Virus record (IMG/VR): IMGVR_UViG_3300021963_000022
Source: a virus
Taxonomy: Duplodnaviria > Caudoviricetes
Direction: 5' to 3' (one strand)
Length of the DNA stretch: 64,000 nt
Both the position numbers and the translations under genes were made by a program. The notes under the pieces were generated by a model. That model was not told the origin of the DNA. It worked only from the letters and a program-made list of their open reading frames with translations, and ran no database searches. Numbering within the stretch: position 1 is the stretch's first letter; every line of letters begins with the position of its first letter. This document shows, piece by piece, positions 1 to 64,000 of the stretch.

Positions 1-2714
1 TTGTTGGTAGTAATCCTTTACCAGCATCTTCTGTAGTTGCTGCCGGTACTGATACACAAGTTCAATTTAATGATAACGGTAGTACTGCAGGACACGCAAA
101 CTTCACATGGGATAAAACAACAGAAACATTATTTGCTACTAATTATGAAGGTAATGGCTTTACATTAAAATGTACATCAGGTCCAAATGTATTAGGGCCA
201 GTATTATGGGCACGTAATTTATTTGAAGGTACAGGCGGTGAAGTACCATATCAAGCACAACCTAATGTAACAAAATTTGTTCCTCCTGGAACAAATGGTG
301 ATGCGTTTATATCTACTGGTACAGGTTCTCCTAAGTGGGTAAAGGGGACAATTAGTGGTACACCAATTGGTCAAAATTTACCTAAACTATTACCTGGCAG
401 TTTCTTAACAGGCTCTACTGGTTATGACGGCACATCAGGACAAACATTTAGCGTTGATGCTACATCTGCACCTACTGGAAGTAAAATTGTTGTTAGAAAT
501 GCATCAGGTAATATTGAAGCTAAAGGTATATCAGGTACAACAATAATATTGACAGACGCTACACCTAGTATATCTTACACAACAGGTGCAGCAATCATAA
601 CAGGTGGTATGGGTGTTGGTGGTAATATTATATCTAATGAAAATATTAGTGCTAAAAGTTTCTTTGGTAACTTTTACGGTAACTTTGTAGGTTCATTTGA
701 AACGGACGCGCCTACAAAAACTGTATTGTTTATGGAGCCTGGCGGCAAAGTAGGTAATGATTCAAAGTTCTATTATGATAAATCACAAGAATCATTAGTT
801 GCTCCTATCTTTAGGGGTCTAGGATCCGGATTAGATGATATACCAGGTAGTAATGTAACCGGTAAAGTGGCAACTGCAATTCTTGCAGATAATGCAACAA
901 AAGCGGCCACAGCCGATCTTGCAACTAGAGCAATAAATTTTGACGGTGGTAGTGCAGGTGGAGTTGTATATCAAAAAGCAACCGGATCTACTGGAATAAC
1001 ATCCCCGGGTGATGCGGGTCAATTCTTAAAATCATCTGGTGGCGGAGCTCCTACATGGGCAGCAGGAACTATTTCTACAATTCCTTTAGGTGATAACTTA
1101 AAAACATTGACATTTGGTACAGGGTTTGAAAAATCTGGTTCAACGTACATAGGTAAAGATGCACTTACTATTGCAGTAGATTTAGATGTAGCAGGTACTG
1201 CTGATAAAATTGTCAAACGTAAATCAGACGGTGGTATTAATGCAAGTGGTGAAAGTAATTTAGGTGATAAAGTTACAGCTAAGTTGTTTGTTGGTGATAT
1301 ACAAGGTAGTATAACTGATGCAGTTAATGCAACGTTTGCAGGCACTGTTAAAACAGCGGATCAGCCTAATATTACTGCAGTCGGAACTCTAACTAAGTTA
1401 GCTGTAACAGGTGGAATAACATCGGGTGGCACAATTGAAGGTAAATCATTTACTGGTAACGGAGCAGGTCTTACTAACATCAAAACTGCAGATGTTGCAA
1501 ATCTTGTAGTAGGTGCAAATGTAACAGGTAAGGTTGCAAATGCAACTTATGCTGATACTACCGGAGCGTCACTGAGTGCGGCAAACATATTAGGCGGAGT
1601 CTTTGGTTCAATACCTTATCAGAATGGTATTAGTACTACAGCTATGCTTGCCCCCGGAACAGCAGATCAGGCATTAATATCTGGTGGTACTGGTGCTGCC
1701 CCTAAATGGGTAGCAGGAACTATATCTGGTATTAAATTAGGTAAAGATTTAAAAGACCATTCGAATGGTGCATACATAATAGGTGGTAAGTACAATGGAA
1801 GTGGTGATATAATTTGGTCAGTCGATGCAGTATCAGGAAATACAGCTAATAAGATTGTATTACGTGATACAAGTAGTAACTTTGAAGCAGGTAACATTAC
1901 TGCTGTACAATTCATTGGTAATCTTAAAGGTAATATATCAGGTGGTGGTGATACGACGGTTATATATCAAACTGCAAAAGATACTACTGCGTTTTTAACT
2001 AAAGGACAACCAAATCAAGTATTGACTATGGCTCCTTCAGGTACAGGTTTGGCATGGACATTACCTCAGATATCTGGTGTAGGTTTAGGTGGCACATTGA
2101 AAAACTTAACAGCTGGTTACGGCCTTGCTGGTGGTTACTATAATGGTACAGGTGACATTACATTTACAGTTGATTCTACCCCATTAGCATTAGCAAATAG
2201 AGTTGCAAATCGTGATAGTACCGGAAGTATGTATATGAATGTTGCATATGCAATAGGATTAAATGCAGGAAGTGCATCAGCTGCAGGTACAATTACTGGT
2301 AATTGGGTGTTGTCAAGTGGATCTAAATTAATGGCAACATACTCTGACTTAGCAGAATACTACGCAGGTGATAAAGATATTGAATCAGGTACTGTAGTAG
2401 AATTTGGAGGTGATAATGAAATCACTACTTCAATGACTCCAATGTCAGCAAAAGTAGCCGGTATTGTAACAACTGCTCCAGCATATGTAATGAATAGTAA
2501 TATTGATTGTGAATTCCCTGTATCATTAGCATTGCAAGGTCGTGTACCTTGCAAAGTAGTGGGTGATATTGCCAAAGGTGATATAATGGTTAGTGCAGGC
2601 AACGGTAGGGCAATGGCATGCAGTCAGCCTATCATGGGTTCAATAATAGGTAAGAGTTTAGAGAATTTTACCGGCACAGAAGGTATAGTTGAAATTGCAG
2701 TTGGTAGACTATAA
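1..2714 (+). CDS. Tail fibre-like protein, 5' partial, with C-terminal intramolecular chaperone / peptidase G2-like autocleavage domain
   Basis: Frame 3 is open from position 3 (VGSNPLPASSVV...) through the track ORF 549..2714, so the true start is upstream of the window. Gly/Thr-rich, with four ~95-aa repeats. C-terminus DLAEYY...PAYVMN...LALQGRVPCKV is typical of phage fibre chaperone domains. Confidence 0.75.
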   Translation, partial: VGSNPLPASSVVAAGTDTQVQFNDNGSTAGHANFTWDKTTETLFATNYEGNGFTLKCTSGPNVLGPVLWARNLFEGTGGEVPYQAQPNVTKFVPPGTNGDAFISTGTGSPKWVKGTISGTPIGQNLPKLLPGSFLTGSTGYDGTSGQTFSVDATSAPTGSKIVVRNASGNIEAKGISGTTIILTDATPSISYTTGAAIITGGMGVGGNIISNENISAKSFFGNFYGNFVGSFETDAPTKTVLFMEPGGKVGNDSKFYYDKSQESLVAPIFRGLGSGLDDIPGSNVTGKVATAILADNATKAATADLATRAINFDGGSAGGVVYQKATGSTGITSPGDAGQFLKSSGGGAPTWAAGTISTIPLGDNLKTLTFGTGFEKSGSTYIGKDALTIAVDLDVAGTADKIVKRKSDGGINASGESNLGDKVTAKLFVGDIQGSITDAVNATFAGTVKTADQPNITAVGTLTKLAVTGGITSGGTIEGKSFTGNGAGLTNIKTADVANLVVGANVTGKVANATYADTTGASLSAANILGGVFGSIPYQNGISTTAMLAPGTADQALISGGTGAAPKWVAGTISGIKLGKDLKDHSNGAYIIGGKYNGSGDIIWSVDAVSGNTANKIVLRDTSSNFEAGNITAVQFIGNLKGNISGGGDTTVIYQTAKDTTAFLTKGQPNQVLTMAPSGTGLAWTLPQISGVGLGGTLKNLTAGYGLAGGYYNGTGDITFTVDSTPLALANRVANRDSTGSMYMNVAYAIGLNAGSASAAGTITGNWVLSSGSKLMATYSDLAEYYAGDKDIESGTVVEFGGDNEITTSMTPMSAKVAGIVTTAPAYVMNSNIDCEFPVSLALQGRVPCKVVGDIAKGDIMVSAGNGRAMACSQPIMGSIIGKSLENFTGTEGIVEIAVGRL

Positions 2715-2724
2715 AGGAAAAAAG

Positions 2725-3348
2725 ATGATAACTATTGAGATTTTACAAAAAATATGTCCTAAAACAAGAACTAGCATATTAGAAACATATGCGATGCCAC
2801 TACATGAAGTAGCAGAGTATTATGATATGTACACTAATCCTAAACGTGTGGCAGCATTTTTAGCTCAAACAGCACACGAATCCGGTGGATTTAATTTTGT
2901 AAAAGAGAACTTGAACTATAGTGCTAAAGGATTAATGGGTACGTTCAAAAAGTATTTTCCTACAGAAGATTTAGCAAGACAATATGAACGTCAGCCAGCT
3001 AAAATCGCTAACAGAGTATATGCAAATCGTATGGGTAATGGACCAGAAGAATCAGGCGACGGCTACAAATTTTGTGGTCGTGGTTTAATTCAATTAACCG
3101 GTAAACAAAACTATACCAAATTTGCTGAAGATTTGGGTATTAGCTTAGAAGATACAGTGGCATATTTAGAAACATCAGCAGGTGCAGTAAGTAGTGCGGG
3201 ATGGTTTTGGGATAACAATAACTTAAATCAATATTGCGATAAAGATGATTTTGTTACATTGACAAAACGTATCAACGGTGGAACTATTGGTTTAGAAGAT
3301 AGAAAACATCACTACGAAATTGCATTACATGCATTAGGCGCACATTAA
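2725..3348 (+). CDS. Glycoside hydrolase family 19 (chitinase-like) endolysin/lysozyme
   Basis: AAFLAQTAHESGGF, ENLNYS, GRGLIQLTGKQNY, SAGWFW and TKRINGGTIGLEDR motifs; AAGGA SD before ATG 2725. Confidence 0.9.
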   Translation: MITIEILQKICPKTRTSILETYAMPLHEVAEYYDMYTNPKRVAAFLAQTAHESGGFNFVKENLNYSAKGLMGTFKKYFPTEDLARQYERQPAKIANRVYANRMGNGPEESGDGYKFCGRGLIQLTGKQNYTKFAEDLGISLEDTVAYLETSAGAVSSAGWFWDNNNLNQYCDKDDFVTLTKRINGGTIGLEDRKHHYEIALHALGAH

Positions 3349-3349
3349 T

Positions 3350-5527
3350 ATGGCACAACCAGTTTGGATAACTAATGCAGGAAGTCTAGGTACTTACCCG
3401 TCTAATTCAGTCATATCTATTCCGGTAAGTGCTCAGGCAGTATTACCTGCTACTTCAGTCACTTACAAATTATTAAGCGGTAGTCTCCCTGCAGGCGCAA
3501 ACGTTTCTATAAATAAGAATGGTTTAATAACTGGTATATTAGATAGTGTAGCTGTTAATATAAATTATACTTTCACTATAAGATGCACGGATGACAAATT
3601 TAACCTCACTGATAGAACATTCTCTATCACTACATCCGCTGCCGCTGAACCTAAACTGACTACCCCAGCTGGTAAGATTTTGCAAACGTTCGATAGTAAG
3701 TGGGTAGACATTCAATTAAATTATACCAATCCAGTAAGTACTAATACAGTAGTTATAACAAAAACTAGTGGCTTGCTTCCTCCTGGTTTGGAAATTAATG
3801 AGACAGGAAGAATCAGAGGGTATCCTGCTCCTCCGGTTAATGCTTCAAATGCGCCTACTACAAAAACATATAGCTTTACCGTATCGTTAGCGAGCCCATT
3901 AGGCAATGACGTAAAAATTTATTCAATAACTGTTAACAATTGGAATTTATCTAATCCTGGAAAAACAAGGGTACCGGCAATACTGAACTTAAATCCAGCA
4001 ACATTTAATATAAGCCCAACTGACTCGTATTATGATTACTATATAACATCTAATTATATTCCCACAGTTACTAGTAGTGACTTCTTTTCATTTAAAATAT
4101 TAGGTAAAGATTTTGATGGATCAAATTTATATTATGATTTTAGAGGTCTACCATTAGGTTTGACAGGTGATACTAATACAGGCTGGATTACAGGTAAACC
4201 AGTTTTGAATTCAACTGGTATCTCTCAATTTAGTTTTACTGTAAGTGTTCAAAAAGCTGACACCAGGTCAATTGCATCCCCGTACCAACCATTCTTAATT
4301 ACTGTAAGTAATAATGTTGTAAATGATGTAGTATGGATAACTGAAGAAGATTTAGGTTACATTTCTAATGGTGCTATCAGTGATTTGTATGTAAACGCAG
4401 ACTCACAATATGCATTGTCATACAGATTGATTAGTGGTGACTTTCCTCCTAACCTAACATTATCTTCAAACGGTGAAATTATAGGTAGAGTAGCCCAACA
4501 ACCTAAAACTACTATGATGGAAGAAGGTGATACTTCTGAGTACATATTTTTAATAGAAGCGTTTTCTCCTACCTATCCTTTATTAGCAATACAAAAACAA
4601 TTTAAATTAACAATTCGTATTGATTATCCTGCAGTTTATGAAAACTTGTACTTCAAAGCCACACCTAGTCTAAATGATAGAGATGTGTTGAATACATTAT
4701 TAGTTAATGATGAACTTATACCACCTGAATATTTGTATAGACCAACCGACCCTTACTTTGGTAAAGCAACTAATGTGTCATATGTACATGCATATGGAAT
4801 GAATTCTAGTTCAATAGAAAGTTACATTGACGCTGTGCAGAAGAATCATTACTGGAGACAAGTTATCTTGGGTGATCTTAAAACAGCAGTAGCAAAAGAC
4901 AAAAACGGTAATGTGATATATGAAGTCGTTTATAGTCAAGTAGTTGATGAGTTAGTCAACAGTCAAACAGGTGTAAGCGTACCACCTGAGATATATTGGC
5001 CCAAGTATATTGACTTAAACTTAGGTCCATGGCAAATTAGTAGTACAAAAATCTTCACTAGTTTTGAAGAAGTATTAGGGCAAGATTACACAACAAGTTT
5101 AACACCGGGACAAGTTAGAAAACTTTACCCTGCTAGTTTTAAAAACATGCGAGAAGAAGTATCGTCTATCATTGGTAATAACTACAATGTAGATTTACTT
5201 CCTAAATGGATGACTACTCAACAGTCTAATGGTGTTATTTTGGGATACATTCAAGCGTGGGTAATATGCTATACATTACCTGGCTACTCTGATACTATTA
5301 AAGAAAATATAGTCAACAATTGGGATTATCGTATCAATAGAATTAACTTCCAAGTTGACCGATATCTTGTAGATAAAACTGCAACATTTGACTACAACAA
5401 TTACTTGTCACCTGCTCAATGGAATGAATTACCTAGCGGTACTCCTGAGCCTAACCCATTAGATATTAATGACTTTGCTGTATTGTTCCCGCAGAAAACT
5501 ATTTTACCAAAGCAAGTTGACTACTAA
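3350..5527 (+). CDS. Virion structural protein with repeated putative Ig-like domains (baseplate/wedge-like)
   Basis: Repeated WITxxGSLG / LPPGL.I...G.I.G / YTFTI units; sits among tail genes. Confidence 0.55.
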   Translation: MAQPVWITNAGSLGTYPSNSVISIPVSAQAVLPATSVTYKLLSGSLPAGANVSINKNGLITGILDSVAVNINYTFTIRCTDDKFNLTDRTFSITTSAAAEPKLTTPAGKILQTFDSKWVDIQLNYTNPVSTNTVVITKTSGLLPPGLEINETGRIRGYPAPPVNASNAPTTKTYSFTVSLASPLGNDVKIYSITVNNWNLSNPGKTRVPAILNLNPATFNISPTDSYYDYYITSNYIPTVTSSDFFSFKILGKDFDGSNLYYDFRGLPLGLTGDTNTGWITGKPVLNSTGISQFSFTVSVQKADTRSIASPYQPFLITVSNNVVNDVVWITEEDLGYISNGAISDLYVNADSQYALSYRLISGDFPPNLTLSSNGEIIGRVAQQPKTTMMEEGDTSEYIFLIEAFSPTYPLLAIQKQFKLTIRIDYPAVYENLYFKATPSLNDRDVLNTLLVNDELIPPEYLYRPTDPYFGKATNVSYVHAYGMNSSSIESYIDAVQKNHYWRQVILGDLKTAVAKDKNGNVIYEVVYSQVVDELVNSQTGVSVPPEIYWPKYIDLNLGPWQISSTKIFTSFEEVLGQDYTTSLTPGQVRKLYPASFKNMREEVSSIIGNNYNVDLLPKWMTTQQSNGVILGYIQAWVICYTLPGYSDTIKENIVNNWDYRINRINFQVDRYLVDKTATFDYNNYLSPAQWNELPSGTPEPNPLDINDFAVLFPQKTILPKQVDY

Positions 5528-5530
5528 ATA
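5524..5530 (+). promoter_or_regulatory. T4-late-like promoter motif CTAAATA
   Basis: Lies at the gene junction upstream of ATG 5549; one of a recurring xTAAATA set. Confidence 0.45.
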
Positions 5531-5548
5531 CAATATCGGAATAATATT

Positions 5549-6355
5549 ATGAGTACAATTGACACAAACGGAATAGACCCAAATTACCCAGTACCCGGAG
5601 TAAACAATAGCTCCCAAGGTTTCAGAGATAATTTTTCTAGTATTAAGGTTAACTTAGATACTGCTGCCACTGAGATTACAGATTTACAAAACAAAGTAGT
5701 TGTAAAGTCTGCATTAACCGGATCAGTAGTTGATAACAACATGGCTAACACATTGATTAGCAATGCTTTAGTGAGAAGCTTTAGAGCAACCACATTTAAT
5801 TTAGGTAATAACATATCAGGCACAGCGACTATTGATGTAAGTAAAGGTGACGTACAATATGGTACAATCGTAGCTAATACTACTCTTAACTTTGGCGGAT
5901 GGAGTCCTTCTAGTACACAAAGCAATGTGCAATTACAATTAACTGTTGCTAATGCTAATGCTGTAGTTTCTTTCCCTGTTACTACTAATGATGCTAATGC
6001 AAAACCAGTATTAGGTATGACAAAAACAGCATCGCTATTAGAAAATTATACAAGTAACTTAGCCACACCTATTGCTAATTCAGTATATACTAATAAAATT
6101 ACTGCACCATACAATACAAAGAATCTATCGTATAACATCACTACAACCGATTGCGGTGTAACACTAGATATTGAACCATTAACTCGCCCACAAAAAACAA
6201 CACAAGTAACTGGTAATAGAACTATAACTGCTATTGGTGCACAGGGTGACTTACCCGGTGCGATAGCTACTGATGGTGCTAACTTGTACTTTTGTACAGG
6301 TACATATGACGGCTCTACTGTTATATGGAAAAAAGTTACTCTAGGTAGTGTGTAA
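5549..6355 (+). CDS. Probable virion structural protein
   Basis: 268-aa ORF; N-terminus IDPNYPVPGVNNSSQGFRDNF; Thr/Asn-rich; tail-gene context. Confidence 0.55.
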   Translation: MSTIDTNGIDPNYPVPGVNNSSQGFRDNFSSIKVNLDTAATEITDLQNKVVVKSALTGSVVDNNMANTLISNALVRSFRATTFNLGNNISGTATIDVSKGDVQYGTIVANTTLNFGGWSPSSTQSNVQLQLTVANANAVVSFPVTTNDANAKPVLGMTKTASLLENYTSNLATPIANSVYTNKITAPYNTKNLSYNITTTDCGVTLDIEPLTRPQKTTQVTGNRTITAIGAQGDLPGAIATDGANLYFCTGTYDGSTVIWKKVTLGSV

Positions 6356-6361
6356 TAAATA
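6354..6361 (+). promoter_or_regulatory. T4-late-like promoter motif AATAAATA
   Basis: 4 nt upstream of ATG 6366, no SD. Confidence 0.45.
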
Positions 6362-6365
6362 CCTA

Positions 6366-6596
6366 ATGCAACATCCCTTCATACATAACTTAGAAGATAA
6401 AACTATAGACGAATTGCAGAAAACTATTTCTCAATTGAATTCTAGGTTATTTCAAGCTAGTAGAACACTACACCCTACGTTGGTTCCGCAAATACAAATG
6501 GCATTAGAAAGCTATAATGCAGAGTACACCCGCCGTATAGATGAAGTATACAAGAAACAAAATTTAGAAAACAAAATTAACATTACCAAATCATAA
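6366..6596 (+). CDS. Hypothetical helical protein
   Basis: ORF 6348..6596; ATG 6366 preferred as start. Confidence 0.6.
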   Translation: MQHPFIHNLEDKTIDELQKTISQLNSRLFQASRTLHPTLVPQIQMALESYNAEYTRRIDEVYKKQNLENKINITKS

Positions 6597-7210
6597 TGAC
6601 AGCTAGAATTAATAGAAGTTTTGACTTCCAAACAGGCGTACACTTCAGTGATGATTTTTTTATGAACTTGTACGATGTAGATATTGACTTTATGGTAGAA
6701 TCAGAATCTATAAGAGAACAAAACATTGCACTAGAACGAATAAAATACTTCTTACAAGAAAGTATTGAGAATTGCATCTTTGTACAAGACACTGAAACAA
6801 TAGCTATTGAAAAATATGCTGAAGCTAACATGAAGGTCTGTATACTACCAGAAGAACCGTATGACCAAATCATAGGCATCATGCTTATGGTAAAACTAAA
6901 CGCTATCACAGAGGGTAGATTATCTATCACTGACCTTTCTATCTGTAGTAAAATGAGCGATGGTGTACGTTGTCTACATGGATATGATGAGAATACCGGG
7001 CCATTCAAGTTACCCGGATGGTGGCATGATAGTAACACTAAAATTTCTAATCTATTATCTAATAGCAAAAACAAGAAGATTCTTAAATTGTCCAAACCAC
7101 CTGTTGATTGGGAAGACGTTTTTTTGGGTTGGGAAGAGAAACCACAATTGGGTAAAAGCACACCAAGCGCAGAAATAGTTTTTGGCATATTTGACAACAA
7201 AAATAAATAA
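6596..7210 (+). CDS. Conserved phage hypothetical protein
   Basis: 204-aa ORF overlapping the previous stop (TAATG). Confidence 0.65.
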   Translation: MTARINRSFDFQTGVHFSDDFFMNLYDVDIDFMVESESIREQNIALERIKYFLQESIENCIFVQDTETIAIEKYAEANMKVCILPEEPYDQIIGIMLMVKLNAITEGRLSITDLSICSKMSDGVRCLHGYDENTGPFKLPGWWHDSNTKISNLLSNSKNKKILKLSKPPVDWEDVFLGWEEKPQLGKSTPSAEIVFGIFDNKNK

Positions 7211-7219
7211 CCATAATAG

Positions 7220-7248
7220 TTGATTATTACAATTAACTATGCTATCAT
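7220..7248 (+). promoter_or_regulatory. sigma70-type promoter (TTGATT-17-TATCAT, extended TG)
   Basis: -35 at 7220-7225, -10 at 7243-7248, ATG at 7254. Confidence 0.6.
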
Positions 7249-7253
7249 ATGGT

Positions 7254-7760
7254 ATGCATGTAGATAAACATAGTAGGCAAATTCTAACTGAACAAGATTT
7301 ATGCAATCTGTATATGTCTGATCCTACACGTTCAATCAGAAATGCATTAGTTGATACTACTATAGATTTTTCAGATATATTGGGTATTACAAATTTACCT
7401 ACAATTACTCAATATCAACCTGAAGATATATCAACAATCGAATTTGATAATCGTAGTCAGAACAATTGGAATATGCCAACTGAATATAGTGAGTTAGATA
7501 TCGCTAAATTTGTGTTGGACCAATGTAAAACTGAAGAAGAATTACAACGTGCGGGAAAAGAACTAATAATGTTTCAAGAACGGGAGATGTTCCCGCTGTT
7601 ACAATATTTAAAGTATCTCGTAGATACAATGCGTAAGAATAATGTAATTTGGGGAGTAGGTAGAGGAAGTAGTGTATCTAGTTATGTTCTTTACCTAATA
7701 GGAGTACATAGGATAAATAGTTTGTTCTACGACCTTTCTATAGACGAATTTTTAAAATAA
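7254..7760 (+). CDS. Stand-alone fragment of DNA polymerase III alpha (DnaE) family
   Basis: YLKYLVDTMRKNNVIWGVGRGSSVSSYVLYLIGVHRIN matches the DnaE GxGRGSxxGSLVAY.LGIT segment; the protein stops shortly after. Confidence 0.75.
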   Translation: MHVDKHSRQILTEQDLCNLYMSDPTRSIRNALVDTTIDFSDILGITNLPTITQYQPEDISTIEFDNRSQNNWNMPTEYSELDIAKFVLDQCKTEEELQRAGKELIMFQEREMFPLLQYLKYLVDTMRKNNVIWGVGRGSSVSSYVLYLIGVHRINSLFYDLSIDEFLK

Positions 7761-7771
7761 GGAGAAAAATC

Positions 7772-8077
7772 ATGTCAATGTACAAATCAGCAAGAGGTAA
7801 AACAATTGATATGTCCACATTAGCTACAAAGAATGAAAAGACACGTGCTGTGGGCAATATGAATGTTAATGCAAGAGGGGATATTATTGATCCTCATGGT
7901 AAGATAGTACGTGATTCTACTAATAGAATCAAAAACTCTTACAATAAAACAGTTACTACTGCTCCTAACAATTTGAATCGATCACCTATTGAAGCAGATA
8001 AAACAATCGATAAAAACGAGTTGACTGCTGAAGAATTAGAATTTGAAGAAGATGATGACGAGGAAATTAAAAAGTGA
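7772..8077 (+). CDS. Conserved phage hypothetical protein with acidic C-terminus
   Basis: 101-aa ORF with AGGAG SD. Confidence 0.65.
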   Translation: MSMYKSARGKTIDMSTLATKNEKTRAVGNMNVNARGDIIDPHGKIVRDSTNRIKNSYNKTVTTAPNNLNRSPIEADKTIDKNELTAEELEFEEDDDEEIKK

Positions 8078-8442
8078 AATTAGCATTTGAACCACATAGA
8101 TTCAACAAGGATCAATTTAAACCATTAGGTGAACATGTCATTGTATATGACATGACATTTGATGAACGTATCACGCACAGTGGTATCATTTTACCAAACG
8201 ATGATATGAAGTCATCAGGTATCAGACCTCGTTGGGCGCAGATTTATGCAGTAGGACCCGATCAAACTGATCCTGAATTAGTTCCGGGTAAATGGATCTG
8301 TATATCACACGGAAGATGGACTCGAGGTGTCGATATTGAAGATGAAACGGGCAAACACACCATACGCAGAGTAGATATTAATGATATACTACTTGTAAGT
8401 GACGAGCCCGTCTACGATTTAACAATGAGTGACAAAGTATAA
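8074..8442 (+). CDS. groES: GroES-like co-chaperonin
   Basis: FKPLGEHVIV, mobile loop THSGIILP, YAVGP, DINDILLV. Confidence 0.7.
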   Translation: MKLAFEPHRFNKDQFKPLGEHVIVYDMTFDERITHSGIILPNDDMKSSGIRPRWAQIYAVGPDQTDPELVPGKWICISHGRWTRGVDIEDETGKHTIRRVDINDILLVSDEPVYDLTMSDKV

Positions 8443-8451
8443 AGGAACACA

Positions 8452-8754
8452 ATGATAAACTGGTTAAGATTAAAACTACATAATTTTATTTTTCCACAGG
8501 ATATTAATGAGGTGGTAGAATCAAAACATCCTTCTACTAGAAGAGGTGTTGCCCTTGTTAGTCGCGGCTCACACCTCGATAGTAGAGGTATGAATTTTAC
8601 AATTCATATGGCTAATGGTGGTTATGTATTGGAGTATTCATCGTATAATGAGAAAACAGACAGGCACGATACCGCACTACATATTATCAATAGTGAAACT
8701 GATTTAGGTCAAGGTATTGCACACGTTATTACATTGGAAATGTTAAAAAAATGA
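8452..8754 (+). CDS. Hypothetical protein
   Basis: 100-aa ORF with AAGGA SD. Confidence 0.6.
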   Translation: MINWLRLKLHNFIFPQDINEVVESKHPSTRRGVALVSRGSHLDSRGMNFTIHMANGGYVLEYSSYNEKTDRHDTALHIINSETDLGQGIAHVITLEMLKK

Positions 8755-9674
8755 AGAATCAACTATGGGTTGAGAAGTATCGTCCTAATATAATTGAGGA
8801 CTATGTTTTTGTAGATGACAATCAACGACAACAGGTTACTGGCTGGGTTAAGACTCAGAGTATCCCTCACTTGTTGTTGAGTGGTGAGCCAGGTACAGGT
8901 AAGACCACACTAGCAAAAATATTGATTAATGAACTAGGTATTAATGAATACGATACACTAGAAATCAATGCTTCACGTGAAAATAGTGTTGACGTTGTAC
9001 GTGACAAAATTTTAGGATTTGTGCAAACAATGCCATTTGGTAAGTTTAAAGTCGTATTATTAGATGAAGCTGATTACTTGACCCCAGCTGGTCAGGCAGC
9101 ATTGCGTAATGATATGGAAGCGTATCATATGACTGCACGATTCATTCTAACATGTAACTATCAGCATCGTATTATACCAGCACTTAAGAGCAGATGTCAT
9201 GAGTTTCACATCACAAAGACAGACAGAACAGAGTTTACTACACGTGCGGCAAAAGTGTTGTTAACTGAGGGTGTTGAATTTGATTTAGATGTATTGGATA
9301 ACTATATACGTGCTACATATCCAGACTTACGTAAGTGTTTGAATCAACTTCAAGTCAACAGTAGTACTGGTAAACTTATCAATACATCCACTACAACAGA
9401 CGGAGAAGACAGTTTGTTAGCAGAAGCTACACAGTTGTTTAAGTCCGGTAAGATTATTGAAGGTCGTCAACAACTACTTCAATATCTTGCGTTGTATCCA
9501 AGTCGTATTGAAGATACATACAGATGGATGTACGAAAATTTAGATTTGTGGGGAAATTCACAAGAACGCAAAGATGCGTCAGTTATTATAATTCGTAATG
9601 GTTTGGCAAACTTAAGTCTTGTGGGTATTCCAGAAATCAATCTAGCAGCCACAATTATTGAACTTACCAGTTAA
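8751..9674 (+). CDS. Clamp loader AAA+ subunit (RFC small subunit / T4 gp44-like)
   Basis: LWVEKYRP, GEPGTGKT, LEINAS, VLLDEAD, FILTCN, ALKSRC, DLRKCLNQLQ. Confidence 0.92.
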   Translation: MKNQLWVEKYRPNIIEDYVFVDDNQRQQVTGWVKTQSIPHLLLSGEPGTGKTTLAKILINELGINEYDTLEINASRENSVDVVRDKILGFVQTMPFGKFKVVLLDEADYLTPAGQAALRNDMEAYHMTARFILTCNYQHRIIPALKSRCHEFHITKTDRTEFTTRAAKVLLTEGVEFDLDVLDNYIRATYPDLRKCLNQLQVNSSTGKLINTSTTTDGEDSLLAEATQLFKSGKIIEGRQQLLQYLALYPSRIEDTYRWMYENLDLWGNSQERKDASVIIIRNGLANLSLVGIPEINLAATIIELTS

Positions 9675-9682
9675 GGAAAAAC

Positions 9683-9934
9683 ATGAGATATTTTTTAGTT
9701 ACATATACCACCAAAGCAGGTGGACAGATCGATGAAGTTGTTAGTGTTAGTAAAAATACTAGACCAAATGACATTCAGACTTGTAATGTGATTATGGATT
9801 ACAAGAATCGGAGAGTAGATAAGTGTGTTATTGAAGGAAAGAAAGTAGATACTGATTGGGAAAAGTTAGATGCCTATTATAGGCAATTATACCCTAACAT
9901 TATTGAACGGTTAGAAGCAGAAGCTAAAACATAA
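9683..9934 (+). CDS. Hypothetical protein
   Basis: 83-aa ORF with AAGGA SD. Confidence 0.6.
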   Translation: MRYFLVTYTTKAGGQIDEVVSVSKNTRPNDIQTCNVIMDYKNRRVDKCVIEGKKVDTDWEKLDAYYRQLYPNIIERLEAEAKT

Positions 9935-9958
9935 AAGAGGGCTTTCGCCCTCTTTTTT
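9933..9958. terminator. Bidirectional rho-independent terminator
   Basis: AAAAGAGGGC-TTTC-GCCCTCTTTT(TT) between convergent genes. Confidence 0.85.
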
Positions 9959-10739
9959 ATAAGTACAATTTAAGTACATGCTCAATTATCTTGTGTCTTT
10001 GAACATCTTTCAGCTCAAAGTGGCACTGTTGCAACCCTGGAATCACCCCCTTCCTCAATCGATTTTGTAAGTCTAGTAGCCCATTGTCGGCTGTTTTTCT
10101 ATCGGCTTGTTCAATGTCGCCAGTAATTACAATCTTACTACCAACGCCGATTCTAGTCATAATCATTTTGAGTTGACCAGGTGTTGCATTTTGAGCTTCA
10201 TCTAATATTATATAGCTATTTTTAAAGTTTCGACCTCGACAGAATGCTAGGGGTGCAATTTCAACTATCTGTTCTTCTAGCATGTGGGCGATTTCCGCTG
10301 CCGTATAATATTCACGTAAAACATCAAGTAAAGGTCTTGTCCATGGTTCCATCTTTTGATTAAGATCACCTGGCAAGAATCCATGCTTTTCATCGTCTAC
10401 ACCCACTGCCGGGCGTGTTAAGATAATACGATCTACCTCACCTGCTTTTAATGACTTAATAGCAGCCAGCATTGCAAGATACGTTTTACCTGTCCCAGCC
10501 GGTCCTCCAACCACAACTATATCAGTATCTTTATCTAAAAGAGCTAGAATGTATTTTTCTTGATTTAAAGATTTGGGTACCAGTTGTATCGGTCTACGGT
10601 CTAGTTTGATGCGACTTTGGTCAAAATTGATTGTTTTGCTTTCTTGTTTATAGAATGTTTGTGGATCATGTTTTTTACTGTGTGAATAACGTGTGTCTTG
10701 TTCTTGTTTGCGTAATGCGCCTGTTTTGCGTTTGCTCAA
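9957..10739 (-). CDS. phoH: PhoH-like ATPase
   Basis: GPAGTGKT, RIILTRPAV, GFLPGDLNQKMEPW, RGRNF, ILDEAQN, MTRIG, GDIEQAD. TTG start at 10739 with AGGAG SD is preferred over 10781. Confidence 0.93.
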   Translation of the reverse strand: MSKRKTGALRKQEQDTRYSHSKKHDPQTFYKQESKTINFDQSRIKLDRRPIQLVPKSLNQEKYILALLDKDTDIVVVGGPAGTGKTYLAMLAAIKSLKAGEVDRIILTRPAVGVDDEKHGFLPGDLNQKMEPWTRPLLDVLREYYTAAEIAHMLEEQIVEIAPLAFCRGRNFKNSYIILDEAQNATPGQLKMIMTRIGVGSKIVITGDIEQADRKTADNGLLDLQNRLRKGVIPGLQQCHFELKDVQRHKIIEHVLKLYL

Positions 10740-10784
10740 AGTATTCTCCTTTGTATCGAGCCGAGTTCTCATAACACTCAAGTC

Positions 10785-10791
10785 TATTTAC
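10785..10791 (-). promoter_or_regulatory. T4-late-like motif GTAAATA upstream of phoH
   Basis: TATTTAC on + strand in the divergent intergenic region. Confidence 0.35.
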
Positions 10792-10894
10792 ATCCATATG
10801 GATCATGCAATATAGAGTAGTTTTTAAGTAATGAAAAACGATAAATATTAGGCTCAGTCCGTTTTTTGATTATCAATACAATGTGTTGATAAAA

Positions 10895-10902
10895 GATAAA
10901 TA
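10895..10902 (+). promoter_or_regulatory. T4-late-like promoter GATAAATA
   Basis: 6 nt before ATG 10909; a second copy lies at 10840-10847. Confidence 0.55.
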
Positions 10903-10908
10903 CTAATT

Positions 10909-11538
10909 ATGAGCAAACTTCCAGCAGACGATTTCTTTACCAACATTGATTACCCTAGTATTATAGATACTGTCAAGGGTATATATACCAGTGATGCTTC
11001 CATTAACACTTTATTAGATTTTGAACGTGTTTTGGATGAAGCTGACTTGTATGCATACAAAAACTGGGGACTAGGTGAACTAGTAGACGGTCCGGACAGT
11101 AAACGATATAGTGTTTCTTGCATTTTTATGTATCCTGAAAAACTAATGCCAGACCCAAGAGGTGGCAAACGTTTAATAAATTTAGGATGCACTATACAGT
11201 TTAAGAAAACTACAATTAAAGTACCAGTAGATATAAAGACTCCTGAAGACTATAAACCAGGAACACATTACCCTAAACTAACTGAGCGCATGGTTTGGTT
11301 AGTTAGAATTGAAATCCCTAGAGAATTGATGAATGATATCCGTGAGGGTAGTATTGATTTAGCAGACCAAACTATTGACCTAGAAGAACTAGATAGTGCA
11401 TACGATGATGATTTAGATAAAGAAGGTTTAGAGGGTGAAGAGGGCAAAGCACCCGCAGATCAAATGGGAGGCATGCCAGCACCCGGAGGACCTGCATTAC
11501 CAGTAGGCGGACAAATTCCCCTAGGCGGAGGTCTATAA
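10909..11538 (+). CDS. Conserved jumbo-phage hypothetical protein
   Basis: 209 aa with acidic and Gly/Pro C-terminus. Confidence 0.7.
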   Translation: MSKLPADDFFTNIDYPSIIDTVKGIYTSDASINTLLDFERVLDEADLYAYKNWGLGELVDGPDSKRYSVSCIFMYPEKLMPDPRGGKRLINLGCTIQFKKTTIKVPVDIKTPEDYKPGTHYPKLTERMVWLVRIEIPRELMNDIREGSIDLADQTIDLEELDSAYDDDLDKEGLEGEEGKAPADQMGGMPAPGGPALPVGGQIPLGGGL

Positions 11539-12077
11539 TGAGAAAAATTATTAATGAAACATTAGATTACCATGATTTAGAAAACATGGTAGTACCTATA
11601 GCAACAATAGATAAGTATGAAGCTAAAATGGGCGATGATGACGAAATCGTTACAGTGACTTTCACGGTTAAGGGCAAACAAGTTGCAGAAGATTTAGTAG
11701 ATTGGTTAGAGCGTGGTTATGACTATGTACTAGATGCACAAACAAGCGAAGGTGAAGTAAGTCCAGGCAAATATTTAGTATTTGTTGAAATGGATCGTAG
11801 AACAAGAACACCTGAACGTATTATTGAAATGATAGAAGATATGGATACATTAACTGATCTTTCTTTAAAAGATTGGTCTGTAATCATTGACGAAGAAGAA
11901 CATGAAGTTACTGTGGAATTATTAAAATCTAAAATAATACTAAGTCCACATGAGTATAGAAAATTAAAAGAAACGGATCTCAATGAGATGCGTAGTCGTG
12001 CTGGATTAGAACCGCACAATGTGTATTTTGAAAAAGATAACATACTAAAAGATTTTATAGCAAAAGCTGGATTATAA
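11538..12077 (+). CDS. Conserved hypothetical protein, possibly head-associated
   Basis: 179 aa; N-terminus MRKIINE|T resembles the leader family described in findings. Confidence 0.65.
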   Translation: MRKIINETLDYHDLENMVVPIATIDKYEAKMGDDDEIVTVTFTVKGKQVAEDLVDWLERGYDYVLDAQTSEGEVSPGKYLVFVEMDRRTRTPERIIEMIEDMDTLTDLSLKDWSVIIDEEEHEVTVELLKSKIILSPHEYRKLKETDLNEMRSRAGLEPHNVYFEKDNILKDFIAKAGL

Positions 12078-12087
12078 GGAGAACATA

Positions 12088-12696
12088 ATGGCGCAAACGC
12101 TACTAGCAAGAAAATCGGGACCACAAGACAATACAATTGCAAAAGATGACGATCACTATGAGCAATTAGCGGCAGATCCTACTGTTAGTGAGTTTTCGAA
12201 AAATAGTAGTTTTGGAGGTTCAAGTAATGCATTCAGTACATCAGCAATCGGTAGTTCAACAGGAGACTTTGGCTCATTTGGTTCACCAACCACAAACAAT
12301 TTTGGATCACAACCATATGGCAGCAGAGGCGGCTTTGGTAGCAATTCAAACTTTGGAGCGGGAGCGAATTCATCTGGATCGACACCAAATCTTACACAAG
12401 CAGGATCAAATGCCGCACAAGGGGCAGACGTATTAGTAGCTAATGACAATACTGATTGGATTAACAAAAAATGGCGTCCAGTTATGGGCTGGGTATATAT
12501 GTTAACTTGTACAGTTGACTTTGTTATATTCCCGGTATTATGGAGTTTATTACAAGCATTAAGTAAAGGTTCAGTAACAAGCCAGTGGCAACCATTAACA
12601 TTACAGGGTGCTGGTCTTTACCACATTGCTATGGGTGCAGTTCTAGGTATCGCCGCGTACGGTAGAACAAAAGAAAAAATTGAGGGTAAATCTTAA
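12088..12696 (+). CDS. Holin-like membrane protein (3TM GTA-holin type) with low-complexity N-terminus
   Basis: KKWRPVMGWVYM...FVIFPVLW...YHIAMGAVLGIAAYGRTKEK. Confidence 0.65.
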   Translation: MAQTLLARKSGPQDNTIAKDDDHYEQLAADPTVSEFSKNSSFGGSSNAFSTSAIGSSTGDFGSFGSPTTNNFGSQPYGSRGGFGSNSNFGAGANSSGSTPNLTQAGSNAAQGADVLVANDNTDWINKKWRPVMGWVYMLTCTVDFVIFPVLWSLLQALSKGSVTSQWQPLTLQGAGLYHIAMGAVLGIAAYGRTKEKIEGKS

Positions 12697-12697
12697 T

Positions 12698-12725
12698 TTG
12701 ACTTTTAACACTAAGGTGTTATAAT
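12698..12725 (+). promoter_or_regulatory. sigma70-type promoter (TTGACT-16-TATAAT, extended TG)
   Basis: -10 ends at 12725; ATG is at 12732. Confidence 0.7.
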
Positions 12726-12731
12726 TATCTG

Positions 12732-13496
12732 ATGGATCATTATCAAATTTTAGGGGTAGCAAAAAACGCTACTCCTGACGAAGTAAAAAAAGCATATCGT
12801 AGACTTGCAAGTATTCATCACCCGGATAAGGGCGGTGATACTGCCCAGTTCCAAAAAATTCAAGTAGCATATGACACATTAAGCGACCCGCAGAAAAAAC
12901 AAGACTATGACAATCCACATGCACAAGGTTTCCCCGGTGGATTTCACTTCTCTAACCAAGGATTTAACATCAACGATTTATTCGGTCAAATGTTTAGTCA
13001 GAGACAACAACCTTCTAATCCAACCTACAAAACCGATGTATGGATATCATTGGAACAGGTGTACACTAGCGGAGAACAGGTATTACATTTCAATGGTAAT
13101 AACCTTAACCAAACCATAAGGGTAGAAATACCACAAGGTATAGAAAACGGTCAACAAATACGCTATGAAAATATGCTTCCTAACGCTATACTTATAGTAG
13201 AGTTTAGAGTTAAACCTCATCATAAATTTGAAAGAAGAGGTATGAACTTGTACTCTACACACAAAATAAGTGTTTTGGATCTAATCGTAGGTGATAGCTT
13301 TGAGTTTACTACTATCAGTGGTAAAACTTTAGCAGTAACAGTTAACCCAAAAACACAACCTGGAAGTTTACTACGTATTTCGGGACAGGGTTTAATTAGA
13401 AATGGTATAGCAGGGGACCAAATGATCTTGCTTGATCCATTCATTCCTGATATAATTGACAGTTCTATCACTAATAGCATTATTGCTAGTAAATAA
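12732..13496 (+). CDS. dnaJ: DnaJ class B / CbpA-like co-chaperone
   Basis: J domain with HPD (HHPDKGG), G/F region and C-terminal domain; no zinc finger. Confidence 0.9.
   Translation: MDHYQILGVAKNATPDEVKKAYRRLASIHHPDKGGDTAQFQKIQVAYDTLSDPQKKQDYDNPHAQGFPGGFHFSNQGFNINDLFGQMFSQRQQPSNPTYKTDVWISLEQVYTSGEQVLHFNGNNLNQTIRVEIPQGIENGQQIRYENMLPNAILIVEFRVKPHHKFERRGMNLYSTHKISVLDLIVGDSFEFTTISGKTLAVTVNPKTQPGSLLRISGQGLIRNGIAGDQMILLDPFIPDIIDSSITNSIIASK
13489..13495 (+). promoter_or_regulatory. T4-late-like motif GTAAATA upstream of clpA
   Basis: At the gene junction, followed by AAGAGG SD. Confidence 0.35.
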
Positions 13497-13514
13497 CTTA
13501 AAAGAGGTAACATA

Positions 13515-15791
13515 ATGAATCATAGCCCAGAAATTGAACATATTATTGAACAGGCAATAGGCCTAGCAAAAGTTCGTAGACATGAATATTGCACTATTGA
13601 ACATTTATTATTGTCTCTAATAACATATTCACCCTTTAGTAAAGTTTTAGACGACTTTGGAGTTGATACTGCAACTATGGTTAAAGATGTAAGTGGATAC
13701 CTAGATAACCAACGTAGTATTGAAGCATCTTCTGATATTGAACAAGAAATTCAACCACGTAAAACAAATAGCTTAGAACGTGTAATGAATCGTTCGGTAA
13801 CACAAGTATTGTTTACTGGTCGTAAATTTGTTACAACTATTGATTTGTATCTTAGCATCAGTAACGAAACAAATACACACGCACATTACTTCTTCTTAAA
13901 GTATGGTATTAATAAAAACGAATTTATACCATTCTGGCAAAAATACTACAAAAACAATGAAGGCGAAGCACCATTAACTACCGATCGGGCTGATGAAATC
14001 TTGGAAGAATATACAACCAACTTAACTGATTTGGCCCGTCAAGGTAAACTTGAACCAATGATAGGTCGTACTAAAGAAGTAGATGACATAGTTAACGTTC
14101 TTGCTAAACGATTTAAATCAAATGTATTGATGGTAGGTGATCCTGGTGTAGGTAAAACTGCAATTGCAGAAGGTCTAGCAAGTAAAATCATCAACGATGA
14201 GGTACCCAAGTTCTTAAAGGATCATGAGTTGTATTCGCTTGAAGTGGGATCATTACTTGCTGGTTCTAAATATCGTGGTGACTTTGAAGAAAAGATTAAA
14301 TCGGTACTAGAAGCATTAGTTACTAAAAAGAAAGCAGTACTATTCATTGATGAAGCGCATACTATGAAAGGCAGTGGTTCAGCTAACAATGGTAGTGTTG
14401 ACTTTGCTAACATGATTAAACCGGCTATTACTAAAGGTAACTTGAAAGTTATTGCTAGCACTACTTGGGAAGAGTACTATGAATCATTTGAGAAGGATCG
14501 TGCATTGATGCGTAGATTCTATCGTGTGGGCGTAGATGAGCCGGATCGTGATTCTACTATTCGTATCCTTAAAGGTCTAAGCACACGATTGAATGACTTC
14601 CACTCAGTAAACATTACCGATGATGCAATTACAGCGGCAGTTGATAGTGCTACACGTTATATGCATGACCGTAAGAATCCTGACAAATCCATAGATTTGA
14701 TTGACGCGGCTTGTGCCAAACAACGTGTATTAGGTAATCAACAAGTAGATATTACAAAAGAGTTAGTATATGAACAAGTTGAACGCATGACTAAAGTTCC
14801 TGCTGATAAACTAAACAGTGATAGTTATGAACGTATCTTTAGTTTAGAAGCTAACATTAAGAATAAGCTTTATGGTCAAGAAGATACAGTTGATAAAGTA
14901 CTTGAGCGTATCTATGTGTCGTTTGCAGGTATCGGTAATCAAACACGACCAATGAGTAGTTTTTTGTTCTTAGGCCCGACTGGTACAGGTAAAACTGAAC
15001 TAGCTAGATTATTGAGTAGTAGTTTAGATATGCCCTTACTCAAATATGATATGTCAGAGTATTCAGAGAAGTATTCAGTTTCTAGTTTGATTGGTCCCCC
15101 ACCGGGTTATGTTGGATTCAATGATAGCCAAGTATCAGGTGGACGATTGATTAATGACTTAAGCAAGAATCCTCACAGTATATTGTTGTTTGATGAAGTT
15201 GAAAAAGCTCATCCTGATATATTTAATATCTTCTTGCAGATGTTAGACGAAGGACGTATTACCGGATCTAATGGTAAAGAAGTTAACTGCAAGAATACTA
15301 TCATTATCTTAACAAGTAATTTAGGTGCAAGTGATAGTGAACGAAATCAGATCGGGTTTGGTAATCAAGAACGTACAGGTGATGATGACCGAGCATTAAA
15401 AGAGTTCTTCAAACCAGAGTTCCGTAATCGGTTAGATATGATATGTAAGTTCACTAAACTTGATATGTTGGCTATTAAGAAGATTGTTATCAAGTTTACC
15501 GATGAGTTGAAGAAATCGTTAAAAGAAAATAACGACATCACAATCAATCTGACTGAACCTGTAGTAGAATATCTAGCAGAGCATGGATATGATAGCAAGA
15601 TGGGTGCTAGACCATTGAGTAGAAAAATTGATGAACTTATTAGAGTTCCTTTAAGTAAGAAGATTCTATTTGATAGAATCAAAGGTGCACATATCAATAT
15701 CAATTTAGTAGATTACAAGATTATGTTTGATGTACAACCTAAATTAACAGCAACGGTGGGTGAGAATGGGATTATTGAAATCAGTCAGTGA
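13515..15791 (+). CDS. clpA: ClpA-type Hsp100 AAA+ unfoldase
   Basis: Clp N-domain (RRHEYCTIEHLL), two Walker A motifs (GDPGVGKT, GPTGTGKT), no ClpB middle domain, IGF ClpP-docking loop (NQIGFGN). Confidence 0.9.
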   Translation: MNHSPEIEHIIEQAIGLAKVRRHEYCTIEHLLLSLITYSPFSKVLDDFGVDTATMVKDVSGYLDNQRSIEASSDIEQEIQPRKTNSLERVMNRSVTQVLFTGRKFVTTIDLYLSISNETNTHAHYFFLKYGINKNEFIPFWQKYYKNNEGEAPLTTDRADEILEEYTTNLTDLARQGKLEPMIGRTKEVDDIVNVLAKRFKSNVLMVGDPGVGKTAIAEGLASKIINDEVPKFLKDHELYSLEVGSLLAGSKYRGDFEEKIKSVLEALVTKKKAVLFIDEAHTMKGSGSANNGSVDFANMIKPAITKGNLKVIASTTWEEYYESFEKDRALMRRFYRVGVDEPDRDSTIRILKGLSTRLNDFHSVNITDDAITAAVDSATRYMHDRKNPDKSIDLIDAACAKQRVLGNQQVDITKELVYEQVERMTKVPADKLNSDSYERIFSLEANIKNKLYGQEDTVDKVLERIYVSFAGIGNQTRPMSSFLFLGPTGTGKTELARLLSSSLDMPLLKYDMSEYSEKYSVSSLIGPPPGYVGFNDSQVSGGRLINDLSKNPHSILLFDEVEKAHPDIFNIFLQMLDEGRITGSNGKEVNCKNTIIILTSNLGASDSERNQIGFGNQERTGDDDRALKEFFKPEFRNRLDMICKFTKLDMLAIKKIVIKFTDELKKSLKENNDITINLTEPVVEYLAEHGYDSKMGARPLSRKIDELIRVPLSKKILFDRIKGAHININLVDYKIMFDVQPKLTATVGENGIIEISQ

Positions 15792-16494
15792 CGTTCCGGG
15801 TATTGATTTTTTCGATTACCGAGATGATAATTACTATGGTAAATATAAGTATAGAGTACGATTCACTATAGAGGGTATAAGATATGCCACATATGAAAAA
15901 AATATTGAAGGTTTAATAAAGCGATATAACGCTACCACAGGTTGGAAAAAAATCAGAAAAGAAGATTTACCTGTTGTAACTTTTAACTTAGAAGCTCTTA
16001 AACTGTTTATAGAACTTCGCAATTCTTTCAAAGAAAACGTTGCAGGAACAGTTAGAGTAGAACATAATAAAATAGCATTTTTTAGTAATGATTTAAGTTT
16101 GTTAAAAACTGTTGAGACCATTAAACCGGGAATATATTATGATTATACCGAAGTACAAACTAGCAATTTTATAGGGGTAAAGTCTTTTGTCAATAACCCC
16201 AAACATAGATTCAGAGTATATCTAAAATCTAAAAAAGTTGAAAATAATTTTGCTATACAACTGAATGATTTATTCAACCGTATTTCGGGATTACATCCTA
16301 GCCCGTCTTTAAAATATTGGGTAAAAGGGTCTACTGACGGTACATCACCTCATTGGAGTTGGCGTTATAGATTTACTAATCCTAATCATTTCATTGATTA
16401 TGATGATGAAAGCGTGTTAAGTTATCTATCATTAATGCATGGTGAATTTTTAGGAAAACGCTACAAATTAGAAAAACGACCTGAACCTATCTAA
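15766..16494 (+). CDS. Hypothetical protein
   Basis: ORF overlapping the clpA 3' end. Confidence 0.6.
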   Translation: MGLLKSVSDVPGIDFFDYRDDNYYGKYKYRVRFTIEGIRYATYEKNIEGLIKRYNATTGWKKIRKEDLPVVTFNLEALKLFIELRNSFKENVAGTVRVEHNKIAFFSNDLSLLKTVETIKPGIYYDYTEVQTSNFIGVKSFVNNPKHRFRVYLKSKKVENNFAIQLNDLFNRISGLHPSPSLKYWVKGSTDGTSPHWSWRYRFTNPNHFIDYDDESVLSYLSLMHGEFLGKRYKLEKRPEPI

Positions 16495-16497
16495 AAT

Positions 16498-16505
16498 GAT
16501 AAATA
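16498..16505 (+). promoter_or_regulatory. T4-late-like promoter GATAAATA
   Basis: Intergenic, upstream of ATG 16530. Confidence 0.55.
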
Positions 16506-16529
16506 CTCTATTACAATAGGGTATATACC

Positions 16530-16694
16530 ATGGCAAAGATTGTCGAAGATGTATTAGTCATCAAATTTAGCAGAATAGTTAAGGACAGTGATGAAGGTAC
16601 TAGCATAACTAGTGCTGAAATTCAGGCTGCATTAGAACAAGTCGCCCAAGAATTAGTAGGCGATTCCGTTGTTGTTGAAGTAGAAAGCGCATAA
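16530..16694 (+). CDS. Small hypothetical protein (54 aa, not in ORF track)
   Basis: MAKIVEDVLVIKFSRIVKDSDEGTSITSAEIQAALEQVAQELVGDSVVVEVESA; AGGG SD; TAATG coupling to the next gene. Confidence 0.7.
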   Translation: MAKIVEDVLVIKFSRIVKDSDEGTSITSAEIQAALEQVAQELVGDSVVVEVESA

Positions 16695-17029
16695 TGAGCC
16701 AAGTTACTACAATAACATTATTACCACAGACGCCGCATACGTCGGGGCCTAATGTGACAGGTACTGCACAACCCGGAGCGGGCTATTACATAAATCATAA
16801 CTATCAAACATTCTCATGGAGTTTGACTAATTTCACAGGTCTTATTATAATACAAGCTACAATAGTAGATGAGCCTTCTGCTACTGATTGGATTAACATA
16901 TATACTATTAATGGTACTAATTTAACTCAAAGAAGTTTTACAAATATACGTGGTAATTTTACATACTTACGTGCTATAGCCGCCGGGTTTACTAATGGGT
17001 TAATTGATAACGTTAAGGTAGCATACTAA
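16694..17029 (+). CDS. Hypothetical beta-rich protein
   Basis: 111-aa ORF. Confidence 0.65.
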   Translation: MSQVTTITLLPQTPHTSGPNVTGTAQPGAGYYINHNYQTFSWSLTNFTGLIIIQATIVDEPSATDWINIYTINGTNLTQRSFTNIRGNFTYLRAIAAGFTNGLIDNVKVAY

Positions 17030-17030
17030 A

Positions 17031-18851
17031 ATGGCGGTAGTTGTTGTTTATGGTGGAGGGTTTCAACCCTTTCATGCAGGACATTTGAGCAGTTATGTAG
17101 AGGCTAAACGTGCCTTTCCTGATGCTGAATTCTTTGTTGCCGCCAGCAATGATGTTAAACAACGACCTATTCCTTTTAAAGTAAAGAAGTTTCTAGCACA
17201 ACAAGCAGGTGTTAGAGATGCGTTTGTTGAAGTAAGGCAGCCGCTCAATCCTAAAGAAATTTTAGAAATATTTGACCCTGCAAAAGATATATTTGTATTA
17301 GTACGTAGTGAGCGTGACCCTATGCCATACACTAAAAAAGATGGTAGTCCCGCATACTTCCAACCATTTGTCAGTTTAGACCAATGTAATCCATATGGTA
17401 AAAATGCTTATGTACTAGTCACAAAGAAAAAAGATTTTACTGTTAATGGTCAAGAAGTATATTCTGGATCACAAGTACGTGACATGTATACTAATGCAGA
17501 CGATGTAAATAAAGAACAAATCATTAGTCAGTTATATCCTAAGAGTAGCCACAAAGATACAATCAAACAAGTTTTGGATCAATATTTGCAATCTACACCT
17601 AAAACAGTTTTGGAGCCCAAAGTGCCAGCAGCTAAACAATTAAAGAATAAGAAACTAGCAGAGATGATTAAACAAGCTAGACCTTTACTAAAAGAAGCAT
17701 CAATTGAAAAGAAAGTAAAGTTTCTTAAGTTGTTAAAAGATTATGCAATAACAAATATAGAAGAAGCAGTTAGTCCTACGTATGGTGACGTAATTAAAAC
17801 ACGTAATAAGATAGCACAACAAACTAATCCTACTCGTAATAAGTTTATATGGAAACGTCCTAATCAGATCCGTGGTAGTTATACTGACCAACAATTAATT
17901 TCACAAGGTTTTCGTAAATCAGCACAAAACAATCTATGGGGCGGTACACAAGAAATGTGGGATCGTTTATCAGAATCATTGAATGAATTTGCCCCACCAA
18001 GTAGAGATGACGGCGGTGGCGAGAATGATAGAAATCGTAGAATAAGAAAACTATTAGAAATTGCCATACAAGTAGCAAAAGAAAAAAATGTCGATGAATT
18101 GGGTATGATACATGCTATGAATATGATAGCAGGTGATGAATTTTTTAATACAGCAGTTGAAGGTATATTACCTGATATAACAGATAAAGAATATATGTTT
18201 GTGCTACAAAGTGCTTATAAAACAGTAAAGCAAGGTTTAGCAGAAGCAAAGAAAAAAAGAAAAAAGAAAAGTAAAAACCGTAGTATTGGAAGATATTTCT
18301 TTCCAGGATATAATTACTACGGTGGCGGCAGTGGAGAATCTGGTGAGAGTGGAGGAGATGGCGGCGGTGAAGGTGTGGCGGAAGGCTCCTTAAACGAACT
18401 TGCACCAGGTGGGAATGGTGGCGACGGAGGAGATGACAGATATATCCCGCCAAATTTTGGTAAGCCCTACGCGGCAAAATATCTAGGCAAGAATGAATTT
18501 GAAGTATTTTGCCGCCCGGATAATGATCCATCTAAAGTGATTAAGTTACGAGCCATCGTTCAAAAATATGGTTTAGAATTTGATGATGACAACTATGATG
18601 AAGAAACTGGCGAAGGCGGCCGATGGTATTTAGACAGTCCCGGTGCTGTATGGCTTGGTTGGCAATATGGTGAAATCCCATTACCTAAGGCCATTGATCA
18701 AGTACGTAATCCAGGACATATTCACGATTTAGTTACCGACTATCTTACCAATGCACATAATTTTGAGATACAAAAAATAGCAATAGAATATTTTGGTTTT
18801 ACTACAGATGGTGAAATGAATGAATCTGTGGATTATTTAGACGAGAAATAA
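17031..18851 (+). CDS. Mosaic protein: N-terminal HxGH nucleotidyl/cytidylyltransferase-like domain plus several short unrelated modules
   Basis: VYGGGFQPFHAGH motif; later modules are separated by LLKEA, NIEEA, LSESLNEF, GLAEA, GVAEGSLNEL and EMNES. Confidence 0.7.
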   Translation: MAVVVVYGGGFQPFHAGHLSSYVEAKRAFPDAEFFVAASNDVKQRPIPFKVKKFLAQQAGVRDAFVEVRQPLNPKEILEIFDPAKDIFVLVRSERDPMPYTKKDGSPAYFQPFVSLDQCNPYGKNAYVLVTKKKDFTVNGQEVYSGSQVRDMYTNADDVNKEQIISQLYPKSSHKDTIKQVLDQYLQSTPKTVLEPKVPAAKQLKNKKLAEMIKQARPLLKEASIEKKVKFLKLLKDYAITNIEEAVSPTYGDVIKTRNKIAQQTNPTRNKFIWKRPNQIRGSYTDQQLISQGFRKSAQNNLWGGTQEMWDRLSESLNEFAPPSRDDGGGENDRNRRIRKLLEIAIQVAKEKNVDELGMIHAMNMIAGDEFFNTAVEGILPDITDKEYMFVLQSAYKTVKQGLAEAKKKRKKKSKNRSIGRYFFPGYNYYGGGSGESGESGGDGGGEGVAEGSLNELAPGGNGGDGGDDRYIPPNFGKPYAAKYLGKNEFEVFCRPDNDPSKVIKLRAIVQKYGLEFDDDNYDEETGEGGRWYLDSPGAVWLGWQYGEIPLPKAIDQVRNPGHIHDLVTDYLTNAHNFEIQKIAIEYFGFTTDGEMNESVDYLDEK

Positions 18852-18877
18852 AAATATTTCGGGCCCCTCTTTATAGT

Positions 18878-18884
18878 GTAAATA
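18878..18884 (+). promoter_or_regulatory. T4-late-like motif GTAAATA inside an SD-sequestering hairpin loop
   Basis: Stem CCTCTTTA 18866-18873 / TAAAGAGG 18895-18902. Confidence 0.55.
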
Positions 18885-18907
18885 TCTTTATCTTTAAAGA
18901 GGACCAA

Positions 18908-19864
18908 ATGGCAACAAAGAAAACAACTAAATCATTAAAAGACGCTAAATCAGAAGCAAAGACCGTACCCATTGAAAAAGTACAAGAAATTGCTGAACAG
19001 GCAGCACAGCAGCAACCAGCTGGCAATCAAGTACAAGTTAATGTAGATTATCTACGCACAACAAGGGTACATATTGCAATGCCATGTTATGGTGGTATGC
19101 TAACAGAATCAACATTCATGTCATTCATTAAGTGGGCAAATACAGCCCGTCAACTTGGTATTGATTGGACACTAGAAACAATGGTTAATGAGTCATTGAT
19201 TTCACGTGCAAGAAATACATTAACTGCTAAGTTTTTAGAACAAAAAGATTCAACTCATTTGTTTTTTGTTGACGCAGACATTGGATGGGAACCATGGCAT
19301 TTACTAGTTCTATTGAACCGTGATGTTGATGTTATCGGTGGACTATATCCAATGAAGACAATGCCAATCAAGTGGGTTGTTAATGGATTTGAAGGTGCCG
19401 AAGAAGGTGCCGACGGATTACAAGAAGTATCTAAAGCAGGTACAGGTTTCTTGTTAATGAAACGTCATGTATTTGAAAAATTAAAAGCACACCCAGCTGT
19501 CAAACAATACAAGAACGACATTGGGCTAGATCCAAAGTATGACCAACACTTAAAAACATATTTTGATACAGCAGTTCGTCAGAATCGCTATTATAGTGAA
19601 GATTGGACATTCTGTGAAAACTGGCGTGATTTAGGTGGTAAAATCTGGATTGACAAACGTGTATTACTACGTCACTCCGGATCATATGTATTCTGTATGG
19701 AAAATCAACAGCATTTAATGGACACAATTGGTCCAATGTATGTACAAGAATTACAGAAAAAACAACAACCTTCAGTAGCGACTCCAGTTGATACACAACC
19801 TGAAATTGTGCCAACATCTGCCCCTGCTATTAAAAAAGCGGCAGCAAGAAAGAAAAAAGTTTAA
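18908..19864 (+). CDS. GT-A fold (family 2-like) glycosyltransferase
   Basis: HIAMPCY, ESLISRARN, FFVDADI (DxD), AGTGFLLM, YSEDWTFC, LRHSG. Confidence 0.75.
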   Translation: MATKKTTKSLKDAKSEAKTVPIEKVQEIAEQAAQQQPAGNQVQVNVDYLRTTRVHIAMPCYGGMLTESTFMSFIKWANTARQLGIDWTLETMVNESLISRARNTLTAKFLEQKDSTHLFFVDADIGWEPWHLLVLLNRDVDVIGGLYPMKTMPIKWVVNGFEGAEEGADGLQEVSKAGTGFLLMKRHVFEKLKAHPAVKQYKNDIGLDPKYDQHLKTYFDTAVRQNRYYSEDWTFCENWRDLGGKIWIDKRVLLRHSGSYVFCMENQQHLMDTIGPMYVQELQKKQQPSVATPVDTQPEIVPTSAPAIKKAAARKKKV

Positions 19865-19883
19865 TATAAACTAATCTTAGCAC

Positions 19884-19909
19884 AAACGGCTGGCATCTGT
19901 CAGCCGTTT
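19884..19909. terminator. GC-rich hairpin, probable terminator or processing site
   Basis: AAACGGCTG...CAGCCGTTT after the stop at 19864; the U-tract is short. Confidence 0.5.
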
Positions 19910-19920
19910 CCATATTTACG

Positions 19921-19928
19921 AATAAATA
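19921..19928 (+). promoter_or_regulatory. T4-late-like promoter AATAAATA
   Basis: 4 nt before ATG 19933, no SD. Confidence 0.5.
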
Positions 19929-19932
19929 CTAT

Positions 19933-21375
19933 ATGCAGTTAAACGAACTAGATAATTTCAGCCTCAGCGATGCGGTCTTCTTTCATGACGAGTTAAATCC
20001 CGCTATATTTGCCGGTGACCATATGAAATACGATGTTAGAGAACAACTATTACATATTGCTGAAGACTTTGTAGAACATCTTGGCATACCGAATATAGAC
20101 ATAGTAGACATTACTATATCAGGTAGTAGTGCAGCCTATTCGTATACAAAATACAGCGATATTGACCTACATATTCTAGTTGACATGAACAAATTCTCCG
20201 ATGATGATGTATATCGTGAACTATTTGATGCTAAAAAAGTCGTATATAATGACCAACACGATATTGTTATTAACGGATATGAAGTAGAGTTATACGTACA
20301 AGATACAAATCAGCCTGTAATTAGTTTAGGTGAGTATTCAGTAATGAATGACAAGTGGATCAAACTTCCTAGAAAACGTAGAGCACATTTAGATCAGGCT
20401 GCTACTAAAGCCAAGTTTGAGAAGTTATATAAGTTATCAGAATATGCTGTAAAATCTAAAAATTTAGAAAAGATAAGACAAGTATTAAAGACAATTAAGA
20501 AGTATAGACAAGCAGGATTAGATGTTCATGGGGAGTTTGGTCCTGAGAATTTAGCATTTAAAGCAATACGTAGTAAAGGTATAATAAAGCATCTATATAA
20601 TATGGTAGATGAATTGCATAGTAAACAGTTAAGCATACCTGAGAGTAAATTGTTAGGTCAACTAGATGAAATCATTGACATGCCTCCAGTAAAAAAACGA
20701 TTGGATATAGAATCAATGTATAATGATTTACAGTACAAAATTAGATACCATGAAGCCAGTGAATTAACTTCAATAAAATTTTCAATGAAAAATCGTGTAT
20801 TTCGTGATGGAGATCATGGATTAAAATTTTTCTTATTTAATAAAGATAAACCAGTCTTTTATCTTGGTATAAGTAAATTCCATGATGGATTTAAAACAGG
20901 TGCGGTTGCTAGTAGTCCTGAAGTACAGGGTCAGGGTTTAGGTTGGAAATTATATAAAGCTGTTAGTGAGTATCTAAATGTACCGTTATATAGTGACAGC
21001 ACACAAACACCTGACAGTAAGAACGGCATTTGGCAGAAATTGATTCAAAATTATCCTAAGCAAGTTATAGGATATAATCAAATATTGCGTAGAAATGTTC
21101 CTATTAATAACATATATCAAACATTGCCTCAAGATCAATTAAAAGATATAGAGGATGATACTAGAAAAAATACATTATTATTAAAGTTATTGCCCATAGC
21201 AGTAACAGATATGTATGAGGCATCAGGTTATATCCCTAGTGAAGGTGAAAAGAACGACCCTAGATGGGAACGTGCATTAAGTATAGATGTGCATCCAGAT
21301 ACAATGAAAAAGCAGGCTAAGAAATTCGGTTGGAAGATTAGTCGTGCCGGAATTCCCCCATTGCTAAGAAAATAA
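19933..21375 (+). CDS. Mosaic protein: Pol-beta-superfamily nucleotidyltransferase + GNAT-like module + short C-terminal module
   Basis: ITISGSSAAY...SDIDLHILVD (GS/DxD); SPEVQGQGLGWKLY (acetyl-CoA motif A); junctions GQLDE|I and DMYE|A. Confidence 0.7.
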   Translation: MQLNELDNFSLSDAVFFHDELNPAIFAGDHMKYDVREQLLHIAEDFVEHLGIPNIDIVDITISGSSAAYSYTKYSDIDLHILVDMNKFSDDDVYRELFDAKKVVYNDQHDIVINGYEVELYVQDTNQPVISLGEYSVMNDKWIKLPRKRRAHLDQAATKAKFEKLYKLSEYAVKSKNLEKIRQVLKTIKKYRQAGLDVHGEFGPENLAFKAIRSKGIIKHLYNMVDELHSKQLSIPESKLLGQLDEIIDMPPVKKRLDIESMYNDLQYKIRYHEASELTSIKFSMKNRVFRDGDHGLKFFLFNKDKPVFYLGISKFHDGFKTGAVASSPEVQGQGLGWKLYKAVSEYLNVPLYSDSTQTPDSKNGIWQKLIQNYPKQVIGYNQILRRNVPINNIYQTLPQDQLKDIEDDTRKNTLLLKLLPIAVTDMYEASGYIPSEGEKNDPRWERALSIDVHPDTMKKQAKKFGWKISRAGIPPLLRK

Positions 21376-21387
21376 GGACAATAAGAA

Positions 21388-24300
21388 ATGGCAACGTCAA
21401 ATCAAAAACCAGTAAAAACAGTTACAATCAACTATGTTGATCCTGCTCCTGGACAATCCACTCAATTAGAAATTATTAATGACCCGGGCGGTAACGTAGG
21501 TGAAGTGCAATTTAATGCAAAAGGTGGCCTCTTCGGAGGATCTAATGCCTTTGTATGGAACAATACTACTAGCAATTTAGGAGTTCGTGGTAACCTCAGT
21601 GTTACGGGTAATATTTATGGAAATATAAGTGCTAGCTCTACAAACTTAAAAATTAAAGGTGGGGTGTCAGGTGACGTTTTAGTTACTGACGGTACTGGTA
21701 ATTTAACTTGGACAAGTCTTCAAGATGCAGGTGGTTACGGTAACAGTGAAGTTGCTAACTATCTACCTACATTTGAAGGTGAGTTATCTGCAGGTAATGC
21801 TGATTTAGGTAATGCGGTTACTGCAAATTACTTTATTGGTAATTTTTATGGTACAGCAAATCTAGCTACATTTGCAACAACTGCAAACGGTGTTGCGGCT
21901 GCAAACGTTTCAGGTCTGGGTAATATAGCTACACTTAACTTAGATGGTAGTAATAACAATGTGTTGTACGGCAACGGAGTGTTTGCTTCAATACCCTCAG
22001 GTGCTAATACAGGTAATGTTACATTTAATGACATTAGTATTATTGGCACTAGCAACTTAAAGTTACAACCTGATTCTGCTAATAGTAGTGCTTATTTAGA
22101 TATCTATCTAACCAGTGGTCCAGACATTCATATTGCTGGAAACGGTGAAACTGTTATTCTTGGAACTGATGACTATGCAAATGTCGCCGTCAATATTGAT
22201 GGTAATGTGTCTATACAAGCCGGTGATGCCAATGGAACACAAACTTGGAACTTTGGTACAGATGGTAATACTACCATCCCAGGTTTTATCACATCAAACA
22301 ATACAATAACTATTGACAATCAAAATTCAGGTAATTCAGCAGATATCAACATTTATTCAGCAGATAATATTTTACTACAAGGTAAAGATATGCCTGTAGG
22401 GGCTGATGCTGAAGGCGGTGATATCAACATCTATGGTGGTGATGGTAGCCCAGATGATGGTACAGACACATCAGGCACTGGTGGAGATATACATATCTCC
22501 GCTGGTGTGGGTGGATATGCTAATACATTTAGTGCATCAGGCGGCGGTACTATGCGACTAAGAGGTGGGGGCGGTGGTGATGCAAGTGTCACATCACAAG
22601 CAGGTAACGGTGGCTATATTGAAATTACTGGGGGGTATGCCGGCAGTGATGGTGGAAACACAGCATTAGGTGCTGCCGGCGGATATGTTGAAATTATTGC
22701 TGGCGGTAGTACTCAAGAAGGAATCAATGGGGCTAGTGTTACTATCTCTTCAGGGGTAAGTGGTCCTAATGCACTAGCAGGTTCTGTAGAAATCTCTACG
22801 CCAATAAGTGCTAATGGACCAGGCGGTACTTGGACATTTGACGGTAACGGTATATTAACATTACCAGATGGGGCAATCATTGATACTATAGGTAATAACT
22901 TTGAAGTTCGTGCAATTGAGAATGTAAACTTTGAAGCAAATGCTGTTGTTAACATTTATACTGATGGATCAAACAATGCTTATCAATGGCAGTTTGATGC
23001 AGACGGTAATTTAACATTACCACGTGGTGGTATGATCTATGAAACTAACATTCCAGGTGGTGTATTAAGCGGCAATACTATTGTTCTAAAACCACAGGGC
23101 GGAACCAATGCTGACCAACAGTTACTTGTTTATCCAACAGCAATTGGTTCTGACTTCAATCACTTACATATGACCTCAGGTAATTTGTACAATACTGAAC
23201 TATTCTTAGGTAATGATGACTTTTATATTAAGCTAGCAAACACCGGTAATGTTGTTATCAATAGTAATGATGGCACTGGCAATACTGCACAGTGGACCTT
23301 TGGCAGTAATAGCAACTTTACGTTACCTGGCGGTAGTTTAATCGATGACACACCAACCGGTGTGCAAATATCCGGAGCGGGACAGACCGCTGTTAATCGT
23401 TTTTATACAAAAGTAAGCAACACCTTATATGAAGCTGTAGATGCAGGCGTTACCTATAGACTAATAGATCAAGGCATTTGGAGTCTTGATGTGGTAGGTG
23501 AGAGCAATCCTCGATATACTTCCGCTGATCTCATAACTTGGGCCGATACTGGAGGCGGCCTTCCTGCTCCAACTGGCACAATAATCAACGGATCAGCCAA
23601 TATCACAGTAAGCGGAAATACTTGGACCTTTAACTCAAATGGTAACTTAACAGTTCCGGGTAGTTTGATTAATGATACGTCAATGGTTCTATCGGCGCCA
23701 GCTGTCTTCAACATCTGCACTATATCTAATGCTGGTAGTGGATATAACACTGGAAGCAGTTTGAAGGCAACTACTGGTGGTTCAGGCACAGGAATGACAG
23801 TAGGCATAGGCTACGGACTGAGCGACCAATTAACAAGTGTCACTGTAGTAGATCCAGGAACAGGCTATGTTAATGGTGATGTGATTACCGTGTCTGAAGG
23901 CACTGGTGGAACATTTGTAATAACCAAATATAATCAATTAGCCAATCAAACTAATAATAATACTGTTCAAACTAATCTTACATTTGCTGATAATACATTA
24001 ACACTACCAACATACGGTGAAATTATTGCTCCCGGCAATATTACAGCAAACAATATTGGTAACATTACACCAATAAACTTAGATGGTAGTTCAAGTAATG
24101 TGTTGTATGGTAATGGTGTGTTTGCTCCTCAGACAGGTGGCGGAGGTGGTGGCGCCGCAATAAGCAATGGCACAAGTTATGCTAATGTTGTATCAAGTGA
24201 CGGCAATGTAGTAATCGGCGTAGATAGCAATAATATGACATGGACATTTGCTACTGACCGTAAGATTTATGGTAAGTTAGATGAAGATGTTACTATCGTA

Positions 24301-25479
24301 GCAGTTGATGATGGCAATGATTCCAGTGTGCGTCAACAAATTGTAGATGACAATCTTGATGCCTTATCACAAACAAGGCTTGAGCCTGGTGATTTTTATA
24401 TTCAGTTTGACCTTGATAGCGGAGGAAATTCTTGGCGCTTTGACAACGGTAGTCTAAGACCACCAGAAGGCGGTGCGTTTGAGCAGTTTGACGGCAATAT
24501 CAGAATGTATGCTATGAATGCAGGTAGTAATCCTGTAGCAAGTTTACAGTCAGTCAGCAATCAGAACGATCCTAACATCTTTACTACTATTGATGCAACA
24601 ACTACTGGGGCTAACATCAGTGTATATAACGGTGGTTCAAACGGTGGCACTGGATATACTTGGCAGTTTGCTAACGACGGTAGTTTAACATTACCAGCAA
24701 ATACGTTTGCTATTAATTACGCTAACGGCACACAAGTATCATTGGGTAGCGGTAGTAGTTCAAATATTAGTAACGGTAATAGTAATGTTAATATAGCAAC
24801 CGCAAACGGTAATGTAACTATTTCCTCTGCCGGTAATACAACGATGACTATTACTGGTACAGGAGCAAATATCACCGGTACACTAAATGTCACTGGTAAT
24901 ATTTCAACATCAACTGGTACATTTGTGGGTAACGGTGCTGGCTTAACTAACGTTACAGTTAATGCCGCAGGTAACATTCAAGGTACAAGTAGCAATGTTT
25001 CATTAGTTGCTGGTAGCTATACAATGACCTTTGACAACACTGGTAACTTGACTTTACCCGGCAACACATTCTCTGTAAACTATGCCAATAACACACCGGT
25101 GAATGTGGTCACTAAGTTTGAGAGTTCCTGGACAGTGCCTGTGGGCAACAGCACTCAAAGTTTCACAGTGGGTGCCAACGAGACCTACTACATGTGGGTT
25201 GATTGCAATATACCCAATGGTATCTTGACTTGGAACGCTACGGCTACTGTTACCAACACCAATGTGCCTGTTGTGGGTGCTCAGTATGCCTGGGTCTACA
25301 ACGGTGGTGGAACACCTATTGATTTTACCAGCATACCCAATCAGTTTATAGGCACCTCAAACACCATAGTTCGTAGCAATGTGGCGCCCAGTTCAACTAC
25401 CAATAGATTTGACTTTGGCATCAACAACACCAGCGGCGGCAATGTCACTGTGCGTTACGGTTGGATCGTAATCAGTTAA
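21388..25479 (+). CDS. Long tail fibre / adhesin-like protein
   Basis: 1363 aa, Gly/Asn/Thr-rich, with a recurring WxFxxxGxLTLP motif. Confidence 0.75.
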   Translation: MATSNQKPVKTVTINYVDPAPGQSTQLEIINDPGGNVGEVQFNAKGGLFGGSNAFVWNNTTSNLGVRGNLSVTGNIYGNISASSTNLKIKGGVSGDVLVTDGTGNLTWTSLQDAGGYGNSEVANYLPTFEGELSAGNADLGNAVTANYFIGNFYGTANLATFATTANGVAAANVSGLGNIATLNLDGSNNNVLYGNGVFASIPSGANTGNVTFNDISIIGTSNLKLQPDSANSSAYLDIYLTSGPDIHIAGNGETVILGTDDYANVAVNIDGNVSIQAGDANGTQTWNFGTDGNTTIPGFITSNNTITIDNQNSGNSADINIYSADNILLQGKDMPVGADAEGGDINIYGGDGSPDDGTDTSGTGGDIHISAGVGGYANTFSASGGGTMRLRGGGGGDASVTSQAGNGGYIEITGGYAGSDGGNTALGAAGGYVEIIAGGSTQEGINGASVTISSGVSGPNALAGSVEISTPISANGPGGTWTFDGNGILTLPDGAIIDTIGNNFEVRAIENVNFEANAVVNIYTDGSNNAYQWQFDADGNLTLPRGGMIYETNIPGGVLSGNTIVLKPQGGTNADQQLLVYPTAIGSDFNHLHMTSGNLYNTELFLGNDDFYIKLANTGNVVINSNDGTGNTAQWTFGSNSNFTLPGGSLIDDTPTGVQISGAGQTAVNRFYTKVSNTLYEAVDAGVTYRLIDQGIWSLDVVGESNPRYTSADLITWADTGGGLPAPTGTIINGSANITVSGNTWTFNSNGNLTVPGSLINDTSMVLSAPAVFNICTISNAGSGYNTGSSLKATTGGSGTGMTVGIGYGLSDQLTSVTVVDPGTGYVNGDVITVSEGTGGTFVITKYNQLANQTNNNTVQTNLTFADNTLTLPTYGEIIAPGNITANNIGNITPINLDGSSSNVLYGNGVFAPQTGGGGGGAAISNGTSYANVVSSDGNVVIGVDSNNMTWTFATDRKIYGKLDEDVTIVAVDDGNDSSVRQQIVDDNLDALSQTRLEPGDFYIQFDLDSGGNSWRFDNGSLRPPEGGAFEQFDGNIRMYAMNAGSNPVASLQSVSNQNDPNIFTTIDATTTGANISVYNGGSNGGTGYTWQFANDGSLTLPANTFAINYANGTQVSLGSGSSSNISNGNSNVNIATANGNVTISSAGNTTMTITGTGANITGTLNVTGNISTSTGTFVGNGAGLTNVTVNAAGNIQGTSSNVSLVAGSYTMTFDNTGNLTLPGNTFSVNYANNTPVNVVTKFESSWTVPVGNSTQSFTVGANETYYMWVDCNIPNGILTWNATATVTNTNVPVVGAQYAWVYNGGGTPIDFTSIPNQFIGTSNTIVRSNVAPSSTTNRFDFGINNTSGGNVTVRYGWIVIS

Positions 25480-25489
25480 TGGATCAACT

Positions 25490-26875
25490 ATGATAATACA
25501 AGGTGTAACACTTAACGGCATATCAGCATACGATTCATCGTTTAACTCAAACGGTGCATTACTATACTTAGACGCAGGCAATACAGCCAGTTATCCTGGC
25601 TCAGGAACAACCTGGACAGACCTTAGCACTTATGAAAACAATGCTACCTTAATTAATAGCCCAACTTTTACTAATGCCGACACTGCTAGTTACTTTACTT
25701 TTAATGGCACTAATCAATATGCCCCGGTGACACAATCTAAATTCAATGTAACCTACACAGGTAAGACTACACTATTTTCTATTAAGACTATTAATGCTAA
25801 TACCGGTAATCTAATTTATCGTTGCTTGTTTGGCGGAGATAACCTTCGTAACTTCAATACCTATATGTATCATGTTTCAGGAAGTACTTGGCAAATACAT
25901 TTTAGTTCTAATGGTCAGGGTAGTATTTCTAATTCTTTTACAATAACAGATAATCAGTGGGTGGTTATAGCTGTTACACAAACTACCGGCGGTGTATTGA
26001 CTTATTATGTCAATGGACAACAGCTAGGGTCAGCACAAACTGGCGTAACATTTTCACAATATCTAAGTGGTGGAGTAGAAGCGGTAGCTAAGGCAGACAA
26101 CTATTGGAATGGTTCTATGGGAGTATGTGCTGTATATGGTAGAGCATTGAATGCCAATGAGATACAACAAAACTACAATGCACTATCTGCTAGATATTCT
26201 CCAGTGACTAATAACTTAGTTGCTTATTATAACCCTGACTTGACCAGTAGTTATCCAGGGACAGGAACTACATTATTTGATATTTCTGGCAACGGATTAA
26301 ATGGTACAATGAGTAACATCACTTACACCGATCCGTACTTTACGTATAACGGGACAAATAGTCAGGTTACTATACCCGACAATGCATTATTAGAACCTGG
26401 ATCTGGAAGTTGGACTATGGAAGCGTGGGTTTATCTTAGCAATACAGGTGCAGGAACTAAAACTATTCTAGGTAAATTTGATCCAGGTGGTAACTCACAA
26501 GATGTATCCTATTCTATGCGTATAAGCACAGCCAATGCGTTTGCTCAGATTGGTGACGGTACCGGTGCATACGTTGACAGTACATTATATACTTTAACAA
26601 TCAATACATGGACACAGATTGTTTATGTTTGGACAAACGGTGCTACTAAAACACTACAAACTTACATCAATGGTGCCAGCATAGGTTCTGTCAATCATAC
26701 TCTAAACAGCATATTAAATACACCATCTAACCTATATCTAGGATCATACAACGGTGGCGAGTACGCTCAGTGGATGAATGGTAGAATAGGTATAACTAGA
26801 CTGTATAATGCCGCACTCACTGCGTCTCAAGTATTACAGAATTACAACGCTAATAGATCAACTTACGGGATATAA
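25490..26875 (+). CDS. Tandem LamG/concanavalin A-like lectin domain protein (virion-associated)
   Basis: Two similar ~220-aa halves (YLDAGNTASYPGSGTTWTDLS / YYNPDLTSSYPGTGTTLFDIS ... YGRALNANEIQQNYNA / YNAALTASQVLQNYNA). Confidence 0.8.
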   Translation: MIIQGVTLNGISAYDSSFNSNGALLYLDAGNTASYPGSGTTWTDLSTYENNATLINSPTFTNADTASYFTFNGTNQYAPVTQSKFNVTYTGKTTLFSIKTINANTGNLIYRCLFGGDNLRNFNTYMYHVSGSTWQIHFSSNGQGSISNSFTITDNQWVVIAVTQTTGGVLTYYVNGQQLGSAQTGVTFSQYLSGGVEAVAKADNYWNGSMGVCAVYGRALNANEIQQNYNALSARYSPVTNNLVAYYNPDLTSSYPGTGTTLFDISGNGLNGTMSNITYTDPYFTYNGTNSQVTIPDNALLEPGSGSWTMEAWVYLSNTGAGTKTILGKFDPGGNSQDVSYSMRISTANAFAQIGDGTGAYVDSTLYTLTINTWTQIVYVWTNGATKTLQTYINGASIGSVNHTLNSILNTPSNLYLGSYNGGEYAQWMNGRIGITRLYNAALTASQVLQNYNANRSTYGI

Positions 26876-26903
26876 TCCAGGATTTTGAGATACGTTAAAT
26901 TTT

Positions 26904-26911
26904 GATAAATA
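26904..26911 (+). promoter_or_regulatory. T4-late-like promoter GATAAATA
   Basis: Intergenic, upstream of ATG 26935. Confidence 0.55.
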
Positions 26912-26934
26912 TATAATATATTGGAAAATATGTT

Positions 26935-29679
26935 ATGAAAATATCAAAATTATTAGAAAATCCTACCCCGTCAAGCACTAGTGACCTTAATGGAGGCGGC
27001 TTCGGTGGTCAAGCTCCTCGTTTTGGTCGTGATCCTGAAATATTAGAAGATGAGCAAATTGATGAAACAACCGCTGGCTCAACAGGAACAGGATCTGTGG
27101 GTGGAGGAGTTGCTACAGATTTAGGTATGCAACGTAGAAGTAAAGGTAGCATATTTCAAGGTGTAAGAACAAGTAAGAAGTTTGTTAATTCTCCAGTAAC
27201 AGAAGATCCATTAAAAGATAAATCATTGGATGCACTAAGTCAAGCAAAAAATGTTATTGCTCAAAAGCGTATGGCTGATTTAGAGCAATGGGAAAAAGAA
27301 TTCAAACAAAGCATGGTTAATAAACTTAAACAAAAGCCATCATTTGAACCAGTTCCAGTAAGTCAGCCCGGTGAAAAGCATTCTGTATTAAAGTCTAGAA
27401 TGTCTAATTTAGATATGGCTATTCAAAAACATCAACAAGTTGAAGCATTGGCACAAAAACTTGATAAGGTAGGAAGACTATCACCCGCAATACAATCTGC
27501 AATAGATACACGTATGCATATTAAACTTGGTCCCAAAGATAACTATCAAACATTGAATAGAAAACTTGACAGTATAATAGAGATGTTAAATAAAAATCTA
27601 AACACTTACAAAATTGCACGTAAGAAACCAAAAAAAATGCGTGAAGATGGCATAACAGCAGGTATTAATAAGTATTATGACGATAGAGCTAGTGGAGCAC
27701 TTGATCCTAGAACTGGACAAAAACAACCATACTTGCAACAATGGGCATTAAAAGTTAACGGTAAAGTAGATGGTAGTAACATCTTTAGAAGTGAACAGGC
27801 TGCAATGCTAGCAAGGTCTGCTCTTTTAAGAAAAAATCCTAATGTGCAGATTGGACTTGTAACTAGAGGTGGATTAGCCGAAGCTGATATGAATCGTAGA
27901 GATTTTATAAAAGGTGTGGGTGCGGTAGCCGCAACTGGTGCTACCGATCAAGCACAACCAACTCAAAGACAAGATTTAGGAAATAGTTTTTCTACAGCAG
28001 TAGTAGAGATTGGTGGAGTACCATTTAATGTTGTACTAGATACAGTAAGTAAATCTATCTACATGTTGAATCAAAAAAGTGATGGCACTCCTCTTGTTAA
28101 TAAGCCAGGATCATTTATCGTAATAAGGAATGGTAAATTAGAACCTAGAATGGACCTTGCTCCAAATATTATGAACGCATTACAAAAAGCAGGCTTACTA
28201 GATAAACAACAAGGTGTAAGAGAAGGTGTTAGAGATTTAGGATATGACGCACAATCTTTAATAATGAAACTACGTAGAGATGTTGAAGAAAGAAGACTAC
28301 AACCAACTAGAGAAGCAGTGTTGTCTGCGGCAAGAGAACTAGCCGGTGATATGGACTTTGCTCCTGAACTATTAGTTCGTCAAGTGTTAGGTCAAAGTGT
28401 GACGGAAGAATTCAACGGCGAATACGATGACGAAGCAGGTATGGCTGACAACAATCTTGAAACATTGCGCCGTGCTGTAGATGGTATTGATAATGTTATT
28501 GACTCAGGTGACAACTTACCTGAATGGTGCCAAGAAAAGATTGCTGTAGCTAAATCAATGTTGGTTACCGTTTGGGATTACATGAAATCTGAAGAAGAAC
28601 GTAATGGTGGTGAAAAAATTGATGAAGGTTGGGTAAAAAATGCTATAGCAAGTGCAACATTAGCTGGTGCCGCTCTTGGTGCAGGCAATGCACAAGCCGC
28701 TGACTTAGGTGGATATAATACTCAATATCTACAGGGTGTAGTGTCTGGACAAGTAGCACGACCAATGATAAGTGTAGATGCCGCTAGACAAGAATTACAA
28801 GCACGTGCTAATGGTAAGACACAAACACAAGCTCCTGCTAATACAAATGTTGCACCTCAACAGGGAACTAATCAAACTCCAAATTTAAGTGCTTACGAAA
28901 CTCGATATCTACAAGGTGTAGTGTTGGGTAAAGTACCGAGACCAACGGTAAGTGTAGATGCCGCTAGACAAGAATTACAGTTACGTGCTAGTAGTACACA
29001 ATCAGATGTTAATACTATTTCATCTCGTTGGGGTTCTAATCAACCCAACAATGCAAACGTTATTACTTCACGTGGAGTACAACGTGAAGGTATGAATGAT
29101 AATCCTAAAGTAGATTTAAGTCCTAACTATCCTAACTATTCAAAATTAGTTGGTGAATTCATTGGAATGAAAAATAATAGAGCAAGATTTTTAATTATAG
29201 ATGCTGAACTTAAACCAGGTGTACGTGAGACTGAAAAAATCTTTAGGGCTAGGACAACTAACACTCCAATCAGTATTGAAATAAGTAAAGTACGTAATCG
29301 TAACGTAGTAGAGGGTGAGTTAAGCGAAGAAAGTTTGTTAGCAAAAGAACTAGCTAATCAATTTAAATTGTTTAATAAAGCAAATGACCGTGACTTAAGT
29401 GGTAAGCCAGAAGATAGAGAAATAATAGCAAAAGAAGCGGCTCATGTACCTGGAATGGTAGATCGTATTGAAAATCAAATTACAACAAAGATAGCTAAAG
29501 AGCACCCTGAAATTATACAACAATATGGTAAACAGATTGTACAAGATGCTATTTCAAGCATTGCAGTATATCATAGACACATGAGAGAAGTAACTCCAGC
29601 TAATATAGATGATATGGTTAATGAAATCATACAACAGTTGGATAGACATTTACATATGAGAGAAGATGAAAATAGTTGA
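26935..29679 (+). CDS. Large mosaic protein (914 aa), candidate processed internal-head polyprotein
   Basis: No single recognisable fold; about 12 hydrophobic-x-E|(G/A/D/E/N/T) junctions; internal duplication. Confidence 0.7.
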   Translation: MKISKLLENPTPSSTSDLNGGGFGGQAPRFGRDPEILEDEQIDETTAGSTGTGSVGGGVATDLGMQRRSKGSIFQGVRTSKKFVNSPVTEDPLKDKSLDALSQAKNVIAQKRMADLEQWEKEFKQSMVNKLKQKPSFEPVPVSQPGEKHSVLKSRMSNLDMAIQKHQQVEALAQKLDKVGRLSPAIQSAIDTRMHIKLGPKDNYQTLNRKLDSIIEMLNKNLNTYKIARKKPKKMREDGITAGINKYYDDRASGALDPRTGQKQPYLQQWALKVNGKVDGSNIFRSEQAAMLARSALLRKNPNVQIGLVTRGGLAEADMNRRDFIKGVGAVAATGATDQAQPTQRQDLGNSFSTAVVEIGGVPFNVVLDTVSKSIYMLNQKSDGTPLVNKPGSFIVIRNGKLEPRMDLAPNIMNALQKAGLLDKQQGVREGVRDLGYDAQSLIMKLRRDVEERRLQPTREAVLSAARELAGDMDFAPELLVRQVLGQSVTEEFNGEYDDEAGMADNNLETLRRAVDGIDNVIDSGDNLPEWCQEKIAVAKSMLVTVWDYMKSEEERNGGEKIDEGWVKNAIASATLAGAALGAGNAQAADLGGYNTQYLQGVVSGQVARPMISVDAARQELQARANGKTQTQAPANTNVAPQQGTNQTPNLSAYETRYLQGVVLGKVPRPTVSVDAARQELQLRASSTQSDVNTISSRWGSNQPNNANVITSRGVQREGMNDNPKVDLSPNYPNYSKLVGEFIGMKNNRARFLIIDAELKPGVRETEKIFRARTTNTPISIEISKVRNRNVVEGELSEESLLAKELANQFKLFNKANDRDLSGKPEDREIIAKEAAHVPGMVDRIENQITTKIAKEHPEIIQQYGKQIVQDAISSIAVYHRHMREVTPANIDDMVNEIIQQLDRHLHMREDENS
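28769..28979 (+). repeat. 31-bp exact direct repeat, 180 bp apart, within a duplicated peptide
   Basis: TAAGTGTAGATGCCGCTAGACAAGAATTACA at 28769-28799 and 28949-28979 (SVDAARQELQ). Confidence 0.9.
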
Positions 29680-29707
29680 GTTTTATTTAAATAAAAAAGG
29701 ATATAAT

Positions 29708-29791
29708 ATGGCAATAGTAATTCCAGGTAAAGTGTTAACCCCTAACCCAGACAACACACCGAAAACGACACCTCCACCTGAGGGTCAATAA
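29708..29791 (+). CDS. Small Pro-rich ORF (27 aa, not in track)
   Basis: MAIVIPGKVLTPNPDNTPKTTPPPEGQ; AAAGGA SD; ends 1 nt before the next ATG. Confidence 0.5.
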   Translation: MAIVIPGKVLTPNPDNTPKTTPPPEGQ

Positions 29792-29792
29792 C

Positions 29793-30236
29793 ATGTTAGC
29801 AGATTCATTAAAAATTGCACTGGCTAGTAGCTATGTGTTTCAAATCAAAGTTCAAAACTTTCACTGGAATGTTGAAGGCCCAGACTTTCCACAATATCAC
29901 GAATTTTTAGATAACTTATATAGCGAAATCAACGATAATGCTATTGACCAAACAGCGGAACTGATTCGTCAATTGGATCAGTATGCACCGGGTAGTATCA
30001 CACGCTTTGTTGAGTTAAGTGTTATTCAGGATCAAGTAAAAATTCCACGTGCTGAATTGATGATTGCTGAGTTATATGAAGATAGTGCAAAATTGTTACA
30101 GTTATGGAAAGAAATGTTCCCTATAGCTGAACAAGAAAACGAACAAGGTATAGCAGACTTCATTGCTAGTCGTATTGATGCACACGGAAAACACAATTGG
30201 ATGCTACGTAGCATATTAAAGAAACAACGTGCTTAA
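29793..30236 (+). CDS. dps: Dps/ferritin-like protein
   Basis: NFHWNVEGPDFPQYHEFL...DQTAELIRQL...HGKHNWMLRS. Confidence 0.88.
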   Translation: MLADSLKIALASSYVFQIKVQNFHWNVEGPDFPQYHEFLDNLYSEINDNAIDQTAELIRQLDQYAPGSITRFVELSVIQDQVKIPRAELMIAELYEDSAKLLQLWKEMFPIAEQENEQGIADFIASRIDAHGKHNWMLRSILKKQRA

Positions 30237-30250
30237 CGGAATAAAATGAA

Positions 30251-30258
30251 TATAAATA
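30251..30258 (+). promoter_or_regulatory. T4 late consensus promoter TATAAATA
   Basis: Exact T4 consensus, followed by AAGGA SD and ATG 30278. Confidence 0.6.
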
Positions 30259-30277
30259 AGATAAAGGATTAATATAA

Positions 30278-31189
30278 ATGTCAATAACAATAACAGGTGG
30301 AATAACAATATCCGGCGGAGGATGGACTCTAGAGGCACCACCAGCTGGTAGTAAGGCTATATTTGGATATGGATACAGTACTGATTATACTGCAATAACC
30401 AATTTAGTTTCGAACACGGGTGTAGTAGCTACTGACACTACTGGCGTTGGTACTGCTAGAATGTATCTAGCAGCCGCTGGATATGGTACTGATAAAGCTA
30501 TATTTGGATACGGCATGACTGCTGGTAATCTATCCATGACCAACCTAGTATCAAATACAGGTGTTGTTGGTAATGATGTTACAGGAGTAGGTACTGCTAG
30601 ACGAGCTCCTGCAGCCGCAGGCTATGGTACAGATAAAGCTATATTTGGATATGGACTCGTGGCGCAGGCGGTATCCATGACTAATTTAGTATCAAATACA
30701 GGTGTAGTTGGTAATGATGTAACTGGTGTAGGTACTGCTAGGCGAATTTTGGCGGCTGCTGGATATGGTACTGATAAAGCTATATTTGGATACGGAGAAG
30801 GAACATCAGTCACTAACAAAGTATCAAATACAGGTGTTGTTGCTACTGACACTACAGGTGTTGGTACTGCAAGGTACGGATTAGCAGCCGCAAGTTATGG
30901 TGGAGATAAAGCTATATTTGGATATGGATACAGTACTGATTATACTGCAATAACCAATTTAGTTTCGAACACAGGTGTTGTAGCCACTGATACTACCGGT
31001 GTCGGTACTGCTAGAGGATATCTTGCGGCCGCTGGATATGGTACTGCTAAAGCTATATTTGGTTATGGAACATATTACGGTAATCTATCAATTACCAATC
31101 TAGTAAGTAATACAGGTGTAGTTGCTACTGACACTACTGGTGTAGGTACTGCTAGACAAGGCCTTGCGGCTGCAGGTTACGGAAATTAA
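30278..31189 (+). CDS. Six-repeat beta-propeller-like (Kelch-like) protein
   Basis: Six 44-47-aa repeats KAIFGYG-x-TNLVSNTGVVATDTTGVGTAR-xxx-AAAGYG. Confidence 0.8.
   Translation: MSITITGGITISGGGWTLEAPPAGSKAIFGYGYSTDYTAITNLVSNTGVVATDTTGVGTARMYLAAAGYGTDKAIFGYGMTAGNLSMTNLVSNTGVVGNDVTGVGTARRAPAAAGYGTDKAIFGYGLVAQAVSMTNLVSNTGVVGNDVTGVGTARRILAAAGYGTDKAIFGYGEGTSVTNKVSNTGVVATDTTGVGTARYGLAAASYGGDKAIFGYGYSTDYTAITNLVSNTGVVATDTTGVGTARGYLAAAGYGTAKAIFGYGTYYGNLSITNLVSNTGVVATDTTGVGTARQGLAAAGYGN
30353..31186 (+). repeat. Coding tandem repeat, ~141-bp unit x6
   Basis: Units 1 and 5 share an exact 62-nt stretch (30356-30417 = 30911-30972). Confidence 0.92.
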
Positions 31190-31222
31190 AAGAGTTGAAT
31201 ACATTTATAAAGGAAAAATAAA

Positions 31223-31438
31223 ATGATAGATTTAGAAAACATGCCTGCTCCAACAGCAGAAGAAATTGCTCAAGCAAGAGAAAACGCATTTAATGCTGAA
31301 CGTCCAGCATCATGGGTTTGGAACGAAGAACTAGTATCATATGTTGCACCCGTAGCTATTCCAACCGATGGTTATCCATACTTGTGGGATGAAGCTACAA
31401 CTAATTGGGTACCATTCCCAGATTTTCCTAGAGGTTAA
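31223..31438 (+). CDS. Small Trp/Pro-rich protein, fibre-accessory-like
   Basis: PASWVWNEE...YLWDEATTNWVP; AAGGA SD. Confidence 0.6.
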   Translation: MIDLENMPAPTAEEIAQARENAFNAERPASWVWNEELVSYVAPVAIPTDGYPYLWDEATTNWVPFPDFPRG

Positions 31439-31503
31439 ATAAAAAATTTAGATACACAAAAAAGCTATTAAATATCTCTATAAACAACTTATAGAGAGAA
31501 AAA

Positions 31504-32199
31504 ATGGCTTCAAATCTAAATTCAGAATTTAACTACCGATATCAAGTTATTGGTTCAACCCCATGGGAAAAAATTAAAACACTTCAAGGCTTCTATGTTG
31601 GTCGCAAACGTGCCGCAGTATTAGAAGAATGTGCCGAACTTAAATATCAGGCTAAACTTGAAGAACTGAAACATCTAAAAACAGTTCCAGCATTACCCCA
31701 CATTCTGCTTAATCTACAAGCAGAAATACTTGAATTAGAATCACACTTGGATGATCAAAAACATGCTTTTGAACTTAATCGTAAAGAGATTAAGATATTA
31801 GAAAAACTTCTTGCTGAACTGTATACAGAAGTAGAACCAACTAGACTGTCGCACGAAGATGGTACACCATACACTGATGATGAGATGTTTGAAGCTAATG
31901 CTAACTATGAATTTACAGTCACAGTTGGTCGTGAGATACAATCTGAAATCATTGCTTTGGGAAGACCTAGTCCAGCTAAATTGTTAAATGCTATGAGTAA
32001 TCCGCAAACATTAAATGCATTGATGCAAATTGGACTTGTTCCACAAAATACAGTTCTATTAGAACAAAAAGATATTATGTTGGAATTAACTAATAACACA
32101 TTTACAAATAAAGATGCAGATAGTAATTCTGATGATTATTCAATATATACAGAAGAGGGTGAATCTGACAGCCCTAATAATCAGATTCCCTTGCAATAA
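31504..32199 (+). CDS. Hypothetical coiled-coil protein
   Basis: 231-aa ORF. Confidence 0.7.
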   Translation: MASNLNSEFNYRYQVIGSTPWEKIKTLQGFYVGRKRAAVLEECAELKYQAKLEELKHLKTVPALPHILLNLQAEILELESHLDDQKHAFELNRKEIKILEKLLAELYTEVEPTRLSHEDGTPYTDDEMFEANANYEFTVTVGREIQSEIIALGRPSPAKLLNAMSNPQTLNALMQIGLVPQNTVLLEQKDIMLELTNNTFTNKDADSNSDDYSIYTEEGESDSPNNQIPLQ

Positions 32200-32203
32200 A
32201 ATA

Positions 32204-32292
32204 CACACCTTAGGACCGGTATTAAGTTACCGTAGTGTGGGCCGGCTGCTGGCCTGATTTACGAATTCGCTACTCGAAAATCTAAAGTGAGC
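32204..32292 (+). ncRNA. Candidate structured non-coding RNA (three stems plus possible pseudoknot)
   Basis: CACAC/GTGTG enclosing CGGTA/TACCG; GGCCGG/CTGGCC; GATTT.CGA/TCG.AAATC; loop TTCGCT complementary to downstream AGTGAG; GC-rich island in an AT-rich intergenic gap. Confidence 0.5.
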
Positions 32293-32305
32293 TTTTACCA
32301 TTTCT

Positions 32306-32313
32306 GATAAATA
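32306..32313 (+). promoter_or_regulatory. T4-late-like promoter GATAAATA
   Basis: 7 nt before ATG 32321, no SD. Confidence 0.55.
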
Positions 32314-32320
32314 TATATAT

Positions 32321-33094
32321 ATGAGAGCATCAGAACTAGAAGAATCCGCCGCCGATGAGTTGAAACGTAAACTCCCAAGTCTTAACAAGACTGATTACTC
32401 AACCATCGACCACTTAATGAAACGTATCAGTAAGCGTTTTAACATTAGTGGTAAAAAACTACATGACTTGTTCGTTAGCAAGTACGGTGAAACACCTGAT
32501 CATTGGATTAAAAAATACAAAGATAAGTTAGATGAGGCACAACTTGCAGGAAATCCTATATATGTAATATATGTTGACGGTAAACCAGCAACAAAATATG
32601 TTGATTCTAATGAAGCAAAACAAGACCTTCAATTACTAAAAAACAAGTTTCCTAATAAAACTTTTGTAATAAAACAACAAAATGATACGACTCCAGGTGG
32701 TACTAATCTTATAGGTGAAGGTGTTGAATCGTCTGACGATGAACAAAAGATTAAAGATTTTATTGAATGGTCTTATAAAAAAGTAAACTTACAAAAGCCT
32801 TATCCCAAGTTTACATTCAGTAGAAATACAGAAGAAGCACAAGAAGGTCATCACACCGGTCGTCATACGCACGACGGTGAAAACAGTCAAATATGGGTGT
32901 ATATTGAGAATCGAAATCTAGTAGATATATTCAGAACTATATTCCATGAGATTGTACATGAAAGACAAATGCAACTTAATATGATTGGTCCTGATGATAG
33001 TTATCCAGGAAGTCCCGTTGAAGCAATGGCTGACATGATGGCTGGCAAATATATCAAAATCTACGGTAAAGAGCATCCTGAGATATTCCAATGA
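32321..33094 (+). CDS. Mosaic protein with C-terminal HExxH (zincin-like) module
   Basis: Leader MRASELEE|S; junctions KLDE|A and LIGE|G; TIFHEIVHERQ. Confidence 0.65.
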   Translation: MRASELEESAADELKRKLPSLNKTDYSTIDHLMKRISKRFNISGKKLHDLFVSKYGETPDHWIKKYKDKLDEAQLAGNPIYVIYVDGKPATKYVDSNEAKQDLQLLKNKFPNKTFVIKQQNDTTPGGTNLIGEGVESSDDEQKIKDFIEWSYKKVNLQKPYPKFTFSRNTEEAQEGHHTGRHTHDGENSQIWVYIENRNLVDIFRTIFHEIVHERQMQLNMIGPDDSYPGSPVEAMADMMAGKYIKIYGKEHPEIFQ

Positions 33095-34365
33095 GAGCTA
33101 GAGAGTTTTTAATAGAATATAACAGAAACACCATGGTAAAAATGATGGGTAAGCAATTACTCAAATCATTTGCTCAGGGTAATGATATTAGATTAGCAAA
33201 TCAACCTCAATTCAGAACACCCGAGAATACATATGATACTAATAAAATGGTTGACTTTGTATTAGCAACATTAGAACAAGCTGACCCTACAACAAACAAA
33301 ATATATACTCCATGGTTAGCACGTGAGTATGTTAAAACTAATATAAAAAGATTAGAAGATGCATCAGCACACGCAACTCCTGCACTATCATTATACGATA
33401 CTTATAAAAGAAGCGGTGCGTTCCCTAGTGAATACAAAGATATCATGCGTATCACGTATAATCAATTGCTTACTTTTATCAGATCATATGATGCACCACC
33501 TACAGAGTTAAAAGATAAGGGTCGATCAACACAAGTTTATAGTGATAGTGAAGTACGTGTTATTGTACCAGAAGATCAAACTGCCGCATGTTATTATGGT
33601 CAAGGAACTCGTTGGTGTACAGCGGCTACTAGGGGTACTAACTATTTCAATCAATACTCACGTCAGGGTAAATTGTATATATTGCTTCCAACTAATCCAA
33701 GAGATGAAGGTGAAAAGTATCAATTACATTTTGAATCAGATCAGTTTATGGATAAAGAAGATGACCCAGTAGATATTGGTTGGTTATTAAGAACTCGTTT
33801 CCCTAGTCTACTTCCATTCTTTTTAAAAAATGAACCTGAATTAAAAACGTTTGTTGTTTTTAGTGACAATGCTATATTAGAAAAGGTCGGTAAACAGATA
33901 CATGACTTTGCTATGGACCGTGTAAATGAAATTATGATGGATTGGGAAACTGATGATGAAAGTTTTCGTGATTGGCAAACAGAACAAGCAATTAACAAAG
34001 GTTATGTTGATGCAGAAGGTAATATAGATTGGGATTTAGTACATGACGATGATTCCATTAACAACTATAGTGATTACAACTATGAAGTTAAAGACTTCTA
34101 CAAACAAATGGATAGAGCATTAAGCGTCAGTCCTGCTGAAATGCGTGATATGGCAGCAGGTGTAGAACAATACCTGGATAATGGTCCACTTAAAATTACT
34201 GAGTTAGATAGTATATACGAAACTGAGCTTGAAGAAACTTTTGGAAAAACAAGGGGCGGTGGTAGTAATGACTATGGTATAGGTGATTGGATAATGGAAC
34301 ACCTACAAGTTCAAAAAGATGGAACGGTCAAATTCTGGCCTGGATCTAAACATACACAAAGTTAA
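33091..34365 (+). CDS. Hypothetical protein with capsid-targeting-like leader
   Basis: MRAREFLIE|Y; central CYYGQGTRWCTAA motif. Confidence 0.65.
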   Translation: MRAREFLIEYNRNTMVKMMGKQLLKSFAQGNDIRLANQPQFRTPENTYDTNKMVDFVLATLEQADPTTNKIYTPWLAREYVKTNIKRLEDASAHATPALSLYDTYKRSGAFPSEYKDIMRITYNQLLTFIRSYDAPPTELKDKGRSTQVYSDSEVRVIVPEDQTAACYYGQGTRWCTAATRGTNYFNQYSRQGKLYILLPTNPRDEGEKYQLHFESDQFMDKEDDPVDIGWLLRTRFPSLLPFFLKNEPELKTFVVFSDNAILEKVGKQIHDFAMDRVNEIMMDWETDDESFRDWQTEQAINKGYVDAEGNIDWDLVHDDDSINNYSDYNYEVKDFYKQMDRALSVSPAEMRDMAAGVEQYLDNGPLKITELDSIYETELEETFGKTRGGGSNDYGIGDWIMEHLQVQKDGTVKFWPGSKHTQS

Positions 34366-34390
34366 TCGGGTAATATTCCTTGCAAAATAG

Positions 34391-34419
34391 TTGACTTTCT
34401 TGCACTGTGCATGTATACT
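34391..34419 (+). promoter_or_regulatory. sigma70-type promoter (TTGACT-17-TATACT)
   Basis: Upstream of the 34442 gene and polB; the spacer contains the palindrome TGCACTGTGCA. Confidence 0.75.
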
Positions 34420-34441
34420 AACTACTTCACAAGGAGAAACT

Positions 34442-34708
34442 ATGTCAGATTACAACAGAACCTTTAATGGTGAAGCTAAAATCAAACTAACACAATTGGT
34501 CAATGAAGGCATGAGTGTATTGCATGAAATTGACACATTGAATGGTGGATTGAACGACACTATTAAGGCAGTCGCAGAAGAACTTGAAATCAAAGCTTCT
34601 ACACTAAAAAAAGCAATTAAGATTGCACATAAAGCATCATTAGGTCAAACAAACAAAGACCATGATGAACTCAACACTATCTTGGAAACTGTCGGCAAAA
34701 CTCTATGA
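34442..34708 (+). CDS. Small DNA-binding protein (T4 DsbA / GapR-like)
   Basis: Helical IKAVAEELEIKASTLKKAIKIAHK pattern; AGGAG SD before ATG 34442. Confidence 0.55.
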   Translation: MSDYNRTFNGEAKIKLTQLVNEGMSVLHEIDTLNGGLNDTIKAVAEELEIKASTLKKAIKIAHKASLGQTNKDHDELNTILETVGKTL

Positions 34709-37422
34709 GTTATGTGGATGCAATACACGCAAAAGATGAGGACCGTATCTACGTTGTAGAGAGGGATAATAACGGCAAGCGTCAGTACAAAGAGTATCCC
34801 ACTAACTATGTATTGTATTATCCCGATCACAAAGGTAAGCAACGCAGTATCTATGGCGATCCTGTAACTAGATTTTCAACTAGGAAAAGAACTGAGTTTG
34901 AAAAAGAAAGACGAATTCACGGTAACAAGAAACTCTTTGAGAGTGATGTTAACGTTGTATTCCGCTGTCTTTCAGAAAACTATTTAGGTGTCGATGCTCC
35001 TAAACTTCATACTTGCTTCTTTGACATTGAGGTAGACTTTGATCCTGTCAAAGGATTCAGTCCAACAGCAGACCCATTTAATCCAGTTACAGCTATCAGT
35101 TGTTACTTAGATTGGCTTGACCAATGTATTACATTAGTTATTGCTCCTAAGCATATGACTAGTGAAACAGCCAATGATATTGTAAATCAATTTGAGAATA
35201 CAATGCTTTTCAATTCAGAGAAGGAAATGTTTGATGTTTTCTTTCAACTGATTGAAGATGCTGATGTATTAACTGGCTGGAACTCAGAGGGATATGATAT
35301 TCCCTATATGGTCAATCGTGTTACTAGAGTGATGAGTAAAGATGATACACGCAAATTCTGTTTGCTAGGTCAACTTCCTAAACCTCGTAAGTATGAACGA
35401 TTCGGTAAAGAAGAAACTACATATGATTTAGTAGGTCGTATTCACATGGACTATTTGCAGTTGTATAAGAAATACAACTATGAATCTCGTCACAGTTACA
35501 AACTTGACTCTATCGGTGAGATGGAAGTAGGTGAGAACAAAACTGTATATGAAGGTACTCTTGACCAATTGTATAACAAAGACTTTAAAAAGTTTATTGA
35601 ATACAATAGACAAGATACTATGTTGTTGGTGAAGATTCACAACAAACTTAAGTTTTTAGAATTAGCTAATCAACTTGCACATGAAAACACAGTACTGCTT
35701 CCAACAGTTATGGGTTCGGTAGCAATGATTGAGATGGCTATTTTTAATGAAGCCCATGAACGTGGGGTTGTTGTTCCAGATAAAAAACGAAAGGTTGAAA
35801 ATGCAGAAGATGTCCAACAGGCAGCAGGTGCCTTTGTTGCTACGCCCAAGAAGGGAATGCACGAATGGGTCGGAGCAGTCGATATTAACTCACTCTATCC
35901 CTCGGTTATTCGTGCCCTCAACATGGCAGGCGAAACCATTATTGCTCAAGTCAGACAAACAATAACTGACCAATACATGAGAGACAAAGGATCACGTCTT
36001 GCCAGCGAAAAGAAATATTTCAAAGAAGGTGATGATGCTGTAACTGGTAGTATCTTGTGGGAGAATTTGTTTGGTGCATTAGAGTACACAGCAATTATGA
36101 ACCAAGAACGTGGTACTATGCTTACAGTAGACTATGAAGATGGTCGTTCAGTGGAAATGTCGGCAGCAGAAATCTGGAAAATGATTTTTGATAGTCACAA
36201 TCCCTGGATGTTATCAGCTAATGGTACAATTTTTACTTATGAAAAAGAAGGCATCGTACCTGGTCTACTAACACGTTGGTACACAGAACGTAAAGTAATT
36301 CAAAAACAAGCTAAAGAAGCATATGGTACAGATATGTATGATTATTATGACAAGCGACAACTTGTTCGTAAAATTTTACTTAACTCAGCATATGGTGCAC
36401 TATTGAATGAACATTGCAGATTCTATGACAAGCGTATTGGTCAAAGTGTTACATTGAGTGGTCGTCAGATTGTTAAGCATATGATGAGTATAATCAATGA
36501 AACAGTTGAAGGTGTGTATTCACACGAAGGAGAAGCAATTGTATACGGTGATACTGATTCTTGCTATTTTACTGCGTTTCCTACGCTTAAAAAGCAAATC
36601 GAAAACAAAGAACTAGACTGGAACAAAGAGACTTGTATCGGATTATACGATGGTATCGCTGACCAAGCTAATGAAAGTTTCCCAGCATTTATGGAGAAAG
36701 CATTTCATGCTCCAAGAAAGAATGGAGCAATCATTAAAGCAGGTCGTGAACTAATCGGTGATCGTGCTATCTTTATTACTAAAAAGCGTTATGCTATCAA
36801 TATCTTTGATAAAGAAGGTAAGCGTAAAGATAAAGATGGTCAAGGTGGTGATATCAAAGCAATGGGTCTTGACTTGAAACGTGCGGACACACCTAAGTAT
36901 GTACAAGAATTCTTAATGAATGTATTGTCAATGGTACTACAGCAAGGTAAAGGTCGTGAGGAAGTTATTACAGTAGTTAAAGACTTTAAACGAAATCTAT
37001 CAGCACAAGATAGTTGGACTAAAGGTTCACCCAAAGGTGTTAACAAACTTACGATGTATGGTGAGCTGGAAGCTCACAGTAAAACTGGTAGAGCTAACAT
37101 GCCCGGTCACGTTCGTGCGGCTCTTAACTGGAATTATTTGCGTAGAGTTTACAACGATAACTACAGTCAGAAGATTGTTGATGGCATGAAAATTGTTGTT
37201 TGTAAACTAAAACAGAATCCAATGGGATTTACTAGCGTAGCTTACCCGACGGATGAACTTAGATTACCCAAATGGTTTTGTGAATTACCGTTTGATGATA
37301 ATGCAATGGAACAAACATTAGTTGATGAGAAGATTGACAACTTATTGGGTGTATTAGATTGGGATTTGCGTTCTAATACTGATACAAAATCTACATTTGA
37401 TGAATTATTTACATTTGGTTAA
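34705..37422 (+). CDS. Family B DNA polymerase (T4 gp43-like)
   Basis: Exo motifs FFDIEV, WNSEGYDIPY, YNRQD; Pol motifs DINSLYPS, KILLNSAYG, YGDTDS, KKRY. Confidence 0.97.
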   Translation: MSYVDAIHAKDEDRIYVVERDNNGKRQYKEYPTNYVLYYPDHKGKQRSIYGDPVTRFSTRKRTEFEKERRIHGNKKLFESDVNVVFRCLSENYLGVDAPKLHTCFFDIEVDFDPVKGFSPTADPFNPVTAISCYLDWLDQCITLVIAPKHMTSETANDIVNQFENTMLFNSEKEMFDVFFQLIEDADVLTGWNSEGYDIPYMVNRVTRVMSKDDTRKFCLLGQLPKPRKYERFGKEETTYDLVGRIHMDYLQLYKKYNYESRHSYKLDSIGEMEVGENKTVYEGTLDQLYNKDFKKFIEYNRQDTMLLVKIHNKLKFLELANQLAHENTVLLPTVMGSVAMIEMAIFNEAHERGVVVPDKKRKVENAEDVQQAAGAFVATPKKGMHEWVGAVDINSLYPSVIRALNMAGETIIAQVRQTITDQYMRDKGSRLASEKKYFKEGDDAVTGSILWENLFGALEYTAIMNQERGTMLTVDYEDGRSVEMSAAEIWKMIFDSHNPWMLSANGTIFTYEKEGIVPGLLTRWYTERKVIQKQAKEAYGTDMYDYYDKRQLVRKILLNSAYGALLNEHCRFYDKRIGQSVTLSGRQIVKHMMSIINETVEGVYSHEGEAIVYGDTDSCYFTAFPTLKKQIENKELDWNKETCIGLYDGIADQANESFPAFMEKAFHAPRKNGAIIKAGRELIGDRAIFITKKRYAINIFDKEGKRKDKDGQGGDIKAMGLDLKRADTPKYVQEFLMNVLSMVLQQGKGREEVITVVKDFKRNLSAQDSWTKGSPKGVNKLTMYGELEAHSKTGRANMPGHVRAALNWNYLRRVYNDNYSQKIVDGMKIVVCKLKQNPMGFTSVAYPTDELRLPKWFCELPFDDNAMEQTLVDEKIDNLLGVLDWDLRSNTDTKSTFDELFTFG

Positions 37423-37429
37423 ACTGGTA

Positions 37430-37458
37430 TTGACATTCGTAATAAAACCCATCATAAT
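37430..37458 (+). promoter_or_regulatory. sigma70-type promoter (TTGACA-17-CATAAT)
   Basis: Immediately after the polB stop. Confidence 0.75.
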
Positions 37459-37506
37459 GACACATATTGCTATATTAAATATTAGCACAAATTACAAAGG
37501 AAAAAC

Positions 37507-38241
37507 ATGAAAGATATTTTAAAAGAGTTAGTATTATACACAAAAAAATTAGGTTTCATTAACCTAATCAAAATTACAGGTACAGATAAAGATGTTACTA
37601 TCAATGCTATTGCTGATAACAAAACAGTTATTGTTAATGGTTTGATGAAGCAACCTGTACCGGGCTTTGATGGTGTATTTGGTATGCCTAACTTAGGCAA
37701 ACTTGATACTATCTTAAACTTAGATGTATATGATGAACTAAGTAACATTACAGTACAACCTAAGATTGAAGATGACGGTACTAGTGTTCCCGGTACTATT
37801 CACTTTGAAACAGTAAACAAAGACTTTGTTAACGATTATCGTTTGATGAGTAAGTCAGTTGTATCAGAGCAAATCAAGTCAGTAATTTTCAATGGTACAG
37901 TTTGGAATGTTGAATTCGAACCAACTATTGTAGGTATTCAACGTTTACGCCGTCAGTCTCAAGCTAATAGCGAAGAAGAATCTTTTATGACAAAAACTGA
38001 GAACGGTGATCTAAAGATTTACTTTGGTGATCATAGTACACACTCGGGTAACTTTATTTTTCAACATTCAGTTAATGGAACACTAAATAAAAGTTGGAGG
38101 TGGCCTATTAAAGAATTCTTAGCAATCGTAGATTTACCCGGCGATAAGAAGATTCGTTTTAGTGACCAAGGTGCGTGTGAGATTGTTATCGACAATGGCA
38201 CAAGCGTATATCAATATCTTTTCCCAGCACAAACAAAATGA
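37507..38241 (+). CDS. Probable sliding clamp (processivity factor)
   Basis: 244 aa with a two-domain beta/alpha pattern; directly after polB; clamp loader is in the same window. Confidence 0.6.
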   Translation: MKDILKELVLYTKKLGFINLIKITGTDKDVTINAIADNKTVIVNGLMKQPVPGFDGVFGMPNLGKLDTILNLDVYDELSNITVQPKIEDDGTSVPGTIHFETVNKDFVNDYRLMSKSVVSEQIKSVIFNGTVWNVEFEPTIVGIQRLRRQSQANSEEESFMTKTENGDLKIYFGDHSTHSGNFIFQHSVNGTLNKSWRWPIKEFLAIVDLPGDKKIRFSDQGACEIVIDNGTSVYQYLFPAQTK

Positions 38242-38972
38242 CAATTAAAAGTATTTCAGGCGGAGTGGGTGTAGTAGTTAACGGCGGAACACCCGCATAT
38301 CCCGTCATAGACATGAAAGAAGTTAGCGCCGGTCTAGTTAGATATAATACGGATCACCTAGAAGTTTTTGATGGTACTGCTTGGAAGCCTCTTGGTTGGT
38401 CTGATTGTAACGTTGATTTGTCTAATCCTGCTATGGATTTACTATCCTGGGTACGTGAGAAGATGATTGAAGAACAATCAAAGGATACTACTAGTGTATT
38501 GTCTCCTGAAGCTATTGACTTACTAACATGGGTCAAGGCTAAAAGACATGAAGAAGAAAATGGTGTAAGTTTAATTACACCTGAGATGGAAGAACTGTTT
38601 GCTTGGGTTAGACTTAAGAAACAGGAAGATGATATCTTAGCACGTAAACGTCAGGAAGAAGAAGCGCAGAAAAGAAAACAAGCTGATTTGCGTAGACTTA
38701 TGGAAGAAGAAGCTAGAAAATCAATGTTGATTAAACAGGAAATTAAACCCGTACCTGTTCTATTTCCAGAGCCTGTACAACAGCCTGTACAACCTGTACA
38801 AGAGTTTGAGCCTGAGGTGATTGAAGAAGTAGTATCTGAAGTAGTTGAAGAAGTTATTCCAGAAACAACTACAAAAGCAACACCCAAAACAAAGAAAAAG
38901 AAAAAGATTGAACCAGTAGTGGTTGTAGTTGAGAAACCAAAAGAGATTCCACCAGAAGACAGGATGTGGTAA
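38238..38972 (+). CDS. Hypothetical protein, paralogue of the next gene, with 3 internal helical repeats
   Basis: RYNTDHLEVFDG..W; three L.xxx.DLL.WV(R/K)xKxxEE repeats. Confidence 0.65.
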   Translation: MTIKSISGGVGVVVNGGTPAYPVIDMKEVSAGLVRYNTDHLEVFDGTAWKPLGWSDCNVDLSNPAMDLLSWVREKMIEEQSKDTTSVLSPEAIDLLTWVKAKRHEEENGVSLITPEMEELFAWVRLKKQEDDILARKRQEEEAQKRKQADLRRLMEEEARKSMLIKQEIKPVPVLFPEPVQQPVQPVQEFEPEVIEEVVSEVVEEVIPETTTKATPKTKKKKKIEPVVVVVEKPKEIPPEDRMW

Positions 38973-39340
38973 TGATAAAAAGTATTCAGACTAATGGTCC
39001 GTTCTTAAGTGTAGCAGGTGGCTATCCATCTGCTACATATATCAGTAATGGTAGTGGACCAGGTGTAGGTAATATGCGATATAACCCCAACAGTCAAAAC
39101 ATTGAAGTATTTGATGGCAGTATTTGGGTTATTATGCAATCTAGTAATGCTTATATTAGTTTAGACCATGAAGCAGTTATATTGTTAGAATGGGTACGTA
39201 AGAAGCGTGATGAGGATCTTGAAGTAGAACGATTAGCAGAAACTAATTCAACTATCAAGGACCTTGTAAATCAAGTTAAAGAAAAACAAGAACAAATTCG
39301 TATTGTTCAAGCACTCGTAAAAGAAGAAGTAAAAGTTTAA
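38972..39340 (+). CDS. Conserved phage hypothetical protein
   Basis: MRYNPNSQNIEVFDGSIW...LLEWVRKKRDE. Confidence 0.7.
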   Translation: MIKSIQTNGPFLSVAGGYPSATYISNGSGPGVGNMRYNPNSQNIEVFDGSIWVIMQSSNAYISLDHEAVILLEWVRKKRDEDLEVERLAETNSTIKDLVNQVKEKQEQIRIVQALVKEEVKV

Positions 39341-40896
39341 TGGAACAAGTAAATCTATCAAATCATCACAAAGATGATTGGGCGTTATTCCTACCAGCAG
39401 TCAGTAGCTTCTATATCTCTGGCTTAGGTAAGCAACGTAAAGGTGAAGAGTATTTTGAACAATCTCGTATACCTGCAGGCTTTAACAATGATGTAGAAAA
39501 ACTAAACTTTCTTAATAGCAAAGAAGGTCTCTATTATTATAAATGGGGCTTGTACTCTGCTGGTCATGCTAACTTAGATACTACTAAAGACGATCCTAGT
39601 GAATCAATCATTAGAGAACGTGAAGCTGGTACATTCATGTTGGGCGACTCTGGTGGATTTCAAATTCTTAAAGGTCAATGGCCGGCTGATTGGAAAGATC
39701 CTAACTGTCCTAAAGCTTTAGAAAAACGTCAAATTGTTTTGAAGTGGATGGATACATACATGGACTATGGTATGTGTTTAGATGTACCTAGTCAATCATT
39801 CTTAAACAAACCTGCTATCAAACTTCATGGCATTCATAACATCGAAGAAGCTATTACTGCTACACATATTAATAACGAATACTTTATTAACAATCGTTCG
39901 GGTAAGTGTAAGTTCTTAAATGTATTGCAAGGTACTACACATACTGAAAGTGATTCATGGTACAACGAAATGAAAAAGTATTGTGATCCAAACATCTATC
40001 CAGACAATCACTTTAATGGTTGGGCGTTTGGTGGCCAGAATAAAATTGATGTTGACTTGATGTTACGTAGATTTGTTGATATTGTATATGACGGATTGTT
40101 ACAAGAAGGTAAACATGATTTGGTTCACTGTTTGGGTGTATCAATCTTAGAGTATGCTGTATTGTTTACTGATATTCAAAAAGCTATTCGTAAGTATCAT
40201 AACCCAAGTTTGAAGATTACGTTTGATTGTGCAAGCCCATTCTTTAGTGCGGCCAAAGGACTTGCTTACTTTAATACAAACATTGAACATAATCAGAAGT
40301 GGTCATATCAAATGGAAAAGACTGCTGAGAAGAAGTCTTATGCTACTGATAATCGGACGTTTATTGATGCTGTTTTGGCTGATGGTATCCATAAACAGTT
40401 TACAAATAGTCCAGTAACTGATAAACTACTTATTAGAGATTTGTGTTATAGAGGGATAGGATTCTTAGGACAACATAACAAAGAAACAAAAACTAGCTGG
40501 GATACACTTAGCTATACATTGTTACAAAGTCATAATGTCTATACTCATATCAATGCTGTGCAAGAAGCTAATCGTAGATATGAGCAAGGAATTCATCCAG
40601 CAATGGTTAGAAATAAAAATACAGGTTTAACCTTTGGTCAGTTGATTGATAGTATTTTTGCATGTAAAACTAAACAAGAAAGTTTAGATATCATTACACA
40701 GTATGAACTATTCTGGACGCAAATGCAATCAGGTAGTCAAGGATTTAGTGGTAAGAAAACTATCAATTCACGTACACAATATAAAGAACTTTTTACAGAA
40801 GAAGAATCAGATTCTGAACTATATTTGTTAGAAGATATTAAACCTAACAAATATTCTTCTAATGAAAAGTTTAACGAACTATTTACACTTGAATAA
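39340..40896 (+). CDS. dpdA: tRNA-guanine-transglycosylase-fold protein, probable DNA 7-deazaguanine transglycosylase (DpdA-like)
   Basis: LGDSGGFQ, MCLDVP, NVLQG, GWAFGG, VHCLG; clustered with folE/queD/queE. Confidence 0.8.
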   Translation: MEQVNLSNHHKDDWALFLPAVSSFYISGLGKQRKGEEYFEQSRIPAGFNNDVEKLNFLNSKEGLYYYKWGLYSAGHANLDTTKDDPSESIIREREAGTFMLGDSGGFQILKGQWPADWKDPNCPKALEKRQIVLKWMDTYMDYGMCLDVPSQSFLNKPAIKLHGIHNIEEAITATHINNEYFINNRSGKCKFLNVLQGTTHTESDSWYNEMKKYCDPNIYPDNHFNGWAFGGQNKIDVDLMLRRFVDIVYDGLLQEGKHDLVHCLGVSILEYAVLFTDIQKAIRKYHNPSLKITFDCASPFFSAAKGLAYFNTNIEHNQKWSYQMEKTAEKKSYATDNRTFIDAVLADGIHKQFTNSPVTDKLLIRDLCYRGIGFLGQHNKETKTSWDTLSYTLLQSHNVYTHINAVQEANRRYEQGIHPAMVRNKNTGLTFGQLIDSIFACKTKQESLDIITQYELFWTQMQSGSQGFSGKKTINSRTQYKELFTEEESDSELYLLEDIKPNKYSSNEKFNELFTLE

Positions 40897-40905
40897 GGAG
40901 ATAAC

Positions 40906-41118
40906 ATGCCATATCGTAGTAGAATCAGTATATTAAAAGAATCACATCGTTTGATTGATGAACAGATTATAGTAATGGAAGCTAACAACGCTGATCCGTT
41001 GAAGATTTCAGAAATGAAAAAACAAAGACTAATTTACAAAGACGAGATCCGAAGAATGGAACGTATTCAATGGGAACATGATCATGATACTGTCGACCTC
41101 AGCGATGATGACTATTAA
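40906..41118 (+). CDS. DUF465/YdcH-like coiled-coil protein
   Basis: LKESHRLIDEQI...MKKQRLIYKDEI pattern; AGGAG SD. Confidence 0.6.
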   Translation: MPYRSRISILKESHRLIDEQIIVMEANNADPLKISEMKKQRLIYKDEIRRMERIQWEHDHDTVDLSDDDY

Positions 41119-41311
41119 ATCAACTATGACTGCCGAAACCGAAGAATCTACTATTTCATTTAGAGGTGGTTCTGATGAAATGCTACGTATAGCAAAAGAT
41201 GGGTTTTATGTACGTGGAGTTCGGGTAAATCAGGATGACAAAGAAGCTGAAATAGTGTATAATACATTTCATCAGTGGTTAACATGGGCCTCACTTAACA
41301 GGAAATATTAA
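41078..41311 (+). CDS. Hypothetical protein (start uncertain)
   Basis: ORF fills the operon gap. Confidence 0.5.
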   Translation: MIMILSTSAMMTIKSTMTAETEESTISFRGGSDEMLRIAKDGFYVRGVRVNQDDKEAEIVYNTFHQWLTWASLNRKY

Positions 41312-41763
41312 TGGAACAACATATTCAAGCAATGAATGAAAAACGTGTACGCATTAAGCATTATGCTAAACGTATGATTTTTGTAACATTTCAAAAAGAG
41401 GGTATTCATATGTACCCGGCAGCGGCAACAGATCCAGCACTCGCAACAGGTGATGAATATGATGTTAGCTTTTTAGGAACTCCACATCGTCACATCTTTC
41501 ATTTTAGTGTGGCGATTGAAGTATTTCACAATGACAGGGATATTGAATTCATTCAATTTAAACGCTGGTTAGAAAATCTCTACAAAGGCGGAACACTTGA
41601 ATTGAATTACAAGAGTTGTGAAATGATTAGTGATGACCTCTATGAGCAAATCGCTACTCGCTATCCCGATCGTAACATTGAGATTACTGTCAGTGAAGAC
41701 GGTGAGAACGGTGCAACGATTTATTATAATACAAGCAAACCTTATCAACAACTCGCTATTTAA
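41311..41763 (+). CDS. QueD-like T-fold protein, DpdL-like (predicted CDG decarboxylase)
   Basis: FLGTPHRHIFHF (LxxxHRHxF), DRDIEFIQFK, SCEMIS, VSEDGENGA; a second QueD paralogue next to dpdA. Confidence 0.65.
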   Translation: MEQHIQAMNEKRVRIKHYAKRMIFVTFQKEGIHMYPAAATDPALATGDEYDVSFLGTPHRHIFHFSVAIEVFHNDRDIEFIQFKRWLENLYKGGTLELNYKSCEMISDDLYEQIATRYPDRNIEITVSEDGENGATIYYNTSKPYQQLAI

Positions 41764-41774
41764 AGGAAAATACA

Positions 41775-41981
41775 ATGGCAAAACATACTTTTCAACCTAA
41801 TCCTCGTGTACGTCAAATTTTCGAGGATCTAGAAAAGTACTTGGCATTCTGCCAAGATTATGGCTACAAATATGACGAATCCTCATTATACGATATGCGT
41901 AGTTACGTATATCGTCAACACACTAAACAGTTATCTGGAAAGTGGGCTAAAGATTCATGGGCTGATGCAATCGTCCGATGA
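41775..41981 (+). CDS. Hypothetical protein
   Basis: 68 aa, AAGGA SD. Confidence 0.6.
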   Translation: MAKHTFQPNPRVRQIFEDLEKYLAFCQDYGYKYDESSLYDMRSYVYRQHTKQLSGKWAKDSWADAIVR

Positions 41982-43156
41982 GAAAATTATTCTATATGGG
42001 TCTCGAACCTTACAAAGCACGTTACACTCTACAATTACAAGAGTGGAATGAACGTGTATTTAAACGTAGAGGTATTAACTATGTTATCGTGCCTGGCGAA
42101 ACATTAAGTGATGACCAAGCTATTGTTACAGGTCAAGTACTAGACGCACATGGACGTACATACTTTGGTATGAGTCAACTAATGAATCTAGTACGTATGA
42201 TGAAAGCAGGAGAGTGTAGTGACCAAGATATTATCTATTTTGAAGATATGTTTCAACCAGGTATTGAGAGTTTGCCGTATATACTTAAGCAAGTACCTAC
42301 TAATCTTCGTCCTCGTATATTTGTCCGTTGTCTTGCTCAGTCAATCGATCCGGATGATTTCGTACATGTATGGGGAATGAGTGAATTCATGGGTCTCTAT
42401 GAGAAGATGGTAGATAGTTTTGTTGATGGCGTACTAGCTACTAACGAAGAAATGATTATGCATATGAAGATTGCAGGCTGGAAGTCACCTCTATATAACA
42501 TTAGTGGTCTTGCATTCGGTAAGAATGAGGTGCGTAGTCGTGTATTAGGACCATTGAAACCCTTTGAAGAACGTACTATGCGTGTAGCATTTAGTGCAAG
42601 ATGGGATCAAGAAAAACAACCTGATTTCTATATGGACTTAATTGAAGCGTTTTATTCTAGGTCAAATAAAAAAATTGAATTCTGTGTATTCAGTGGTAGT
42701 AAGTTAAAAAGCAATAACGAAAGTTATATGGAACGTACTCGCAAACTACAGAGCGAGGGTAAACTTGTCATCTATGAAGACTTGGAAAAGAATGATTACT
42801 ATGACCTATTAAACGATACTAGAGTATTGTTTAACTGTGCTTTACAAGACTGGGTAAGTAATACAGTTAGCGAAGCAGACACATTAGGTTGTAATGTATT
42901 ATATCCGGCATATCGTAGTTTCCCGGAAACGTTTGCTAATGATAATACACGACTGTATGTTCCTTGGAGTATTGATGATGCTATGTCTAAATTGCAAAAT
43001 TTGTTAATGGCACCGCACAATTTTCAAGGTCGTATTAGTGATTATACTGATAAAACTATTGACCGTATCTGTGATATCATGGAAGGCAATGGAGAACAAT
43101 ATTTACGCATGGGTAGTGACTATCGTAAATACACAAGAGAAACAAAATACTCATAA
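41978..43156 (+). CDS. GT-B fold glycosyltransferase (GT4-like)
   Basis: FSARWDQEKQPDF, VLFNCALQDWVSNTVSEA..LGCNVLYP...SFPE. Confidence 0.75.
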   Translation: MRKLFYMGLEPYKARYTLQLQEWNERVFKRRGINYVIVPGETLSDDQAIVTGQVLDAHGRTYFGMSQLMNLVRMMKAGECSDQDIIYFEDMFQPGIESLPYILKQVPTNLRPRIFVRCLAQSIDPDDFVHVWGMSEFMGLYEKMVDSFVDGVLATNEEMIMHMKIAGWKSPLYNISGLAFGKNEVRSRVLGPLKPFEERTMRVAFSARWDQEKQPDFYMDLIEAFYSRSNKKIEFCVFSGSKLKSNNESYMERTRKLQSEGKLVIYEDLEKNDYYDLLNDTRVLFNCALQDWVSNTVSEADTLGCNVLYPAYRSFPETFANDNTRLYVPWSIDDAMSKLQNLLMAPHNFQGRISDYTDKTIDRICDIMEGNGEQYLRMGSDYRKYTRETKYS

Positions 43157-43171
43157 CATAAAGGAAATAAC

Positions 43172-43366
43172 ATGAGCGCACATAACGATATTAACACACA
43201 TTTAGAAGCATACTTGACCGAACATGAAAAGTTTGATAAAGGTAATGCGGCTGCAGGAACACGTGCCCGTAAAGCATTAGCTGAGATGGCTAAGGCAATT
43301 AAAGCACGCCGTAATGAAATTACAGCAGAAAAAGCCGCACGTGCAGAAGCAAAAGCTAAGGCTTAA
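43172..43366 (+). CDS. Histone H1-like (Hc1-like) small basic protein
   Basis: KFDKGNAAAGTRARKALAEMAK..K.RR.EI. Confidence 0.7.
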   Translation: MSAHNDINTHLEAYLTEHEKFDKGNAAAGTRARKALAEMAKAIKARRNEITAEKAARAEAKAKA

Positions 43367-43368
43367 TC

Positions 43369-43599
43369 ATGGCAACTCGCAAGAAAATTCAACTTGAAGA
43401 AGTTAGTTCATTGCCAGACTCAATACAAGTAGGTAGTCACTTAACTGTGTCTACCTACTCTGATGGTCGTACTGAATTGGAATGGGATTGGGATGCATTA
43501 GTTAAAGAGGTACGTGAAGCCTGCGCTAGTGTTGAACTTGCCAATACAAAGCCCGCAGTTAAAGCTAAATCAAAAAAATCAGTTGCTAAATCAAAGTGA
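43369..43599 (+). CDS. Hypothetical protein
   Basis: 76-aa ORF. Confidence 0.55.
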   Translation: MATRKKIQLEEVSSLPDSIQVGSHLTVSTYSDGRTELEWDWDALVKEVREACASVELANTKPAVKAKSKKSVAKSK

Positions 43600-43630
43600 T
43601 AAATACTTGTGTTACACAACGGTAACACAA
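43598..43630 (+). promoter_or_regulatory. Late-like promoter GATAAATA followed by a perfect 9-bp hairpin in the folE leader
   Basis: TTGTGTTAC-ACAACG-GTAACACAA at 43607-43630. Confidence 0.5.
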
Positions 43631-43665
43631 TGTCAAAACAAAACCATCACAAAGGAAGGTTATCT

Positions 43666-44352
43666 ATGAGTTATAATAAAACAAAAACAGATCCAGAGTT
43701 GGGTCAAAAAGTTCATCTACATCTATTAAATATGGGCGTAGAAACGCCAATTGACGATACAATTGATTTAGGTGATCGTAAGGATCGTATTGAAAAGATT
43801 GAAGGTCATTTCAAAGCTATTATGGAAACAATGGGTCTAGACCTAGATGATGATAGTCTTATTGAAACACCTAAACGTGTTGCCAAGATGTATGTAAATG
43901 AAATCTTTTGGGGACTTGATTATGAGGCATTCCCTAAATGTACAACAGTTAACAACAAGATGCAATACAACGAAATGGTTGTAGAGCGTAATGTTAATGT
44001 TCAATCTAACTGCGAACATCACTTTGTAGTGATTGATGGATTGGCTACTGTAGCTTATGTCCCTAAACAAAAAGTATTAGGGCTTAGTAAGATCAACCGT
44101 ATTGTAGAATATTTTAGCAAAAGGCCTCAAATACAAGAGAGGTTAACAGAGCAGATATTTCACACCTTACAGTTCATCCTTGAGACAGAAGATGTTGCAG
44201 TTATGATTGATGCACAACATTATTGTGTAAAATCACGTGGGGTAGAAGATACAGGTAGTAGTACTGTTACTTGTCGCCTAGGTGGAGGCTTTAAAACTGA
44301 TCCAGCGGCAAGACAAGAGTTCTTACAGATTGCTAATAAAGGTTGCAAATGA
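43666..44352 (+). CDS. folE: GTP cyclohydrolase I
   Basis: [49 protein letters not shown]; AAGGAAGG SD before ATG 43666. Confidence 0.95.
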
Positions 44353-44540
44353 AATTTAAATTAGGTGATATGGTTAAAAAAGTGTCTGGTTCAGAATGGC
44401 ACGGTAAAGTAGTGGGTACATATTCAACTGAGTTAACGCCTGAAGGATATGCAGTTGAGAGTCATACAGAAAAAGGGTCTGTGCAAATATACCCCGCTAA
44501 GGCTCTTGAACTTTGGGAGATTAATAATGGGAATGCGTAA
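44349..44540 (+). CDS. dfrB: R67/DfrB-type (type II) dihydrofolate reductase homologue
   Basis: [47 protein letters not shown] matches R67 DHFR, including [10 protein letters not shown] and the VQIY active-site motif; ATGA overlap with folE. Confidence 0.85.
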
Positions 44541-44763
44541 ACAAATGGACTACAATAGTGTGCATCATCAAATCTATATGAGTGGTGTAGAACTTCATAG
44601 TAATTACAATGATGGATACAACCAGTTTGAAATCAAAAAAGATTTACATCGTATTAAATGGTTACTTGATGAGATTATGGCTGACGCACCTACATTTACA
44701 GGTGAAGATGAATTCTTAAAAGAACACGAACAAACCAAGATGTGGAGAACACTTTCAAAATGA
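44527..44763 (+). CDS. Hypothetical protein
   Basis: ATG 44527 within ORF 44449..44763. Confidence 0.55.
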
Positions 44764-45233
44764 TTTTTAATCACATTAAAGAACTAAAAGCACAAGGTAA
44801 AAAGATTGGCATTACTTTCAGTACATTTGATTTGCTTCACGCAGGTCACGTTGCTATGTTAAGTGAGGCGAAGAATCATTGCGATTATTTAATTTGTGGC
44901 TTGCAAACTGATCCAACCATTGATCGTCCTGATACAAAGAATAAACCCATTCAAAGTATTGTAGAACGACAGATCCAACTTGCGGCTTGTCGCTATGTTG
45001 ATGAGGTAGTTGTATATCAAACTGAACAGGACCTTATTGACCTACTACTTATTCTTCCCTTAGATGTTCGCATTTTGGGTGTAGAATATGCTGAAAAAGA
45101 GTTTACCGGAAGATATGAAGGTGGGGAACGAGGTATTGAACTTGTATTCAATGGTCGTGACCATAGTTTCAGTAGTTCAAGTTTAAGAAAACGGGTAGCT
45201 GATGCCCAGATTATTAACACTCTTAATAAATAA
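44760..45233 (+). CDS. Cytidylyltransferase (TagD / glycerol-3-phosphate CTase-like)
   Basis: GITFSTFDLLHAGH, GLQTD, RILGVEY, HSFSSSSLR. Confidence 0.85.
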   Translation: MIFNHIKELKAQGKKIGITFSTFDLLHAGHVAMLSEAKNHCDYLICGLQTDPTIDRPDTKNKPIQSIVERQIQLAACRYVDEVVVYQTEQDLIDLLLILPLDVRILGVEYAEKEFTGRYEGGERGIELVFNGRDHSFSSSSLRKRVADAQIINTLNK

Positions 45234-45300
45234 CTATAGCGGTCTTTGGACATCATCCCGCTTTACAAATTCTGCTGCCTATGCTATAATACAACATAGG
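45225..45300 (+). promoter_or_regulatory. Composite queD control region: late motif, hairpin, sigma70 promoter and SD-sequestering hairpin
   Basis: AATAAATA 45225-45232; AGCGG/CCGCT stem; TTTACA-17-TATAAT at 45262-45290; CCTATG/CATAGG stem overlapping AGGAG. Confidence 0.55.
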
Positions 45301-45308
45301 AGAAATTC

Positions 45309-45791
45309 ATGGCAAACAAAAAATTCTTTTCAACAAAAACATACAGACAAATAGGTCCTGTCGCTTATCGTCAATGGCGTGCTGACAGTCATTGTAACTT
45401 AATTCATGGCTACGCTATGAGTTTTCACTTTGAGTTTGAAGCTGATACACTAGATGCCCGCAACTGGGTAACTGACTTCGGTGGACTACGACCTCTCAAA
45501 GACAAACTAGAAGAATGGTTTGACCATACTCTACTAGTCGCACAAGATGACCCAATGCGTGAACATCTATTAGAACTAGGTCGATTGAAGCTAGCAAAGA
45601 TTACAGAAGTAGAACGTACTGGCTGTGAAGGTATTGCTGACTTCTTATACGAATATGTTAATACAATCTTTTTACCTAACTGCGGTAGTGAAGAAGCAAA
45701 GCGTGTATGGTGCTGTAGAGTAGAGGTTCGTGAGACTGATAGCAATATGGCAGGTAGAGGTGGTCATAGAGAAGATGGGGAGTTTGCATAA
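45309..45791 (+). CDS. queD: 6-carboxy-5,6,7,8-tetrahydropterin synthase
   Basis: HCNLIHGY, WVTDFG, FDHTLL, GCEGIA, VEVRET. Confidence 0.88.
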   Translation: MANKKFFSTKTYRQIGPVAYRQWRADSHCNLIHGYAMSFHFEFEADTLDARNWVTDFGGLRPLKDKLEEWFDHTLLVAQDDPMREHLLELGRLKLAKITEVERTGCEGIADFLYEYVNTIFLPNCGSEEAKRVWCCRVEVRETDSNMAGRGGHREDGEFA

Positions 45792-46222
45792 TGTTTAGTG
45801 TAATTAAATTCTTTTGGTTAGTGAGTCGTTCATCCTGGAACATCATGAACCCCAATCTAAATCCGTTGCGACATGCACCTGTATATATCAAATATTTTCT
45901 TAGCATCCTACTGGGGTGTTTTTGGAGCCTAGCATTTGGAATCTACATTGGTGAACTGTTAACAATTGGCTACAATATGCTAGGTCACATTGCCATCATC
46001 AGCATGGTATTTGCTACTTGGGCTGTATTTCGTTCAGTAGAAAATACTTATGGTCCACGTGGTGGTACAGTAGATTGGTTACGCATGCCAGACTATAGTA
46101 GTCGGTGTGATGAACTTACTGAAGATCAGCGTTTTGCTAAAATCCAAGAATGGAACAATCGGAATGTTTGGAACGAACCTAAACATTCTGAAAAAGATAA
46201 AGAAACTTATTACGGAGCATAA
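45791..46222 (+). CDS. Membrane protein of unknown function
   Basis: Two hydrophobic segments after MNPNLNPLRH. Confidence 0.6.
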   Translation: MFSVIKFFWLVSRSSWNIMNPNLNPLRHAPVYIKYFLSILLGCFWSLAFGIYIGELLTIGYNMLGHIAIISMVFATWAVFRSVENTYGPRGGTVDWLRMPDYSSRCDELTEDQRFAKIQEWNNRNVWNEPKHSEKDKETYYGA

Positions 46223-46224
46223 AC

Positions 46225-46326
46225 GTGACCATTAATGAAATTATTGCTATAGTACTAATGGTAGCCGTAGTGGGCATAGTGCTATGGGATATGAACAGGA
46301 ACAAAGAAAATAAACCAAAGGAATAA
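46225..46326 (+). CDS. Small single-TM peptide (33 aa, not in track)
   Basis: GTG start with GGAG SD; VTINEIIAIVLMVAVVGIVLWDMNRNKENKPKE. Confidence 0.45.
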   Translation: MTINEIIAIVLMVAVVGIVLWDMNRNKENKPKE

Positions 46327-46361
46327 AGAATTCTACGCAGAGAATTTTAAAAGGAAAATAA

Positions 46362-47012
46362 ATGTTAGAAACAATTTGCGATACATTAGTTGAAGCATAT
46401 AGACGCAACTGGATTACTAGTCGTGATGGCAATGTAAGTATTCGTCATCACGACCGTGATCACTTTTACATCACTCCTAGTGGTGTCCGTAAGCAGACAA
46501 TGCAACCTGATCAGTTTAAAAAGATTGGCATTGAACAAGGCTACTATGACCAACCTCCTAAACCATACTATTCTTGGAAAGAACTGGCATATACAGACAT
46601 TAGTGAGAAGCTAAAACCTAGCGGAGAAATACCACTGCACTTCGGCTTACAACGAGAAATGGGGCAACACAGTGATGATGTAAGAGTTGTAGTTCATTTA
46701 CACCCTACTTATTGTATTGCGGCAATGCACGCCGGTATTGATTTAAGCACTATTAGCAAAGCGTTTCCAGAATTGAATCGCTACACTAAGGTAGCACCCA
46801 ATGTAGGAGACGTGCCTCCGATTAGTCAAGAGCTTGCAGACCAGTGCCATAAGATGTTACAATTAGACAATAAAGGCAATATTGTTTACGACATTGTAGG
46901 TATCAAAGGACACGGAGTTGTTGCTATAGATACAAGTCCATGGCGTGCTTTTGAACACATTGAACGATTAGAACATATTTGTCAAATCGTATTAGCATCA
47001 AATAAATTTTAA
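46362..47012 (+). CDS. Class II aldolase/adducin family protein
   Basis: DGNVSIR, YITPSG, KPSGEIPLH, VHLHPTY, GIKGHGVV. Confidence 0.88.
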   Translation: MLETICDTLVEAYRRNWITSRDGNVSIRHHDRDHFYITPSGVRKQTMQPDQFKKIGIEQGYYDQPPKPYYSWKELAYTDISEKLKPSGEIPLHFGLQREMGQHSDDVRVVVHLHPTYCIAAMHAGIDLSTISKAFPELNRYTKVAPNVGDVPPISQELADQCHKMLQLDNKGNIVYDIVGIKGHGVVAIDTSPWRAFEHIERLEHICQIVLASNKF

Positions 47013-47022
47013 GGAGAAAACT

Positions 47023-47712
47023 ATGTTTGAAACAACTTATGAAAATGGAACGTCATATCGTTCCGCAAGCGAAATCAATTCAGCAATGGGTCGTGTCTAT
47101 GGACATATGAGTCTTGCTGTTATTGTATCAATGTTTGTTAGTTACTTTGTAGGCACTAGTCCAGAGTTATTGGCATTCTTTTTTACAGGCTGGATTAAAT
47201 GGATTGTAATATTATCACCACTTGCGGCTATCTTTGGTGTTGCTATGGTACTAGCCAATAACCCAAGTAAAAGTGTAGCACAACTATGCTTACATGGTTT
47301 TGCGGCATTAATGGGATTGAGCTTTGCTACAATCTTTGCTGTATTCACTATGGGTAGTATTGTGTCAGCGTTTATGGGAGCCTCGATACTTTTTGGTGTA
47401 ATGAGTGGATATGGCTACTTTACCAAACAGAGTTTAGACAATGTTGGTAAGTTTATGTTTGTCGGCCTAATTGCTATCATTATTGCTAGTATTGTTAATA
47501 TCTTTATTGGTAGTACAGTTATGCAAATGGTTATCAGTGCATTAGCTATTATTATCTTTTTAGGACTAACTGCTTATGACACACAAAAGATCCGTGAAGA
47601 ACTTAGTATGGAAACTAGTGATAGTGCAGAAGTGCGAGGTGCATTAACATTATATATGGACTTCATTAACTTGTTTATTAACCTATTACAACTGTTTGGT
47701 GATAGAAAATAA
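47023..47712 (+). CDS. Bax inhibitor-1/YccA family membrane protein
   Basis: Seven TM segments; LTAYDTQKI; ALTLYMDFINLFINLLQLFG. Confidence 0.9.
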   Translation: MFETTYENGTSYRSASEINSAMGRVYGHMSLAVIVSMFVSYFVGTSPELLAFFFTGWIKWIVILSPLAAIFGVAMVLANNPSKSVAQLCLHGFAALMGLSFATIFAVFTMGSIVSAFMGASILFGVMSGYGYFTKQSLDNVGKFMFVGLIAIIIASIVNIFIGSTVMQMVISALAIIIFLGLTAYDTQKIREELSMETSDSAEVRGALTLYMDFINLFINLLQLFGDRK

Positions 47713-47722
47713 TTAACAAAAC

Positions 47723-47914
47723 ATGAACAGTTTGGAAAAAATCTGGTCTAGAGCAACAGGTCATCTAATGGGTAATACTGATGATGACCGACCCGATGTA
47801 CCTATTCTTACATTACGGGAAGCAAAAATTGCATTGTTCCTAAAGACTTTCTGGGTGGTACTACATGTGATAACATGTTGTTTTATTATAGCAAATACTT
47901 TACATCATTGGTAA
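47723..47914 (+). CDS. Small membrane protein
   Basis: 63 aa with a C-terminal hydrophobic helix. Confidence 0.55.
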   Translation: MNSLEKIWSRATGHLMGNTDDDRPDVPILTLREAKIALFLKTFWVVLHVITCCFIIANTLHHW

Positions 47915-47917
47915 TAT

Positions 47918-48124
47918 ATGAACAAAAAAATCAAAGAACTAGCAGAACAATGCGGTTTTAGACCAGGTGATAGCATATACGATAGAAATCAATCATTTGA
48001 TATTGAGAAGTTTGCAGAACTTCTAATCAGAGATTGTGCAAAGCAAGTTAATCACATTTACAAACAAGGTGGCGGCACATGGGGTGAAGTCATTCTTAAA
48101 ACTTACAATATAAAAATCAAATGA
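47918..48124 (+). CDS. Small phage protein of the 'IKELAEQ...EKFAELI' family
   Basis: Paralogous to 49546 and 61384. Confidence 0.6.
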   Translation: MNKKIKELAEQCGFRPGDSIYDRNQSFDIEKFAELLIRDCAKQVNHIYKQGGGTWGEVILKTYNIKIK

Positions 48125-48969
48125 GTCATTTAAAAGTAGCAGAATTATTTTATAGCATTCAAGGTGAAGGTAGATACATGGGTGTACCTTCAGTATTTCT
48201 CAGAACATTTGGCTGTAACTTCAAGTGTGCTGGATTTGGTATGCCTAAAGGTGAACTAAGTCGTGAGGTAGAAGACATTGCCGCACGTTCACATTACTAT
48301 GATGATTATAAGAAACTTCCTTTAGTTTCTACAGGTTGTGACAGTTATGCAAGTTGGGATCCTAGATTTAAACATCTTAGTCCTGTACTAACAACAGATA
48401 GTATTGTAGATAGCATTATGGATATGATTCCGCACAAACGTTGGATGGATGAGCATCTTGTTATTACAGGCGGTGAACCTTTATTAGGTTGGCAACGTGC
48501 TTATCCTGACTTGCTTTCACATGAAAAGATGAGGAGTCTTAAAGAGATTACATTTGAAACAAATGGTACTCAAGAACTAAGCCAAGACTTTTCAATATAT
48601 CTACAACAGTGGAAGATAAACAGAGAAAAAAATGCACTTACCTTTAGTGTAAGTCCTAAACTAAGCATCAGTGGTGAGAAGTGGGAAGAAGCTATTCGCC
48701 CTGAGATTATTCATCAATATGAAAGTGTTGGCTTTGTTTATCTCAAGTTTGTTATTGCTACTAAAGAGGATGCACTTGAAGCTGATGACGCAGTAAAAGA
48801 GTTTCGTAGTAGAGGATTCAGAGGTCCTGTATACTTTATGCCATGCGGTGGTGTAGAGTCTGTGTACAACTTGAATGCAAAGAATGTAGCAATTGAAGCA
48901 ATGAATCGTGGTTATCGTTACAGTGATAGACTACAAGTACCTTTATTTAAGAATGAGTGGGGTACATGA
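48121..48969 (+). CDS. queE: 7-carboxy-7-deazaguanine synthase (radical SAM)
   Basis: VAELFYSIQGEG, VFLRTFGCN, GCDS, VITGGEPLL, FETNGT, SVSPKL, RLQV. Confidence 0.9.
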   Translation: MSHLKVAELFYSIQGEGRYMGVPSVFLRTFGCNFKCAGFGMPKGELSREVEDIAARSHYYDDYKKLPLVSTGCDSYASWDPRFKHLSPVLTTDSIVDSIMDMIPHKRWMDEHLVITGGEPLLGWQRAYPDLLSHEKMRSLKEITFETNGTQELSQDFSIYLQQWKINREKNALTFSVSPKLSISGEKWEEAIRPEIIHQYESVGFVYLKFVIATKEDALEADDAVKEFRSRGFRGPVYFMPCGGVESVYNLNAKNVAIEAMNRGYRYSDRLQVPLFKNEWGT

Positions 48970-49151
48970 TGGCACAAATAGTAATTACAAGAACACAGTT
49001 TGAAAAACTGAAAGAAGTATTTGAGATGTATGATCTTGATAGAGTGATTTGGACAGAAGATTCAACTAATGGTATAGGTTCAACTACTACCATTGAGTTT
49101 GATCCTAAATCTACTGTTAAGATGGATATTACTGATTTAGAAAGTTGGTAA
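48966..49151 (+). CDS. Hypothetical protein
   Basis: Overlapping stop/start in the operon. Confidence 0.55.
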   Translation: MMAQIVITRTQFEKLKEVFEMYDLDRVIWTEDSTNGIGSTTTIEFDPKSTVKMDITDLESW

Positions 49152-49375
49152 TGCCATTAGATCAAGTTCAATCATATGACTATTTCTATGAAAAAATAAT
49201 AGGTACTGAACTTAAGTTTGCTTGGTTACCACAAACTTGTGATATATCGGGTAAGCGTATTTGGTTTAAATGGGGCTATCGCATTACTAGAATTATTACA
49301 GGTCCGGGCGAATCTATCTTTGAATATAGATGGCATGAAAAGAATACCCATATTATATGGAAGCTAACGAGGTAA
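49151..49375 (+). CDS. Hypothetical protein
   Basis: FAWLPQTCDISGKRIW motif. Confidence 0.55.
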   Translation: MPLDQVQSYDYFYEKIIGTELKFAWLPQTCDISGKRIWFKWGYRITRIITGPGESIFEYRWHEKNTHIIWKLTR

Positions 49376-49379
49376 ATAT

Positions 49380-49553
49380 ATGTATGAATTAAGATATCTT
49401 GTCCGAAAAGGTTGGGACGGACTAGAAAAAGTGTTACAATATAGAACACAAATTGAAGTAACTGATTATAGTACAACCACTGATAAAGGTAGTTTTACTA
49501 AAAAACGTGAATGGACTGAATGGAAAGATGTACCGGTAGTAAAAGATGAATGA
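49380..49553 (+). CDS. Small hypothetical protein (57 aa, not in track)
   Basis: MYELRYLVRKGWDGLEKVLQYRT...WTEWKDVPVVKDE; GAGG SD. Confidence 0.6.
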   Translation: MYELRYLVRKGWDGLEKVLQYRTQIEVTDYSTTTDKGSFTKKREWTEWKDVPVVKDE

Positions 49554-49767
49554 TAAACTAAAAGAACTGGTAGCGGAATGCTACAATCCTTATTCAGACT
49601 TTGATTATGAAAAGTTTGCTAATCTAATTATTGAAGATGTACTCAGTATTATGGGTGACCCTAAAAACTATAACAGATGCACATATACTAATTTTGATTT
49701 AAATACCGCTTTGTGTATATCAACAGAACTATCTGATAAAATTAAAAAACTTTATGAGAACGTATGA
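49546..49767 (+). CDS. Small phage protein of the 'LKELV...EKFANLI' family
   Basis: Paralogous to 47918. Confidence 0.55.
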   Translation: MNDKLKELVAECYNPYSDFDYEKFANLIIEDVLSIMGDPKNYNRCTYTNFDLNTALCISTELSDKIKKLYENV

Positions 49768-51088
49768 TAAACGTATTGGCTTCTTAGTAAGCTATCAAAC
49801 ACTTATCCCGCACGGGGGTATAGGTCAATTTGCTAAAAGCTTTTGTGAATTGATGGATAAGCACAATATCAAAGTTGATATCATTACTGATAAAGAACCC
49901 AAAGATAATGAGTTTGTCAAATCACTTAAAGCAAACATAATTGCTCCCACTGATTCACTATCATATACTACTCATAGTAATATCTTTATGTACGGTGATA
50001 CATTTTGCTATGAAAGAATGGCTAACTTTCGTAATAGTATCATTAAAGCATTAGAGCATAACTTGTATGATGCATTTGTATGCAACACCTACGAAACTGT
50101 ACAAGTAGCAAGCACTATGGGACTTGAAGATTGTATTCAAATCATTGCTTATACACACTTAGAAAGTCAAATCTTTAACGATACTAAAAATCCTTTTTTA
50201 AACAATACCAATGTGATGATGCGTCAACAATTAAGCACAACAAACATTGATATAGGAACTCAAAGTAAATTTAATCAAGTACACTTAGATGAATCATCCT
50301 ATCATCTTCCTATACCTATTACTGAGCGTGGATTGCTTGAAGAACATCACAAACAACGTGAAGGTATACTATTTGTCGGTCGTTGGGAAGAAGGTAAAAA
50401 TCCTGAGTTGTTCTTAGACTTGATTGAACAAACAAAGTTGCCTGCAAAAGTAATGACTAGTGCAAACGGTGCAAAGAAGTTTGAAGATAGACTAAAGAAG
50501 ATCGGTGTACCATATGAAATCAAAGTGGGCATCATCGGTAAAGAGAAAGTTGACTTTATGACAAGTGCTAGAATTTCATTCAACCCTAGCATTGTTGAGA
50601 GTTATGGTATGGCATTCTACGAACAACATATTCAAATGCCTACATTAGTATTAGAGAATCAGCGTTGGACTAATAACTTTAATAAAGATTTCTTTTACAC
50701 TTGCACTAGGAAAGATATGGCAAGTAAAGCAAAAGAGTTGTATGATATTTTTGAAAAAGCAGAAAGATGGTATAACTTAGGATCATTGAAACACGCACAA
50801 GAACAAGAAGCTACAGTCTTTCACAAATGGAATACATGCTTTAATGATTTTGAGCCTAAACAATCCAACAGCAATACTGCTAAAATTTTACAAAATGAAA
50901 CCATTAAGTATAATGATTTTATTGAAGGATTGGGACGTAGTATAATTTGTATTGATGACTGCCGTTCTGCATTGACTAATAAACATAAGTTTCGTACAAT
51001 CTATACAGATGAAGATACTTACTTAACAAAGGATCCTAGCTTTGAACCAGTTGAAGAAACAAGTCAATCGCTATTTACATTCGCATGA
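49754..51088 (+). CDS. GT-B fold glycosyltransferase (GT4-like)
   Basis: PHGGIGQF, ILFVGRWEEGKNPE, FNPSIVESYGMAFYE. Confidence 0.8.
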   Translation: MRTYDKRIGFLVSYQTLIPHGGIGQFAKSFCELMDKHNIKVDIITDKEPKDNEFVKSLKANIIAPTDSLSYTTHSNIFMYGDTFCYERMANFRNSIIKALEHNLYDAFVCNTYETVQVASTMGLEDCIQIIAYTHLESQIFNDTKNPFLNNTNVMMRQQLSTTNIDIGTQSKFNQVHLDESSYHLPIPITERGLLEEHHKQREGILFVGRWEEGKNPELFLDLIEQTKLPAKVMTSANGAKKFEDRLKKIGVPYEIKVGIIGKEKVDFMTSARISFNPSIVESYGMAFYEQHIQMPTLVLENQRWTNNFNKDFFYTCTRKDMASKAKELYDIFEKAERWYNLGSLKHAQEQEATVFHKWNTCFNDFEPKQSNSNTAKILQNETIKYNDFIEGLGRSIICIDDCRSALTNKHKFRTIYTDEDTYLTKDPSFEPVEETSQSLFTFA

Positions 51089-51930
51089 AAAAAGTTTTAA
51101 TTACAGGTAGTTCAGGATATATCGGTTCACATCTATGTAAGATGCTAGCCGGTAAATACGAAGTTCATGGACTTGATATTAATCCACCACAAACATTTGT
51201 AGATAAATTCTATGACCAAAACATCAATCGACTATTTGAAGCTGAACACGAATATGATGCAGTAATTCATTTGGCTGCATTGGTTCGTGTAGGTGAGAGT
51301 GAACTTATGCCAATCAAGTATTATATTACTAACTTGAATGGTACTATGAACATACTTAATCGTGTGAAAACAAAAAACTTTATCTTTGCTAGTACTGGTG
51401 CCGCACAAGATTGTACTAGTGCCTATGGTATCAGTAAACTTGCCGCTGAAGGTGTTGTTAAAGAATTCTCTACTCACCATCGTCAACAAGATTATACTAT
51501 TTTTAGATTCTATAATGTTGTAGGCAGTGATGGGTTTCCACCAACAAACCCAGATGGATTAATGTATAAACTGTTTGAAGCGACCGACACAGGAGTATTT
51601 ACTATCTATGGTAATGACTATACAGAATCAACTGACGGTACATGTGTCAGAGACTATGTTCATGTGAATGAAATATGTGAAGCTTTGAAAGAAGCTATTG
51701 AAAACCCATCTAATCAAATAGAATGTTTAGGGCATGGTGTTGGTCATACAGTTAAAGAGATTGTTAATAAGTTTCAACAAGTTAATAATGTTGATTTTGA
51801 AGTGACGTACGGCCCAAGAAGAAAGGGTGACTTACCTAGTTCTGTACTAGAAAATGTATCACCCTATATGCGTAATCTCTATACAATGGATCAGTTACTT
51901 ACCTTTAGCGTCCCGGAAAAAACTGAGTAA
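51085..51930 (+). CDS. NAD-dependent nucleotide-sugar epimerase/dehydratase (GalE-like)
   Basis: ITGSSGYIGSH, HLAA, ASTG, YGISK (YxxxK), FRFYNV, VRDYVHV. Confidence 0.9.
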   Translation: MKKVLITGSSGYIGSHLCKMLAGKYEVHGLDINPPQTFVDKFYDQNINRLFEAEHEYDAVIHLAALVRVGESELMPIKYYITNLNGTMNILNRVKTKNFIFASTGAAQDCTSAYGISKLAAEGVVKEFSTHHRQQDYTIFRFYNVVGSDGFPPTNPDGLMYKLFEATDTGVFTIYGNDYTESTDGTCVRDYVHVNEICEALKEAIENPSNQIECLGHGVGHTVKEIVNKFQQVNNVDFEVTYGPRRKGDLPSSVLENVSPYMRNLYTMDQLLTFSVPEKTE

Positions 51931-53419
51931 AGAAATTACTATTAGCACCTGCATCGATGATAACAGGTTTACCTTGATATAATCCCCAGTTTGCTTTTCT
52001 ATTAAGATCACCTAACTCAACCTCATATGATGAACTTAAATCAACCAACTTGTTTGCGTATTCATTAGCAGTGTCAATCTGTTCTTCTGACTTGCCTTTC
52101 TTCTTCATATGAGCAATCAATTGTTGATAATTATATAGTTTACTCTTACCAGACATTGCAGTAGCCAATTGAACTATTTCATTTAATGAATCAACACCCA
52201 TCAGTTCAGCAAGTTGTTTCTCAGTAGCTTTTTGTGCTAACTCAGTGTGTATCCAAGTAGGTTCACGATTCTGTTTATCATAGTCAATCATAGGTATTAG
52301 TATACCAAGCTGACTAGCATATCCATCATCCAGTATATCTACTTCTACATTGTTTTGTACTAAACCCATTCTATTTTTAGCTATTTTAAGAACAGTAGGA
52401 CGACCTTCATATTCAATATCAGTAGCAATACGACTAGATCCACTACCAATACGTTTAGCACGTTCTAATGCATAACCTAGTCGTTGTTTGAATGTAGAGC
52501 CAGGGCTATATTGACTTGCATCCCAATCAGCTGGTAAGGGTGCTTCAGTTATTTCATTGTTCGTTTTTACGATAGGAGGAACCCAGTTGTATAGTTCTAT
52601 TCGTGGTGCACCGGATTCATCGTGATAATAATTCGCTTTAAACGAACCATCATATTTAATAACGTTTTGAATTTCTTTTGGATTGCCACCTGTTAATCTC
52701 TTAAATGCATCTATTGCTTTTTGTTTTGTTAAGCCAACTTTAGTGTCACCGGTATCACCAATCGGCAAGATTAAGCCATCAGGTGTAACACTCCATAATG
52801 TATATCCATCTGGATTGTCTCTCCTTGCTACTATTTGAACTTCATTTGGCTTATAGTAATTTTTAGAATTCAATGGTGGTTTAGCTAACTTACGTGAGAA
52901 CGTGCCTTTATTAGTAGGATCATCTCTCATTGTAGTTAATTCTAAACCACTATCATTAATCAATTTCAATAGACCTTCTGGTACTTTATTCATTAGTTCT
53001 TTACGTATCTGTATGCCTAAAACATATGGTTTCTTAACAGGGATACCTATACCTCTTGGATGATAGATACGTTCTTCTGTTTCTTGTTTATACATTGGAT
53101 TACTAGCAGTAGGACCAGTACCGTCTGCTTGATTATAGAATTGCATATAAGAGAATGGCATTACTTTGAATCCAGCTTGACGTAATGCATTCCTATCTAA
53201 CACAAGTTGAATACTGCCACCACCATATGGGAATCTATAATATTGATTTCTACTTGCACTGATTACTGGTATTTCCCAACCACCTTCTTCATCTGTATCA
53301 GATAAGTGCGGTTGTATTACACCTTTTCTGAGTATATTCCAGATTTGATTAGGTTGTGCTACACTATGATAAATGTAATCGCCACCAACTGCTTCAGCAA
53401 TAAATTCTTTTGCTCTCAT
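51905..53419 (-). CDS. Mosaic protein: N-terminal ADP-ribosyltransferase-like domain + C-terminal protein-kinase-like domain
   Basis: YIYHS...ILRKG...ISASR...ETEERI; after ITE|A come GSGSSR, VLKIAK, QNNVE, GDLNRKANWG and VIIDAG. Confidence 0.65.
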   Translation of the reverse strand: MRAKEFIAEAVGGDYIYHSVAQPNQIWNILRKGVIQPHLSDTDEEGGWEIPVISASRNQYYRFPYGGGSIQLVLDRNALRQAGFKVMPFSYMQFYNQADGTGPTASNPMYKQETEERIYHPRGIGIPVKKPYVLGIQIRKELMNKVPEGLLKLINDSGLELTTMRDDPTNKGTFSRKLAKPPLNSKNYYKPNEVQIVARRDNPDGYTLWSVTPDGLILPIGDTGDTKVGLTKQKAIDAFKRLTGGNPKEIQNVIKYDGSFKANYYHDESGAPRIELYNWVPPIVKTNNEITEAPLPADWDASQYSPGSTFKQRLGYALERAKRIGSGSSRIATDIEYEGRPTVLKIAKNRMGLVQNNVEVDILDDGYASQLGILIPMIDYDKQNREPTWIHTELAQKATEKQLAELMGVDSLNEIVQLATAMSGKSKLYNYQQLIAHMKKKGKSEEQIDTANEYANKLVDLSSSYEVELGDLNRKANWGLYQGKPVIIDAGANSNFFTQFFPGR

Positions 53420-53901
53420 TTTCTATTTAGTAAATAAGGACTGTTAAGTAATTTTGGAAACCAAGGAACATCTTCATAGTCTTTTAATATATTTCTTCTG
53501 TTTGGATTAAAATAGAAACCCTTTATCTTACCACGAACTGGCATAGAACCTTTAGGTACAACAATTACTTCTTCATATTCATCACCAAATGTTTGTGTAC
53601 CTTGACTAGAACTAAACATTTTATATTGATTAGCAATAGAAGGTCTATCCAATACAAGAATTACTGCATTACCATCATATGTTAGATTTAAATTATCAAT
53701 AAATTCATCTGATTCAGCATAATGCCTCGAACGAGTTGTACTAATTGTGGGAGCATTGGTTCTTGCTATAGTTGCTTGTTGAGGACGATAGCTTGCTTTT
53801 AATAAGCCCTTGTCTAGTATATGCAACATTGCCGCTGGTTGCGTAGCATGATAAAGATAATCATTACCCACTGCTTCTACTATGAACTCACTTGCTCTCA
53901 T
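53416..53901 (-). CDS. ADP-ribosyltransferase-like small protein
   Basis: YLYHAT...ILDKGLL...ISTTRS...DEYEEVIV; paralogous to the N-terminus of the adjacent gene. Confidence 0.6.
   Translation of the reverse strand: MRASEFIVEAVGNDYLYHATQPAAMLHILDKGLLKASYRPQQATIARTNAPTISTTRSRHYAESDEFIDNLNLTYDGNAVILVLDRPSIANQYKMFSSSQGTQTFGDEYEEVIVVPKGSMPVRGKIKGFYFNPNRRNILKDYEDVPWFPKLLNSPYLLNRK
53424..53430 (-). promoter_or_regulatory. T4-late-like motif CTAAATA
   Basis: 4 nt upstream of ATG 53419 on the minus strand. Confidence 0.45.
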
Positions 53902-55649
53902 TAGTGCTTCAATAGTAAGGTAGACAACACATCCTGTCTGTTAGCACTGATATCACCCTCACCTGGAGCAATGATAACGTTCCATTTCTTAATGTTGTTC
54001 TTCTCAGGAATGGACATCATTTCACTATAGCTGATGATGCTTTCTCGTTTTAGATTATATTGATTTGCTAATCTATCTTTTAATTCTTCTAGTGCTGCAC
54101 CATCACGTGGTTGCCATGCACCGTCTTCAGTCTTGTCTAAGTTACCCTTCTCATCTTTCTTCAATAAGTCATAGAACAACTTACTTGGAACAATACGACT
54201 ATTCTTAGTTATATCTAATTGAGGATCTTGTTGTTTAACTTGTTTCTCTTGGCTTGTGCTTGCACCTTCACTCCAATTAACAATAAAGTTACTTGGTTTT
54301 TGACCTAATGCCGCATCTGCTATCTTTGTGTAAGCATAAAACTTAACATCAGGGTGTGCTGCCGCTAGCTTAAACGCTAGGTCTTGATATTCTGGACTGA
54401 AGAAATCACCAGCATCATGCCAACGAATAGTTAGATTGTAACCACCTTTTTGTGCTTTCTTTTCTTCTTTTGTAATATCACTACTTAGTTGATTAAAGAA
54501 TCCATCAGGATCATTCAACAAGAAAGTTAAAATTCTTCCATCACTTAACCAAGGACCTTCAAACTGAACTTTACCGCCCTTCATAGCAAAGCAATCTATT
54601 TTGCATGAACCAGCACCTGGACATGTATTAACTACAATTAGTTCATTAGTGTTTTCATCTAGTGCTATACCAACTAGAGCGGCAAAACCAATATTATAGA
54701 ATTGCTCTAGTTCACCGTTACTATGTTTCATCTTCTCATTTTGTTTAAGAAGTTTAGCTGGACGAACACCTAATGCTTGTTTGATTTTATCAGTATCGTA
54801 TTTCTTACCTTCTTCATTGTAGTATTTGACTACACTTGAACGGTGAATATATGGTAGTTTATATTTGTCTGTCTTACCTTTTTCACGATTACGAATTCTA
54901 TCTAAGTAGTCATCTAGTTCTTGACCTTTTAGTTCACGTGTTTGCGCAGGTAGTTTTGTTGCTTCATCTAAGTCTCGATATTTCTGTCTAAATTCTTTTA
55001 CTGCTAACTGAGTTAGTCCCTCTACTGTGTGGAGTAATGCTTCTCTTGAAGCCTCTGGGAATCTATCCATTACAAATTGTGATATACTATTAGCCCATAA
55101 ATACGTTTTTTGGTCATTGTAAAAATCTTGAGGTGTTGGCAACGAAACATAATAATGTTTATTGTTTTTATATTCTTTCCATAATCTTGCATACTGAGAA
55201 GTATCAAGTGGCCCTGTAACTTTACTCATCATACGCTGAAAAGCAAGTTGGTCGTCCTTTGTTTTGATTATTTTTTTACCTAAGACTCTTAATACAATTG
55301 ATTTTAATTTATTGTATGCATCACCCATAAAGCCTTCGTCTACTTCTTGTTTATGATTTGTAGATTGTTTACTACGTTTATCACTATCAGGAAACATTAT
55401 AGAAATGCTTTTACTATAAGCCTTATCAATTGAGTCGGGATTTAATTTTTTAATTTTATTATTTCTAGCATCACTAGTATAATGTGCTAATTGTTCAGGA
55501 GACATTTTATCTAATTCTTCTGAGGACATCTCATCTATCTTTTCGTCATTAGATTGGGCAAGGAATTGATCCATGCTCATTACTTTAATACCCTTAGTTG
55601 CTCCGGGTAATTTGGGTGTTGCACCTTCAAACAATTCTTGGAAATTCAT
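53901..55649 (-). CDS. Mosaic protein with C-terminal 'gene product 88'-like (Fe-S / radical-SAM-like) domain
   Basis: Start MNFQELFE|G (ATGA overlap at 55646-55649); NTCPGAGSCKIDCFA, IRWHDAGDF, FYAYTK. Confidence 0.65.
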   Translation of the reverse strand: MNFQELFEGATPKLPGATKGIKVMSMDQFLAQSNDEKIDEMSSEELDKMSPEQLAHYTSDARNNKIKKLNPDSIDKAYSKSISIMFPDSDKRSKQSTNHKQEVDEGFMGDAYNKLKSIVLRVLGKKIIKTKDDQLAFQRMMSKVTGPLDTSQYARLWKEYKNNKHYYVSLPTPQDFYNDQKTYLWANSISQFVMDRFPEASREALLHTVEGLTQLAVKEFRQKYRDLDEATKLPAQTRELKGQELDDYLDRIRNREKGKTDKYKLPYIHRSSVVKYYNEEGKKYDTDKIKQALGVRPAKLLKQNEKMKHSNGELEQFYNIGFAALVGIALDENTNELIVVNTCPGAGSCKIDCFAMKGGKVQFEGPWLSDGRILTFLLNDPDGFFNQLSSDITKEEKKAQKGGYNLTIRWHDAGDFFSPEYQDLAFKLAAAHPDVKFYAYTKIADAALGQKPSNFIVNWSEGASTSQEKQVKQQDPQLDITKNSRIVPSKLFYDLLKKDEKGNLDKTEDGAWQPRDGAALEELKDRLANQYNLKRESIISYSEMMSIPEKNNIKKWNVIIAPGEGDISANRQDVLSTLLLKH

Positions 55650-56599
55650 TTCTTGAGGTTCCTGATTTTTTGTTCTGCAATCATTACTAGTTCTTGCATT
55701 TGTTGAATAGATTCGCAGTTCCATCTACGTAGTGCTTTATTGATTGGACTATCAGGATCACGTTTAGTTTTAGCACTTGCATGTGCTTTCTTCATGCCTC
55801 CCATTCTAGCACAGAATGATTTGCGACGGTTAGCGGCTTTGCTGCCTTTTTTGAGTTTACTAGGCTTTGTAGTTACGGCAGTCTTTAGTTTACTACCTGG
55901 ATTTTCTCTACGATATGATTTAACAGCTTTACTACTCATGCCGTCAGTCTTGTCACTCTTGTTGACTTTCTGCCAGTCTTCATCTATACTCATGTCTTGA
56001 TACATTGGTCTACCTAATGATCGATTAATTAAATACGTCTGAGCATCTTTAAGGCTGTTATGCTTCATTTGTTTTATAAATTTACCAACTTTTCTTCTAG
56101 TTGTAAAGGGAGGTTGACCTGTCTGACTATATATGTGTCCTATTTTTTGACCATTGTGTATAAATTCATAATCTTTCCATGGGTCTTTTGCTTCAGCTAA
56201 ACCTTGCTGGCCATACATGTCAAGTATTTGTTTAACATAGAAATTATAAAAACCACGACGGTCATTATATTCTCTGTCCCCTAGAACAGTTTTTAATGCT
56301 AGTATAGCATCACTTATTTCAGGGCCCTTCATTATTTTTAATGCGTCGGTAACAAGCGAATCAACACGTTGTGAGCCTTCTGCTACACCTTGTTCTTTTT
56401 TTGCAATGGCAATAGCAGCCTGTCGTTTAGGATTAGCATCTTCAGTTGCGGCATCTTTAAAATTCTGTGCAGAAGGTGCTCCCTTGCTACCAGGTTTACG
56501 CATCTTTTCGCCCGAACCACGCTTGATACGGGCACGTTTAGCGTGAATGTTTGCCCATAAACCTTTTTCACCTTCAGTTATAATTTCTGTAAATTTCAT
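55646..56599 (-). CDS. Mosaic basic protein (several short modules)
   Basis: MKFTEIITE|G; modules KGLWANIHAKRARIKRGSGEKMRKPGSKGAP and DWQKVNKSDKTDG...RRKSFCARMGGM...KALRRWNC; junctions GVAEG, GLAEA and SIDED. Confidence 0.7.
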   Translation of the reverse strand: MKFTEIITEGEKGLWANIHAKRARIKRGSGEKMRKPGSKGAPSAQNFKDAATEDANPKRQAAIAIAKKEQGVAEGSQRVDSLVTDALKIMKGPEISDAILALKTVLGDREYNDRRGFYNFYVKQILDMYGQQGLAEAKDPWKDYEFIHNGQKIGHIYSQTGQPPFTTRRKVGKFIKQMKHNSLKDAQTYLINRSLGRPMYQDMSIDEDWQKVNKSDKTDGMSSKAVKSYRRENPGSKLKTAVTTKPSKLKKGSKAANRRKSFCARMGGMKKAHASAKTKRDPDSPINKALRRWNCESIQQMQELVMIAEQKIRNLKK

Positions 56600-56617
56600 A
56601 TTAGTATCCGTAAATAG

Positions 56618-56646
56618 TTGACTTTATTGCGTAAATATGTTACACT
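56618..56646 (+). promoter_or_regulatory. sigma70-type promoter (TTGACT-17-TACACT, extended TG)
   Basis: Upstream of uvdE; back-to-back with the minus-strand late motif. Confidence 0.65.
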
Positions 56647-56654
56647 ATATCTAT

Positions 56655-56662
56655 TATTTATC
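56655..56662 (-). promoter_or_regulatory. T4-late-like promoter GATAAATA driving the inverted island
   Basis: TATTTATC on the + strand, upstream of ATG 56599. Confidence 0.5.
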
Positions 56663-56675
56663 ACTTTGGACCCTT

Positions 56676-57701
56676 ATGCACTCTTTTGACACCAACATCA
56701 AACGTATCGGTTTTGCTTGTAAATGGGCAGAAATAAACAAAAAAGGAGAGATTGTATCCGCTGAAGGTCTCAATACCGGCGGTACTACACAAGCATGGGC
56801 AAAGCGTAATAGCCGCAATGTAGTAGAAGAAAAGATTATGGATGTTGCTAAAAGTAATATTCTTAATACACATGCATTGGTTAAGAAAGTAGCTACATTA
56901 GACCCTGAATTGCGTATGTTGCGTCTTACTAGTGATATGCTTAGTTTTTACACTATGGATGAGTACAAAGACTTTTGGCATTCAACTGATGTACAGAATA
57001 GTTTAGCACGATGGTTTGCACCTATTGGTGAAACAGCAAGAGCTAATGATGTTCGTTTGTCATTTCACCCTGACCAATTTGTTGTTTTAGCGAGTGACCG
57101 TGAAGAAGTAGTAAATAAGAGTATAGAAGAATTTGAATATCATTGTGACATGGCTCGTTGGATGGGCTATGGTCAAAAGTTTCAAGATATGAAAATCAAT
57201 GTACATATCTCTGGTAGAAAAGGTCCTCAGGGTATCAGAGATGTTTATGATAGACTTAGCCCCGAGGCACGAAACACACTTACATTAGAGAATGAGGAAT
57301 ACACACATGGACTTACAGACTGCTTATCATTATCTGACCTCGTACCTACGGTCATGGACATTCACCATAACTGGATTCGTGAGGGAGAATATATTTCCCC
57401 AACTGATGATAGGGTTAAGATGGTTATTGATAGTTGGCGCGGTATTCGCCCTACTTTACATTACTCCGTTAGCCGTGAAGACTTACTTGTCGGCCATTCC
57501 GGATCACAGTTACCCTCTCATGGTGCGTTGATTGAGTCGGGATACAGTAAACAAAAGCTTCGGGCACATAGTGATTACTATTGGAACGAAGCAGTTAATG
57601 ATTGGGCATTAACGTTCCGTGAGAACTTTGACATGATGTGCGAGAGCAAAGCTAAAAACCTTGCTAGTTTTAAACTACACGAATATGACAACAGAAAATA
57701 A
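56676..57701 (+). CDS. uvdE: UV damage endonuclease (UvdE/UVDE)
   Basis: RIGFACK, LRLTSD, RLSFHPDQF, INVHISG, LTLENEE, MDIHH, PTLHYS, AHSD, MCESKAKNLA. Confidence 0.92.
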   Translation: MHSFDTNIKRIGFACKWAEINKKGEIVSAEGLNTGGTTQAWAKRNSRNVVEEKIMDVAKSNILNTHALVKKVATLDPELRMLRLTSDMLSFYTMDEYKDFWHSTDVQNSLARWFAPIGETARANDVRLSFHPDQFVVLASDREEVVNKSIEEFEYHCDMARWMGYGQKFQDMKINVHISGRKGPQGIRDVYDRLSPEARNTLTLENEEYTHGLTDCLSLSDLVPTVMDIHHNWIREGEYISPTDDRVKMVIDSWRGIRPTLHYSVSREDLLVGHSGSQLPSHGALIESGYSKQKLRAHSDYYWNEAVNDWALTFRENFDMMCESKAKNLASFKLHEYDNRK

Positions 57702-58158
57702 TTCTGCTAATGGTGTTAGTAGCTATGATAGCACTAGCACTGGTAATATAATTCACTTCTTTAATAGGAATGTGAGTGAGTATCCTACCGAGGCAGGAGG
57801 ACCTAAGTTTGATATGATTCCTGTAACCAAACAAAAAGATATAATGATTAATCATGCTAGGATGTATGCCCAGCAAGAGTATGATCGTATCATGGAATTG
57901 GTTGCAGTACTAGAAAAACAAGCACAAGATATTAAACGTAGACTAAAAGTAACGGATGCAGTACATGCCGCAGAATATCAGTTTCAAATTATAATGGGTA
58001 ATACATACTGGTTAGTTTGGGAAAAAAGAAAAGAAAAGACATTGCTAGTACATCTTGGGCCTAATGATTGGTCAACCGGTATACCAGAATTCTATGAGTA
58101 TATTACTCAAGTTAAATACATGGGTGATCATACATGGATGGAAATAAAAGAGGAATAA
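57685..58158 (+). CDS. DUF2452-like conserved protein
   Basis: YPTEAGGPKF...QEYDRIMELV...GNTYWL...LGPNDW. Confidence 0.55.
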   Translation: MTTENNSANGVSSYDSTSTGNIIHFFNRNVSEYPTEAGGPKFDMIPVTKQKDIMINHARMYAQQEYDRIMELVAVLEKQAQDIKRRLKVTDAVHAAEYQFQIIMGNTYWLVWEKRKEKTLLVHLGPNDWSTGIPEFYEYITQVKYMGDHTWMEIKEE

Positions 58159-58159
58159 T

Positions 58160-58582
58160 ATGGGAATATTTGATAAATTGTTTGGTAAAAAGGAAGTTGC
58201 TCCTACAGTAGTAGAAACCCCTAAAGTTAAAAAACCTGCTAAAGAAAAAAAGCCAGAACCAACAATTAGTGCTAAAGAAAAAGCTACGCTTGCTGGTGAA
58301 CCTTATGTTAATATACTAGGATTAGAAATAGATCCTAATGATATTCATAATGGTGCATTTGAACTAGATTGGAATGATAAGTTTATTGTTAACCTTATTC
58401 GTGCAGGCTACAAACAAAAAGATACCGATACAGACAATGTTATAGTTGAACGCTGGTTTCAACATGTCTGTAGAAATATTGCACTAGAGATGTATGAACA
58501 AAATCAAGCTGATCCAACCAACCGGGATCTTCGCCCAATTCAAACAAGAGATTTGGGTAACGGACGTACTGAAGTGAGCTAA
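58160..58582 (+). CDS. Conserved phage hypothetical protein
   Basis: GEPYV...GAFELDWNDKFI..L...Y...V.RWF..VC. Confidence 0.65.
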   Translation: MGIFDKLFGKKEVAPTVVETPKVKKPAKEKKPEPTISAKEKATLAGEPYVNILGLEIDPNDIHNGAFELDWNDKFIVNLIRAGYKQKDTDTDNVIVERWFQHVCRNIALEMYEQNQADPTNRDLRPIQTRDLGNGRTEVS

Positions 58583-58599
58583 ATTTTTACCCATTTCAG

Positions 58600-58627
58600 T
58601 TGAGTTTCCTAATTTGTAGTGTATAAT
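58600..58627 (+). promoter_or_regulatory. sigma70-type promoter (TTGAGT-16-TATAAT) followed by a TGTGCAG/CTGCACA inverted repeat
   Basis: Inverted repeat at 58634-58659; AGGAG SD before ATG 58684. Confidence 0.55.
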
Positions 58628-58683
58628 ACAAATTGTGCAGAGAATAAGATTACTGCACAGACATTAACTTATAGGAGAAAAAA

Positions 58684-59883
58684 ATGTCAAAGTCTAAAAC
58701 TTTTAAATTCGCATGGGTACCAAACTCAAAAACAGTAACTAAGAAGGATCTTCCAAATAATGAATTGGATCAGAAACCCGGTTACATTGAGCAAAACAGT
58801 ATTACTAATCTGGTAGATACTTTTAAGAAAAGTGATTTCTTCAAACAACTGAAAGATTTCTTAAAAACTGATGACTACAAAAATGAGTGCAAAGGCAAGC
58901 CTCAAAAATATAGTCAAATGCCCAAACTAGAGCAAATTCCGATTCTATATCTTTTTACTGCACTAGCAGTTCAACGAAAGATTGATTGGGATCATTTGTT
59001 TAGAATTGTCACTACATGGGATTCTCGAAGACCTGCAACCGTTAACGTAATTCGTTTGCCAGGCACAAATACTTACTATATTACAGATGGTCAACACACC
59101 GTATTAGCTATTGCTATTCGTGCAATGCTAGGGTTGTTTGATGATGTTGACAAGAATGATTGGATGAACGTCAAAGTTAATTGTCAAGTTGTTGAAACGG
59201 CTGACTTCAGTTTTGCACGTGAACACTTCTTGGGTATTAACGGTGAAGATAAGCTGCCAATCATGCCGTTTGACACACATAAGATTCATGTGTTTGGAAG
59301 TCGTTTGGATAACAGTTCACAAGAAAAATATGTGTTAGCCGAAAGAAAACAATCTGCATTTGAGTTGTACAACTTGTATCCAGTACACCCGGAGAGCATG
59401 GATCGATTTAAGCCCGGAGCAGTTGTTCACACTAACTTGATTAAAAAGTTAGATGTTGATGATATCAAGTTCTTTGGTGAGAATCATAATACTTACTGGT
59501 TCCAAGAACCACTAGATTCTATTGAAATGCTTCCGTTTCAGGAATTGCGTAAGAAACTTATTAAAGAAGGTGCAGATTTCAATGCTCCTGAATTCAAAGA
59601 GTTTATGCGTGATTTGAATGCATTAGTAAAAGAAGTAGCCGGAGGATGGGCAGAGTTTAAAAATCTTACACAACAATTGTATCCTAAATACTACGTTAAA
59701 GCATTCGGTGATAAGCCGGCTGGTTGCCCGAAAGACGCATCACTTGTATTACTCATGCAGTTGTATGTCAAGGCCGGCGGCACATATCAATATGTTCCCG
59801 CTAGTTTAACAACACGTTATTGCGAGAATAGGACTCAGATGTTTAATCATTTGACTTCTGCTAAGAAGGAGTTGTTCAAATGA
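58684..59883 (+). CDS. ParB/Srx-like (DGQH-motif) domain protein
   Basis: TVNVIRL...YYITDGQHTVLA. Confidence 0.55.
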   Translation: MSKSKTFKFAWVPNSKTVTKKDLPNNELDQKPGYIEQNSITNLVDTFKKSDFFKQLKDFLKTDDYKNECKGKPQKYSQMPKLEQIPILYLFTALAVQRKIDWDHLFRIVTTWDSRRPATVNVIRLPGTNTYYITDGQHTVLAIAIRAMLGLFDDVDKNDWMNVKVNCQVVETADFSFAREHFLGINGEDKLPIMPFDTHKIHVFGSRLDNSSQEKYVLAERKQSAFELYNLYPVHPESMDRFKPGAVVHTNLIKKLDVDDIKFFGENHNTYWFQEPLDSIEMLPFQELRKKLIKEGADFNAPEFKEFMRDLNALVKEVAGGWAEFKNLTQQLYPKYYVKAFGDKPAGCPKDASLVLLMQLYVKAGGTYQYVPASLTTRYCENRTQMFNHLTSAKKELFK

Positions 59884-60305
59884 TAAGTATGGCATTATAT
59901 ATTGCTGAGATATACAACAAAGTTAAACCCGGTCGATCTAACAATCTTAAATCACGTATTACTTCTTACACTAAAGGAAATAACGAAGCATATATGCATC
60001 ATTGTTATTTTGCTGTTGAAGGTTATGAGGAGCACGTAAGAAATTGTGAAAGCTACCTTTTTCGTCAGCTATTTCCTTTTTTGGAAAACCCTAACGGAAG
60101 TCATAAACCAAGTGAGTATGTTGACCCAAAATACACAGAGGTAAACTTTGAATATGTTAAGAATATTGTAGAGGACCGTATCAGAAGTCACCCACTGAAG
60201 ATTAAACGGTTAAAACAACAGTTCTTGCCCATTACAAGGTATAACATCAAATCTTTAATGGAAGGTATTAACAACTTCCCTGATAAGTATTTGGAAGATA
60301 TCTAA
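59880..60305 (+). CDS. GIY-YIG / T5orf172-like nuclease-domain protein
   Basis: LYIAE...VKPGRSNNLKSRI..Y; CE..L...SE(Y). Confidence 0.5.
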   Translation: MISMALYIAEIYNKVKPGRSNNLKSRITSYTKGNNEAYMHHCYFAVEGYEEHVRNCESYLFRQLFPFLENPNGSHKPSEYVDPKYTEVNFEYVKNIVEDRIRSHPLKIKRLKQQFLPITRYNIKSLMEGINNFPDKYLEDI

Positions 60306-60306
60306 C

Positions 60307-60335
60307 TTGACAACAATTAGTGATGTGTGTATAAT
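60307..60335 (+). promoter_or_regulatory. Perfect sigma70 consensus promoter TTGACA-17-TATAAT
   Basis: Directly upstream of the RNase H gene. Confidence 0.9.
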
Positions 60336-60367
60336 CTACACATATCACTCAACTTTATATACAAAAA

Positions 60368-61387
60368 ATGAAATATGCTCTCATAGATACTGCAAACACT
60401 TTTTTTCGTGCCCGTCACGTTGCGTCATATAACAGTGATGCATGGGAAAAAGTGGGCATGGCTCTACATCTAACACTTGCAAGTGTCAATCAAGTCGTAC
60501 GCAAGTACGGTGTTGACCATGTAGTCTTCTGCTTAGAGGGCAGAAGCTGGCGCAAAGACGTTTATGGTCCTTACAAAAAGAATCGTATTGTTGATGCACA
60601 ATCAGTTACTGAAGAAGAAAAAGAAGAAAACGAGATGTTCTGGGATACGTATGAGAAATTCACTACGTTTATCAAAGAGAAAACAAATGTATCGGTACTT
60701 AGGCATGAACGTGCTGAAGCAGATGACATGATTGCCCGATTCATTCACTTACACCCAAATGACACGCATTATATTATTAGCACTGATTCCGATTATGTTC
60801 AGCTTATTACTGATAAAGTGTTCCAGTACAATGGAGTCACAAATCAACTTATCAAACCCGAGGGATACTTTGACGACAAGGATCGATTGATTGTTGATAA
60901 GAAAACTAAAGAGCCTAAACTACTCGAAGATCCTGAGTACTTATTATTTAAAAAAATAGTTAGGGGAGACGCAGGAGACAACGTATTCACCGCATATCCC
61001 CGAGCACCCGAAAAAGGTAGTAAGAATCGTGTGGGTATTCGTGAAGCATTTGAAGACCGTAATCTGCAAGGCTTCAAGTGGAATAATTTTATGTTGCAAC
61101 GCTGGTTAGATCATAACGGTGAAGAACAACGAGTACGTGAATGTTATGAGCGAAACAAAATGCTTATTGACTTAAAGTCACAACCCGAGGACCTTAAGGT
61201 TTTATTTGATGACCGCATTAAAGAGTCTGTACGTATTGAAACTACTGCACAAGTAGGAATGCACTTTATGAAATTTTGTGGTAAATATGAACTTACTAAG
61301 ATTTCAGAACAAGCAGAGACATATTCCAAATGGCTGAATAGCTCATATAAAGGTGTATTACAACTATCAACTAAGGTTACTGCATGA
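60368..61387 (+). CDS. rnh: T4 RNase H-like 5'-3' exonuclease (FEN/PolI N-terminal family)
   Basis: LIDTAN.FFRA, EGRSWRK..Y..YK.NR, EADD, ISTDSDYVQL, GDAGDNV, NKMLIDL. Confidence 0.88.
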   Translation: MKYALIDTANTFFRARHVASYNSDAWEKVGMALHLTLASVNQVVRKYGVDHVVFCLEGRSWRKDVYGPYKKNRIVDAQSVTEEEKEENEMFWDTYEKFTTFIKEKTNVSVLRHERAEADDMIARFIHLHPNDTHYIISTDSDYVQLITDKVFQYNGVTNQLIKPEGYFDDKDRLIVDKKTKEPKLLEDPEYLLFKKIVRGDAGDNVFTAYPRAPEKGSKNRVGIREAFEDRNLQGFKWNNFMLQRWLDHNGEEQRVRECYERNKMLIDLKSQPEDLKVLFDDRIKESVRIETTAQVGMHFMKFCGKYELTKISEQAETYSKWLNSSYKGVLQLSTKVTA

Positions 61388-61614
61388 GTAAGAAAACTAA
61401 AAAACTTGCCAAACAAGCAGGCTTTGTATTTTGGAAAAATGAATCATGGGGTCCAGGCAAAGGAAAGATTGATTGGTCAAGTGACTATGATAAAGAGTTT
61501 AAGGTTTATACTAAACTTGTAGTAGAAGAAACAGTTAAATGGGTTAACGATAATGTTGGTTTAATTACTGATGAAGCACGTAAAGACTTACATAAACATT
61601 TAGGTATAAAATGA
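61384..61614 (+). CDS. Small phage protein, distant member of the 47918/49546 family
   Basis: KKLAKQAGF...YTKLVVEE. Confidence 0.55.
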   Translation: MSKKTKKLAKQAGFVFWKNESWGPGKGKIDWSSDYDKEFKVYTKLVVEETVKWVNDNVGLITDEARKDLHKHLGIK

Positions 61615-61838
61615 CATTTACATTTCCTGACAAAACTATCAAAACGATTCGCAAAAGTGATCCTGATTTTACGATTATTAACGGGATAACTATGGCTCCG
61701 CGTGCCGGATTTGAAATTGCAAAAGAATGCCCTAGAGAATATAGGATGATTATCAGCACATGTATTAATAATGGATGGCTCAATCCTATAGCCTTTCTGA
61801 AAGAATCAGAATATACTTGGGAAAAATTAGGAAAATAA
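61611..61838 (+). CDS. Hypothetical protein
   Basis: 75 aa, ATGA overlap. Confidence 0.55.
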   Translation: MTFTFPDKTIKTIRKSDPDFTIINGITMAPRAGFEIAKECPREYRMIISTCINNGWLNPIAFLKESEYTWEKLGK

Positions 61839-61839
61839 C

Positions 61840-62100
61840 ATGAATGATGATGAAAAAGAAATTAAGTTTAATGTTGATGGTTACAGCCGAGAGCATATCC
61901 GAATGCTTGATACCATGTGGAGTAAAAAAACTACGGAAGAATATCAGGAATGGTTAAATGGTTTAACCACAAAAGAATTAGAAATGGCACTACAACTTAG
62001 CACAATACTATTGATGGAAATTATAGAACGTGATAAAATGAGTGACATTTCAGTAGCTAAGAACTACTTGAAGAAGTTTACATTAAAAGGAACACAATGA
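61840..62100 (+). CDS. Hypothetical protein
   Basis: 86 aa, AGGA SD. Confidence 0.55.
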   Translation: MNDDEKEIKFNVDGYSREHIRMLDTMWSKKTTEEYQEWLNGLTTKELEMALQLSTILLMEIIERDKMSDISVAKNYLKKFTLKGTQ

Positions 62101-62552
62101 ACTTAAAAGCTAAACCTATTATTAAAAATCAATACTGGGTAGTCACTGATGGTGAGAAAAAAGTAGGTAATGTTATTGCTGAAGGGAGTGGCTATGAGTT
62201 GAAGCTAGGGAAGAATTCACAACACTTTACAACTACTAAAGCTATTGAAAAGACTGCTAGTATTGAATTTGAGAACGTAAAGAAAGTAGTTAATCCTGAA
62301 CTACCTTTTTCAGTATTCCCCACTACGTCAAACAGGGTATATAACAGTGTATTAGATGTAAAACGTAAACTACATTTATTTACTGAAACACCTAAAAGCA
62401 AATGTTATCATGTTGCAGGTTGGTTTGCACTTAAACAAGATATTGAGTATGAAACAGTTTTTTGCCCAAAATATATATTTGTACAGCGTTATCCTTACAT
62501 CGGTCCGTTTAAAACTGAATCAGAAGCAAAAAGTAGCATAAATAGTATATGA
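62097..62552 (+). CDS. Conserved phage hypothetical protein
   Basis: 151 aa; SKCYHVAGWF...FCPK...RY.Y.GPFKT. Confidence 0.65.
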   Translation: MNLKAKPIIKNQYWVVTDGEKKVGNVIAEGSGYELKLGKNSQHFTTTKAIEKTASIEFENVKKVVNPELPFSVFPTTSNRVYNSVLDVKRKLHLFTETPKSKCYHVAGWFALKQDIEYETVFCPKYIFVQRYPYIGPFKTESEAKSSINSI

Positions 62553-62749
62553 TTCAAATTAAGCGTTTTATTGATAAAATAGCAGGTATTGACAGCAGGC
62601 AAGGTAAAGATGTAGTTTTACCTATATCTGATGCACGTGCATTACGTGATGAGATTACAAAATTGTTATTAGATCAAAAAGAAAACGCTACAACTTCAGT
62701 ACAAAATAATGAAACTATTGAAGTTGTGATGAGAGGTGGTAGTTTTTAA
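62549..62749 (+). CDS. Conserved phage hypothetical protein
   Basis: 66 aa, operonic overlaps. Confidence 0.6.
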   Translation: MIQIKRFIDKIAGIDSRQGKDVVLPISDARALRDEITKLLLDQKENATTSVQNNETIEVVMRGGSF

Positions 62750-63042
62750 TGAGTAGAACACAACCAAAAGTATTATTAGAGCATGTTGATAAAGAAACAT
62801 ACAAATCCGATCAAATTGTAGAAGCATCAGGAATTTGGGCTGTATTTTATGACGAACAACCTATCAATCTAAAAAGTCAGCACTACCTGGATAGTGAAGC
62901 TGTACCTAAGTATAAAAAGACAAGTTTTAGTAATCCAGGTCATGCACGTAATTTGTGCCGTAAACTTAACAAACAATTTAAAACAGACAAATTTTCTGTA
63001 GTGTTTATGAATAACGGTACCAAAGTGTACCCAGATGACTAA
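62749..63042 (+). CDS. Conserved phage hypothetical protein
   Basis: 97 aa; KYKKTSFSNPGHA.NL..KLN. Confidence 0.65.
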   Translation: MSRTQPKVLLEHVDKETYKSDQIVEASGIWAVFYDEQPINLKSQHYLDSEAVPKYKKTSFSNPGHARNLCRKLNKQFKTDKFSVVFMNNGTKVYPDD

Positions 63043-63430
63043 GCCAAGTTATAAAGAACTTATCACAGAAACTGTACTTAACCAGTTAAAAGACAAAAAC
63101 TGGTCACAAGAAGAAGCAATGAAAAAATGGTGGATGACCGTGCGTAGTGACCGCGGTCTTCGCCTAACCGACATGGGTGATATGTGCTTCCGTTATGCTG
63201 ATTTAGAATTCTATGAGTATAAGCTAACAATGGACAAAGAACAAAGTATGTATTTTAATATACTTGAACTTAGTAAGAAAATAAAATGTCCTTATTATCT
63301 CGGTGTAAATAAAATTGAAGGAAAAAAGAGTGAGCCATATATAAGATTGTATGATAGTAGAATTGCTATTATGATTAGTTTATATGGAAATATCATGGAT
63401 TACTTAAAATCATTGAAAGAAAGAACATGA
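63035..63430 (+). CDS. Conserved phage hypothetical protein
   Basis: 131 aa; GLRLT..G...CPYY. Confidence 0.6.
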   Translation: MTKPSYKELITETVLNQLKDKNWSQEEAMKKWWMTVRSDRGLRLTDMGDMCFRYADLEFYEYKLTMDKEQSMYFNILELSKKIKCPYYLGVNKIEGKKSEPYIRLYDSRIAIMISLYGNIMDYLKSLKERT

Positions 63431-63594
63431 CAGAAGAAAAGAAAAGTAAAAACCCGTTTATCAATTTAGCTAATGCCGCTAAGAAAGATAGTAAACATCC
63501 CGGTTTAGGTAAAGCTCCTAAATCACAAGGACCTAAGCCAACTAGAGGTTCAGGTGGTGCAACGATGGTAAGAAGAAGTGGACGTGGTGGTTAA
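63427..63594 (+). CDS. Small basic Gly/Lys-rich protein (55 aa, not in track)
   Basis: MTEEKKSKNPFINLANAAKK...RRSGRGG; ATGA overlap. Confidence 0.55.
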   Translation: MTEEKKSKNPFINLANAAKKDSKHPGLGKAPKSQGPKPTRGSGGATMVRRSGRGG

Positions 63595-63675
63595 CATAGT
63601 GTCAACGAAACACTATACTACCGCGTTATATATATACACAATACAATATTGTGTTTAACCTAAAGGAAACTTAAA

Positions 63676-63921
63676 ATGAAAACATTAGCAATCGCCCTAA
63701 TCGCTACATTGTCAGTAGCAACAGCAATGGCTCAGGCTCCTGCCGCTAAGCCAGCAACACCTGCTAAAGCAGAAGCACCAAAAGAAGAAATGAAGTTAGC
63801 TAAGAAGAAAGCTGACAAAGACGCAGAAGCAAAGGCTAAGAAAGACGCTACTAAAAGCCCTGCCAAAGCAGAAGCTACATCGGCTGCACCTGCTAAGCCA
63901 GAAGCCAAACCAGCCAAGTGA
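63676..63921 (+). CDS. Small secreted Ala/Lys/Pro-rich protein with Sec signal peptide
   Basis: MKTLAIALIATLSVATAMA|QAPAAK...; AAGGA SD. Confidence 0.7.
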   Translation: MKTLAIALIATLSVATAMAQAPAAKPATPAKAEAPKEEMKLAKKKADKDAEAKAKKDATKSPAKAEATSAAPAKPEAKPAK

Positions 63922-64000
63922 AGTAGATGATGACTATGAACCTGATACATCTGATTCAGATATGCATCGTGGTTACGGTCGTCCTAGACTAACTAATCTT

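Follow-up and report, generated by a model that had tools for sequence, protein, structure and literature searches.

Candidate head-packaged polyproteins of a T4-type phage with T4-like leaders and prohead-protease-like linkers

Introduction

The closest described route for loading proteins into a phage head is that of T4, whose internal proteins carry a capsid-targeting sequence, reportedly the subject of work by Mullaney and Black in 1996. The T4 internal proteins IPI-III and Alt bear this sequence and are processed by gp21 (reviewed in PMC9026906 and PMC3012670). The capsid-targeting sequence is an established general loading device; in IPIII, packaging needs no more than the first 10 residues, of which positions 8 and 10 control cleavage (PMC9026906). 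Polyvalent proteins are multi-domain proteins that are probably packaged (Iyer, Burroughs, Anand, de Souza, and Aravind 2017; PMC5512222). Embedded zincin peptidases have been proposed to process them, and those of the N4 vRNAP type are packaged unprocessed; linkers, a leader, T4-like phages, and jumbo phages are not mentioned in that work (PMC5512222). In giant phages such as phiKZ and SPN3US, a gp21-related protease cleaves many inner head proteins behind Glu residues, frequently at several sites (Thomas et al.; PMC5694885, PMC7411985).

Here, we describe nine candidate genes in a 64,000-nucleotide stretch of viral DNA, which we call the window. The T4-style leaders of seven of them and the protease-fitting junctions suggest that the encoded proteins are probably packed into the head, cut apart, and injected with the DNA. 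A preliminary description of the window had considered this architecture undescribed. This holds for the linker-delimited polyprotein form, which was not found in the literature searched, but not for loading by a capsid-targeting sequence (PMC9026906) or for polyvalent proteins (PMC5512222), both of which are known.

N-terminal leaders and late-promoter-like motifs

The preliminary description had named seven genes with a shared leader, and the leader peptide is located in the sequence at all seven starts (Table 1). A six-frame scan of the 64 kb with the leader pattern returns eight matches, the seven gene starts and one internal match. The feature common to these seven otherwise unrelated late genes is a short N-terminal propeptide of 8-9 residues ending in hydrophobic-x-Glu, with Val, Ile, Leu, or Met at P3 in leaders and linkers alike. 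The proposed likeness to the T4 internal proteins was confirmed by reading the T4 record itself, in which IPII and IPIII begin with MKTYQEFIAE/A, gp24 with MAKINELLRE/S, Alt with MELITELFDE/D, and gp22 with MLKEQLIAE/A (here and below, a slash marks the actual or predicted cut).

More than 8000 metagenomic relatives carry the leader M-(R/K)-x-x-E-(F/I)-x-x-E and the linker QGVAEG. Across two unrelated cargo families, the leader stands at the start of 207 of 240 relatives, and Glu5 and Glu9 are invariant in the subset of 192 with the M-x-x-x-E-x-x-x-E spacing. The leader codons show no conservation beyond the amino-acid level. The proteins starting at 17031 and 19933 have no canonical leader (the latter begins MQLNELDN). 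Since the first of these contains two strict linkers, linkers can occur without a leader.

The T4 late promoter is TATAAATA, which the ATAAATA elements of the window presumably resemble. ATAAATA is depleted in the window overall (17 occurrences vs. 35 expected), and at the level of this motif its positions (Table 1), with a copy shortly ahead of every unit, point to late transcription of the candidate units.

Table 1. Positions of the candidate genes, their modules, and associated motifs in the window.
Feature	Position	Strand	Description
ATAAATA, late-promoter-like	16499-16505	+	upstream of 16530-17031 operon
606-aa protein, no leader	17031-18851	+	cytidylyltransferase-like domain, two linkers, C-terminal module
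Cytidylyltransferase-like domain	17031-17600	+	Pfam PF01467, 22.1 bits vs. cut-off 21
Linker QGLAEA	18231-18248	+	606-aa protein; then 41-aa basic/Gly-rich peptide
Linker EGVAEG	18369-18386	+	606-aa protein; then C-terminal module
ATAAATA, late-promoter-like	19922-19928	+	just upstream of 19933
480-aa protein, no canonical leader	19933-21375	+	nucleotidyltransferase-like domain (phrog_36119)
Junction TDMYE/A	21205-21222	+	480-aa protein; then 50-aa C-terminal module ASGYIPSE...
ATAAATA, late-promoter-like	26905-26911	+	just upstream of 26935
914-aa polyprotein	26935-29679	+	leader, linkers, internal Tat and Sec-like signals
Leader MKISKLLE	26935-26958	+	start of 914-aa protein
Linker GGLAEA	27868-27885	+	914-aa protein, directly before Tat signal
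Tat signal	27883-27957	+	914-aa protein, starts at residue 317 of 914
Linker QGVREG	28210-28227	+	914-aa protein
Site EKIDE/G	28612-28629	+	914-aa protein, directly before Sec-like signal
Sec-like signal with AQA	28627-28698	+	914-aa protein
ATAAATA, late-promoter-like	32307-32313	+	just upstream of 32321
257-aa protein	32321-33094	+	leader, 'SAADELKRKLPSL' module, C-terminal HExxH; phrog_10346
Leader MRASELEE	32321-32344	+	start of 257-aa protein
HExxH motif	32945-32959	+	C-terminal in 257-aa protein; motif only, no Pfam match
424-aa protein	33091-34365	+	leader and one large cargo
Leader MRAREFLIE	33091-33117	+	start of 424-aa protein
504-aa protein	51905-53419	-	leader, ART-like paralog, middle segment, kinase-like module
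Kinase-like module	51908-52540	-	C-terminal part of 504-aa protein
Junction NEITE/A	52541-52558	-	504-aa protein, boundary of middle segment and kinase-like module
ART-like paralog	52985-53392	-	in 504-aa protein; E 1e-10 to 161-aa protein
Leader MRAKEFIAE	53393-53419	-	start of 504-aa protein
161-aa stand-alone cargo	53416-53901	-	leader and ADP-ribosyltransferase (ART)-fold domain
Leader MRASEFIVE	53875-53901	-	start of 161-aa protein
582-aa protein	53901-55649	-	leader, two N-terminal segments, GP88 domain
Leader MNFQELFE	55626-55649	-	start of 582-aa protein
317-aa polyprotein	55646-56599	-	leader, then modules split by linkers
Basic DUF6321 module	about 55715-55972	-	C-terminal part of 317-aa protein (Pfam)
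Junction MSIDE/D	55976-55993	-	317-aa protein, before DUF6321 module
Linker QGLAEA	56189-56206	-	317-aa protein; then one more module
Linker QGVAEG	56375-56392	-	317-aa protein; then 'QRVDSLVTDA' module
Basic 'GLWANIHAKR' module	56447-56572	-	317-aa protein, directly after leader
Leader MKFTEIITE	56573-56599	-	start of 317-aa protein
ATAAATA, late-promoter-like	56655-56661	-	heads block of four leader genes

Linkers and module boundaries

Every linker named in the preliminary description is present in the window, and its proposal that such motifs are enriched, in particular at module boundaries, is borne out. The strict form G[LVI][AR]E[GA] occurs six times in the nine candidates (4245 aa), where shuffles predict 0.1, and a single time in the remaining 16,449 aa; within the candidate set, it is confined to three of the nine proteins. 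The loose motif [LIVM]xE[GASD] occurs 32 times vs. 15.9 +/- 3.8 expected (7.5 vs. 4.1 per 1000 aa) in this set, which had been picked by the motif itself. Taken protein by protein, its enrichment is weak (z <= 2.5), with an epimerase scoring equally high. Because the set was chosen by the motif and the per-protein score is weak, sites such as KIDEG and DLDEA are singly indistinguishable from chance. The junctions EITE/A and DMYE/A are backed by homology boundaries. Of the homology-block edges, 45.5% lie at -12 to +2 residues from a site, vs. 13.4% of random positions. The first residue of a module is the same in a stand-alone gene, behind a leader, as in a fusion, behind a linker, and, as had been suggested, modules are found as separate genes in other phages.

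The earlier description did not note that conservation of the GVAE linker extends to its DNA. In 101 non-ascertained cases, GVAE linkers use GTG in 78% and GCG in 77% vs. a background of 18% and 11%, respectively. The exact 17-mer linker word is found in at least 120 viral contigs, where the reading frame is kept in 161 of 162 copies and all 39 spacings are multiples of 3. In the window, the DNA word GGTGTGGCGGAAGG lies at 18372-18385, inside the EGVAEG linker of the 17031 gene. The three window copies of the L-type linker GLAEA are written in ordinary codons, so the constraint there acts on the protein.

Candidate cargo modules

In the minus-strand block (51905-56599), both basic modules of the 317-aa protein have counterparts in T7-like marine phages, where each is encoded on its own, with no leader, within the capsid gene block. 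Fusions with DUF6321 occur in the cyanophages P-TIM68 and S-CREM2. The N-terminal segments of the 582-aa protein end in QEVDE/G and RDLDE/A, and its GP88 domain is recognized by Pfam (PF17338, E 2.6e-26). Its start at 55649 overlaps the upstream stop as ATGA and is the same Met at which the homologue begins (MNFKELYE) in G001, a relative whose polymerase is 89% identical to that of the window; tblastn agrees with this start.

The AF2 model of the 161-aa protein has a pLDDT of 84.6, and its top Foldseek matches in the PDB all have the ART fold (E 2.5e-3 upward, probability 0.9-1.0). The PDB matches are Tpt1/KptA, DarT, PARP, and cholera toxin A, and the AFDB matches are DarT (E 8e-5) and Tox-ART-HYD1. 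The motifs YH..., STTRS, and EYEE are conserved in the ART-like domain and may hold a catalytic triad of the H-Y-E or R-S-E type. A tblastn search of cultured phages gave no match to this protein. The domain follows the leader in MRASEFIVE/AVGNDY when alone and the junction in QGVGLQE/GVNDNY when internal in relatives, and the fused domains end in ...NSPYxxxKQGVAE, the same point at which the window gene stops.

Stand-alone kinase-like genes in Xanthomonas phage XacN1 and in Alishewanella phage Slicko01, which has five consecutive leader genes, start with a leader-E/APLPDDWD, and the module start APLP.DWD follows the leader there and NEITE/ in the window. About 100 relatives keep the junction (V/I)(L/I)DE/MPLP, and Lys52, Glu66, Asp178, Asn184, Asp196, and Gly198 of the module are invariant in 53 sequences. 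Its model has a low pLDDT (63.5), and the Foldseek list consists mostly of kinases, none of them significant. The module is a candidate for a bilobal protein-kinase-like fold, which is marked by K, E, D-x5-N, and D-x-G motifs.

The 257-aa protein contains the sites DKLDE/A and NLIGE/G and has two leader-bearing homologues in G001. For the 424-aa protein, a PcfJ-like lead has an Atlas score of 0.87, under the level counted as evidence. The 606-aa protein and its G001 homologue have only the N-terminal domain and a DYLDEK tail in common. In the 480-aa protein, the GNAT-like middle is weak (E 0.007, below cut-off); its type of C-terminal module follows QPINE/A in G001, behind quite different middle modules. 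A Pfam search of ten excised modules returned only a sub-threshold GNAT match. Partner domains in relatives include GNAT, HD, M48/U49 peptidase, and NUDIX, as well as ParB-like domains.

The Tat signal of the 914-aa protein has the RR motif, a hydrophobic stretch, and an AxA site. On the excised piece 27886-28230, Pfam TAT_signal (PF10518) scores 27.0 bits (cut-off 22.7), and three of eight pieces pass this cut-off, all matching at position 1-2. Relatives of the Tat module came from a library-wide HMMER search, and the viral-contig search yielded none. Among 18 relatives inspected, 16 show the signal, and in all 16 it is internal, never follows its own Met, and begins 1-3 residues after a Glu junction, which is a QGVAE-type linker in about half. 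Twin-arginine signals are usually N-terminal, and in the 914-aa protein this location would be reached only by cutting. The constant position of the signal just after a Glu junction argues for real cleavage. In G001, the modules of the 914-aa protein are spread over other polyproteins.

Protease and head genes in relatives

One Peptidase_S77 (gp21-type, E 1.9e-27) is encoded by G001, at 353668-354312. The 367-aa scaffold of this phage has 17 (L/I/V/M)-x-E sites, EEQGMVE/A is found in the acidic core protein, and the capsid propeptide ends in QLLAE/S, an L-x-E end. In a blind ranking of 601 G001 ORFs by motif excess, the scaffold comes first and a homologue of the 914-aa polyprotein second. Peptidase_S77 is also present in XacN1 and Slicko01, and in five of ten large linker-bearing contigs. 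Neither an S77 protease nor a T4-type capsid gene is encoded by two large contigs that carry the linker word, G003 and G005 (rated 99% and 76% complete). These contigs could be fragments or belong to phages with other head genes, and they are unusable as counter-examples.

Leader and strict linker are not associated in G001 (1 of 15 leader proteins, Fisher p = 0.5), under a leader pattern too narrow for the large polyproteins of that phage, which have a different N-terminus (MS.ILKGLxLNE). In the predicted complex of the G001 scaffold with a G001 leader protein, the partner's own fold is uncertain. The gel-band proteome of XacN1 (paper and supplement) does not mention the leader-bearing ORF170. 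The window polymerase gene has no megablast match among cultured phages, and a search of IMG/VR for an exact 40-mer of the window returned no copy.

A 1057-aa G001 protein encoded beside the portal was rejected as support. This protein is tape-measure-like, and all three of its 'strict linkers' fall within Gly-rich, membrane-like segments.

Proposed mechanism and alternatives

We lean towards the explanation that these late genes encode head-internal cargo of a T4-superfamily jumbo phage, which is packed, cut at the linkers, and injected. The 8-9-residue leader (M-R/K-x-x-E-F/I/L-x-x-E) would act like the T4 capsid-targeting sequence and bring the proteins to the prohead scaffolding core. A gp21-type prohead protease (Peptidase_S77) would take off the leader after its final Glu and would cut the fusions after the linker Glu (Q-G-V/L-A-E/G or A, and looser hydrophobic-x-E/small sites), so that cuts at each linker would give several free modules from one gene. 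The freed ART-fold enzyme, kinase-like module, GP88 domain, HExxH module, small very basic peptides, and others would exit the head together with the DNA. Cutting would also expose a Tat and probably a Sec-type signal at new N-termini of the 914-aa protein, leading to host export. The GVAE linker, being fixed in rare codons, probably doubles as an in-frame recombination joint for module swaps.

An extended version can be offered only tentatively, and we find it rather doubtful as a whole. Here, the prohead protease would make separately routed effectors, unmasking Tat and Sec signals so that injected proteins are re-exported to the periplasm, and the linker word would be a universal in-frame recombination joint for combinatorial cargo in an aquatic T4-type clade.

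Among the alternatives, the one that survives best, though we consider it unlikely, is that the proteins are packaged via the leader and the linkers stay uncut, as flexible spacers kept as in-frame recombination joints in chains that remain whole. The rare-codon word, with its many in-frame copies, and some proteins that stop at the linker plus two residues are explained at least equally well by a joint needing no cut. The redistribution of modules between relatives and the unprocessed packaging of N4 vRNAP-type polyvalent proteins (PMC5512222) also fit. However, the linker obeys the hydrophobic-x-E/small rule of the leaders, scaffold, and capsid propeptide, the constraint on the GLAEA linkers is on the protein, and the position of the Tat signal is hard to explain without a new N-terminus.

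Less likely again is that these are not head cargo but cytoplasmic late polyproteins, uncut or cut by another protease (such as the HExxH module of the 32321 protein or a host enzyme), with a leader for translation initiation, stability, or other sorting. The leader agrees with the experimentally defined T4 capsid-targeting sequence at key positions, and its codons are unconserved beyond the amino acids, both of which speak against this explanation. The same is true of the cut after Glu, which is the rule of gp21-type enzymes active inside proheads (PMC5694885), and of the stand-alone forms of two modules inside capsid gene blocks. On the other hand, the 17031 and 19933 proteins have linkers without a leader, embedded zincin peptidases have been proposed as processors of polyvalent proteins (Iyer et al.), and a Tat signal would also be sensible for a module exported late from the infected cell.

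Chance, or the composition of an AT-rich, Glu- and Lys-rich proteome, is a highly improbable source of the whole pattern; the roughly twofold enrichment of the loose motif, weak per protein in a set chosen after the motif was seen, leaves it standing for single loose sites such as KIDEG, but it is refuted for the leader and the strict linker by the seven of eight six-frame leader matches at gene starts, the strict-linker excess, and the recurrence of both elements across thousands of metagenomic proteins.

If the head-cargo explanation is true, the T4 model would fall far short of the number and variety of ready-made proteins that lake and sea T4-type phages deliver into their hosts, including ART-fold enzymes, kinase-like and acetyltransferase-like modules, DNA-binding basic peptides, and periplasm-bound modules. 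The leader and linker would then be simple tags for listing injected effectors from metagenomes, with thousands of carriers already. T4-based delivery vehicles could then borrow the linker as a natural and portable design rule by which one gene loads and releases several cargos.

Comparison with known systems

The propeptides of phiKZ and SPN3US act in targeting, which is a likeness to the role proposed for the leader. Their S/A/G-x-E motif and their propeptides of more than 100 residues are not found in the window proteins. These share V/L/I/M at P3 with T4, and cutting them would yield discrete cargo modules instead of fragments of a propeptide. In CdiA (VENN) and Rhs (PxxxxDPxGL), a short peptide lies in conserved DNA at the exchange point of variable modules, and the Rhs peptide is also a cleavage site. 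The linker likewise combines a conserved peptide with conserved DNA where modules swap. However, CdiA and Rhs are bacterial secreted toxins with one variable tip, whereas the window encodes chained phage modules with a capsid protease as the proposed cutter.

With polyvalent proteins, the window proteins share many effector-type domains per chain (ART, a zincin-like HExxH motif, and a weak GNAT-like match, with ParB-like domains in relatives), predicted travel with the DNA, and extensive domain shuffling. Polyvalent proteins have two to fifteen conflict-type domains per polypeptide, and the ART-fold, GP88, cytidylyltransferase-like, and DUF6321 domains are found here. Unlike in the polyvalent proteins of PMC5512222, a single short motif compatible with a prohead protease stands at the module boundaries.

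The nearest likeness is to T4. [quoted passage not shown] As with Alt, one candidate cargo is an ART-fold enzyme, and basic small proteins are also among the candidates. In contrast to T4, whose cargoes are single units cut at the ends only, the window chains hold several linker-joined modules, the mature parts show no sequence similarity between the two systems, a linker of this type is also fixed at the DNA level, and some modules have export signals at their predicted new N-termini. The known system is that of the T4 capsid-targeted, gp21-processed internal proteins, and the window set would be its variant with linker-joined modules.

Leaders and Linkers

The window comes from a jumbo phage of the T4 superfamily that has not been cultured. 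Its family-B DNA polymerase shares 42–49% identity with the enzymes of Sinorhizobium phage Phosso, Xanthomonas XaC1, Vibrio 2.275.O, Agrobacterium Atu_ph07, and Klebsiella RaK2, and 86–91% with those of many IMG/VR contigs, including G001 (IMGVR_UViG_3300027749_002876, 524,565 bp). The ends of G001 (~1–47 kb versus 524–486 kb) carry the same ~45-kb gene block in inverted orientation, including a second DNA polymerase, at about 70–90% nucleotide identity to the window; the contig has a single protease gene and a single capsid gene. The end block may reflect either an inverted duplication that has since diverged or a chimeric assembly.

The preliminary description held that seven late-type genes share an N-terminal leader and otherwise encode unrelated modules. 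On translation, all seven leaders are found at the stated gene starts, and a six-frame scan of the window for the leader pattern gives eight matches, seven of them at gene starts. Among the nine candidates, the canonical leader is absent from the N-termini of 17031 and 19933. Apart from one paralogous pair of ART-like (ADP-ribosyltransferase-like) domains, the leader-bearing proteins have only the leader in common. The motif ATAAATA, which we take to resemble the T4 late promoter, is depleted across the window as a whole and occurs immediately upstream of 19933, of 26935, and of 32321, as well as of the minus-strand block starting at 56599 and of the operon that includes 17031.

Features of the window and of the relative contig G001 (↓, presumed cut after Glu)
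Position (strand)	Feature	Assignment and basis
11538–12077 (+)	179-aa ORF outside the original seven	Short leader-like start, MRKIINE↓T
17031	Candidate	N-terminus cytidylyltransferase-like
18825–18848	Tail of 17031 protein	DYLDEK, identical in G001 homologue
19933	Candidate	Middle GNAT, below threshold
26935	Candidate	
30278–31189 (+)	303-aa repeat-built protein	…NLVSNTGVV..D.TGVGTAR…AAAGYG.DKAIFGYG
32321	Candidate	C-terminus HExxH, motif only
33091	Candidate	PcfJ-like, lead only
45309–51930 (+)	QueE-like radical SAM N-terminus (48121); neighbouring sugar-handling genes (glycosyltransferase-like, epimerase)	Suggested 7-deazaguanine-type DNA modification locus, from reading of N-termini only
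51905–53419 (−)	Candidate	N-terminal ART fold, as 53416; only invariant motifs suggest a kinase-like C-terminus
53416–53901 (−)	Candidate	N-terminal ART fold (pLDDT 84.6; matches Tpt1, DarT, PARP, cholera toxin A)
53901–55649 (−)	Candidate	GP88 domain
55646–56599 (−)	Candidate, 317 residues	C-terminus DUF6321
G001 176497–179142 (−)	Protein ending in a linker plus two residues	
G001 186027–187502 (−)	Homologue of 17031	

The proposed enrichment of hydrophobic-x-E linkers stands for the strict form G-(L/V/I)-(A/R)-E-(G/A), found six times in the nine candidates against 0.1 in shuffles and once in the window's other 16,449 residues. The loose form (L/I/V/M)-x-E-(G/A/S/D) is in only about twofold excess (32 versus 15.9 ± 3.8 expected) and is weak protein by protein, an ordinary epimerase scoring equally high, so that sites such as KIDEG and DLDEA carry little weight alone. 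In G001, leader and strict linker show no statistical coupling.

Both elements are widespread. More than 8000 relatives of the 317-residue protein are present in the protein collection. Of 120 inspected, most start M-(R/K)-(F/I/A)-(T/N)-E-(I/F)-(I/L)-(T/S)-E, and in many the modules are connected by (K/Q)-x-(Q/K)-G-V-A-E-G. In a second, unrelated family, that of the 504-residue protein, an MRAxEFxTE start is seen in 108 of 120 relatives, and the partner domains vary (GNAT, HD, M48/U49 peptidase, NUDIX). Alishewanella phage vB_AspM_Slicko01 (OQ508956.1, locus 56–3609) has five consecutive genes with leaders of the type MK..LYES.LE, including three ART-like paralogs and one kinase-like module. 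As a cultured phage, it is well suited for testing the packaging hypothesis.

Module Boundaries and Predicted Internal Export Signals

Homology blocks in differing contexts start −12 to +2 residues from a site in 45.5% of cases versus 13.4% for random positions, a descriptive comparison rather than a probability because the sequences are mutually related. Block starts concentrate near sites, as the preliminary description anticipated, and modules also occur as stand-alone genes. Single examples are more clear-cut. The ART-like domain follows MRASEFIVE↓ when alone and QGVGLQE↓ when internal, and in fusions it ends …NSPYxxxKQGVAE, the very point at which the 161-residue gene of the window stops. 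The kinase-like module starts APLP.DWD behind a leader in Xanthomonas phage XacN1 and Slicko01, after NEITE↓ in the window, and after (V/I)(L/I)DE↓ in ~100 relatives. In T7-like phages of Pelagibacter and Prochlorococcus, both basic modules found in the 317-residue protein are separate leaderless genes of 49–84 residues, located among scaffold, capsid, and tail-tube genes; T7-like phages are not known to have a maturation protease. Among the G001 polyproteins, the window's modules are distributed otherwise.

Further arrangements were observed. Only the N-terminal nucleotidyltransferase domain and the DYLDEK tail are common to the 17031 protein and its homologue in G001; all between differs. 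Cyanophages S-CREM2 and P-TIM68 carry DUF6321 fusions (427–490 aa) directly adjoining terminase genes, always with x-N/D-E↓DWQK in front of the module; the P-TIM68 N-terminus is MDNSNSINE↓S. Some proteins, including P0122 and one of G001, stop two residues beyond a linker (…KQGVAEDN-stop, …QQGVAEAQ-stop), as though a joint were kept in reserve at the C-terminus.

The 914-residue protein (26935) has a Tat signal directly after GGLAE↓ (Pfam 27.0 bits, cut-off 22.7). Library-wide, HMMER recovered 44 relatives of this module. Of 18 inspected, 16 have the twin-arginine signal, in all 16 internal, beginning one to three residues past a Glu junction and never behind a Met of its own. About half have a QGVAE-type linker as the junction; the rest have ELEE, SIEE, SLEE, NLNE, or NVDE. 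This placement is an independent argument for cutting. A second stretch of the same protein, behind EKIDE↓, is a candidate Sec signal with an AQA site.

DNA-Level Conservation of the Linker

In G(V/L/M)AE linkers of G001 and the window, Ala is GCG in 7 of 10 (background 6%); all seven are GVAE or GMAE, and the three GLAE linkers take other codons. At least 120 viral contigs carry the 17-mer CAAGGTGTGGCGGAAGG, with 161 of 162 copies in frame as QGVAEG and all 39 spacings below 3 kb multiples of three. Among 101 GVAE linkers taken without search-word selection, GTG is used in 78% and GCG in 77%, versus 18% and 11% background. The window has the core word only in the second linker of 17031 (18372–18385); its other linkers, including all three GLAEA, use ordinary codons. 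The codon and 17-mer data indicate that the linker is constrained as protein and, in the GVAE form, as DNA. It is most simply read as a putative cleavage site doubling as an in-frame recombination joint.

Head Protease and Comparison with Known Systems

G001 encodes one Peptidase_S77 (the T4 gp21-type prohead protease; E = 1.9e-27), together with a portal, an acidic core protein in which EEQGMVE↓A occurs, a 367-residue scaffold that has 17 sites, and a capsid protein with QLLAE↓S at the end of its propeptide. In five other relatives this position of the capsid propeptide reads HLAE↓N, YLKE↓N, or similar. The repeat-built protein of the window has ~15 or more paralogous copies across G001, several in tandem beside the capsid gene (357.9–361.7 kb). 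When 601 G001 ORFs are ranked blind by motif excess, the scaffold leads (z 6.2), followed by a homologue of the 26935 polyprotein (z 4.3). Peptidase_S77 is also present in XacN1, Slicko01, and five of ten large linker-bearing contigs. It is absent from the other five, three of which are rated 27–48% complete; the remaining two (G003 and G005) likewise lack a T4-type capsid gene.

Packaging, cleavage, and injection of these proteins are proposed from sequence. The claim of an undescribed architecture may hold for the linker-delimited polyprotein form, which was not found in the literature searched, but not for the capsid-targeting sequence (PMC9026906) or polyvalent proteins (PMC5512222), which are already known. 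In the T4 record, the sequences at the cut are MKTYQEFIAE↓A (IPII, IPIII), MAKINELLRE↓S (gp24), MELITELFDE↓D (Alt), MLKEQLIAE↓A (gp22), and SFLTE↓A (gp23). The first ten residues of IPIII are enough for packaging, with residues 4 and 7 important for targeting and 8 and 10 for cleavage (review of Black's work, PMC9026906).

Follow-up and report, generated by a model that had tools for sequence, protein, structure and literature searches.

The window, a stretch of 64,000 nucleotides from an uncultured giant T4-type phage, encodes a protein of modular build, P0001 (Table 1). Its modules (aa 1-90, 91-228, 247-311, 313-422, 425-491, 487-564, 585-682 and 785-911) occur in shuffled order among relatives, and the borders mapped by homology coincide with LAE316, VRE430, VTE491, IDE564 and VVE793. 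Two signal-like peptides, each with a full length of 24 aa, lie within this chain. Both stretches are disordered and outside any confident domain in the AF2 model (pLDDT under 50).

Table 1. Positions in the window of P0001 and of the features discussed in the text.
Feature	Position (nt)	Strand	Description
P0001 modular protein	26935..29679	+	914 aa
N-terminal leader MKISKLLE	26935..26958	+	weak capsid-targeting-like tag, ends L-L-E
Junction L-A-E (aa 314-316)	27874..27882	+	T4 gp21-type L/I-x-E motif; predicted cut after E316
Tat-like signal ADMNRRDFIKGVGAVAATGATDQA (aa 317-340)	27883..27954	+	RRDFIK n-region, 11-residue h-region, c-region T-G-A or D-Q-A
Cargo domain A (aa 341-430, QDLGNSF... 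to GVRE430)	27955..28224	+	about 80 aa; six strands and a helix
Junction I-D-E (aa 562-564)	28618..28626	+	predicted cut after E564
Sec-like signal GWVKN-AIASATLAGAALGAG-NAQA (aa 565-588)	28627..28698	+	n-region, h-region, AxA
Cargo behind the Sec-like signal	28699..29004	+	two tandem YLQ helical-hairpin units, Y594... and Y654...

The first peptide, GLAEADMNRRDFIKGVGAVAATGA (aa 313-336, nt 27871-27942), stands behind LAE316, where the initial annotation had placed a twin-arginine signal. The motif is real: two curated Tat models match it at or above their cut-offs, Pfam TAT_signal (PF10518) with exactly its gathering score of 22.7 bits on aa 318-337 (E 8.5e-5) and TIGR01409 with 17.7 bits on aa 320-337 for a cut-off of 16.7. 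The n-region carries N-R-R-D-F-I-K (aa 320-326), a motif of the S/T-R-R-x-F-L-K type. Homologous copies reach HMM scores of 31-38 bits, relatives of the P0015 or P0043 type being examples with a stronger signal, and the P0001 copy, with scores at the thresholds, is the weakest in its family. The earlier caution about a short hydrophobic stretch was well placed, since its 11 uncharged residues (GVGAVAATGAT) are among the family's shortest and one short of the usual figure of at least 12 (PMC7317946). In relatives, this region spans 9-19 residues with a median of 15, and contains 29% Gly and 8% Leu. Two c-regions can be proposed for P0001: T-G-A (aa 334-336) would leave a very short h-region, and D-Q-A (aa 338-340), the best AxA candidate, has an Asp at -3. 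The corresponding sites in relatives read AQA, AMA, ALA or SQA, frequently with a preceding Lys. As encoded, the arginines are residues 321-322 of 914 and would become N-terminal only after the predicted cut at E316.

Similarly, the second peptide was found where it had been proposed, behind IDE564, as KIDEGWVKNAIASATLAGAALGAGNAQAADL (aa 561-591, nt 28615-28707). The basic-hydrophobic-AxA build ascribed to it is borne out by Lys568 in GWVKN, an uncharged h-region of 15 residues (aa 570-584, mean Kyte-Doolittle hydropathy 1.47) and the c-region N-A-Q-A (aa 585-588), in which A586-Q-A588 forms the AxA. Together, GWVKN, the Ala/Gly/Leu h-region and AQA would make up a moderately hydrophobic Sec-type signal. 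The first helical-hairpin unit of its cargo begins ADLGGYNTQYLQ, immediately past AQA. This signal begins at residue 565 of 914 as encoded, and it too would be N-terminal only after the predicted cut at E564.

The relation between signals and junctions was counted in 189 related metagenome proteins, and the main counts were made without requiring a junction. All 34 distinct Tat-like motifs, which stand in 32 distinct upstream contexts, have a [VILM]xE with its Glu 2-6 residues before RR, against a base rate of 0.097. The AxA-ending Ala/Gly/Leu segments behave alike, about 43 of 44 following a [VILM]xE junction, unlike multi-TM or Gly-zipper segments of the same proteins, which are not tied to junctions. 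When all non-Tat hydrophobic segments in homologues are taken together, 39 of 62 lie behind a junction, and 5 of the 23 'no-junction' rows were classed by eye as the same unit. In 66/66 signal-preceding junctions, P3 is occupied by V, L, I or M, a count that required the motif. Both the Tat-type and the Sec-type layout are conserved across dozens of relatives, always at a module start, and the Tat motif and its h-region, whose loss from homologues would have spoken against the initial annotation, are kept in signal-bearing copies; all shorter relatives of the Sec-like unit also keep their signal behind a junction. If the junction Glu is taken as marking the new N-terminus, the geometry of the signals becomes canonical, with a Sec-like n-region of 3-6 residues and a Tat-like RR 2-4 residues in.

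The two classes also differ from each other in composition. Leu makes up 8% of Tat-class and 15% of Sec-class h-regions, and 18/36 Tat-class copies, compared with 7/37 Sec-class copies, have a basic residue in the c-region or at the start of the mature part; these differences go the way of real signals (PMC7317946). Judged at the level of sequence, the Tat-like and Sec-like motifs are no chance matches. Only signals of the post-translational type stand behind junctions, with no strongly hydrophobic SRP-type signal seen, as would suit a protein delivered in finished form. No lipoprotein class, recognisable by a lipobox, was found behind the junctions. The reading of the initial annotation is partly supported: its positional logic holds for both signal types across relatives, behind a [VILM]xE that fits L/I-x-E. 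The polyprotein model gains independent support from the coupling of signals to junctions, as had been suggested.

Different cargo domains stand behind the signals. In one set of relatives, cargo-A copies found by their own motif all keep RRxF[IL]K, down to 33% cargo identity. Copies of the same domain that have no signal carry a junction Glu 2-5 residues before it, at the place that AxA takes in signal-bearing copies, as in ALA/RVSPGG and IVE/RVAPGG (the slash marks the equivalent position). Cargo A has no signal of any kind in about 20/46 clusters, so export is not needed for it everywhere. Foldseek searches of the PDB for the cargo fold returned only matches with E above 0.2, and VIA-align gave Z of 5.2 or less, the level of a common arrangement; the ESM Atlas held no usable hit and a sequence search of the PDB none. 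The suggested roles in superinfection exclusion or envelope remodelling are consequently only a guess, as no fold or family match gives the function of the cargo.

A T4-type head module can be read in the lineage. The syntenic relative G001 (331 kb), whose DNA polymerase is 57% identical, has its head genes in a row, namely a scaffold, a Peptidase_S77 (94 bits), a second scaffold and a gp23-like protein, and its scaffolds are rich in [VIL]xE. G003 also encodes a Peptidase_S77 (76 bits), and it is from these two relatives that a gp21-family protease is presumed for the phage of the window. No internal signals were seen in G001, which encodes the protease. The motif cut by T4 gp21 is L/I-x-E, and fusions to a capsid-targeting sequence carry foreign proteins into infected cells (PMC9026906). 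Genes of the window begin MRAKEFIAE/A, MRASEFIVE/A and MRAREFLIE, close to the MKTYQEFIAE/A of T4 IPII and IPIII (here the slash follows the Glu), and signal-bearing relatives begin MRASEFTTE, MRAKEFIIE and MKASEFIIE. The leader of P0001 itself, MKISKLLE, matches the T4 tag only weakly; a start of this MKI...[IL]xE form is common to the signal-bearing relatives P0125, P0128 and P0031. Among cultured phages, those closest by DNA polymerase are the jumbo phages RaK2, K64-1, XaC1, Atu_ph07 and Phosso, at 42-49% identity. A six-frame TIGR01409 scan of five of these jumbo phages had as its sole match an ordinary N-terminal Tat protein of Phosso, and P0001 itself had no match in 50,697 cultured phage records (blastn, tblastn). 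No cultured relative with P0001-type proteins or their layout was found.

We infer from these observations a course that runs from packaging and cleavage to injection and export. P0001 would be a polyprotein that a giant T4-type phage packages into its capsid, brought into the prohead by its short N-terminal leader, and a gp21-family head protease would cleave it at the [VILM]xE junctions, behind each Glu. Cleavage at E316 would free a fragment that starts ADMNRRDFIK..., a Tat-type signal, and that at E564 one that starts GWVKN, followed by the Ala/Gly/Leu h-region and AQA. Such fragments would remain in the head and reach the next host cell with the DNA, like T4 internal proteins. There the post-translational routes of the host, TatBC and SecA/SecYEG, would recognise them and move them to the periplasm or inner membrane, where signal peptidase would trim them at AxA. 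That head-protease cleavage exposes the signals, and that the fragments are injected and then exported post-translationally by the host, we hold to have an even chance of being right. The wider proposal, a two-step cross-cell targeting in which the head protease removes the context used for capsid loading and uncovers Tat or Sec signals within swappable cassettes of signal and cargo, is plausible but falls somewhat short of even. That the exported pieces affect the envelope as soon as they have been injected is reasonable to suppose, but no more than a guess.

A different use of the same cuts would be membrane insertion, in which protease-unmasked Ala/Gly-rich N-termini enter the host inner membrane during ejection, independently of Sec or Tat, and there anchor the fragment or help to build a DNA conduit, much as class I viral fusion peptides act once cleavage has activated them. 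Several features of the Sec-like class point this way. Ala and Gly together account for about 70% of its h-regions, which show small-xxx-small spacing, and a Trp is conserved at P2', a composition uncommon among Sec signals; one subclass carries Arg directly after AQA (+1), a poor arrangement for Sec. Modules of the Gly-zipper or multi-TM kind occur in related mosaic proteins as well, and the peptides stand behind a cut site no less strictly than in the export reading. Yet insertion leaves unexplained the near-invariant RRxF[LI]K with its HMM scores of 31-38 bits, the AxA kept before different cargos, the equivalence of AxA and junction positions, and the differences between Tat and Sec classes in Leu content and c-region charge. 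We consider it unlikely, though the best of the alternatives.

Slightly less probable still is that the peptides are non-functional passengers, either Ala/Gly linkers that lend flexibility or remnants of exported genes once captured, carried along by a recombination-prone DNA word at the junction. The codons of junction and n-region, GAA GCT GAT ATG AAY CGT AGA, are indeed nearly identical across contigs, so that the linker spreads as a DNA word and its instances are not independent. Signs of partial erosion can be seen in the Tat copy of P0001, the h-region of P0143 is gone although its NAQAADLS survives, and the many cargo-A clusters that have no signal fit this reading as well. On the other hand, h-region codons show synonymous changes and conservative replacements, whereas RR, F, [LI] and K do not change, class-specific features are retained, and signal copies are either complete or wholly missing, not decayed. 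Stand-alone genes starting with homologous modules, which the initial annotation proposed to look for, were not found for the Tat version of cargo A, either bacterial or phage: the module of Tat signal plus cargo A had no match among proteins of 30-501 aa, and every cargo A returned by a profile search of 1.84 billion representatives belonged to a phage-like mosaic protein, in no case led by a genuine N-terminal Tat signal.

Improbable, finally, is a role of the signals within the producing cell or one independent of head-protease cleavage, whether internal starts or cytoplasmic processing supply exported proteins late in infection or the uncut chain is itself targeted. In its favour, most Tat-class copies have a Met two residues before RR (ADMNRR), and Tat signals function internally in Rieske-type proteins, dual Sec-Tat membrane proteins that also make the earlier premise that signals work only near an N-terminus too strong (PMC3471235, PMC5449189). 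However, the internal Tat signals known stand behind TM helices inserted by Sec rather than behind a soluble chain of several hundred residues, and the constant [VILM]xE Glu 2-6 residues upstream is left unexplained. Internal translation starts were rejected as a general mechanism because an in-frame start codon is missing from the Sec-like class (GGT TGG GTA in P0001), Tat variants with ID, DLS, VD or LS before RR have no Met, and no good Shine-Dalgarno site, nor a late-promoter word, lies upstream of the ATG.

Should cross-cell targeting by head-protease cleavage be true, host export machines would move phage proteins within moments of infection, before phage gene expression. Head-internal proteins would then not be confined to cytoplasmic targets such as restriction enzymes and RNA polymerase, and the phage could act on the envelope at time zero through the Tat and Sec machines of its host, with rival exclusion, defences in the periplasm or the cell wall as possible points of action. 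The cassettes of junction, signal and cargo would also be a natural toolkit for periplasmic delivery by T4-style packaging vectors. No prior description of such a layout was found in the literature searched, which took in few subscription journals.

Parallels for the single elements exist in several systems. In giant phages of the phiKZ/SPN3US type, gp21-like prohead proteases cut many head-internal proteins after Glu (PMC9026906, PMC5694885). These cuts at short motifs resemble those predicted here, and the ejection proteins concerned do enter the host, but their motif is S/A-x-E and not the [VILM]xE of the P0001 family, and the same two papers report no export signals behind the cuts. Actinobacterial Rieske dual Sec-Tat proteins share a twin-arginine signal away from the N-terminus, which in their case comes after transmembrane helices inserted by Sec and requires no cut (PMC3471235, PMC5449189), whereas that of P0001 is preceded by some 316 soluble residues and a junction of protease type. 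The T4 internal proteins IPI, IPII, IPIII and Alt are alike in their short N-terminal tag ending in hydrophobic-x-Glu (a weak match in P0001), in the L/I-x-E motif cut after Glu (predicted in P0001), in their variable cargo and in the head module of S77 protease, scaffolds and gp23-like capsid protein, here read in syntenic relatives. They carry a single cargo and act in the cytoplasm, while P0001 strings together many cargos, two of which start with export-like signals; the literature searched yielded no Tat or Sec signal on any internal protein of the T4 family. In class I viral fusion peptides, such as those of influenza HA2 and HIV gp41, it is likewise proteolytic cleavage that first places an Ala/Gly-rich hydrophobic stretch at an N-terminus. 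They are alike in this cleavage-exposed N-terminus, but have neither RRxFLK nor an AxA signal-peptidase site, and act on membranes from outside. Bipartite transit peptides of the thylakoid lumen share the two-step address, as a protease removes the first targeting element and exposes a Tat- or Sec-type signal for a second translocation. That system serves a single cargo in a eukaryotic organelle, whereas P0001 would first be packed into a virus head and carried to another cell; if this is true, P0001 would represent a bacterial-virus counterpart of the chloroplast bipartite transit peptides.

P0001 is built as a chain of short modules (aa 1-90, 91-228, 247-311, 313-422, 425-491, 487-564, 585-682 and 785-911). 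Pairwise mapping across the 130 relatives retrieved by a word-index search with P0001 found these modules in other proteins, in changed order and combination. Hydrophobic-x-Glu motifs occupy its module borders (LAE316, VRE430, VTE491, IDE564 and VVE793), and the initial annotation had placed a Tat-like and a Sec-like peptide behind two of them. Both were located there, as GLAE/ADMNRRDFIKGVGAVAATGA and KIDE/GWVKNAIASATLAGAALGAGNAQA/ADL (slashes mark putative cleavage positions; see Table). The fifth module (GVRDLGYDAQ...VLGQSVTEE) is 75-93% identical across more than 100 otherwise different mosaic proteins, some of which also carry DUF6321 or GP88 domains.

This layout can be read as protease-unmasked export of head-packaged fragments. 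A leader would load P0001 into the prohead, gp21-type cuts would fall at the [VILM]xE junctions, and the fragments would stay in the head until ejected together with the DNA; the host Tat and SecA/SecYEG machineries would then recognise the newly N-terminal signals, export the fragments and trim them at AxA. As the analysis covers sequence anatomy and its conservation, each biochemical step is one we infer, and we rate the whole scheme as an even proposition.

The Tat-like peptide is matched by Pfam TAT_signal at 22.7 bits, exactly the gathering score (E 8.5e-5), and by TIGR01409 at 17.7 bits (cut-off 16.7); both models give homologous copies 31-38 bits. An earlier doubt about its short h-region was justified: with 11 uncharged residues against a family median of 15, D-Q-A as best AxA candidate and HMM scores at threshold, the P0001 copy is one of the shorter ones in its family, which weakens the export reading. 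Across 26 relatives, a plain motif scan returned 29 RRxF sites. Each lies inside its chain (positions 217-917) behind x[VIL]xE, and most read EADMNRRGFLK. Further copies came from IMG/VR contigs and a profile search using the cargo alone. Counted without requiring a junction, a [VILM]xE Glu lies 2-6 residues upstream of RR in 34 of 34 distinct motifs, which stand in 32 distinct upstream contexts; the background rate of [VILM]xE in the same proteins is 0.097. Among the word-index relatives, RRxF[IL]K is retained by every copy of cargo A, the QDLGNSF/QDLGNGF domain behind the peptide, that the domain motif DLGN[GS]F located, with cargo identity down to 33% among the copies bearing it. A full h-region followed by AQA is present in many of the 29 RRxF copies. 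We regard the Tat-like peptide as a conserved, mobile unit. Some relatives (P0043, P0015) hold two Tat-like signals in one chain, and in P0043 these are joined by a DnaJ J-domain module and a Sec-like signal.

The Sec-like peptide has a Lys-bearing n-region and 15 uncharged residues (mean hydropathy 1.47), then A-Q-A. Its general pattern, [VILM]xE/GWK.., 13-19 Ala/Gly/Leu residues and (N/H)AQA/ADLSxYNTQYLQ or QA/RVTPG, occurs in ~20 long and ~25 shorter relatives, behind a junction every time and tightly paired with the YLQ cargo; its bearers include proteins starting MRASEFTTE, MRAKEFIIE or MKASEFIIE. Multi-TM and Gly-zipper hydrophobic segments of the same proteins have no junction in front. 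We count the ~70% Ala+Gly of Sec-class h-regions, their conserved Trp and the Arg after AQA in one subclass as weakening points for export. Cleavage might instead unmask membrane-insertion peptides working without Sec or Tat, an unlikely alternative that would account for the Ala/Gly richness and leave RRxFLK and AxA unexplained. A three-helix Ala/Gly-rich hydrophobic module (WLAVGGAGAGLAASGLLAPLVASMGG...) in P0067, P0117 and P0139, neither followed by AxA nor placed behind a junction, may be a true membrane module. Rare copies (P0143, P0164) keep c-region and cargo start (NAQAADLS, NARVTPG) with a polar stretch in the h-region place, and may be decayed or replaced signals. The YLQ unit also occurs elsewhere without a signal (GFSKEYLQ...).

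Returning to export, the predicted geometry is canonical if a cut directly behind the junction Glu is assumed to create a new N-terminus: Sec-class n-regions span 3-6 residues, the Tat-class RR lies 2-4 residues in, and both P0001 peptides are 24 residues long. Leu makes up 8% of Tat-class and 15% of Sec-class h-regions, and 18 of 36 Tat-class copies, against 7 of 37 Sec-class ones, have a basic residue either in the c-region or early in the mature part. Tat and Sec signals differ in this way, the basic residue being a Sec-avoidance feature (PMC7317946), and the split between the two putative classes matches that of real signals. No SRP-type signal or lipobox was found in the relatives' junction segments; both classes are judged to be of the moderately hydrophobic, post-translational kind, which would make them usable by a protein that arrives fully made.

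Different cargos follow the signals (QDLGNGF domain, FKGTLPAP, PMAGLPN, RVxPGG, ADLS-YLQ). In AlphaFold models the signal stretches are disordered (pLDDT <50), cargo A folds confidently (pLDDT ~90; six strands and a helix) and the YLQ unit forms a helical hairpin, predicted confidently for the first of the two tandem units. In signal-less cargo-A copies the junction Glu stands 2-5 residues before the domain, where signal-bearing copies have AxA (IVE/RVAPGGPDDRGFG vs ALA/RVSPGGPDDRGFG), so both boundaries would yield the same mature N-terminus. Cargo A lacks a signal in ~20 of 46 clusters, which we take to weaken the export reading.

Unrelated contigs have near-identical codons at the junction and n-region, GAA GCT GAT ATG AAY CGT AGA, with varying codons downstream, and this stretch looks like a shared in-frame recombination word; the unit would therefore spread by recombination, and its copies are not independent. 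That the signals are functionless linker passengers is quite unlikely, given that copies are either intact or absent, that h-region codons vary synonymously while RR, F and K are fixed, and that homologue and profile searches found no stand-alone N-terminal ancestor gene of Tat plus cargo A. That the signals work uncleaved, or already in the producer cell, is very unlikely: the Sec class and several Tat variants cannot arise from internal starts, and TM helices precede known internal Tat signals.

The packaging part of the export scheme has a T4 counterpart. In T4, gp21 cleaves L/I-x-E motifs behind their Glu, and IPIII residues 1-10 load proteins into the head, tag fusions being delivered into infected cells (PMC9026906). 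IPII and IPIII both begin MKTYQEFIAE/A in the T4 record; window genes begin MRAKEFIAE/A, MRASEFIVE/A and MRAREFLIE/Y. The starts in the window that resemble capsid-targeting sequences (CTS) carry the tags MRASELEE, MRAREFLIE, MRAKEFIAE, MRASEFIVE and MKFTEIITE, close to T4 MKTYQEFIAE.

The window belongs to a ~348 kb phage-like contig (~36% GC) and encodes a T4-type DNA polymerase, clamp loader, ClpB-like ATPase, tail-fibre-like genes and a LamG-type virion protein; by polymerase, the nearest cultured phages are the RaK2, XaC1, Atu_ph07 and Phosso jumbo phages (42-49% identity). The IMG/VR contig G001 (331.6 kb, 93% complete) is syntenic over ~60 kb (polymerase 57%, clamp loader 59% identity) and has a T4-type head module of consecutive genes; Peptidase_S77 is also present in a second contig, G003. 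From syntenic relatives we infer such a protease for the window's own phage. G001 has the protease, yet no internal signals were seen in it, a point that we count against export. A Dps/ferritin-like gene lies directly downstream of the mosaic gene in both the window and G001, and the mosaic gene of G001 has another module set.

Coordinates of the features discussed
Feature	Source	Position	Strand	Remarks
Mosaic gene	window	26935-29679	+	P0001, 914 aa
Tat-like peptide	P0001	aa 313-336		
TAT_signal match	P0001	aa 318-337		
TIGR01409 match	P0001	aa 320-337		
Sec-like peptide	P0001	aa 561-591		
Near-identical codons	window	27880-27903		also L015-L020 (other loci)
Fifth module	window	28207-28407		~67 aa
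Two tandem YLQ units	window	28714-29004		~35 aa; Y-x-T-x-YLQGVV-x-G-x-V-x-RP-x-x-SVDAARQELQ
Dps/ferritin-like gene	window	29793-30236		
Dps/ferritin-like gene	G001	61999-62433		
CTS-like starts	window	32321, 33091	+	
CTS-like starts	window	53419, 53901, 56599	-	
Small Tat-signal protein	Phosso (L044)	1129-1671	-	
Head module gene 1	G001			acidic, scaffold-like, [VIL]xE-rich
Head module gene 2	G001			Peptidase_S77, 94 bits
Head module gene 3	G001			second scaffold-like gene
Head module gene 4	G001			gp23-like capsid; LNE, LLE, LSE in N-terminal part

The buried-signal layout was found in no cultured phage among those searched, which we count as a further weakening point. In the cultured 469-kb Sinorhizobium jumbo phage Phosso, one small gene product carries a conventional Tat signal at its N-terminus, MSNIGNISRRNFLRRALAGATIVAAATSPAVA. 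The components of the scheme, namely a T4-type CTS with gp21 processing, Tat signals and Sec signals, are already known; an export address that a protease unmasks on modular cargo packaged in the head is described nowhere in the literature searched. Conceptually, the bipartite transit peptides of thylakoid-lumen proteins come closest.

Follow-up and report, generated by a model that had tools for sequence, protein, structure and literature searches.

The family-B DNA polymerase, a putative DNA-guanine transglycosylase and a glycosyltransferase encoded in the window (the whole stretch of 64,000 nucleotides of phage DNA analysed here) share a C-terminal peptide, and this sharing is real and not due to chance. 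The polymerase-like peptide probably links DNA modification to the phage's own sliding clamp during replication. As an explanation of the whole, with all three tails acting as clamp-docking motifs and modification being coupled to replication, we assign this reading a probability of roughly 0.6.

A shared C-terminal peptide

The window derives from a giant phage. Among its 84 gene-like ORFs (20,550 aa), the pattern LFT[F/L]x-COOH matched three, the polymerase, the 518-aa transglycosylase and the glycosyltransferase, in each case at position -5 from the C-terminus. When C-termini were resampled with composition preserved, the strict LFT[FL] pattern was expected in ~0.003 proteins, and none of the 5000 trials reached the three observed. 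A looser pattern, LF.[FLWIVM].{0,2}$, gave an expectation of 0.27 (P = 0.003) in the same resampling. The coordinates and tail sequences of the three proteins, reported in a preliminary description of this DNA, were all confirmed. Its further claim that the other ORFs end differently holds for the strict and the looser pattern, but not for the loosest, [LMF]F.{1,4}$, which three additional ORFs match (Table 1). Likewise, the motif LFT(F/L) given there is non-random within the window in its strict form, but the core conserved across orthologues differs and had to be redefined: by sequence comparison it reads [FY]-x-x-[LF]-F in the polymerase and the transglycosylase, or x-L-F-x-[FWG] in the glycosyltransferase. 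Such endings occur in almost no other gene family of 80 related loci, and in the whole genome of Pseudomonas phage PA5oct the strict form is found near the C-terminus of the polymerase only.

Table 1. Features of the window discussed in the text
Feature	Position	Strand	Basis or remark
Family-B DNA polymerase, 905 aa	34705..37422	+	Pfam DNA_pol_B 1e-40, DNA_pol_B_exo1 1e-22; phrog_262 5e-196
Polymerase C-terminal peptide KSTFDELFTFG, putative clamp-docking tail	37387..37419	+	conserved in orthologues
PCNA-fold sliding clamp (predicted), 244 aa	37507..38241	+	AF2 model and Foldseek
TGT-fold DpdA-like putative DNA-guanine transglycosylase, 518 aa	39340..40896	+	AF2, Foldseek, catalytic motifs
Motif copy 1, TQYKELFTEE, aa 479-488	40774..40803	+	family-conserved site
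Acidic box ESDSELYLLE after motif copy 1	40804..40833	+	counterpart of the EEIEDSD[DE]AMxxxLxE box
Motif copy 2, KFNELFTLE, aa 510-518	40867..40893	+	lineage-specific terminal copy
DpdL-like T-fold protein	41311..41763	+	tblastn: Cellulophaga phage phiST gp040 35% identity, PA5oct 62%
GTP cyclohydrolase I (FolE)	43609..44352	+	Pfam 5e-62
QueD (PTPS)	45309..45791	+	Pfam 1.4e-15
Bax-inhibitor-like membrane protein	47023-47712		ends ..LQLFGDRK; loosest pattern only
QueE-like radical SAM enzyme	48121..48969	+	phrog_2076 1.1e-53
GT4/GT-B glycosyltransferase, 444 aa	49754..51088	+	Pfam Glycos_transf_1 4.8e-5, below cut-off
Glycosyltransferase C-terminal peptide SQSLFTFA	51062..51085	+	LF conserved in orthologues
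ORF	51905-53419	-	ends ..FFTQFFPGR; loosest pattern only
ORF	58684-59883		ends ..KKELFK; loosest pattern only

The clamp and the tail-bearing enzymes

Over its full length the polymerase is homologous to T4/RB69 gp43, as judged by alignment. RB69 gp43 (903 aa) is matched by the C-terminal third of the polymerase at 1.8e-19, and the terminal peptide occupies the place of the gp43 tail, KKASLFDMFDF in the RB69 record, where gp55 ends in SLDFLYEDDN. The neighbouring gene product had been taken for a sliding clamp, an assignment borne out by structure prediction: the AF2 model (pLDDT 90, pTM 0.87) has the fold of a PCNA-type clamp, and its best 50 Foldseek matches in the PDB are all PCNA (E ~1e-10, full length, TM ~0.66). 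No clamp loader was identified within the window, a point against clamp tethering.

For the transglycosylase, sequence searches of Pfam, PHROG and PDB gave no match. Its AF2 model (pLDDT 90 overall) comprises a catalytic domain (aa 1-467) and a disordered tail of 51 residues (aa 468-518; pLDDT <50). The best 50 Foldseek matches are all tRNA-guanine transglycosylases (E ~3e-7), and VIA-align gave a Z of 19.4 over ~305 residues for the TGT fold. D103-S104-G105-G106 (GDSGGFQ), D148, H263 and D296 show no or almost no variation among 55 homologues of 25-42% identity. The gene sits among folE, queD, queE and a DpdL-like gene, the last assigned following PMC10516641. TGT fold, DSGGFQ signature and this 7-deazaguanine gene context uphold the earlier identification as a DpdA-like enzyme, and we infer that its substrate is DNA. 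Within the disordered tail, both motif copies are modelled as short helices (residues 480-485 and 507-516), an arrangement typical of docking peptides.

That the third protein is a GT-B glycosyltransferase was likewise corroborated, by Atlas feature neighbours that belong without exception to GT4 families (scores 0.97-0.99) and by a precomputed PF00534 match in many orthologues. Its LF is retained in 119/120 database orthologues and 16/16 loci, at a constant spacing to the C-terminus and after a variable acidic linker, while the flanking residues vary (GLSLFEGL, ESLFSW, EELFQW, ASLFSFE). Here, too, we infer a DNA substrate. Alternatively, only the polymerase and the transglycosylase might be clamp clients, with the glycosyltransferase using its tail otherwise and modifying a substrate other than DNA, be it glycan, protein or small-molecule precursor. 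The F/Y that precedes LF in the polymerase motif has no counterpart in this tail, which matches the xLFx[FWG] part only, GT4 acceptors are mostly not DNA, and the gene lies 9 kb from the clamp gene, adjoining that of a nucleotide-sugar epimerase. We nevertheless consider this quite unlikely, given the near-invariant LF, a tail architecture matching the other two, and the strict LFT[FL]x-COOH ending common to exactly these three proteins of the window.

Conservation of the tails and proposed clamp tethering

Conservation in orthologues, which the preliminary description had suggested as a check, was found for all three tails. The polymerase tail is kept as STF[DN]xLF[STV]FG in 78/81 orthologous ORFs, the glycosyltransferase LF in 135/136 orthologues, and at least one F/Y-x-x-L-F copy is present in 78/78 transglycosylase orthologues. 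Even homologues of 25-45% identity end in xFxxLFxx, or in xFxxLF followed by an acidic tail. Copy 1 of the window aligns with SGSQGxSGKKTxNxxT[KM]F[DNE]xLF of the orthologues, most of which end in the EEIEDSD[DE]AMxxxLxE box. By this comparison, the terminal copy 2 is a lineage-specific addition; L054/L067 likewise have a second, terminal copy. In the transglycosylases of L001, L030 and L040 the internal site has decayed, with a terminal copy in its place; the three orthologues whose internal site is degenerate (LHF, DHF, KNF) have all gained LF anew at the terminus, and one orthologue has a duplicated segment in which the second motif copy is intact. The motif is deeply conserved and re-invented when lost.

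In 57 of the 78 transglycosylases the conserved copy lies 20-25 residues before the C-terminus, with the acidic box after it. Such an internal site counts against clamp docking, as T4-type peptides are strictly terminal, although internal PIP boxes are common in eukaryotes. The same position bears on whether the tails signal degradation or export, or simply follow from composition, without any role in replication. Hydrophobic C-terminal tags can serve as degrons, and PA5oct-like phages encode ClpX, ClpA, ClpP and ClpS. However, a motif that is mostly internal and followed by >20 acidic residues is unlike a C-terminal degron, the tail of homologous gp43 has an established role on the clamp, and resampling excludes chance, rendering this explanation highly improbable.

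The clamp gene adjoins the polymerase gene in 76 loci, and the order polymerase-clamp-transglycosylase with the same kind of peptide recurs in PA5oct and in a third lineage. In PA5oct, the polymerase (..HFDSLFGW) lies beside a clamp homologue of 32% identity, EST35_0314, and the transglycosylase, EST35_0316, carries ..SFNSLFDVDAT; the DNA of this phage displays a restriction-enzyme resistance pattern pointing to modified G (PMC12191111). L092/L093 encode a polymerase with ..QLFDSLFG, a clamp and a transglycosylase with ..SVFDAMFETNDDD, and in L090 the C-terminus of a clamp is directly upstream of a transglycosylase ending in ..TLDSMFDY. Where the polymerase has the rare FF variant, the transglycosylase has FF as well (4/4 loci; lineages L071 and L076/77/80). 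This co-variation is imperfect and comprises two events only, since four further loci pair an FF transglycosylase with an LF polymerase.

The bacterial clamp-binding consensus is reportedly QL[SD]LF, according to Dalrymple et al. 2001. As the tails resemble it, the clamp involved could be that of the host (DnaN), with the enzymes still tethered, either via the replisome of the host or via its clamps remaining on DNA. The glycosyltransferase ends GLSLFEGL and ASLFSFE and the polymerase ends of L092 and PA5oct (..FDSLFGW) are similar to the consensus, and in Sinorhizobium phage Phosso a distant member of the family, encoded beside DnaE-like, primase and DnaB genes, ends in ..VEGLF. Yet the leading Q is mostly absent, the T4/RB69 homologue of the polymerase binds the phage clamp with its tail, and the phage's own clamp gene lies between those of polymerase and transglycosylase in at least three divergent lineages; docking on the host clamp is unlikely.

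A subgroup of QueD orthologues, small-molecule enzymes, ends in ..EWNEDLF[AVD]. Either the precursor pathway is recruited as well, or the meaning of LF tails is wider than clamp docking. A 140-aa protein also has an LF tail, ..FNSLF[TE][IF]A. As neither protein is an obvious clamp client, and as the acidic box suggests further interactions, the peptide might bind another phage hub (single-strand-binding protein, helicase or a modification-complex scaffold) or direct localisation. We regard this as improbable: the polymerase is the sole member with an experimentally characterised homologue, in which the corresponding position is the clamp tail, the clamp gene is a conserved neighbour of the transglycosylase gene, and the T4 alpha-glucosyltransferase binds its clamp.

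We favour the phage clamp as the docking partner, as expected from the homology of the polymerase to gp43 and from analogy. The core, on flexible C-terminal tails, would act as a short linear motif docking in the client-binding pocket of the PCNA-like clamp, like the gp43 tail on gp45. Clamps remaining on newly replicated DNA, or alternatively an unoccupied protomer of the trimer to which the polymerase is bound, would keep the base-exchange and sugar-transferring enzymes on the nascent duplex. If so, a modification made after replication would effectively be coupled to it and processive. The clamp tethering proposed earlier is, as a whole, partly supported; a motif beyond chance, its conservation, the disordered tail, gene order and the identities of the parts speak for it.

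Comparison with known systems

With the phage DpdA1-4 enzymes (PMC10516641) the transglycosylase shares TGT fold, DSGGFQ signature and co-location with folE, queD, queE and DpdL-like genes. As in the DpdA3-carrying phages phiST and CP220, queC was not seen among the window ORFs tested. It differs in being about twice as long as phiST DpdA3, to which it gives only a weak profile match (hhalign probability 56%), and in having a disordered tail bearing a polymerase-like peptide; no such tail is mentioned in PMC10516641, nor does the word 'clamp' occur there. We found no published clamp link for DpdA-type enzymes.

In bacteria, penta- or hexapeptides of the QL[SD]LF type, ending in LF and often C-terminal, occur in polymerases and repair enzymes. 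The tails of the window are similar in these respects. However, the bacterial motif binds the dimeric beta clamp, whereas the tails mostly lack the leading Gln and accompany a PCNA-like clamp of their own. Eukaryotic DNMT1 and UNG2 are recruited to nascent DNA by a PIP-box peptide on PCNA. The concept, a DNA modifier brought to a PCNA-fold clamp by a short peptide, is the same; the eukaryotic case differs in motif (QxxLxxFF), chemistry and domain of life, and its link is experimental while ours is predicted.

Structures of the RB69 clamp are on record (1B77/1B8H); 1B8H is reportedly that with the polymerase peptide (Shamoo and Steitz 1999). As in the T4/RB69 system of gp43, gp55 and gp33, a gp43-type polymerase ends in a short Ser/Thr-acidic-aromatic peptide that recurs on other phage proteins, and the gene for a clamp of trimeric type is close by. 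Unlike there, the sequence of the clamp is not significantly similar to that of gp45 (BLASTP E 0.017), its nearest structures being eukaryotic PCNAs, the spacing is F-D-E-L-F-T-F and not L-F-D-M-F-D-F as in RB69, and the other putative clients are DNA-modifying enzymes instead of transcription factors. An interaction of T4 alpha-glucosyltransferase with gp45 was reportedly described by Sommer et al. in 2004, and PMC13216743 confirms it. Because this enzyme is already known to bind gp45, with which it co-purifies, a clamp-bound glycosyltransferase is less novel than the preliminary description implied; the share of this link in the T4 modification pattern was recently judged minor compared to expression level (PMC13216743). 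In both cases a phage glycosyltransferase acting after replication is tied to the sliding clamp, putatively so in the window, where the enzyme is of GT4 type, unrelated to T4 alpha-GT, and putatively acts on DNA. The T4 link was found biochemically, whereas that of the window would consist in a polymerase-like peptide conserved over hundreds of orthologues.

Short LF-containing peptides on three proteins

The family-B DNA polymerase, the 518-aa TGT-fold protein (transglycosylase) and the 444-aa glycosyltransferase each end in a short LF-containing peptide, and the transglycosylase holds a second, internal copy (see table). A check of the sequence placed all three tails exactly where the preliminary description had put them. 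The 84 gene-like ORFs (20,550 residues) contain LFT[F/L] in these three places only, and in every case it begins five residues from the C-terminal end. By composition-preserving resampling, the strict tail pattern is expected in 0.003 proteins, and a count of three was not attained in any of 5000 trials; the looser pattern LF.[FLWIVM].{0,2}$ applied to the window ORFs still gave P = 0.003. The claim that no other ORF of the window ends in this way is correct for LFT[F/L] and for the looser pattern; three more ORFs were added under the loosest pattern only, the Bax-inhibitor-like membrane protein and two others.

As in T4, a short aromatic/hydrophobic peptide at the C-terminus of a gp43-type polymerase is repeated on other predicted clamp clients. 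In the transglycosylase it is carried on a flexible extension: residues 468–518 had a pLDDT below 50, and two short helices in this tail coincide with the two motif copies. Going by this model, the transglycosylase tail would be a docking-type peptide. The glycosyltransferase tail is the weakest of the three, because its residues include no upstream aromatic. Every testable part of the preliminary reading stood, while its definition of the motif had to be refined, the core being [FY]-x-x-[LF]-F, or x-L-F-x-[FWG] in the glycosyltransferase.

Features in the window and in related phages (L-numbers, related IMG/VR loci; MK797984, Pseudomonas jumbo phage PA5oct; PV764938, Sinorhizobium phage Phosso)
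Feature	Position	Remarks
Polymerase	34705-37422	C-terminus KSTFDELFTFG
Predicted clamp	37507-38241	244 aa
ORF between clamp and transglycosylase genes	38238-38972	244 aa
Transglycosylase	39340-40896	TQYKELFTEE at residues 479-488; C-terminus KFNELFTLE
Acidic box of transglycosylase	40804-40833	ESDSELYLLE
DpdL-like protein	41311-41763	35% identity to Cellulophaga phage phiST gp040
Cytidylyltransferase	44742-45233	
QueD	45309-45791	C-terminus ..HREDGEFA
Class II aldolase	46362-47012	
Bax-inhibitor-1-family membrane protein	47023-47712	Pfam 4e-53
Glycosyltransferase	49754-51088	C-terminus SQSLFTFA
Epimerase	51085-51930	
Further ORFs with loosest tail pattern	58684-59883, 51905-53419 (minus strand)	
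138-140-aa protein with LF tail	L020:7490-7912, L021:15283-15705, L023:12242-12664, L053:14701-15117	..F[FH]NSLF[TE][IF]A
278-279-aa DUF6071-like protein	L006:6156-6995, L007, L008, L009, L036, L047	..EQDNFFD or ..ERTGFFK
PA5oct clamp homologue EST35_0314	MK797984 221902-222648	32% identity; annotated 'structural protein'
PA5oct transglycosylase EST35_0316	MK797984 222985-224607	34% identity; annotated 'hypothetical protein'; SFNSLFDVDAT and acidic tail
PA5oct EST35_0220	MK797984 143938-144540	200 aa
PA5oct EST35_0217	MK797984 142245-142748	C-terminus ..DIAELFK
Phosso transglycosylase-family member	PV764938 323216-324865	28% identity; C-terminus ..KIVEGLF-COOH

Identity of the predicted clamp and of the putative DNA-modifying enzymes

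DNA_pol_B and exonuclease domains are clearly recognizable in the polymerase, and its C-terminal third alone matched RB69 gp43 at 1.8e-19 (903 aa compared to 905 aa here). In the RB69 record, gp43 ends in KKASLFDMFDF and gp55 in SLDFLYEDDN; structures of the RB69 clamp are on record as 1B77 and 1B8H, the latter with the polymerase peptide. The window polymerase is homologous to gp43 over its full length, and its tail has a similar character and location.

The gene directly downstream of the polymerase gene, an arrangement found in the window, in 76 related loci, in PA5oct and in loci L092/L093 of a third lineage, encodes a protein without any Pfam match. The AF2 model of this protein was confident (pLDDT 90), and its best 50 Foldseek matches in the PDB were all PCNA, over the full length, with E ~1e-10, probability 1.00 and TM ~0.66. 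Clamps of this kind consist of two topologically similar beta-alpha-beta-beta-beta domains linked by an interdomain connector (~230-260 aa); the full-length PCNA matches agree with this build, and a dip in pLDDT at residues 121-130 fits a connector loop. The predicted fold agrees with the earlier assignment as a sliding clamp and places the protein with the trimeric PCNA/gp45 type. A scan of the window ORFs gave no candidate for a clamp loader; these ORFs represent 64 kb of a genome of ~348 kb, as estimated from the longest contig bearing an identical glycosyltransferase. The ORF between the clamp and transglycosylase genes was rejected as a second clamp for showing no similarity to the clamp and no informative atlas match; it is of low complexity, gave a poor model, and a homologue is absent from all 80 related loci.

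Sequence searches with the transglycosylase gave nothing: neither it nor any of its 55 homologues matched PF01702 or another Pfam family, no PHROG was hit, including those of phage DpdA, and no PDB entry was matched by phmmer or by the 55-sequence profile. The protein was identified by fold search alone. Residues 1-467 were modeled with pLDDT >90, and Foldseek retrieved tRNA-guanine transglycosylases of bacteria, archaea and humans (E 3e-7). VIA-align to the T. maritima TGT gave a Z of 19.4 and an rmsd of 4.5 over 308 aligned residues, with about equal scores for archaeosine TGT and human QTRT1. Accordingly, the protein displays the (beta/alpha)8-barrel fold of the TGTs. The GDSGGFQ motif (D103, S104, G105, G106) as well as D148, H263 and D296 show little or no variation among the 55 homologues (25-42% identity), so that DSGGFQ and a second Asp are present, with D103, D148 and D296 as candidate catalytic residues. 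Since no sequence model matched, membership in the TGT/DpdA group is assigned by fold, motif and context. The neighboring genes encode a DpdL-like protein, FolE, QueD and QueE, and based on the TGT fold, the signature and these 7-deazaguanine gene neighbors, all of which are in line with the DpdA-like identity proposed beforehand, we read the protein as a divergent DpdA-type, putative DNA-guanine transglycosylase. A link to DpdA3 as published (phiST CGPG_00065 type) was only weakly detectable: hhalign of the family profile with phiST gp042 gave a weak match (probability 56%, 81 columns), and tblastn with the protein gave no Cellulophaga or Campylobacter phage match. A DNA-level search of cultured phages returned short polymerase matches only. 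Insertion of 7-deazaguanine into DNA, which distinguishes DpdA from tRNA TGTs, is indirectly supported by the adjacent folE, queD, queE and DpdL-like genes and by the behavior of PA5oct DNA as G-modified (PMC12191111).

The scan of ORFs from 43.6 to 49 kb revealed no QueC, which, taken together with the DpdL-like protein, suggests CDG or 7-deazaguanine, and not preQ0, as the end point of the pathway. Genes for a cytidylyltransferase, a class II aldolase, an epimerase and two glycosyltransferases are interleaved with the deazaguanine genes. A Bax-inhibitor-1-family membrane protein is also encoded inside this cluster; PA5oct has one as well, annotated 'FtsH-interacting integral membrane protein'. 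The glycosyltransferase itself scored 23.4 bits with PF00534 (Glycos_transf_1; cut-off 26.4), many of its orthologues (83-91% identity) have a precomputed PF00534 match, and its atlas feature neighbors are all GT4 families (0.97-0.99). It is probably a GT4-type member of the GT-B glycosyltransferases, the class proposed beforehand; that it acts on DNA we purely infer.

Conservation and distribution of the tails

Conservation of the tails in orthologues, an expectation of the preliminary description, was found throughout a set of 80 IMG/VR loci (73-79% identity). The polymerase ends in STF[DN]xLF[STV]FG in 78 of 81 ORFs, all 78 transglycosylase orthologues have at least one motif copy, and LF occurs near the glycosyltransferase end at all 16 loci that were compared as well as in 119 of the 120 orthologues from the database, with variable surrounding residues (GLSLFEGL, ESLFSW, EELFQW, ASLFSFE). 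The internal transglycosylase site reads SGSQGxSGKKTxNxxT[KM]F[DNE]xLF; 15 orthologues terminate there (e.g. TKFNELFTFE), and in 57 the acidic box EEIEDSDDAMxxxLGE follows. Three internal sites have decayed (LHF, DHF, KNF), each in a protein that has gained an LF motif at its extreme C-terminal end, and one orthologue contains a duplicated segment with the second motif copy intact. This compensation of lost internal sites by new terminal copies indicates that selection acts on the presence of the peptide and not on its exact place. Of the two copies in the window transglycosylase, the internal one is ancestral and the terminal one a lineage-specific addition. The motif is internal in most transglycosylases, for which reason a degron function of the tail was rejected. 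Homologues at 25-45% identity (1.8 billion representatives searched) often end in xFxxLFxx, or in xFxxLF followed by an acidic tail. The acidic box after the LF motif, EEIEDSD[DE]AMxxxL[GL]E in most transglycosylase orthologues of L006-L080 and often the protein end, may itself serve in docking, to a partner different from that of the LF motif.

An FF variant of the motif occurs in the polymerase at four loci from two lineages, and the transglycosylase has FF at all four; at another four loci, FF is confined to the transglycosylase. The two lineages have seven rare clamp columns in common (4, 44, 117, 130, 201, 223 and 224, in the numbering of the window clamp) compared to a null mean of 2.1; in this post hoc comparison, they rank among the highest 2.6% of comparable pairs. 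The signal is possibly phylogenetic, and we do not count it as evidence for clamp-motif co-evolution.

Within the 80 loci, the C-terminal pattern is limited to a few families, the polymerase, glycosyltransferase and transglycosylase and three more. Of 27 QueD orthologues, a subgroup of 8 has the C-terminus ..HREWNEDLF[AVD]; either a small-molecule enzyme is also recruited, or the specificity of the LF tail has been overestimated. The pattern on the Bax-inhibitor-like membrane protein is probably irrelevant. A 138-140-aa protein encoded downstream of the transglycosylase, with no Pfam or PHROG match, has a tail closely resembling that of the polymerase, so it could also be a client of the clamp. 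In some relatives, a 278-279-aa protein with a weak DUF6071 match is encoded directly downstream of the transglycosylase.

PA5oct has the same gene order of polymerase, clamp homologue and transglycosylase, followed downstream by a second glycosyltransferase, a DpdL-like protein and QueE. Its polymerase is split by a homing endonuclease and ends in HFDSLFGW, and in the complete genome (492 ORFs) it is the only protein with [FYH]xxLF among its ten C-terminal residues. The sliding clamp and DpdA-like enzyme of PA5oct appear to be unannotated as such; its QueD and QueE genes were noted already, and restriction-enzyme resistance of its DNA indicates modified G (PMC12191111). Two PA5oct proteins encoded just upstream of the primase gene also end in LF peptides, EST35_0217 and EST35_0220; the latter matches phrog_11778 'DNA polymerase' and has an acidic linker before its LF tail, ..EEEAEQEPDPFKLFS (EQEPDPFKLFS). 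In L092/L093, the polymerase ends in ..QLFDSLFG, the clamp has 251 aa, and the transglycosylase carries ..SVFDAMFETNDDD, while in L090 the C-terminus of a clamp lies directly upstream of a transglycosylase ending in TLDSMFDY. A distant family member in phage Phosso is encoded between a 240-aa 'virion structural protein', which might be another unannotated clamp, and primase and DnaB genes.

Proposed clamp docking and modification of nascent DNA

The gp43 homologue has its tail in the corresponding position, and the polymerase and transglycosylase genes flank the clamp gene. Most simply read, the peptide would serve this phage as its motif for docking on the clamp, and both modifying enzymes would be clamp clients. 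We assign clamp tethering of the set as a whole a probability of about 0.6, with the transglycosylase ranked higher than the glycosyltransferase. A complex prediction for the clamp trimer and transglycosylase residues 468-518, run without controls, gave a score of 0.29, below the mark of 0.32, and we take it as evidence neither for nor against docking. The tail peptide also resembles QL[SD]LF, the beta-clamp-binding motif of bacteria; docking on the host beta clamp instead is a serious alternative, though in our judgment an unlikely one, and we consider binding of the tails to another hub protein about as unlikely.

It is possible, though less likely than not, that the phage clamp serves as a hypermodification tool-belt. 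Each newly replicated stretch would then meet a clamp bearing the DpdA-like base-exchange enzyme and the glycosyltransferase, in some lineages possibly together with precursor enzymes such as QueD, and behind the fork these enzymes would processively produce a base of the 7-deazaguanine type that is also glycosylated. Such an arrangement would explain very high replacement by a 'post-replicative' transglycosylase and would apply to a large, widespread jumbo-phage family including PA5oct. A survey of DpdA called all 7-deazaguanine insertions post-replicative and left open how DpdA3 reaches complete replacement, with no mention of clamps (PMC10516641), and our literature searches found no paper linking DpdA or 7-deazaguanine with a clamp or PCNA. 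If the transglycosylase peptide docks on the clamp, high replacement would have a concrete, testable mechanism, by which the enzyme would be brought to nascent DNA and slide on it. Should the glycosyltransferase be a clamp client, its tail would be a sequence marker separating DNA-directed enzymes from the many surface-glycan glycosyltransferases of phages. The motif is easily searched and could predict a 'clamp interactome' of uncultured jumbo phages and flag unknown DNA-modifying enzymes; with PA5oct, a cultured relative of the same arrangement and with suspected modified G, a bench test is possible now.

In T4, the alpha-glucosyltransferase co-purifies with gp45, and according to a 2026 study the alpha/beta ratio is set by expression level, not by the gp45 interaction (PMC13216743). 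The principle is the same, a clamp client modifying nascent DNA, here predicted for 7-deazaguanine base exchange. DNMT1 and UNG2 of eukaryotes are likewise clamp clients that modify nascent DNA. The extension of this known principle to a predicted 7-deazaguanine base exchange is the new part.
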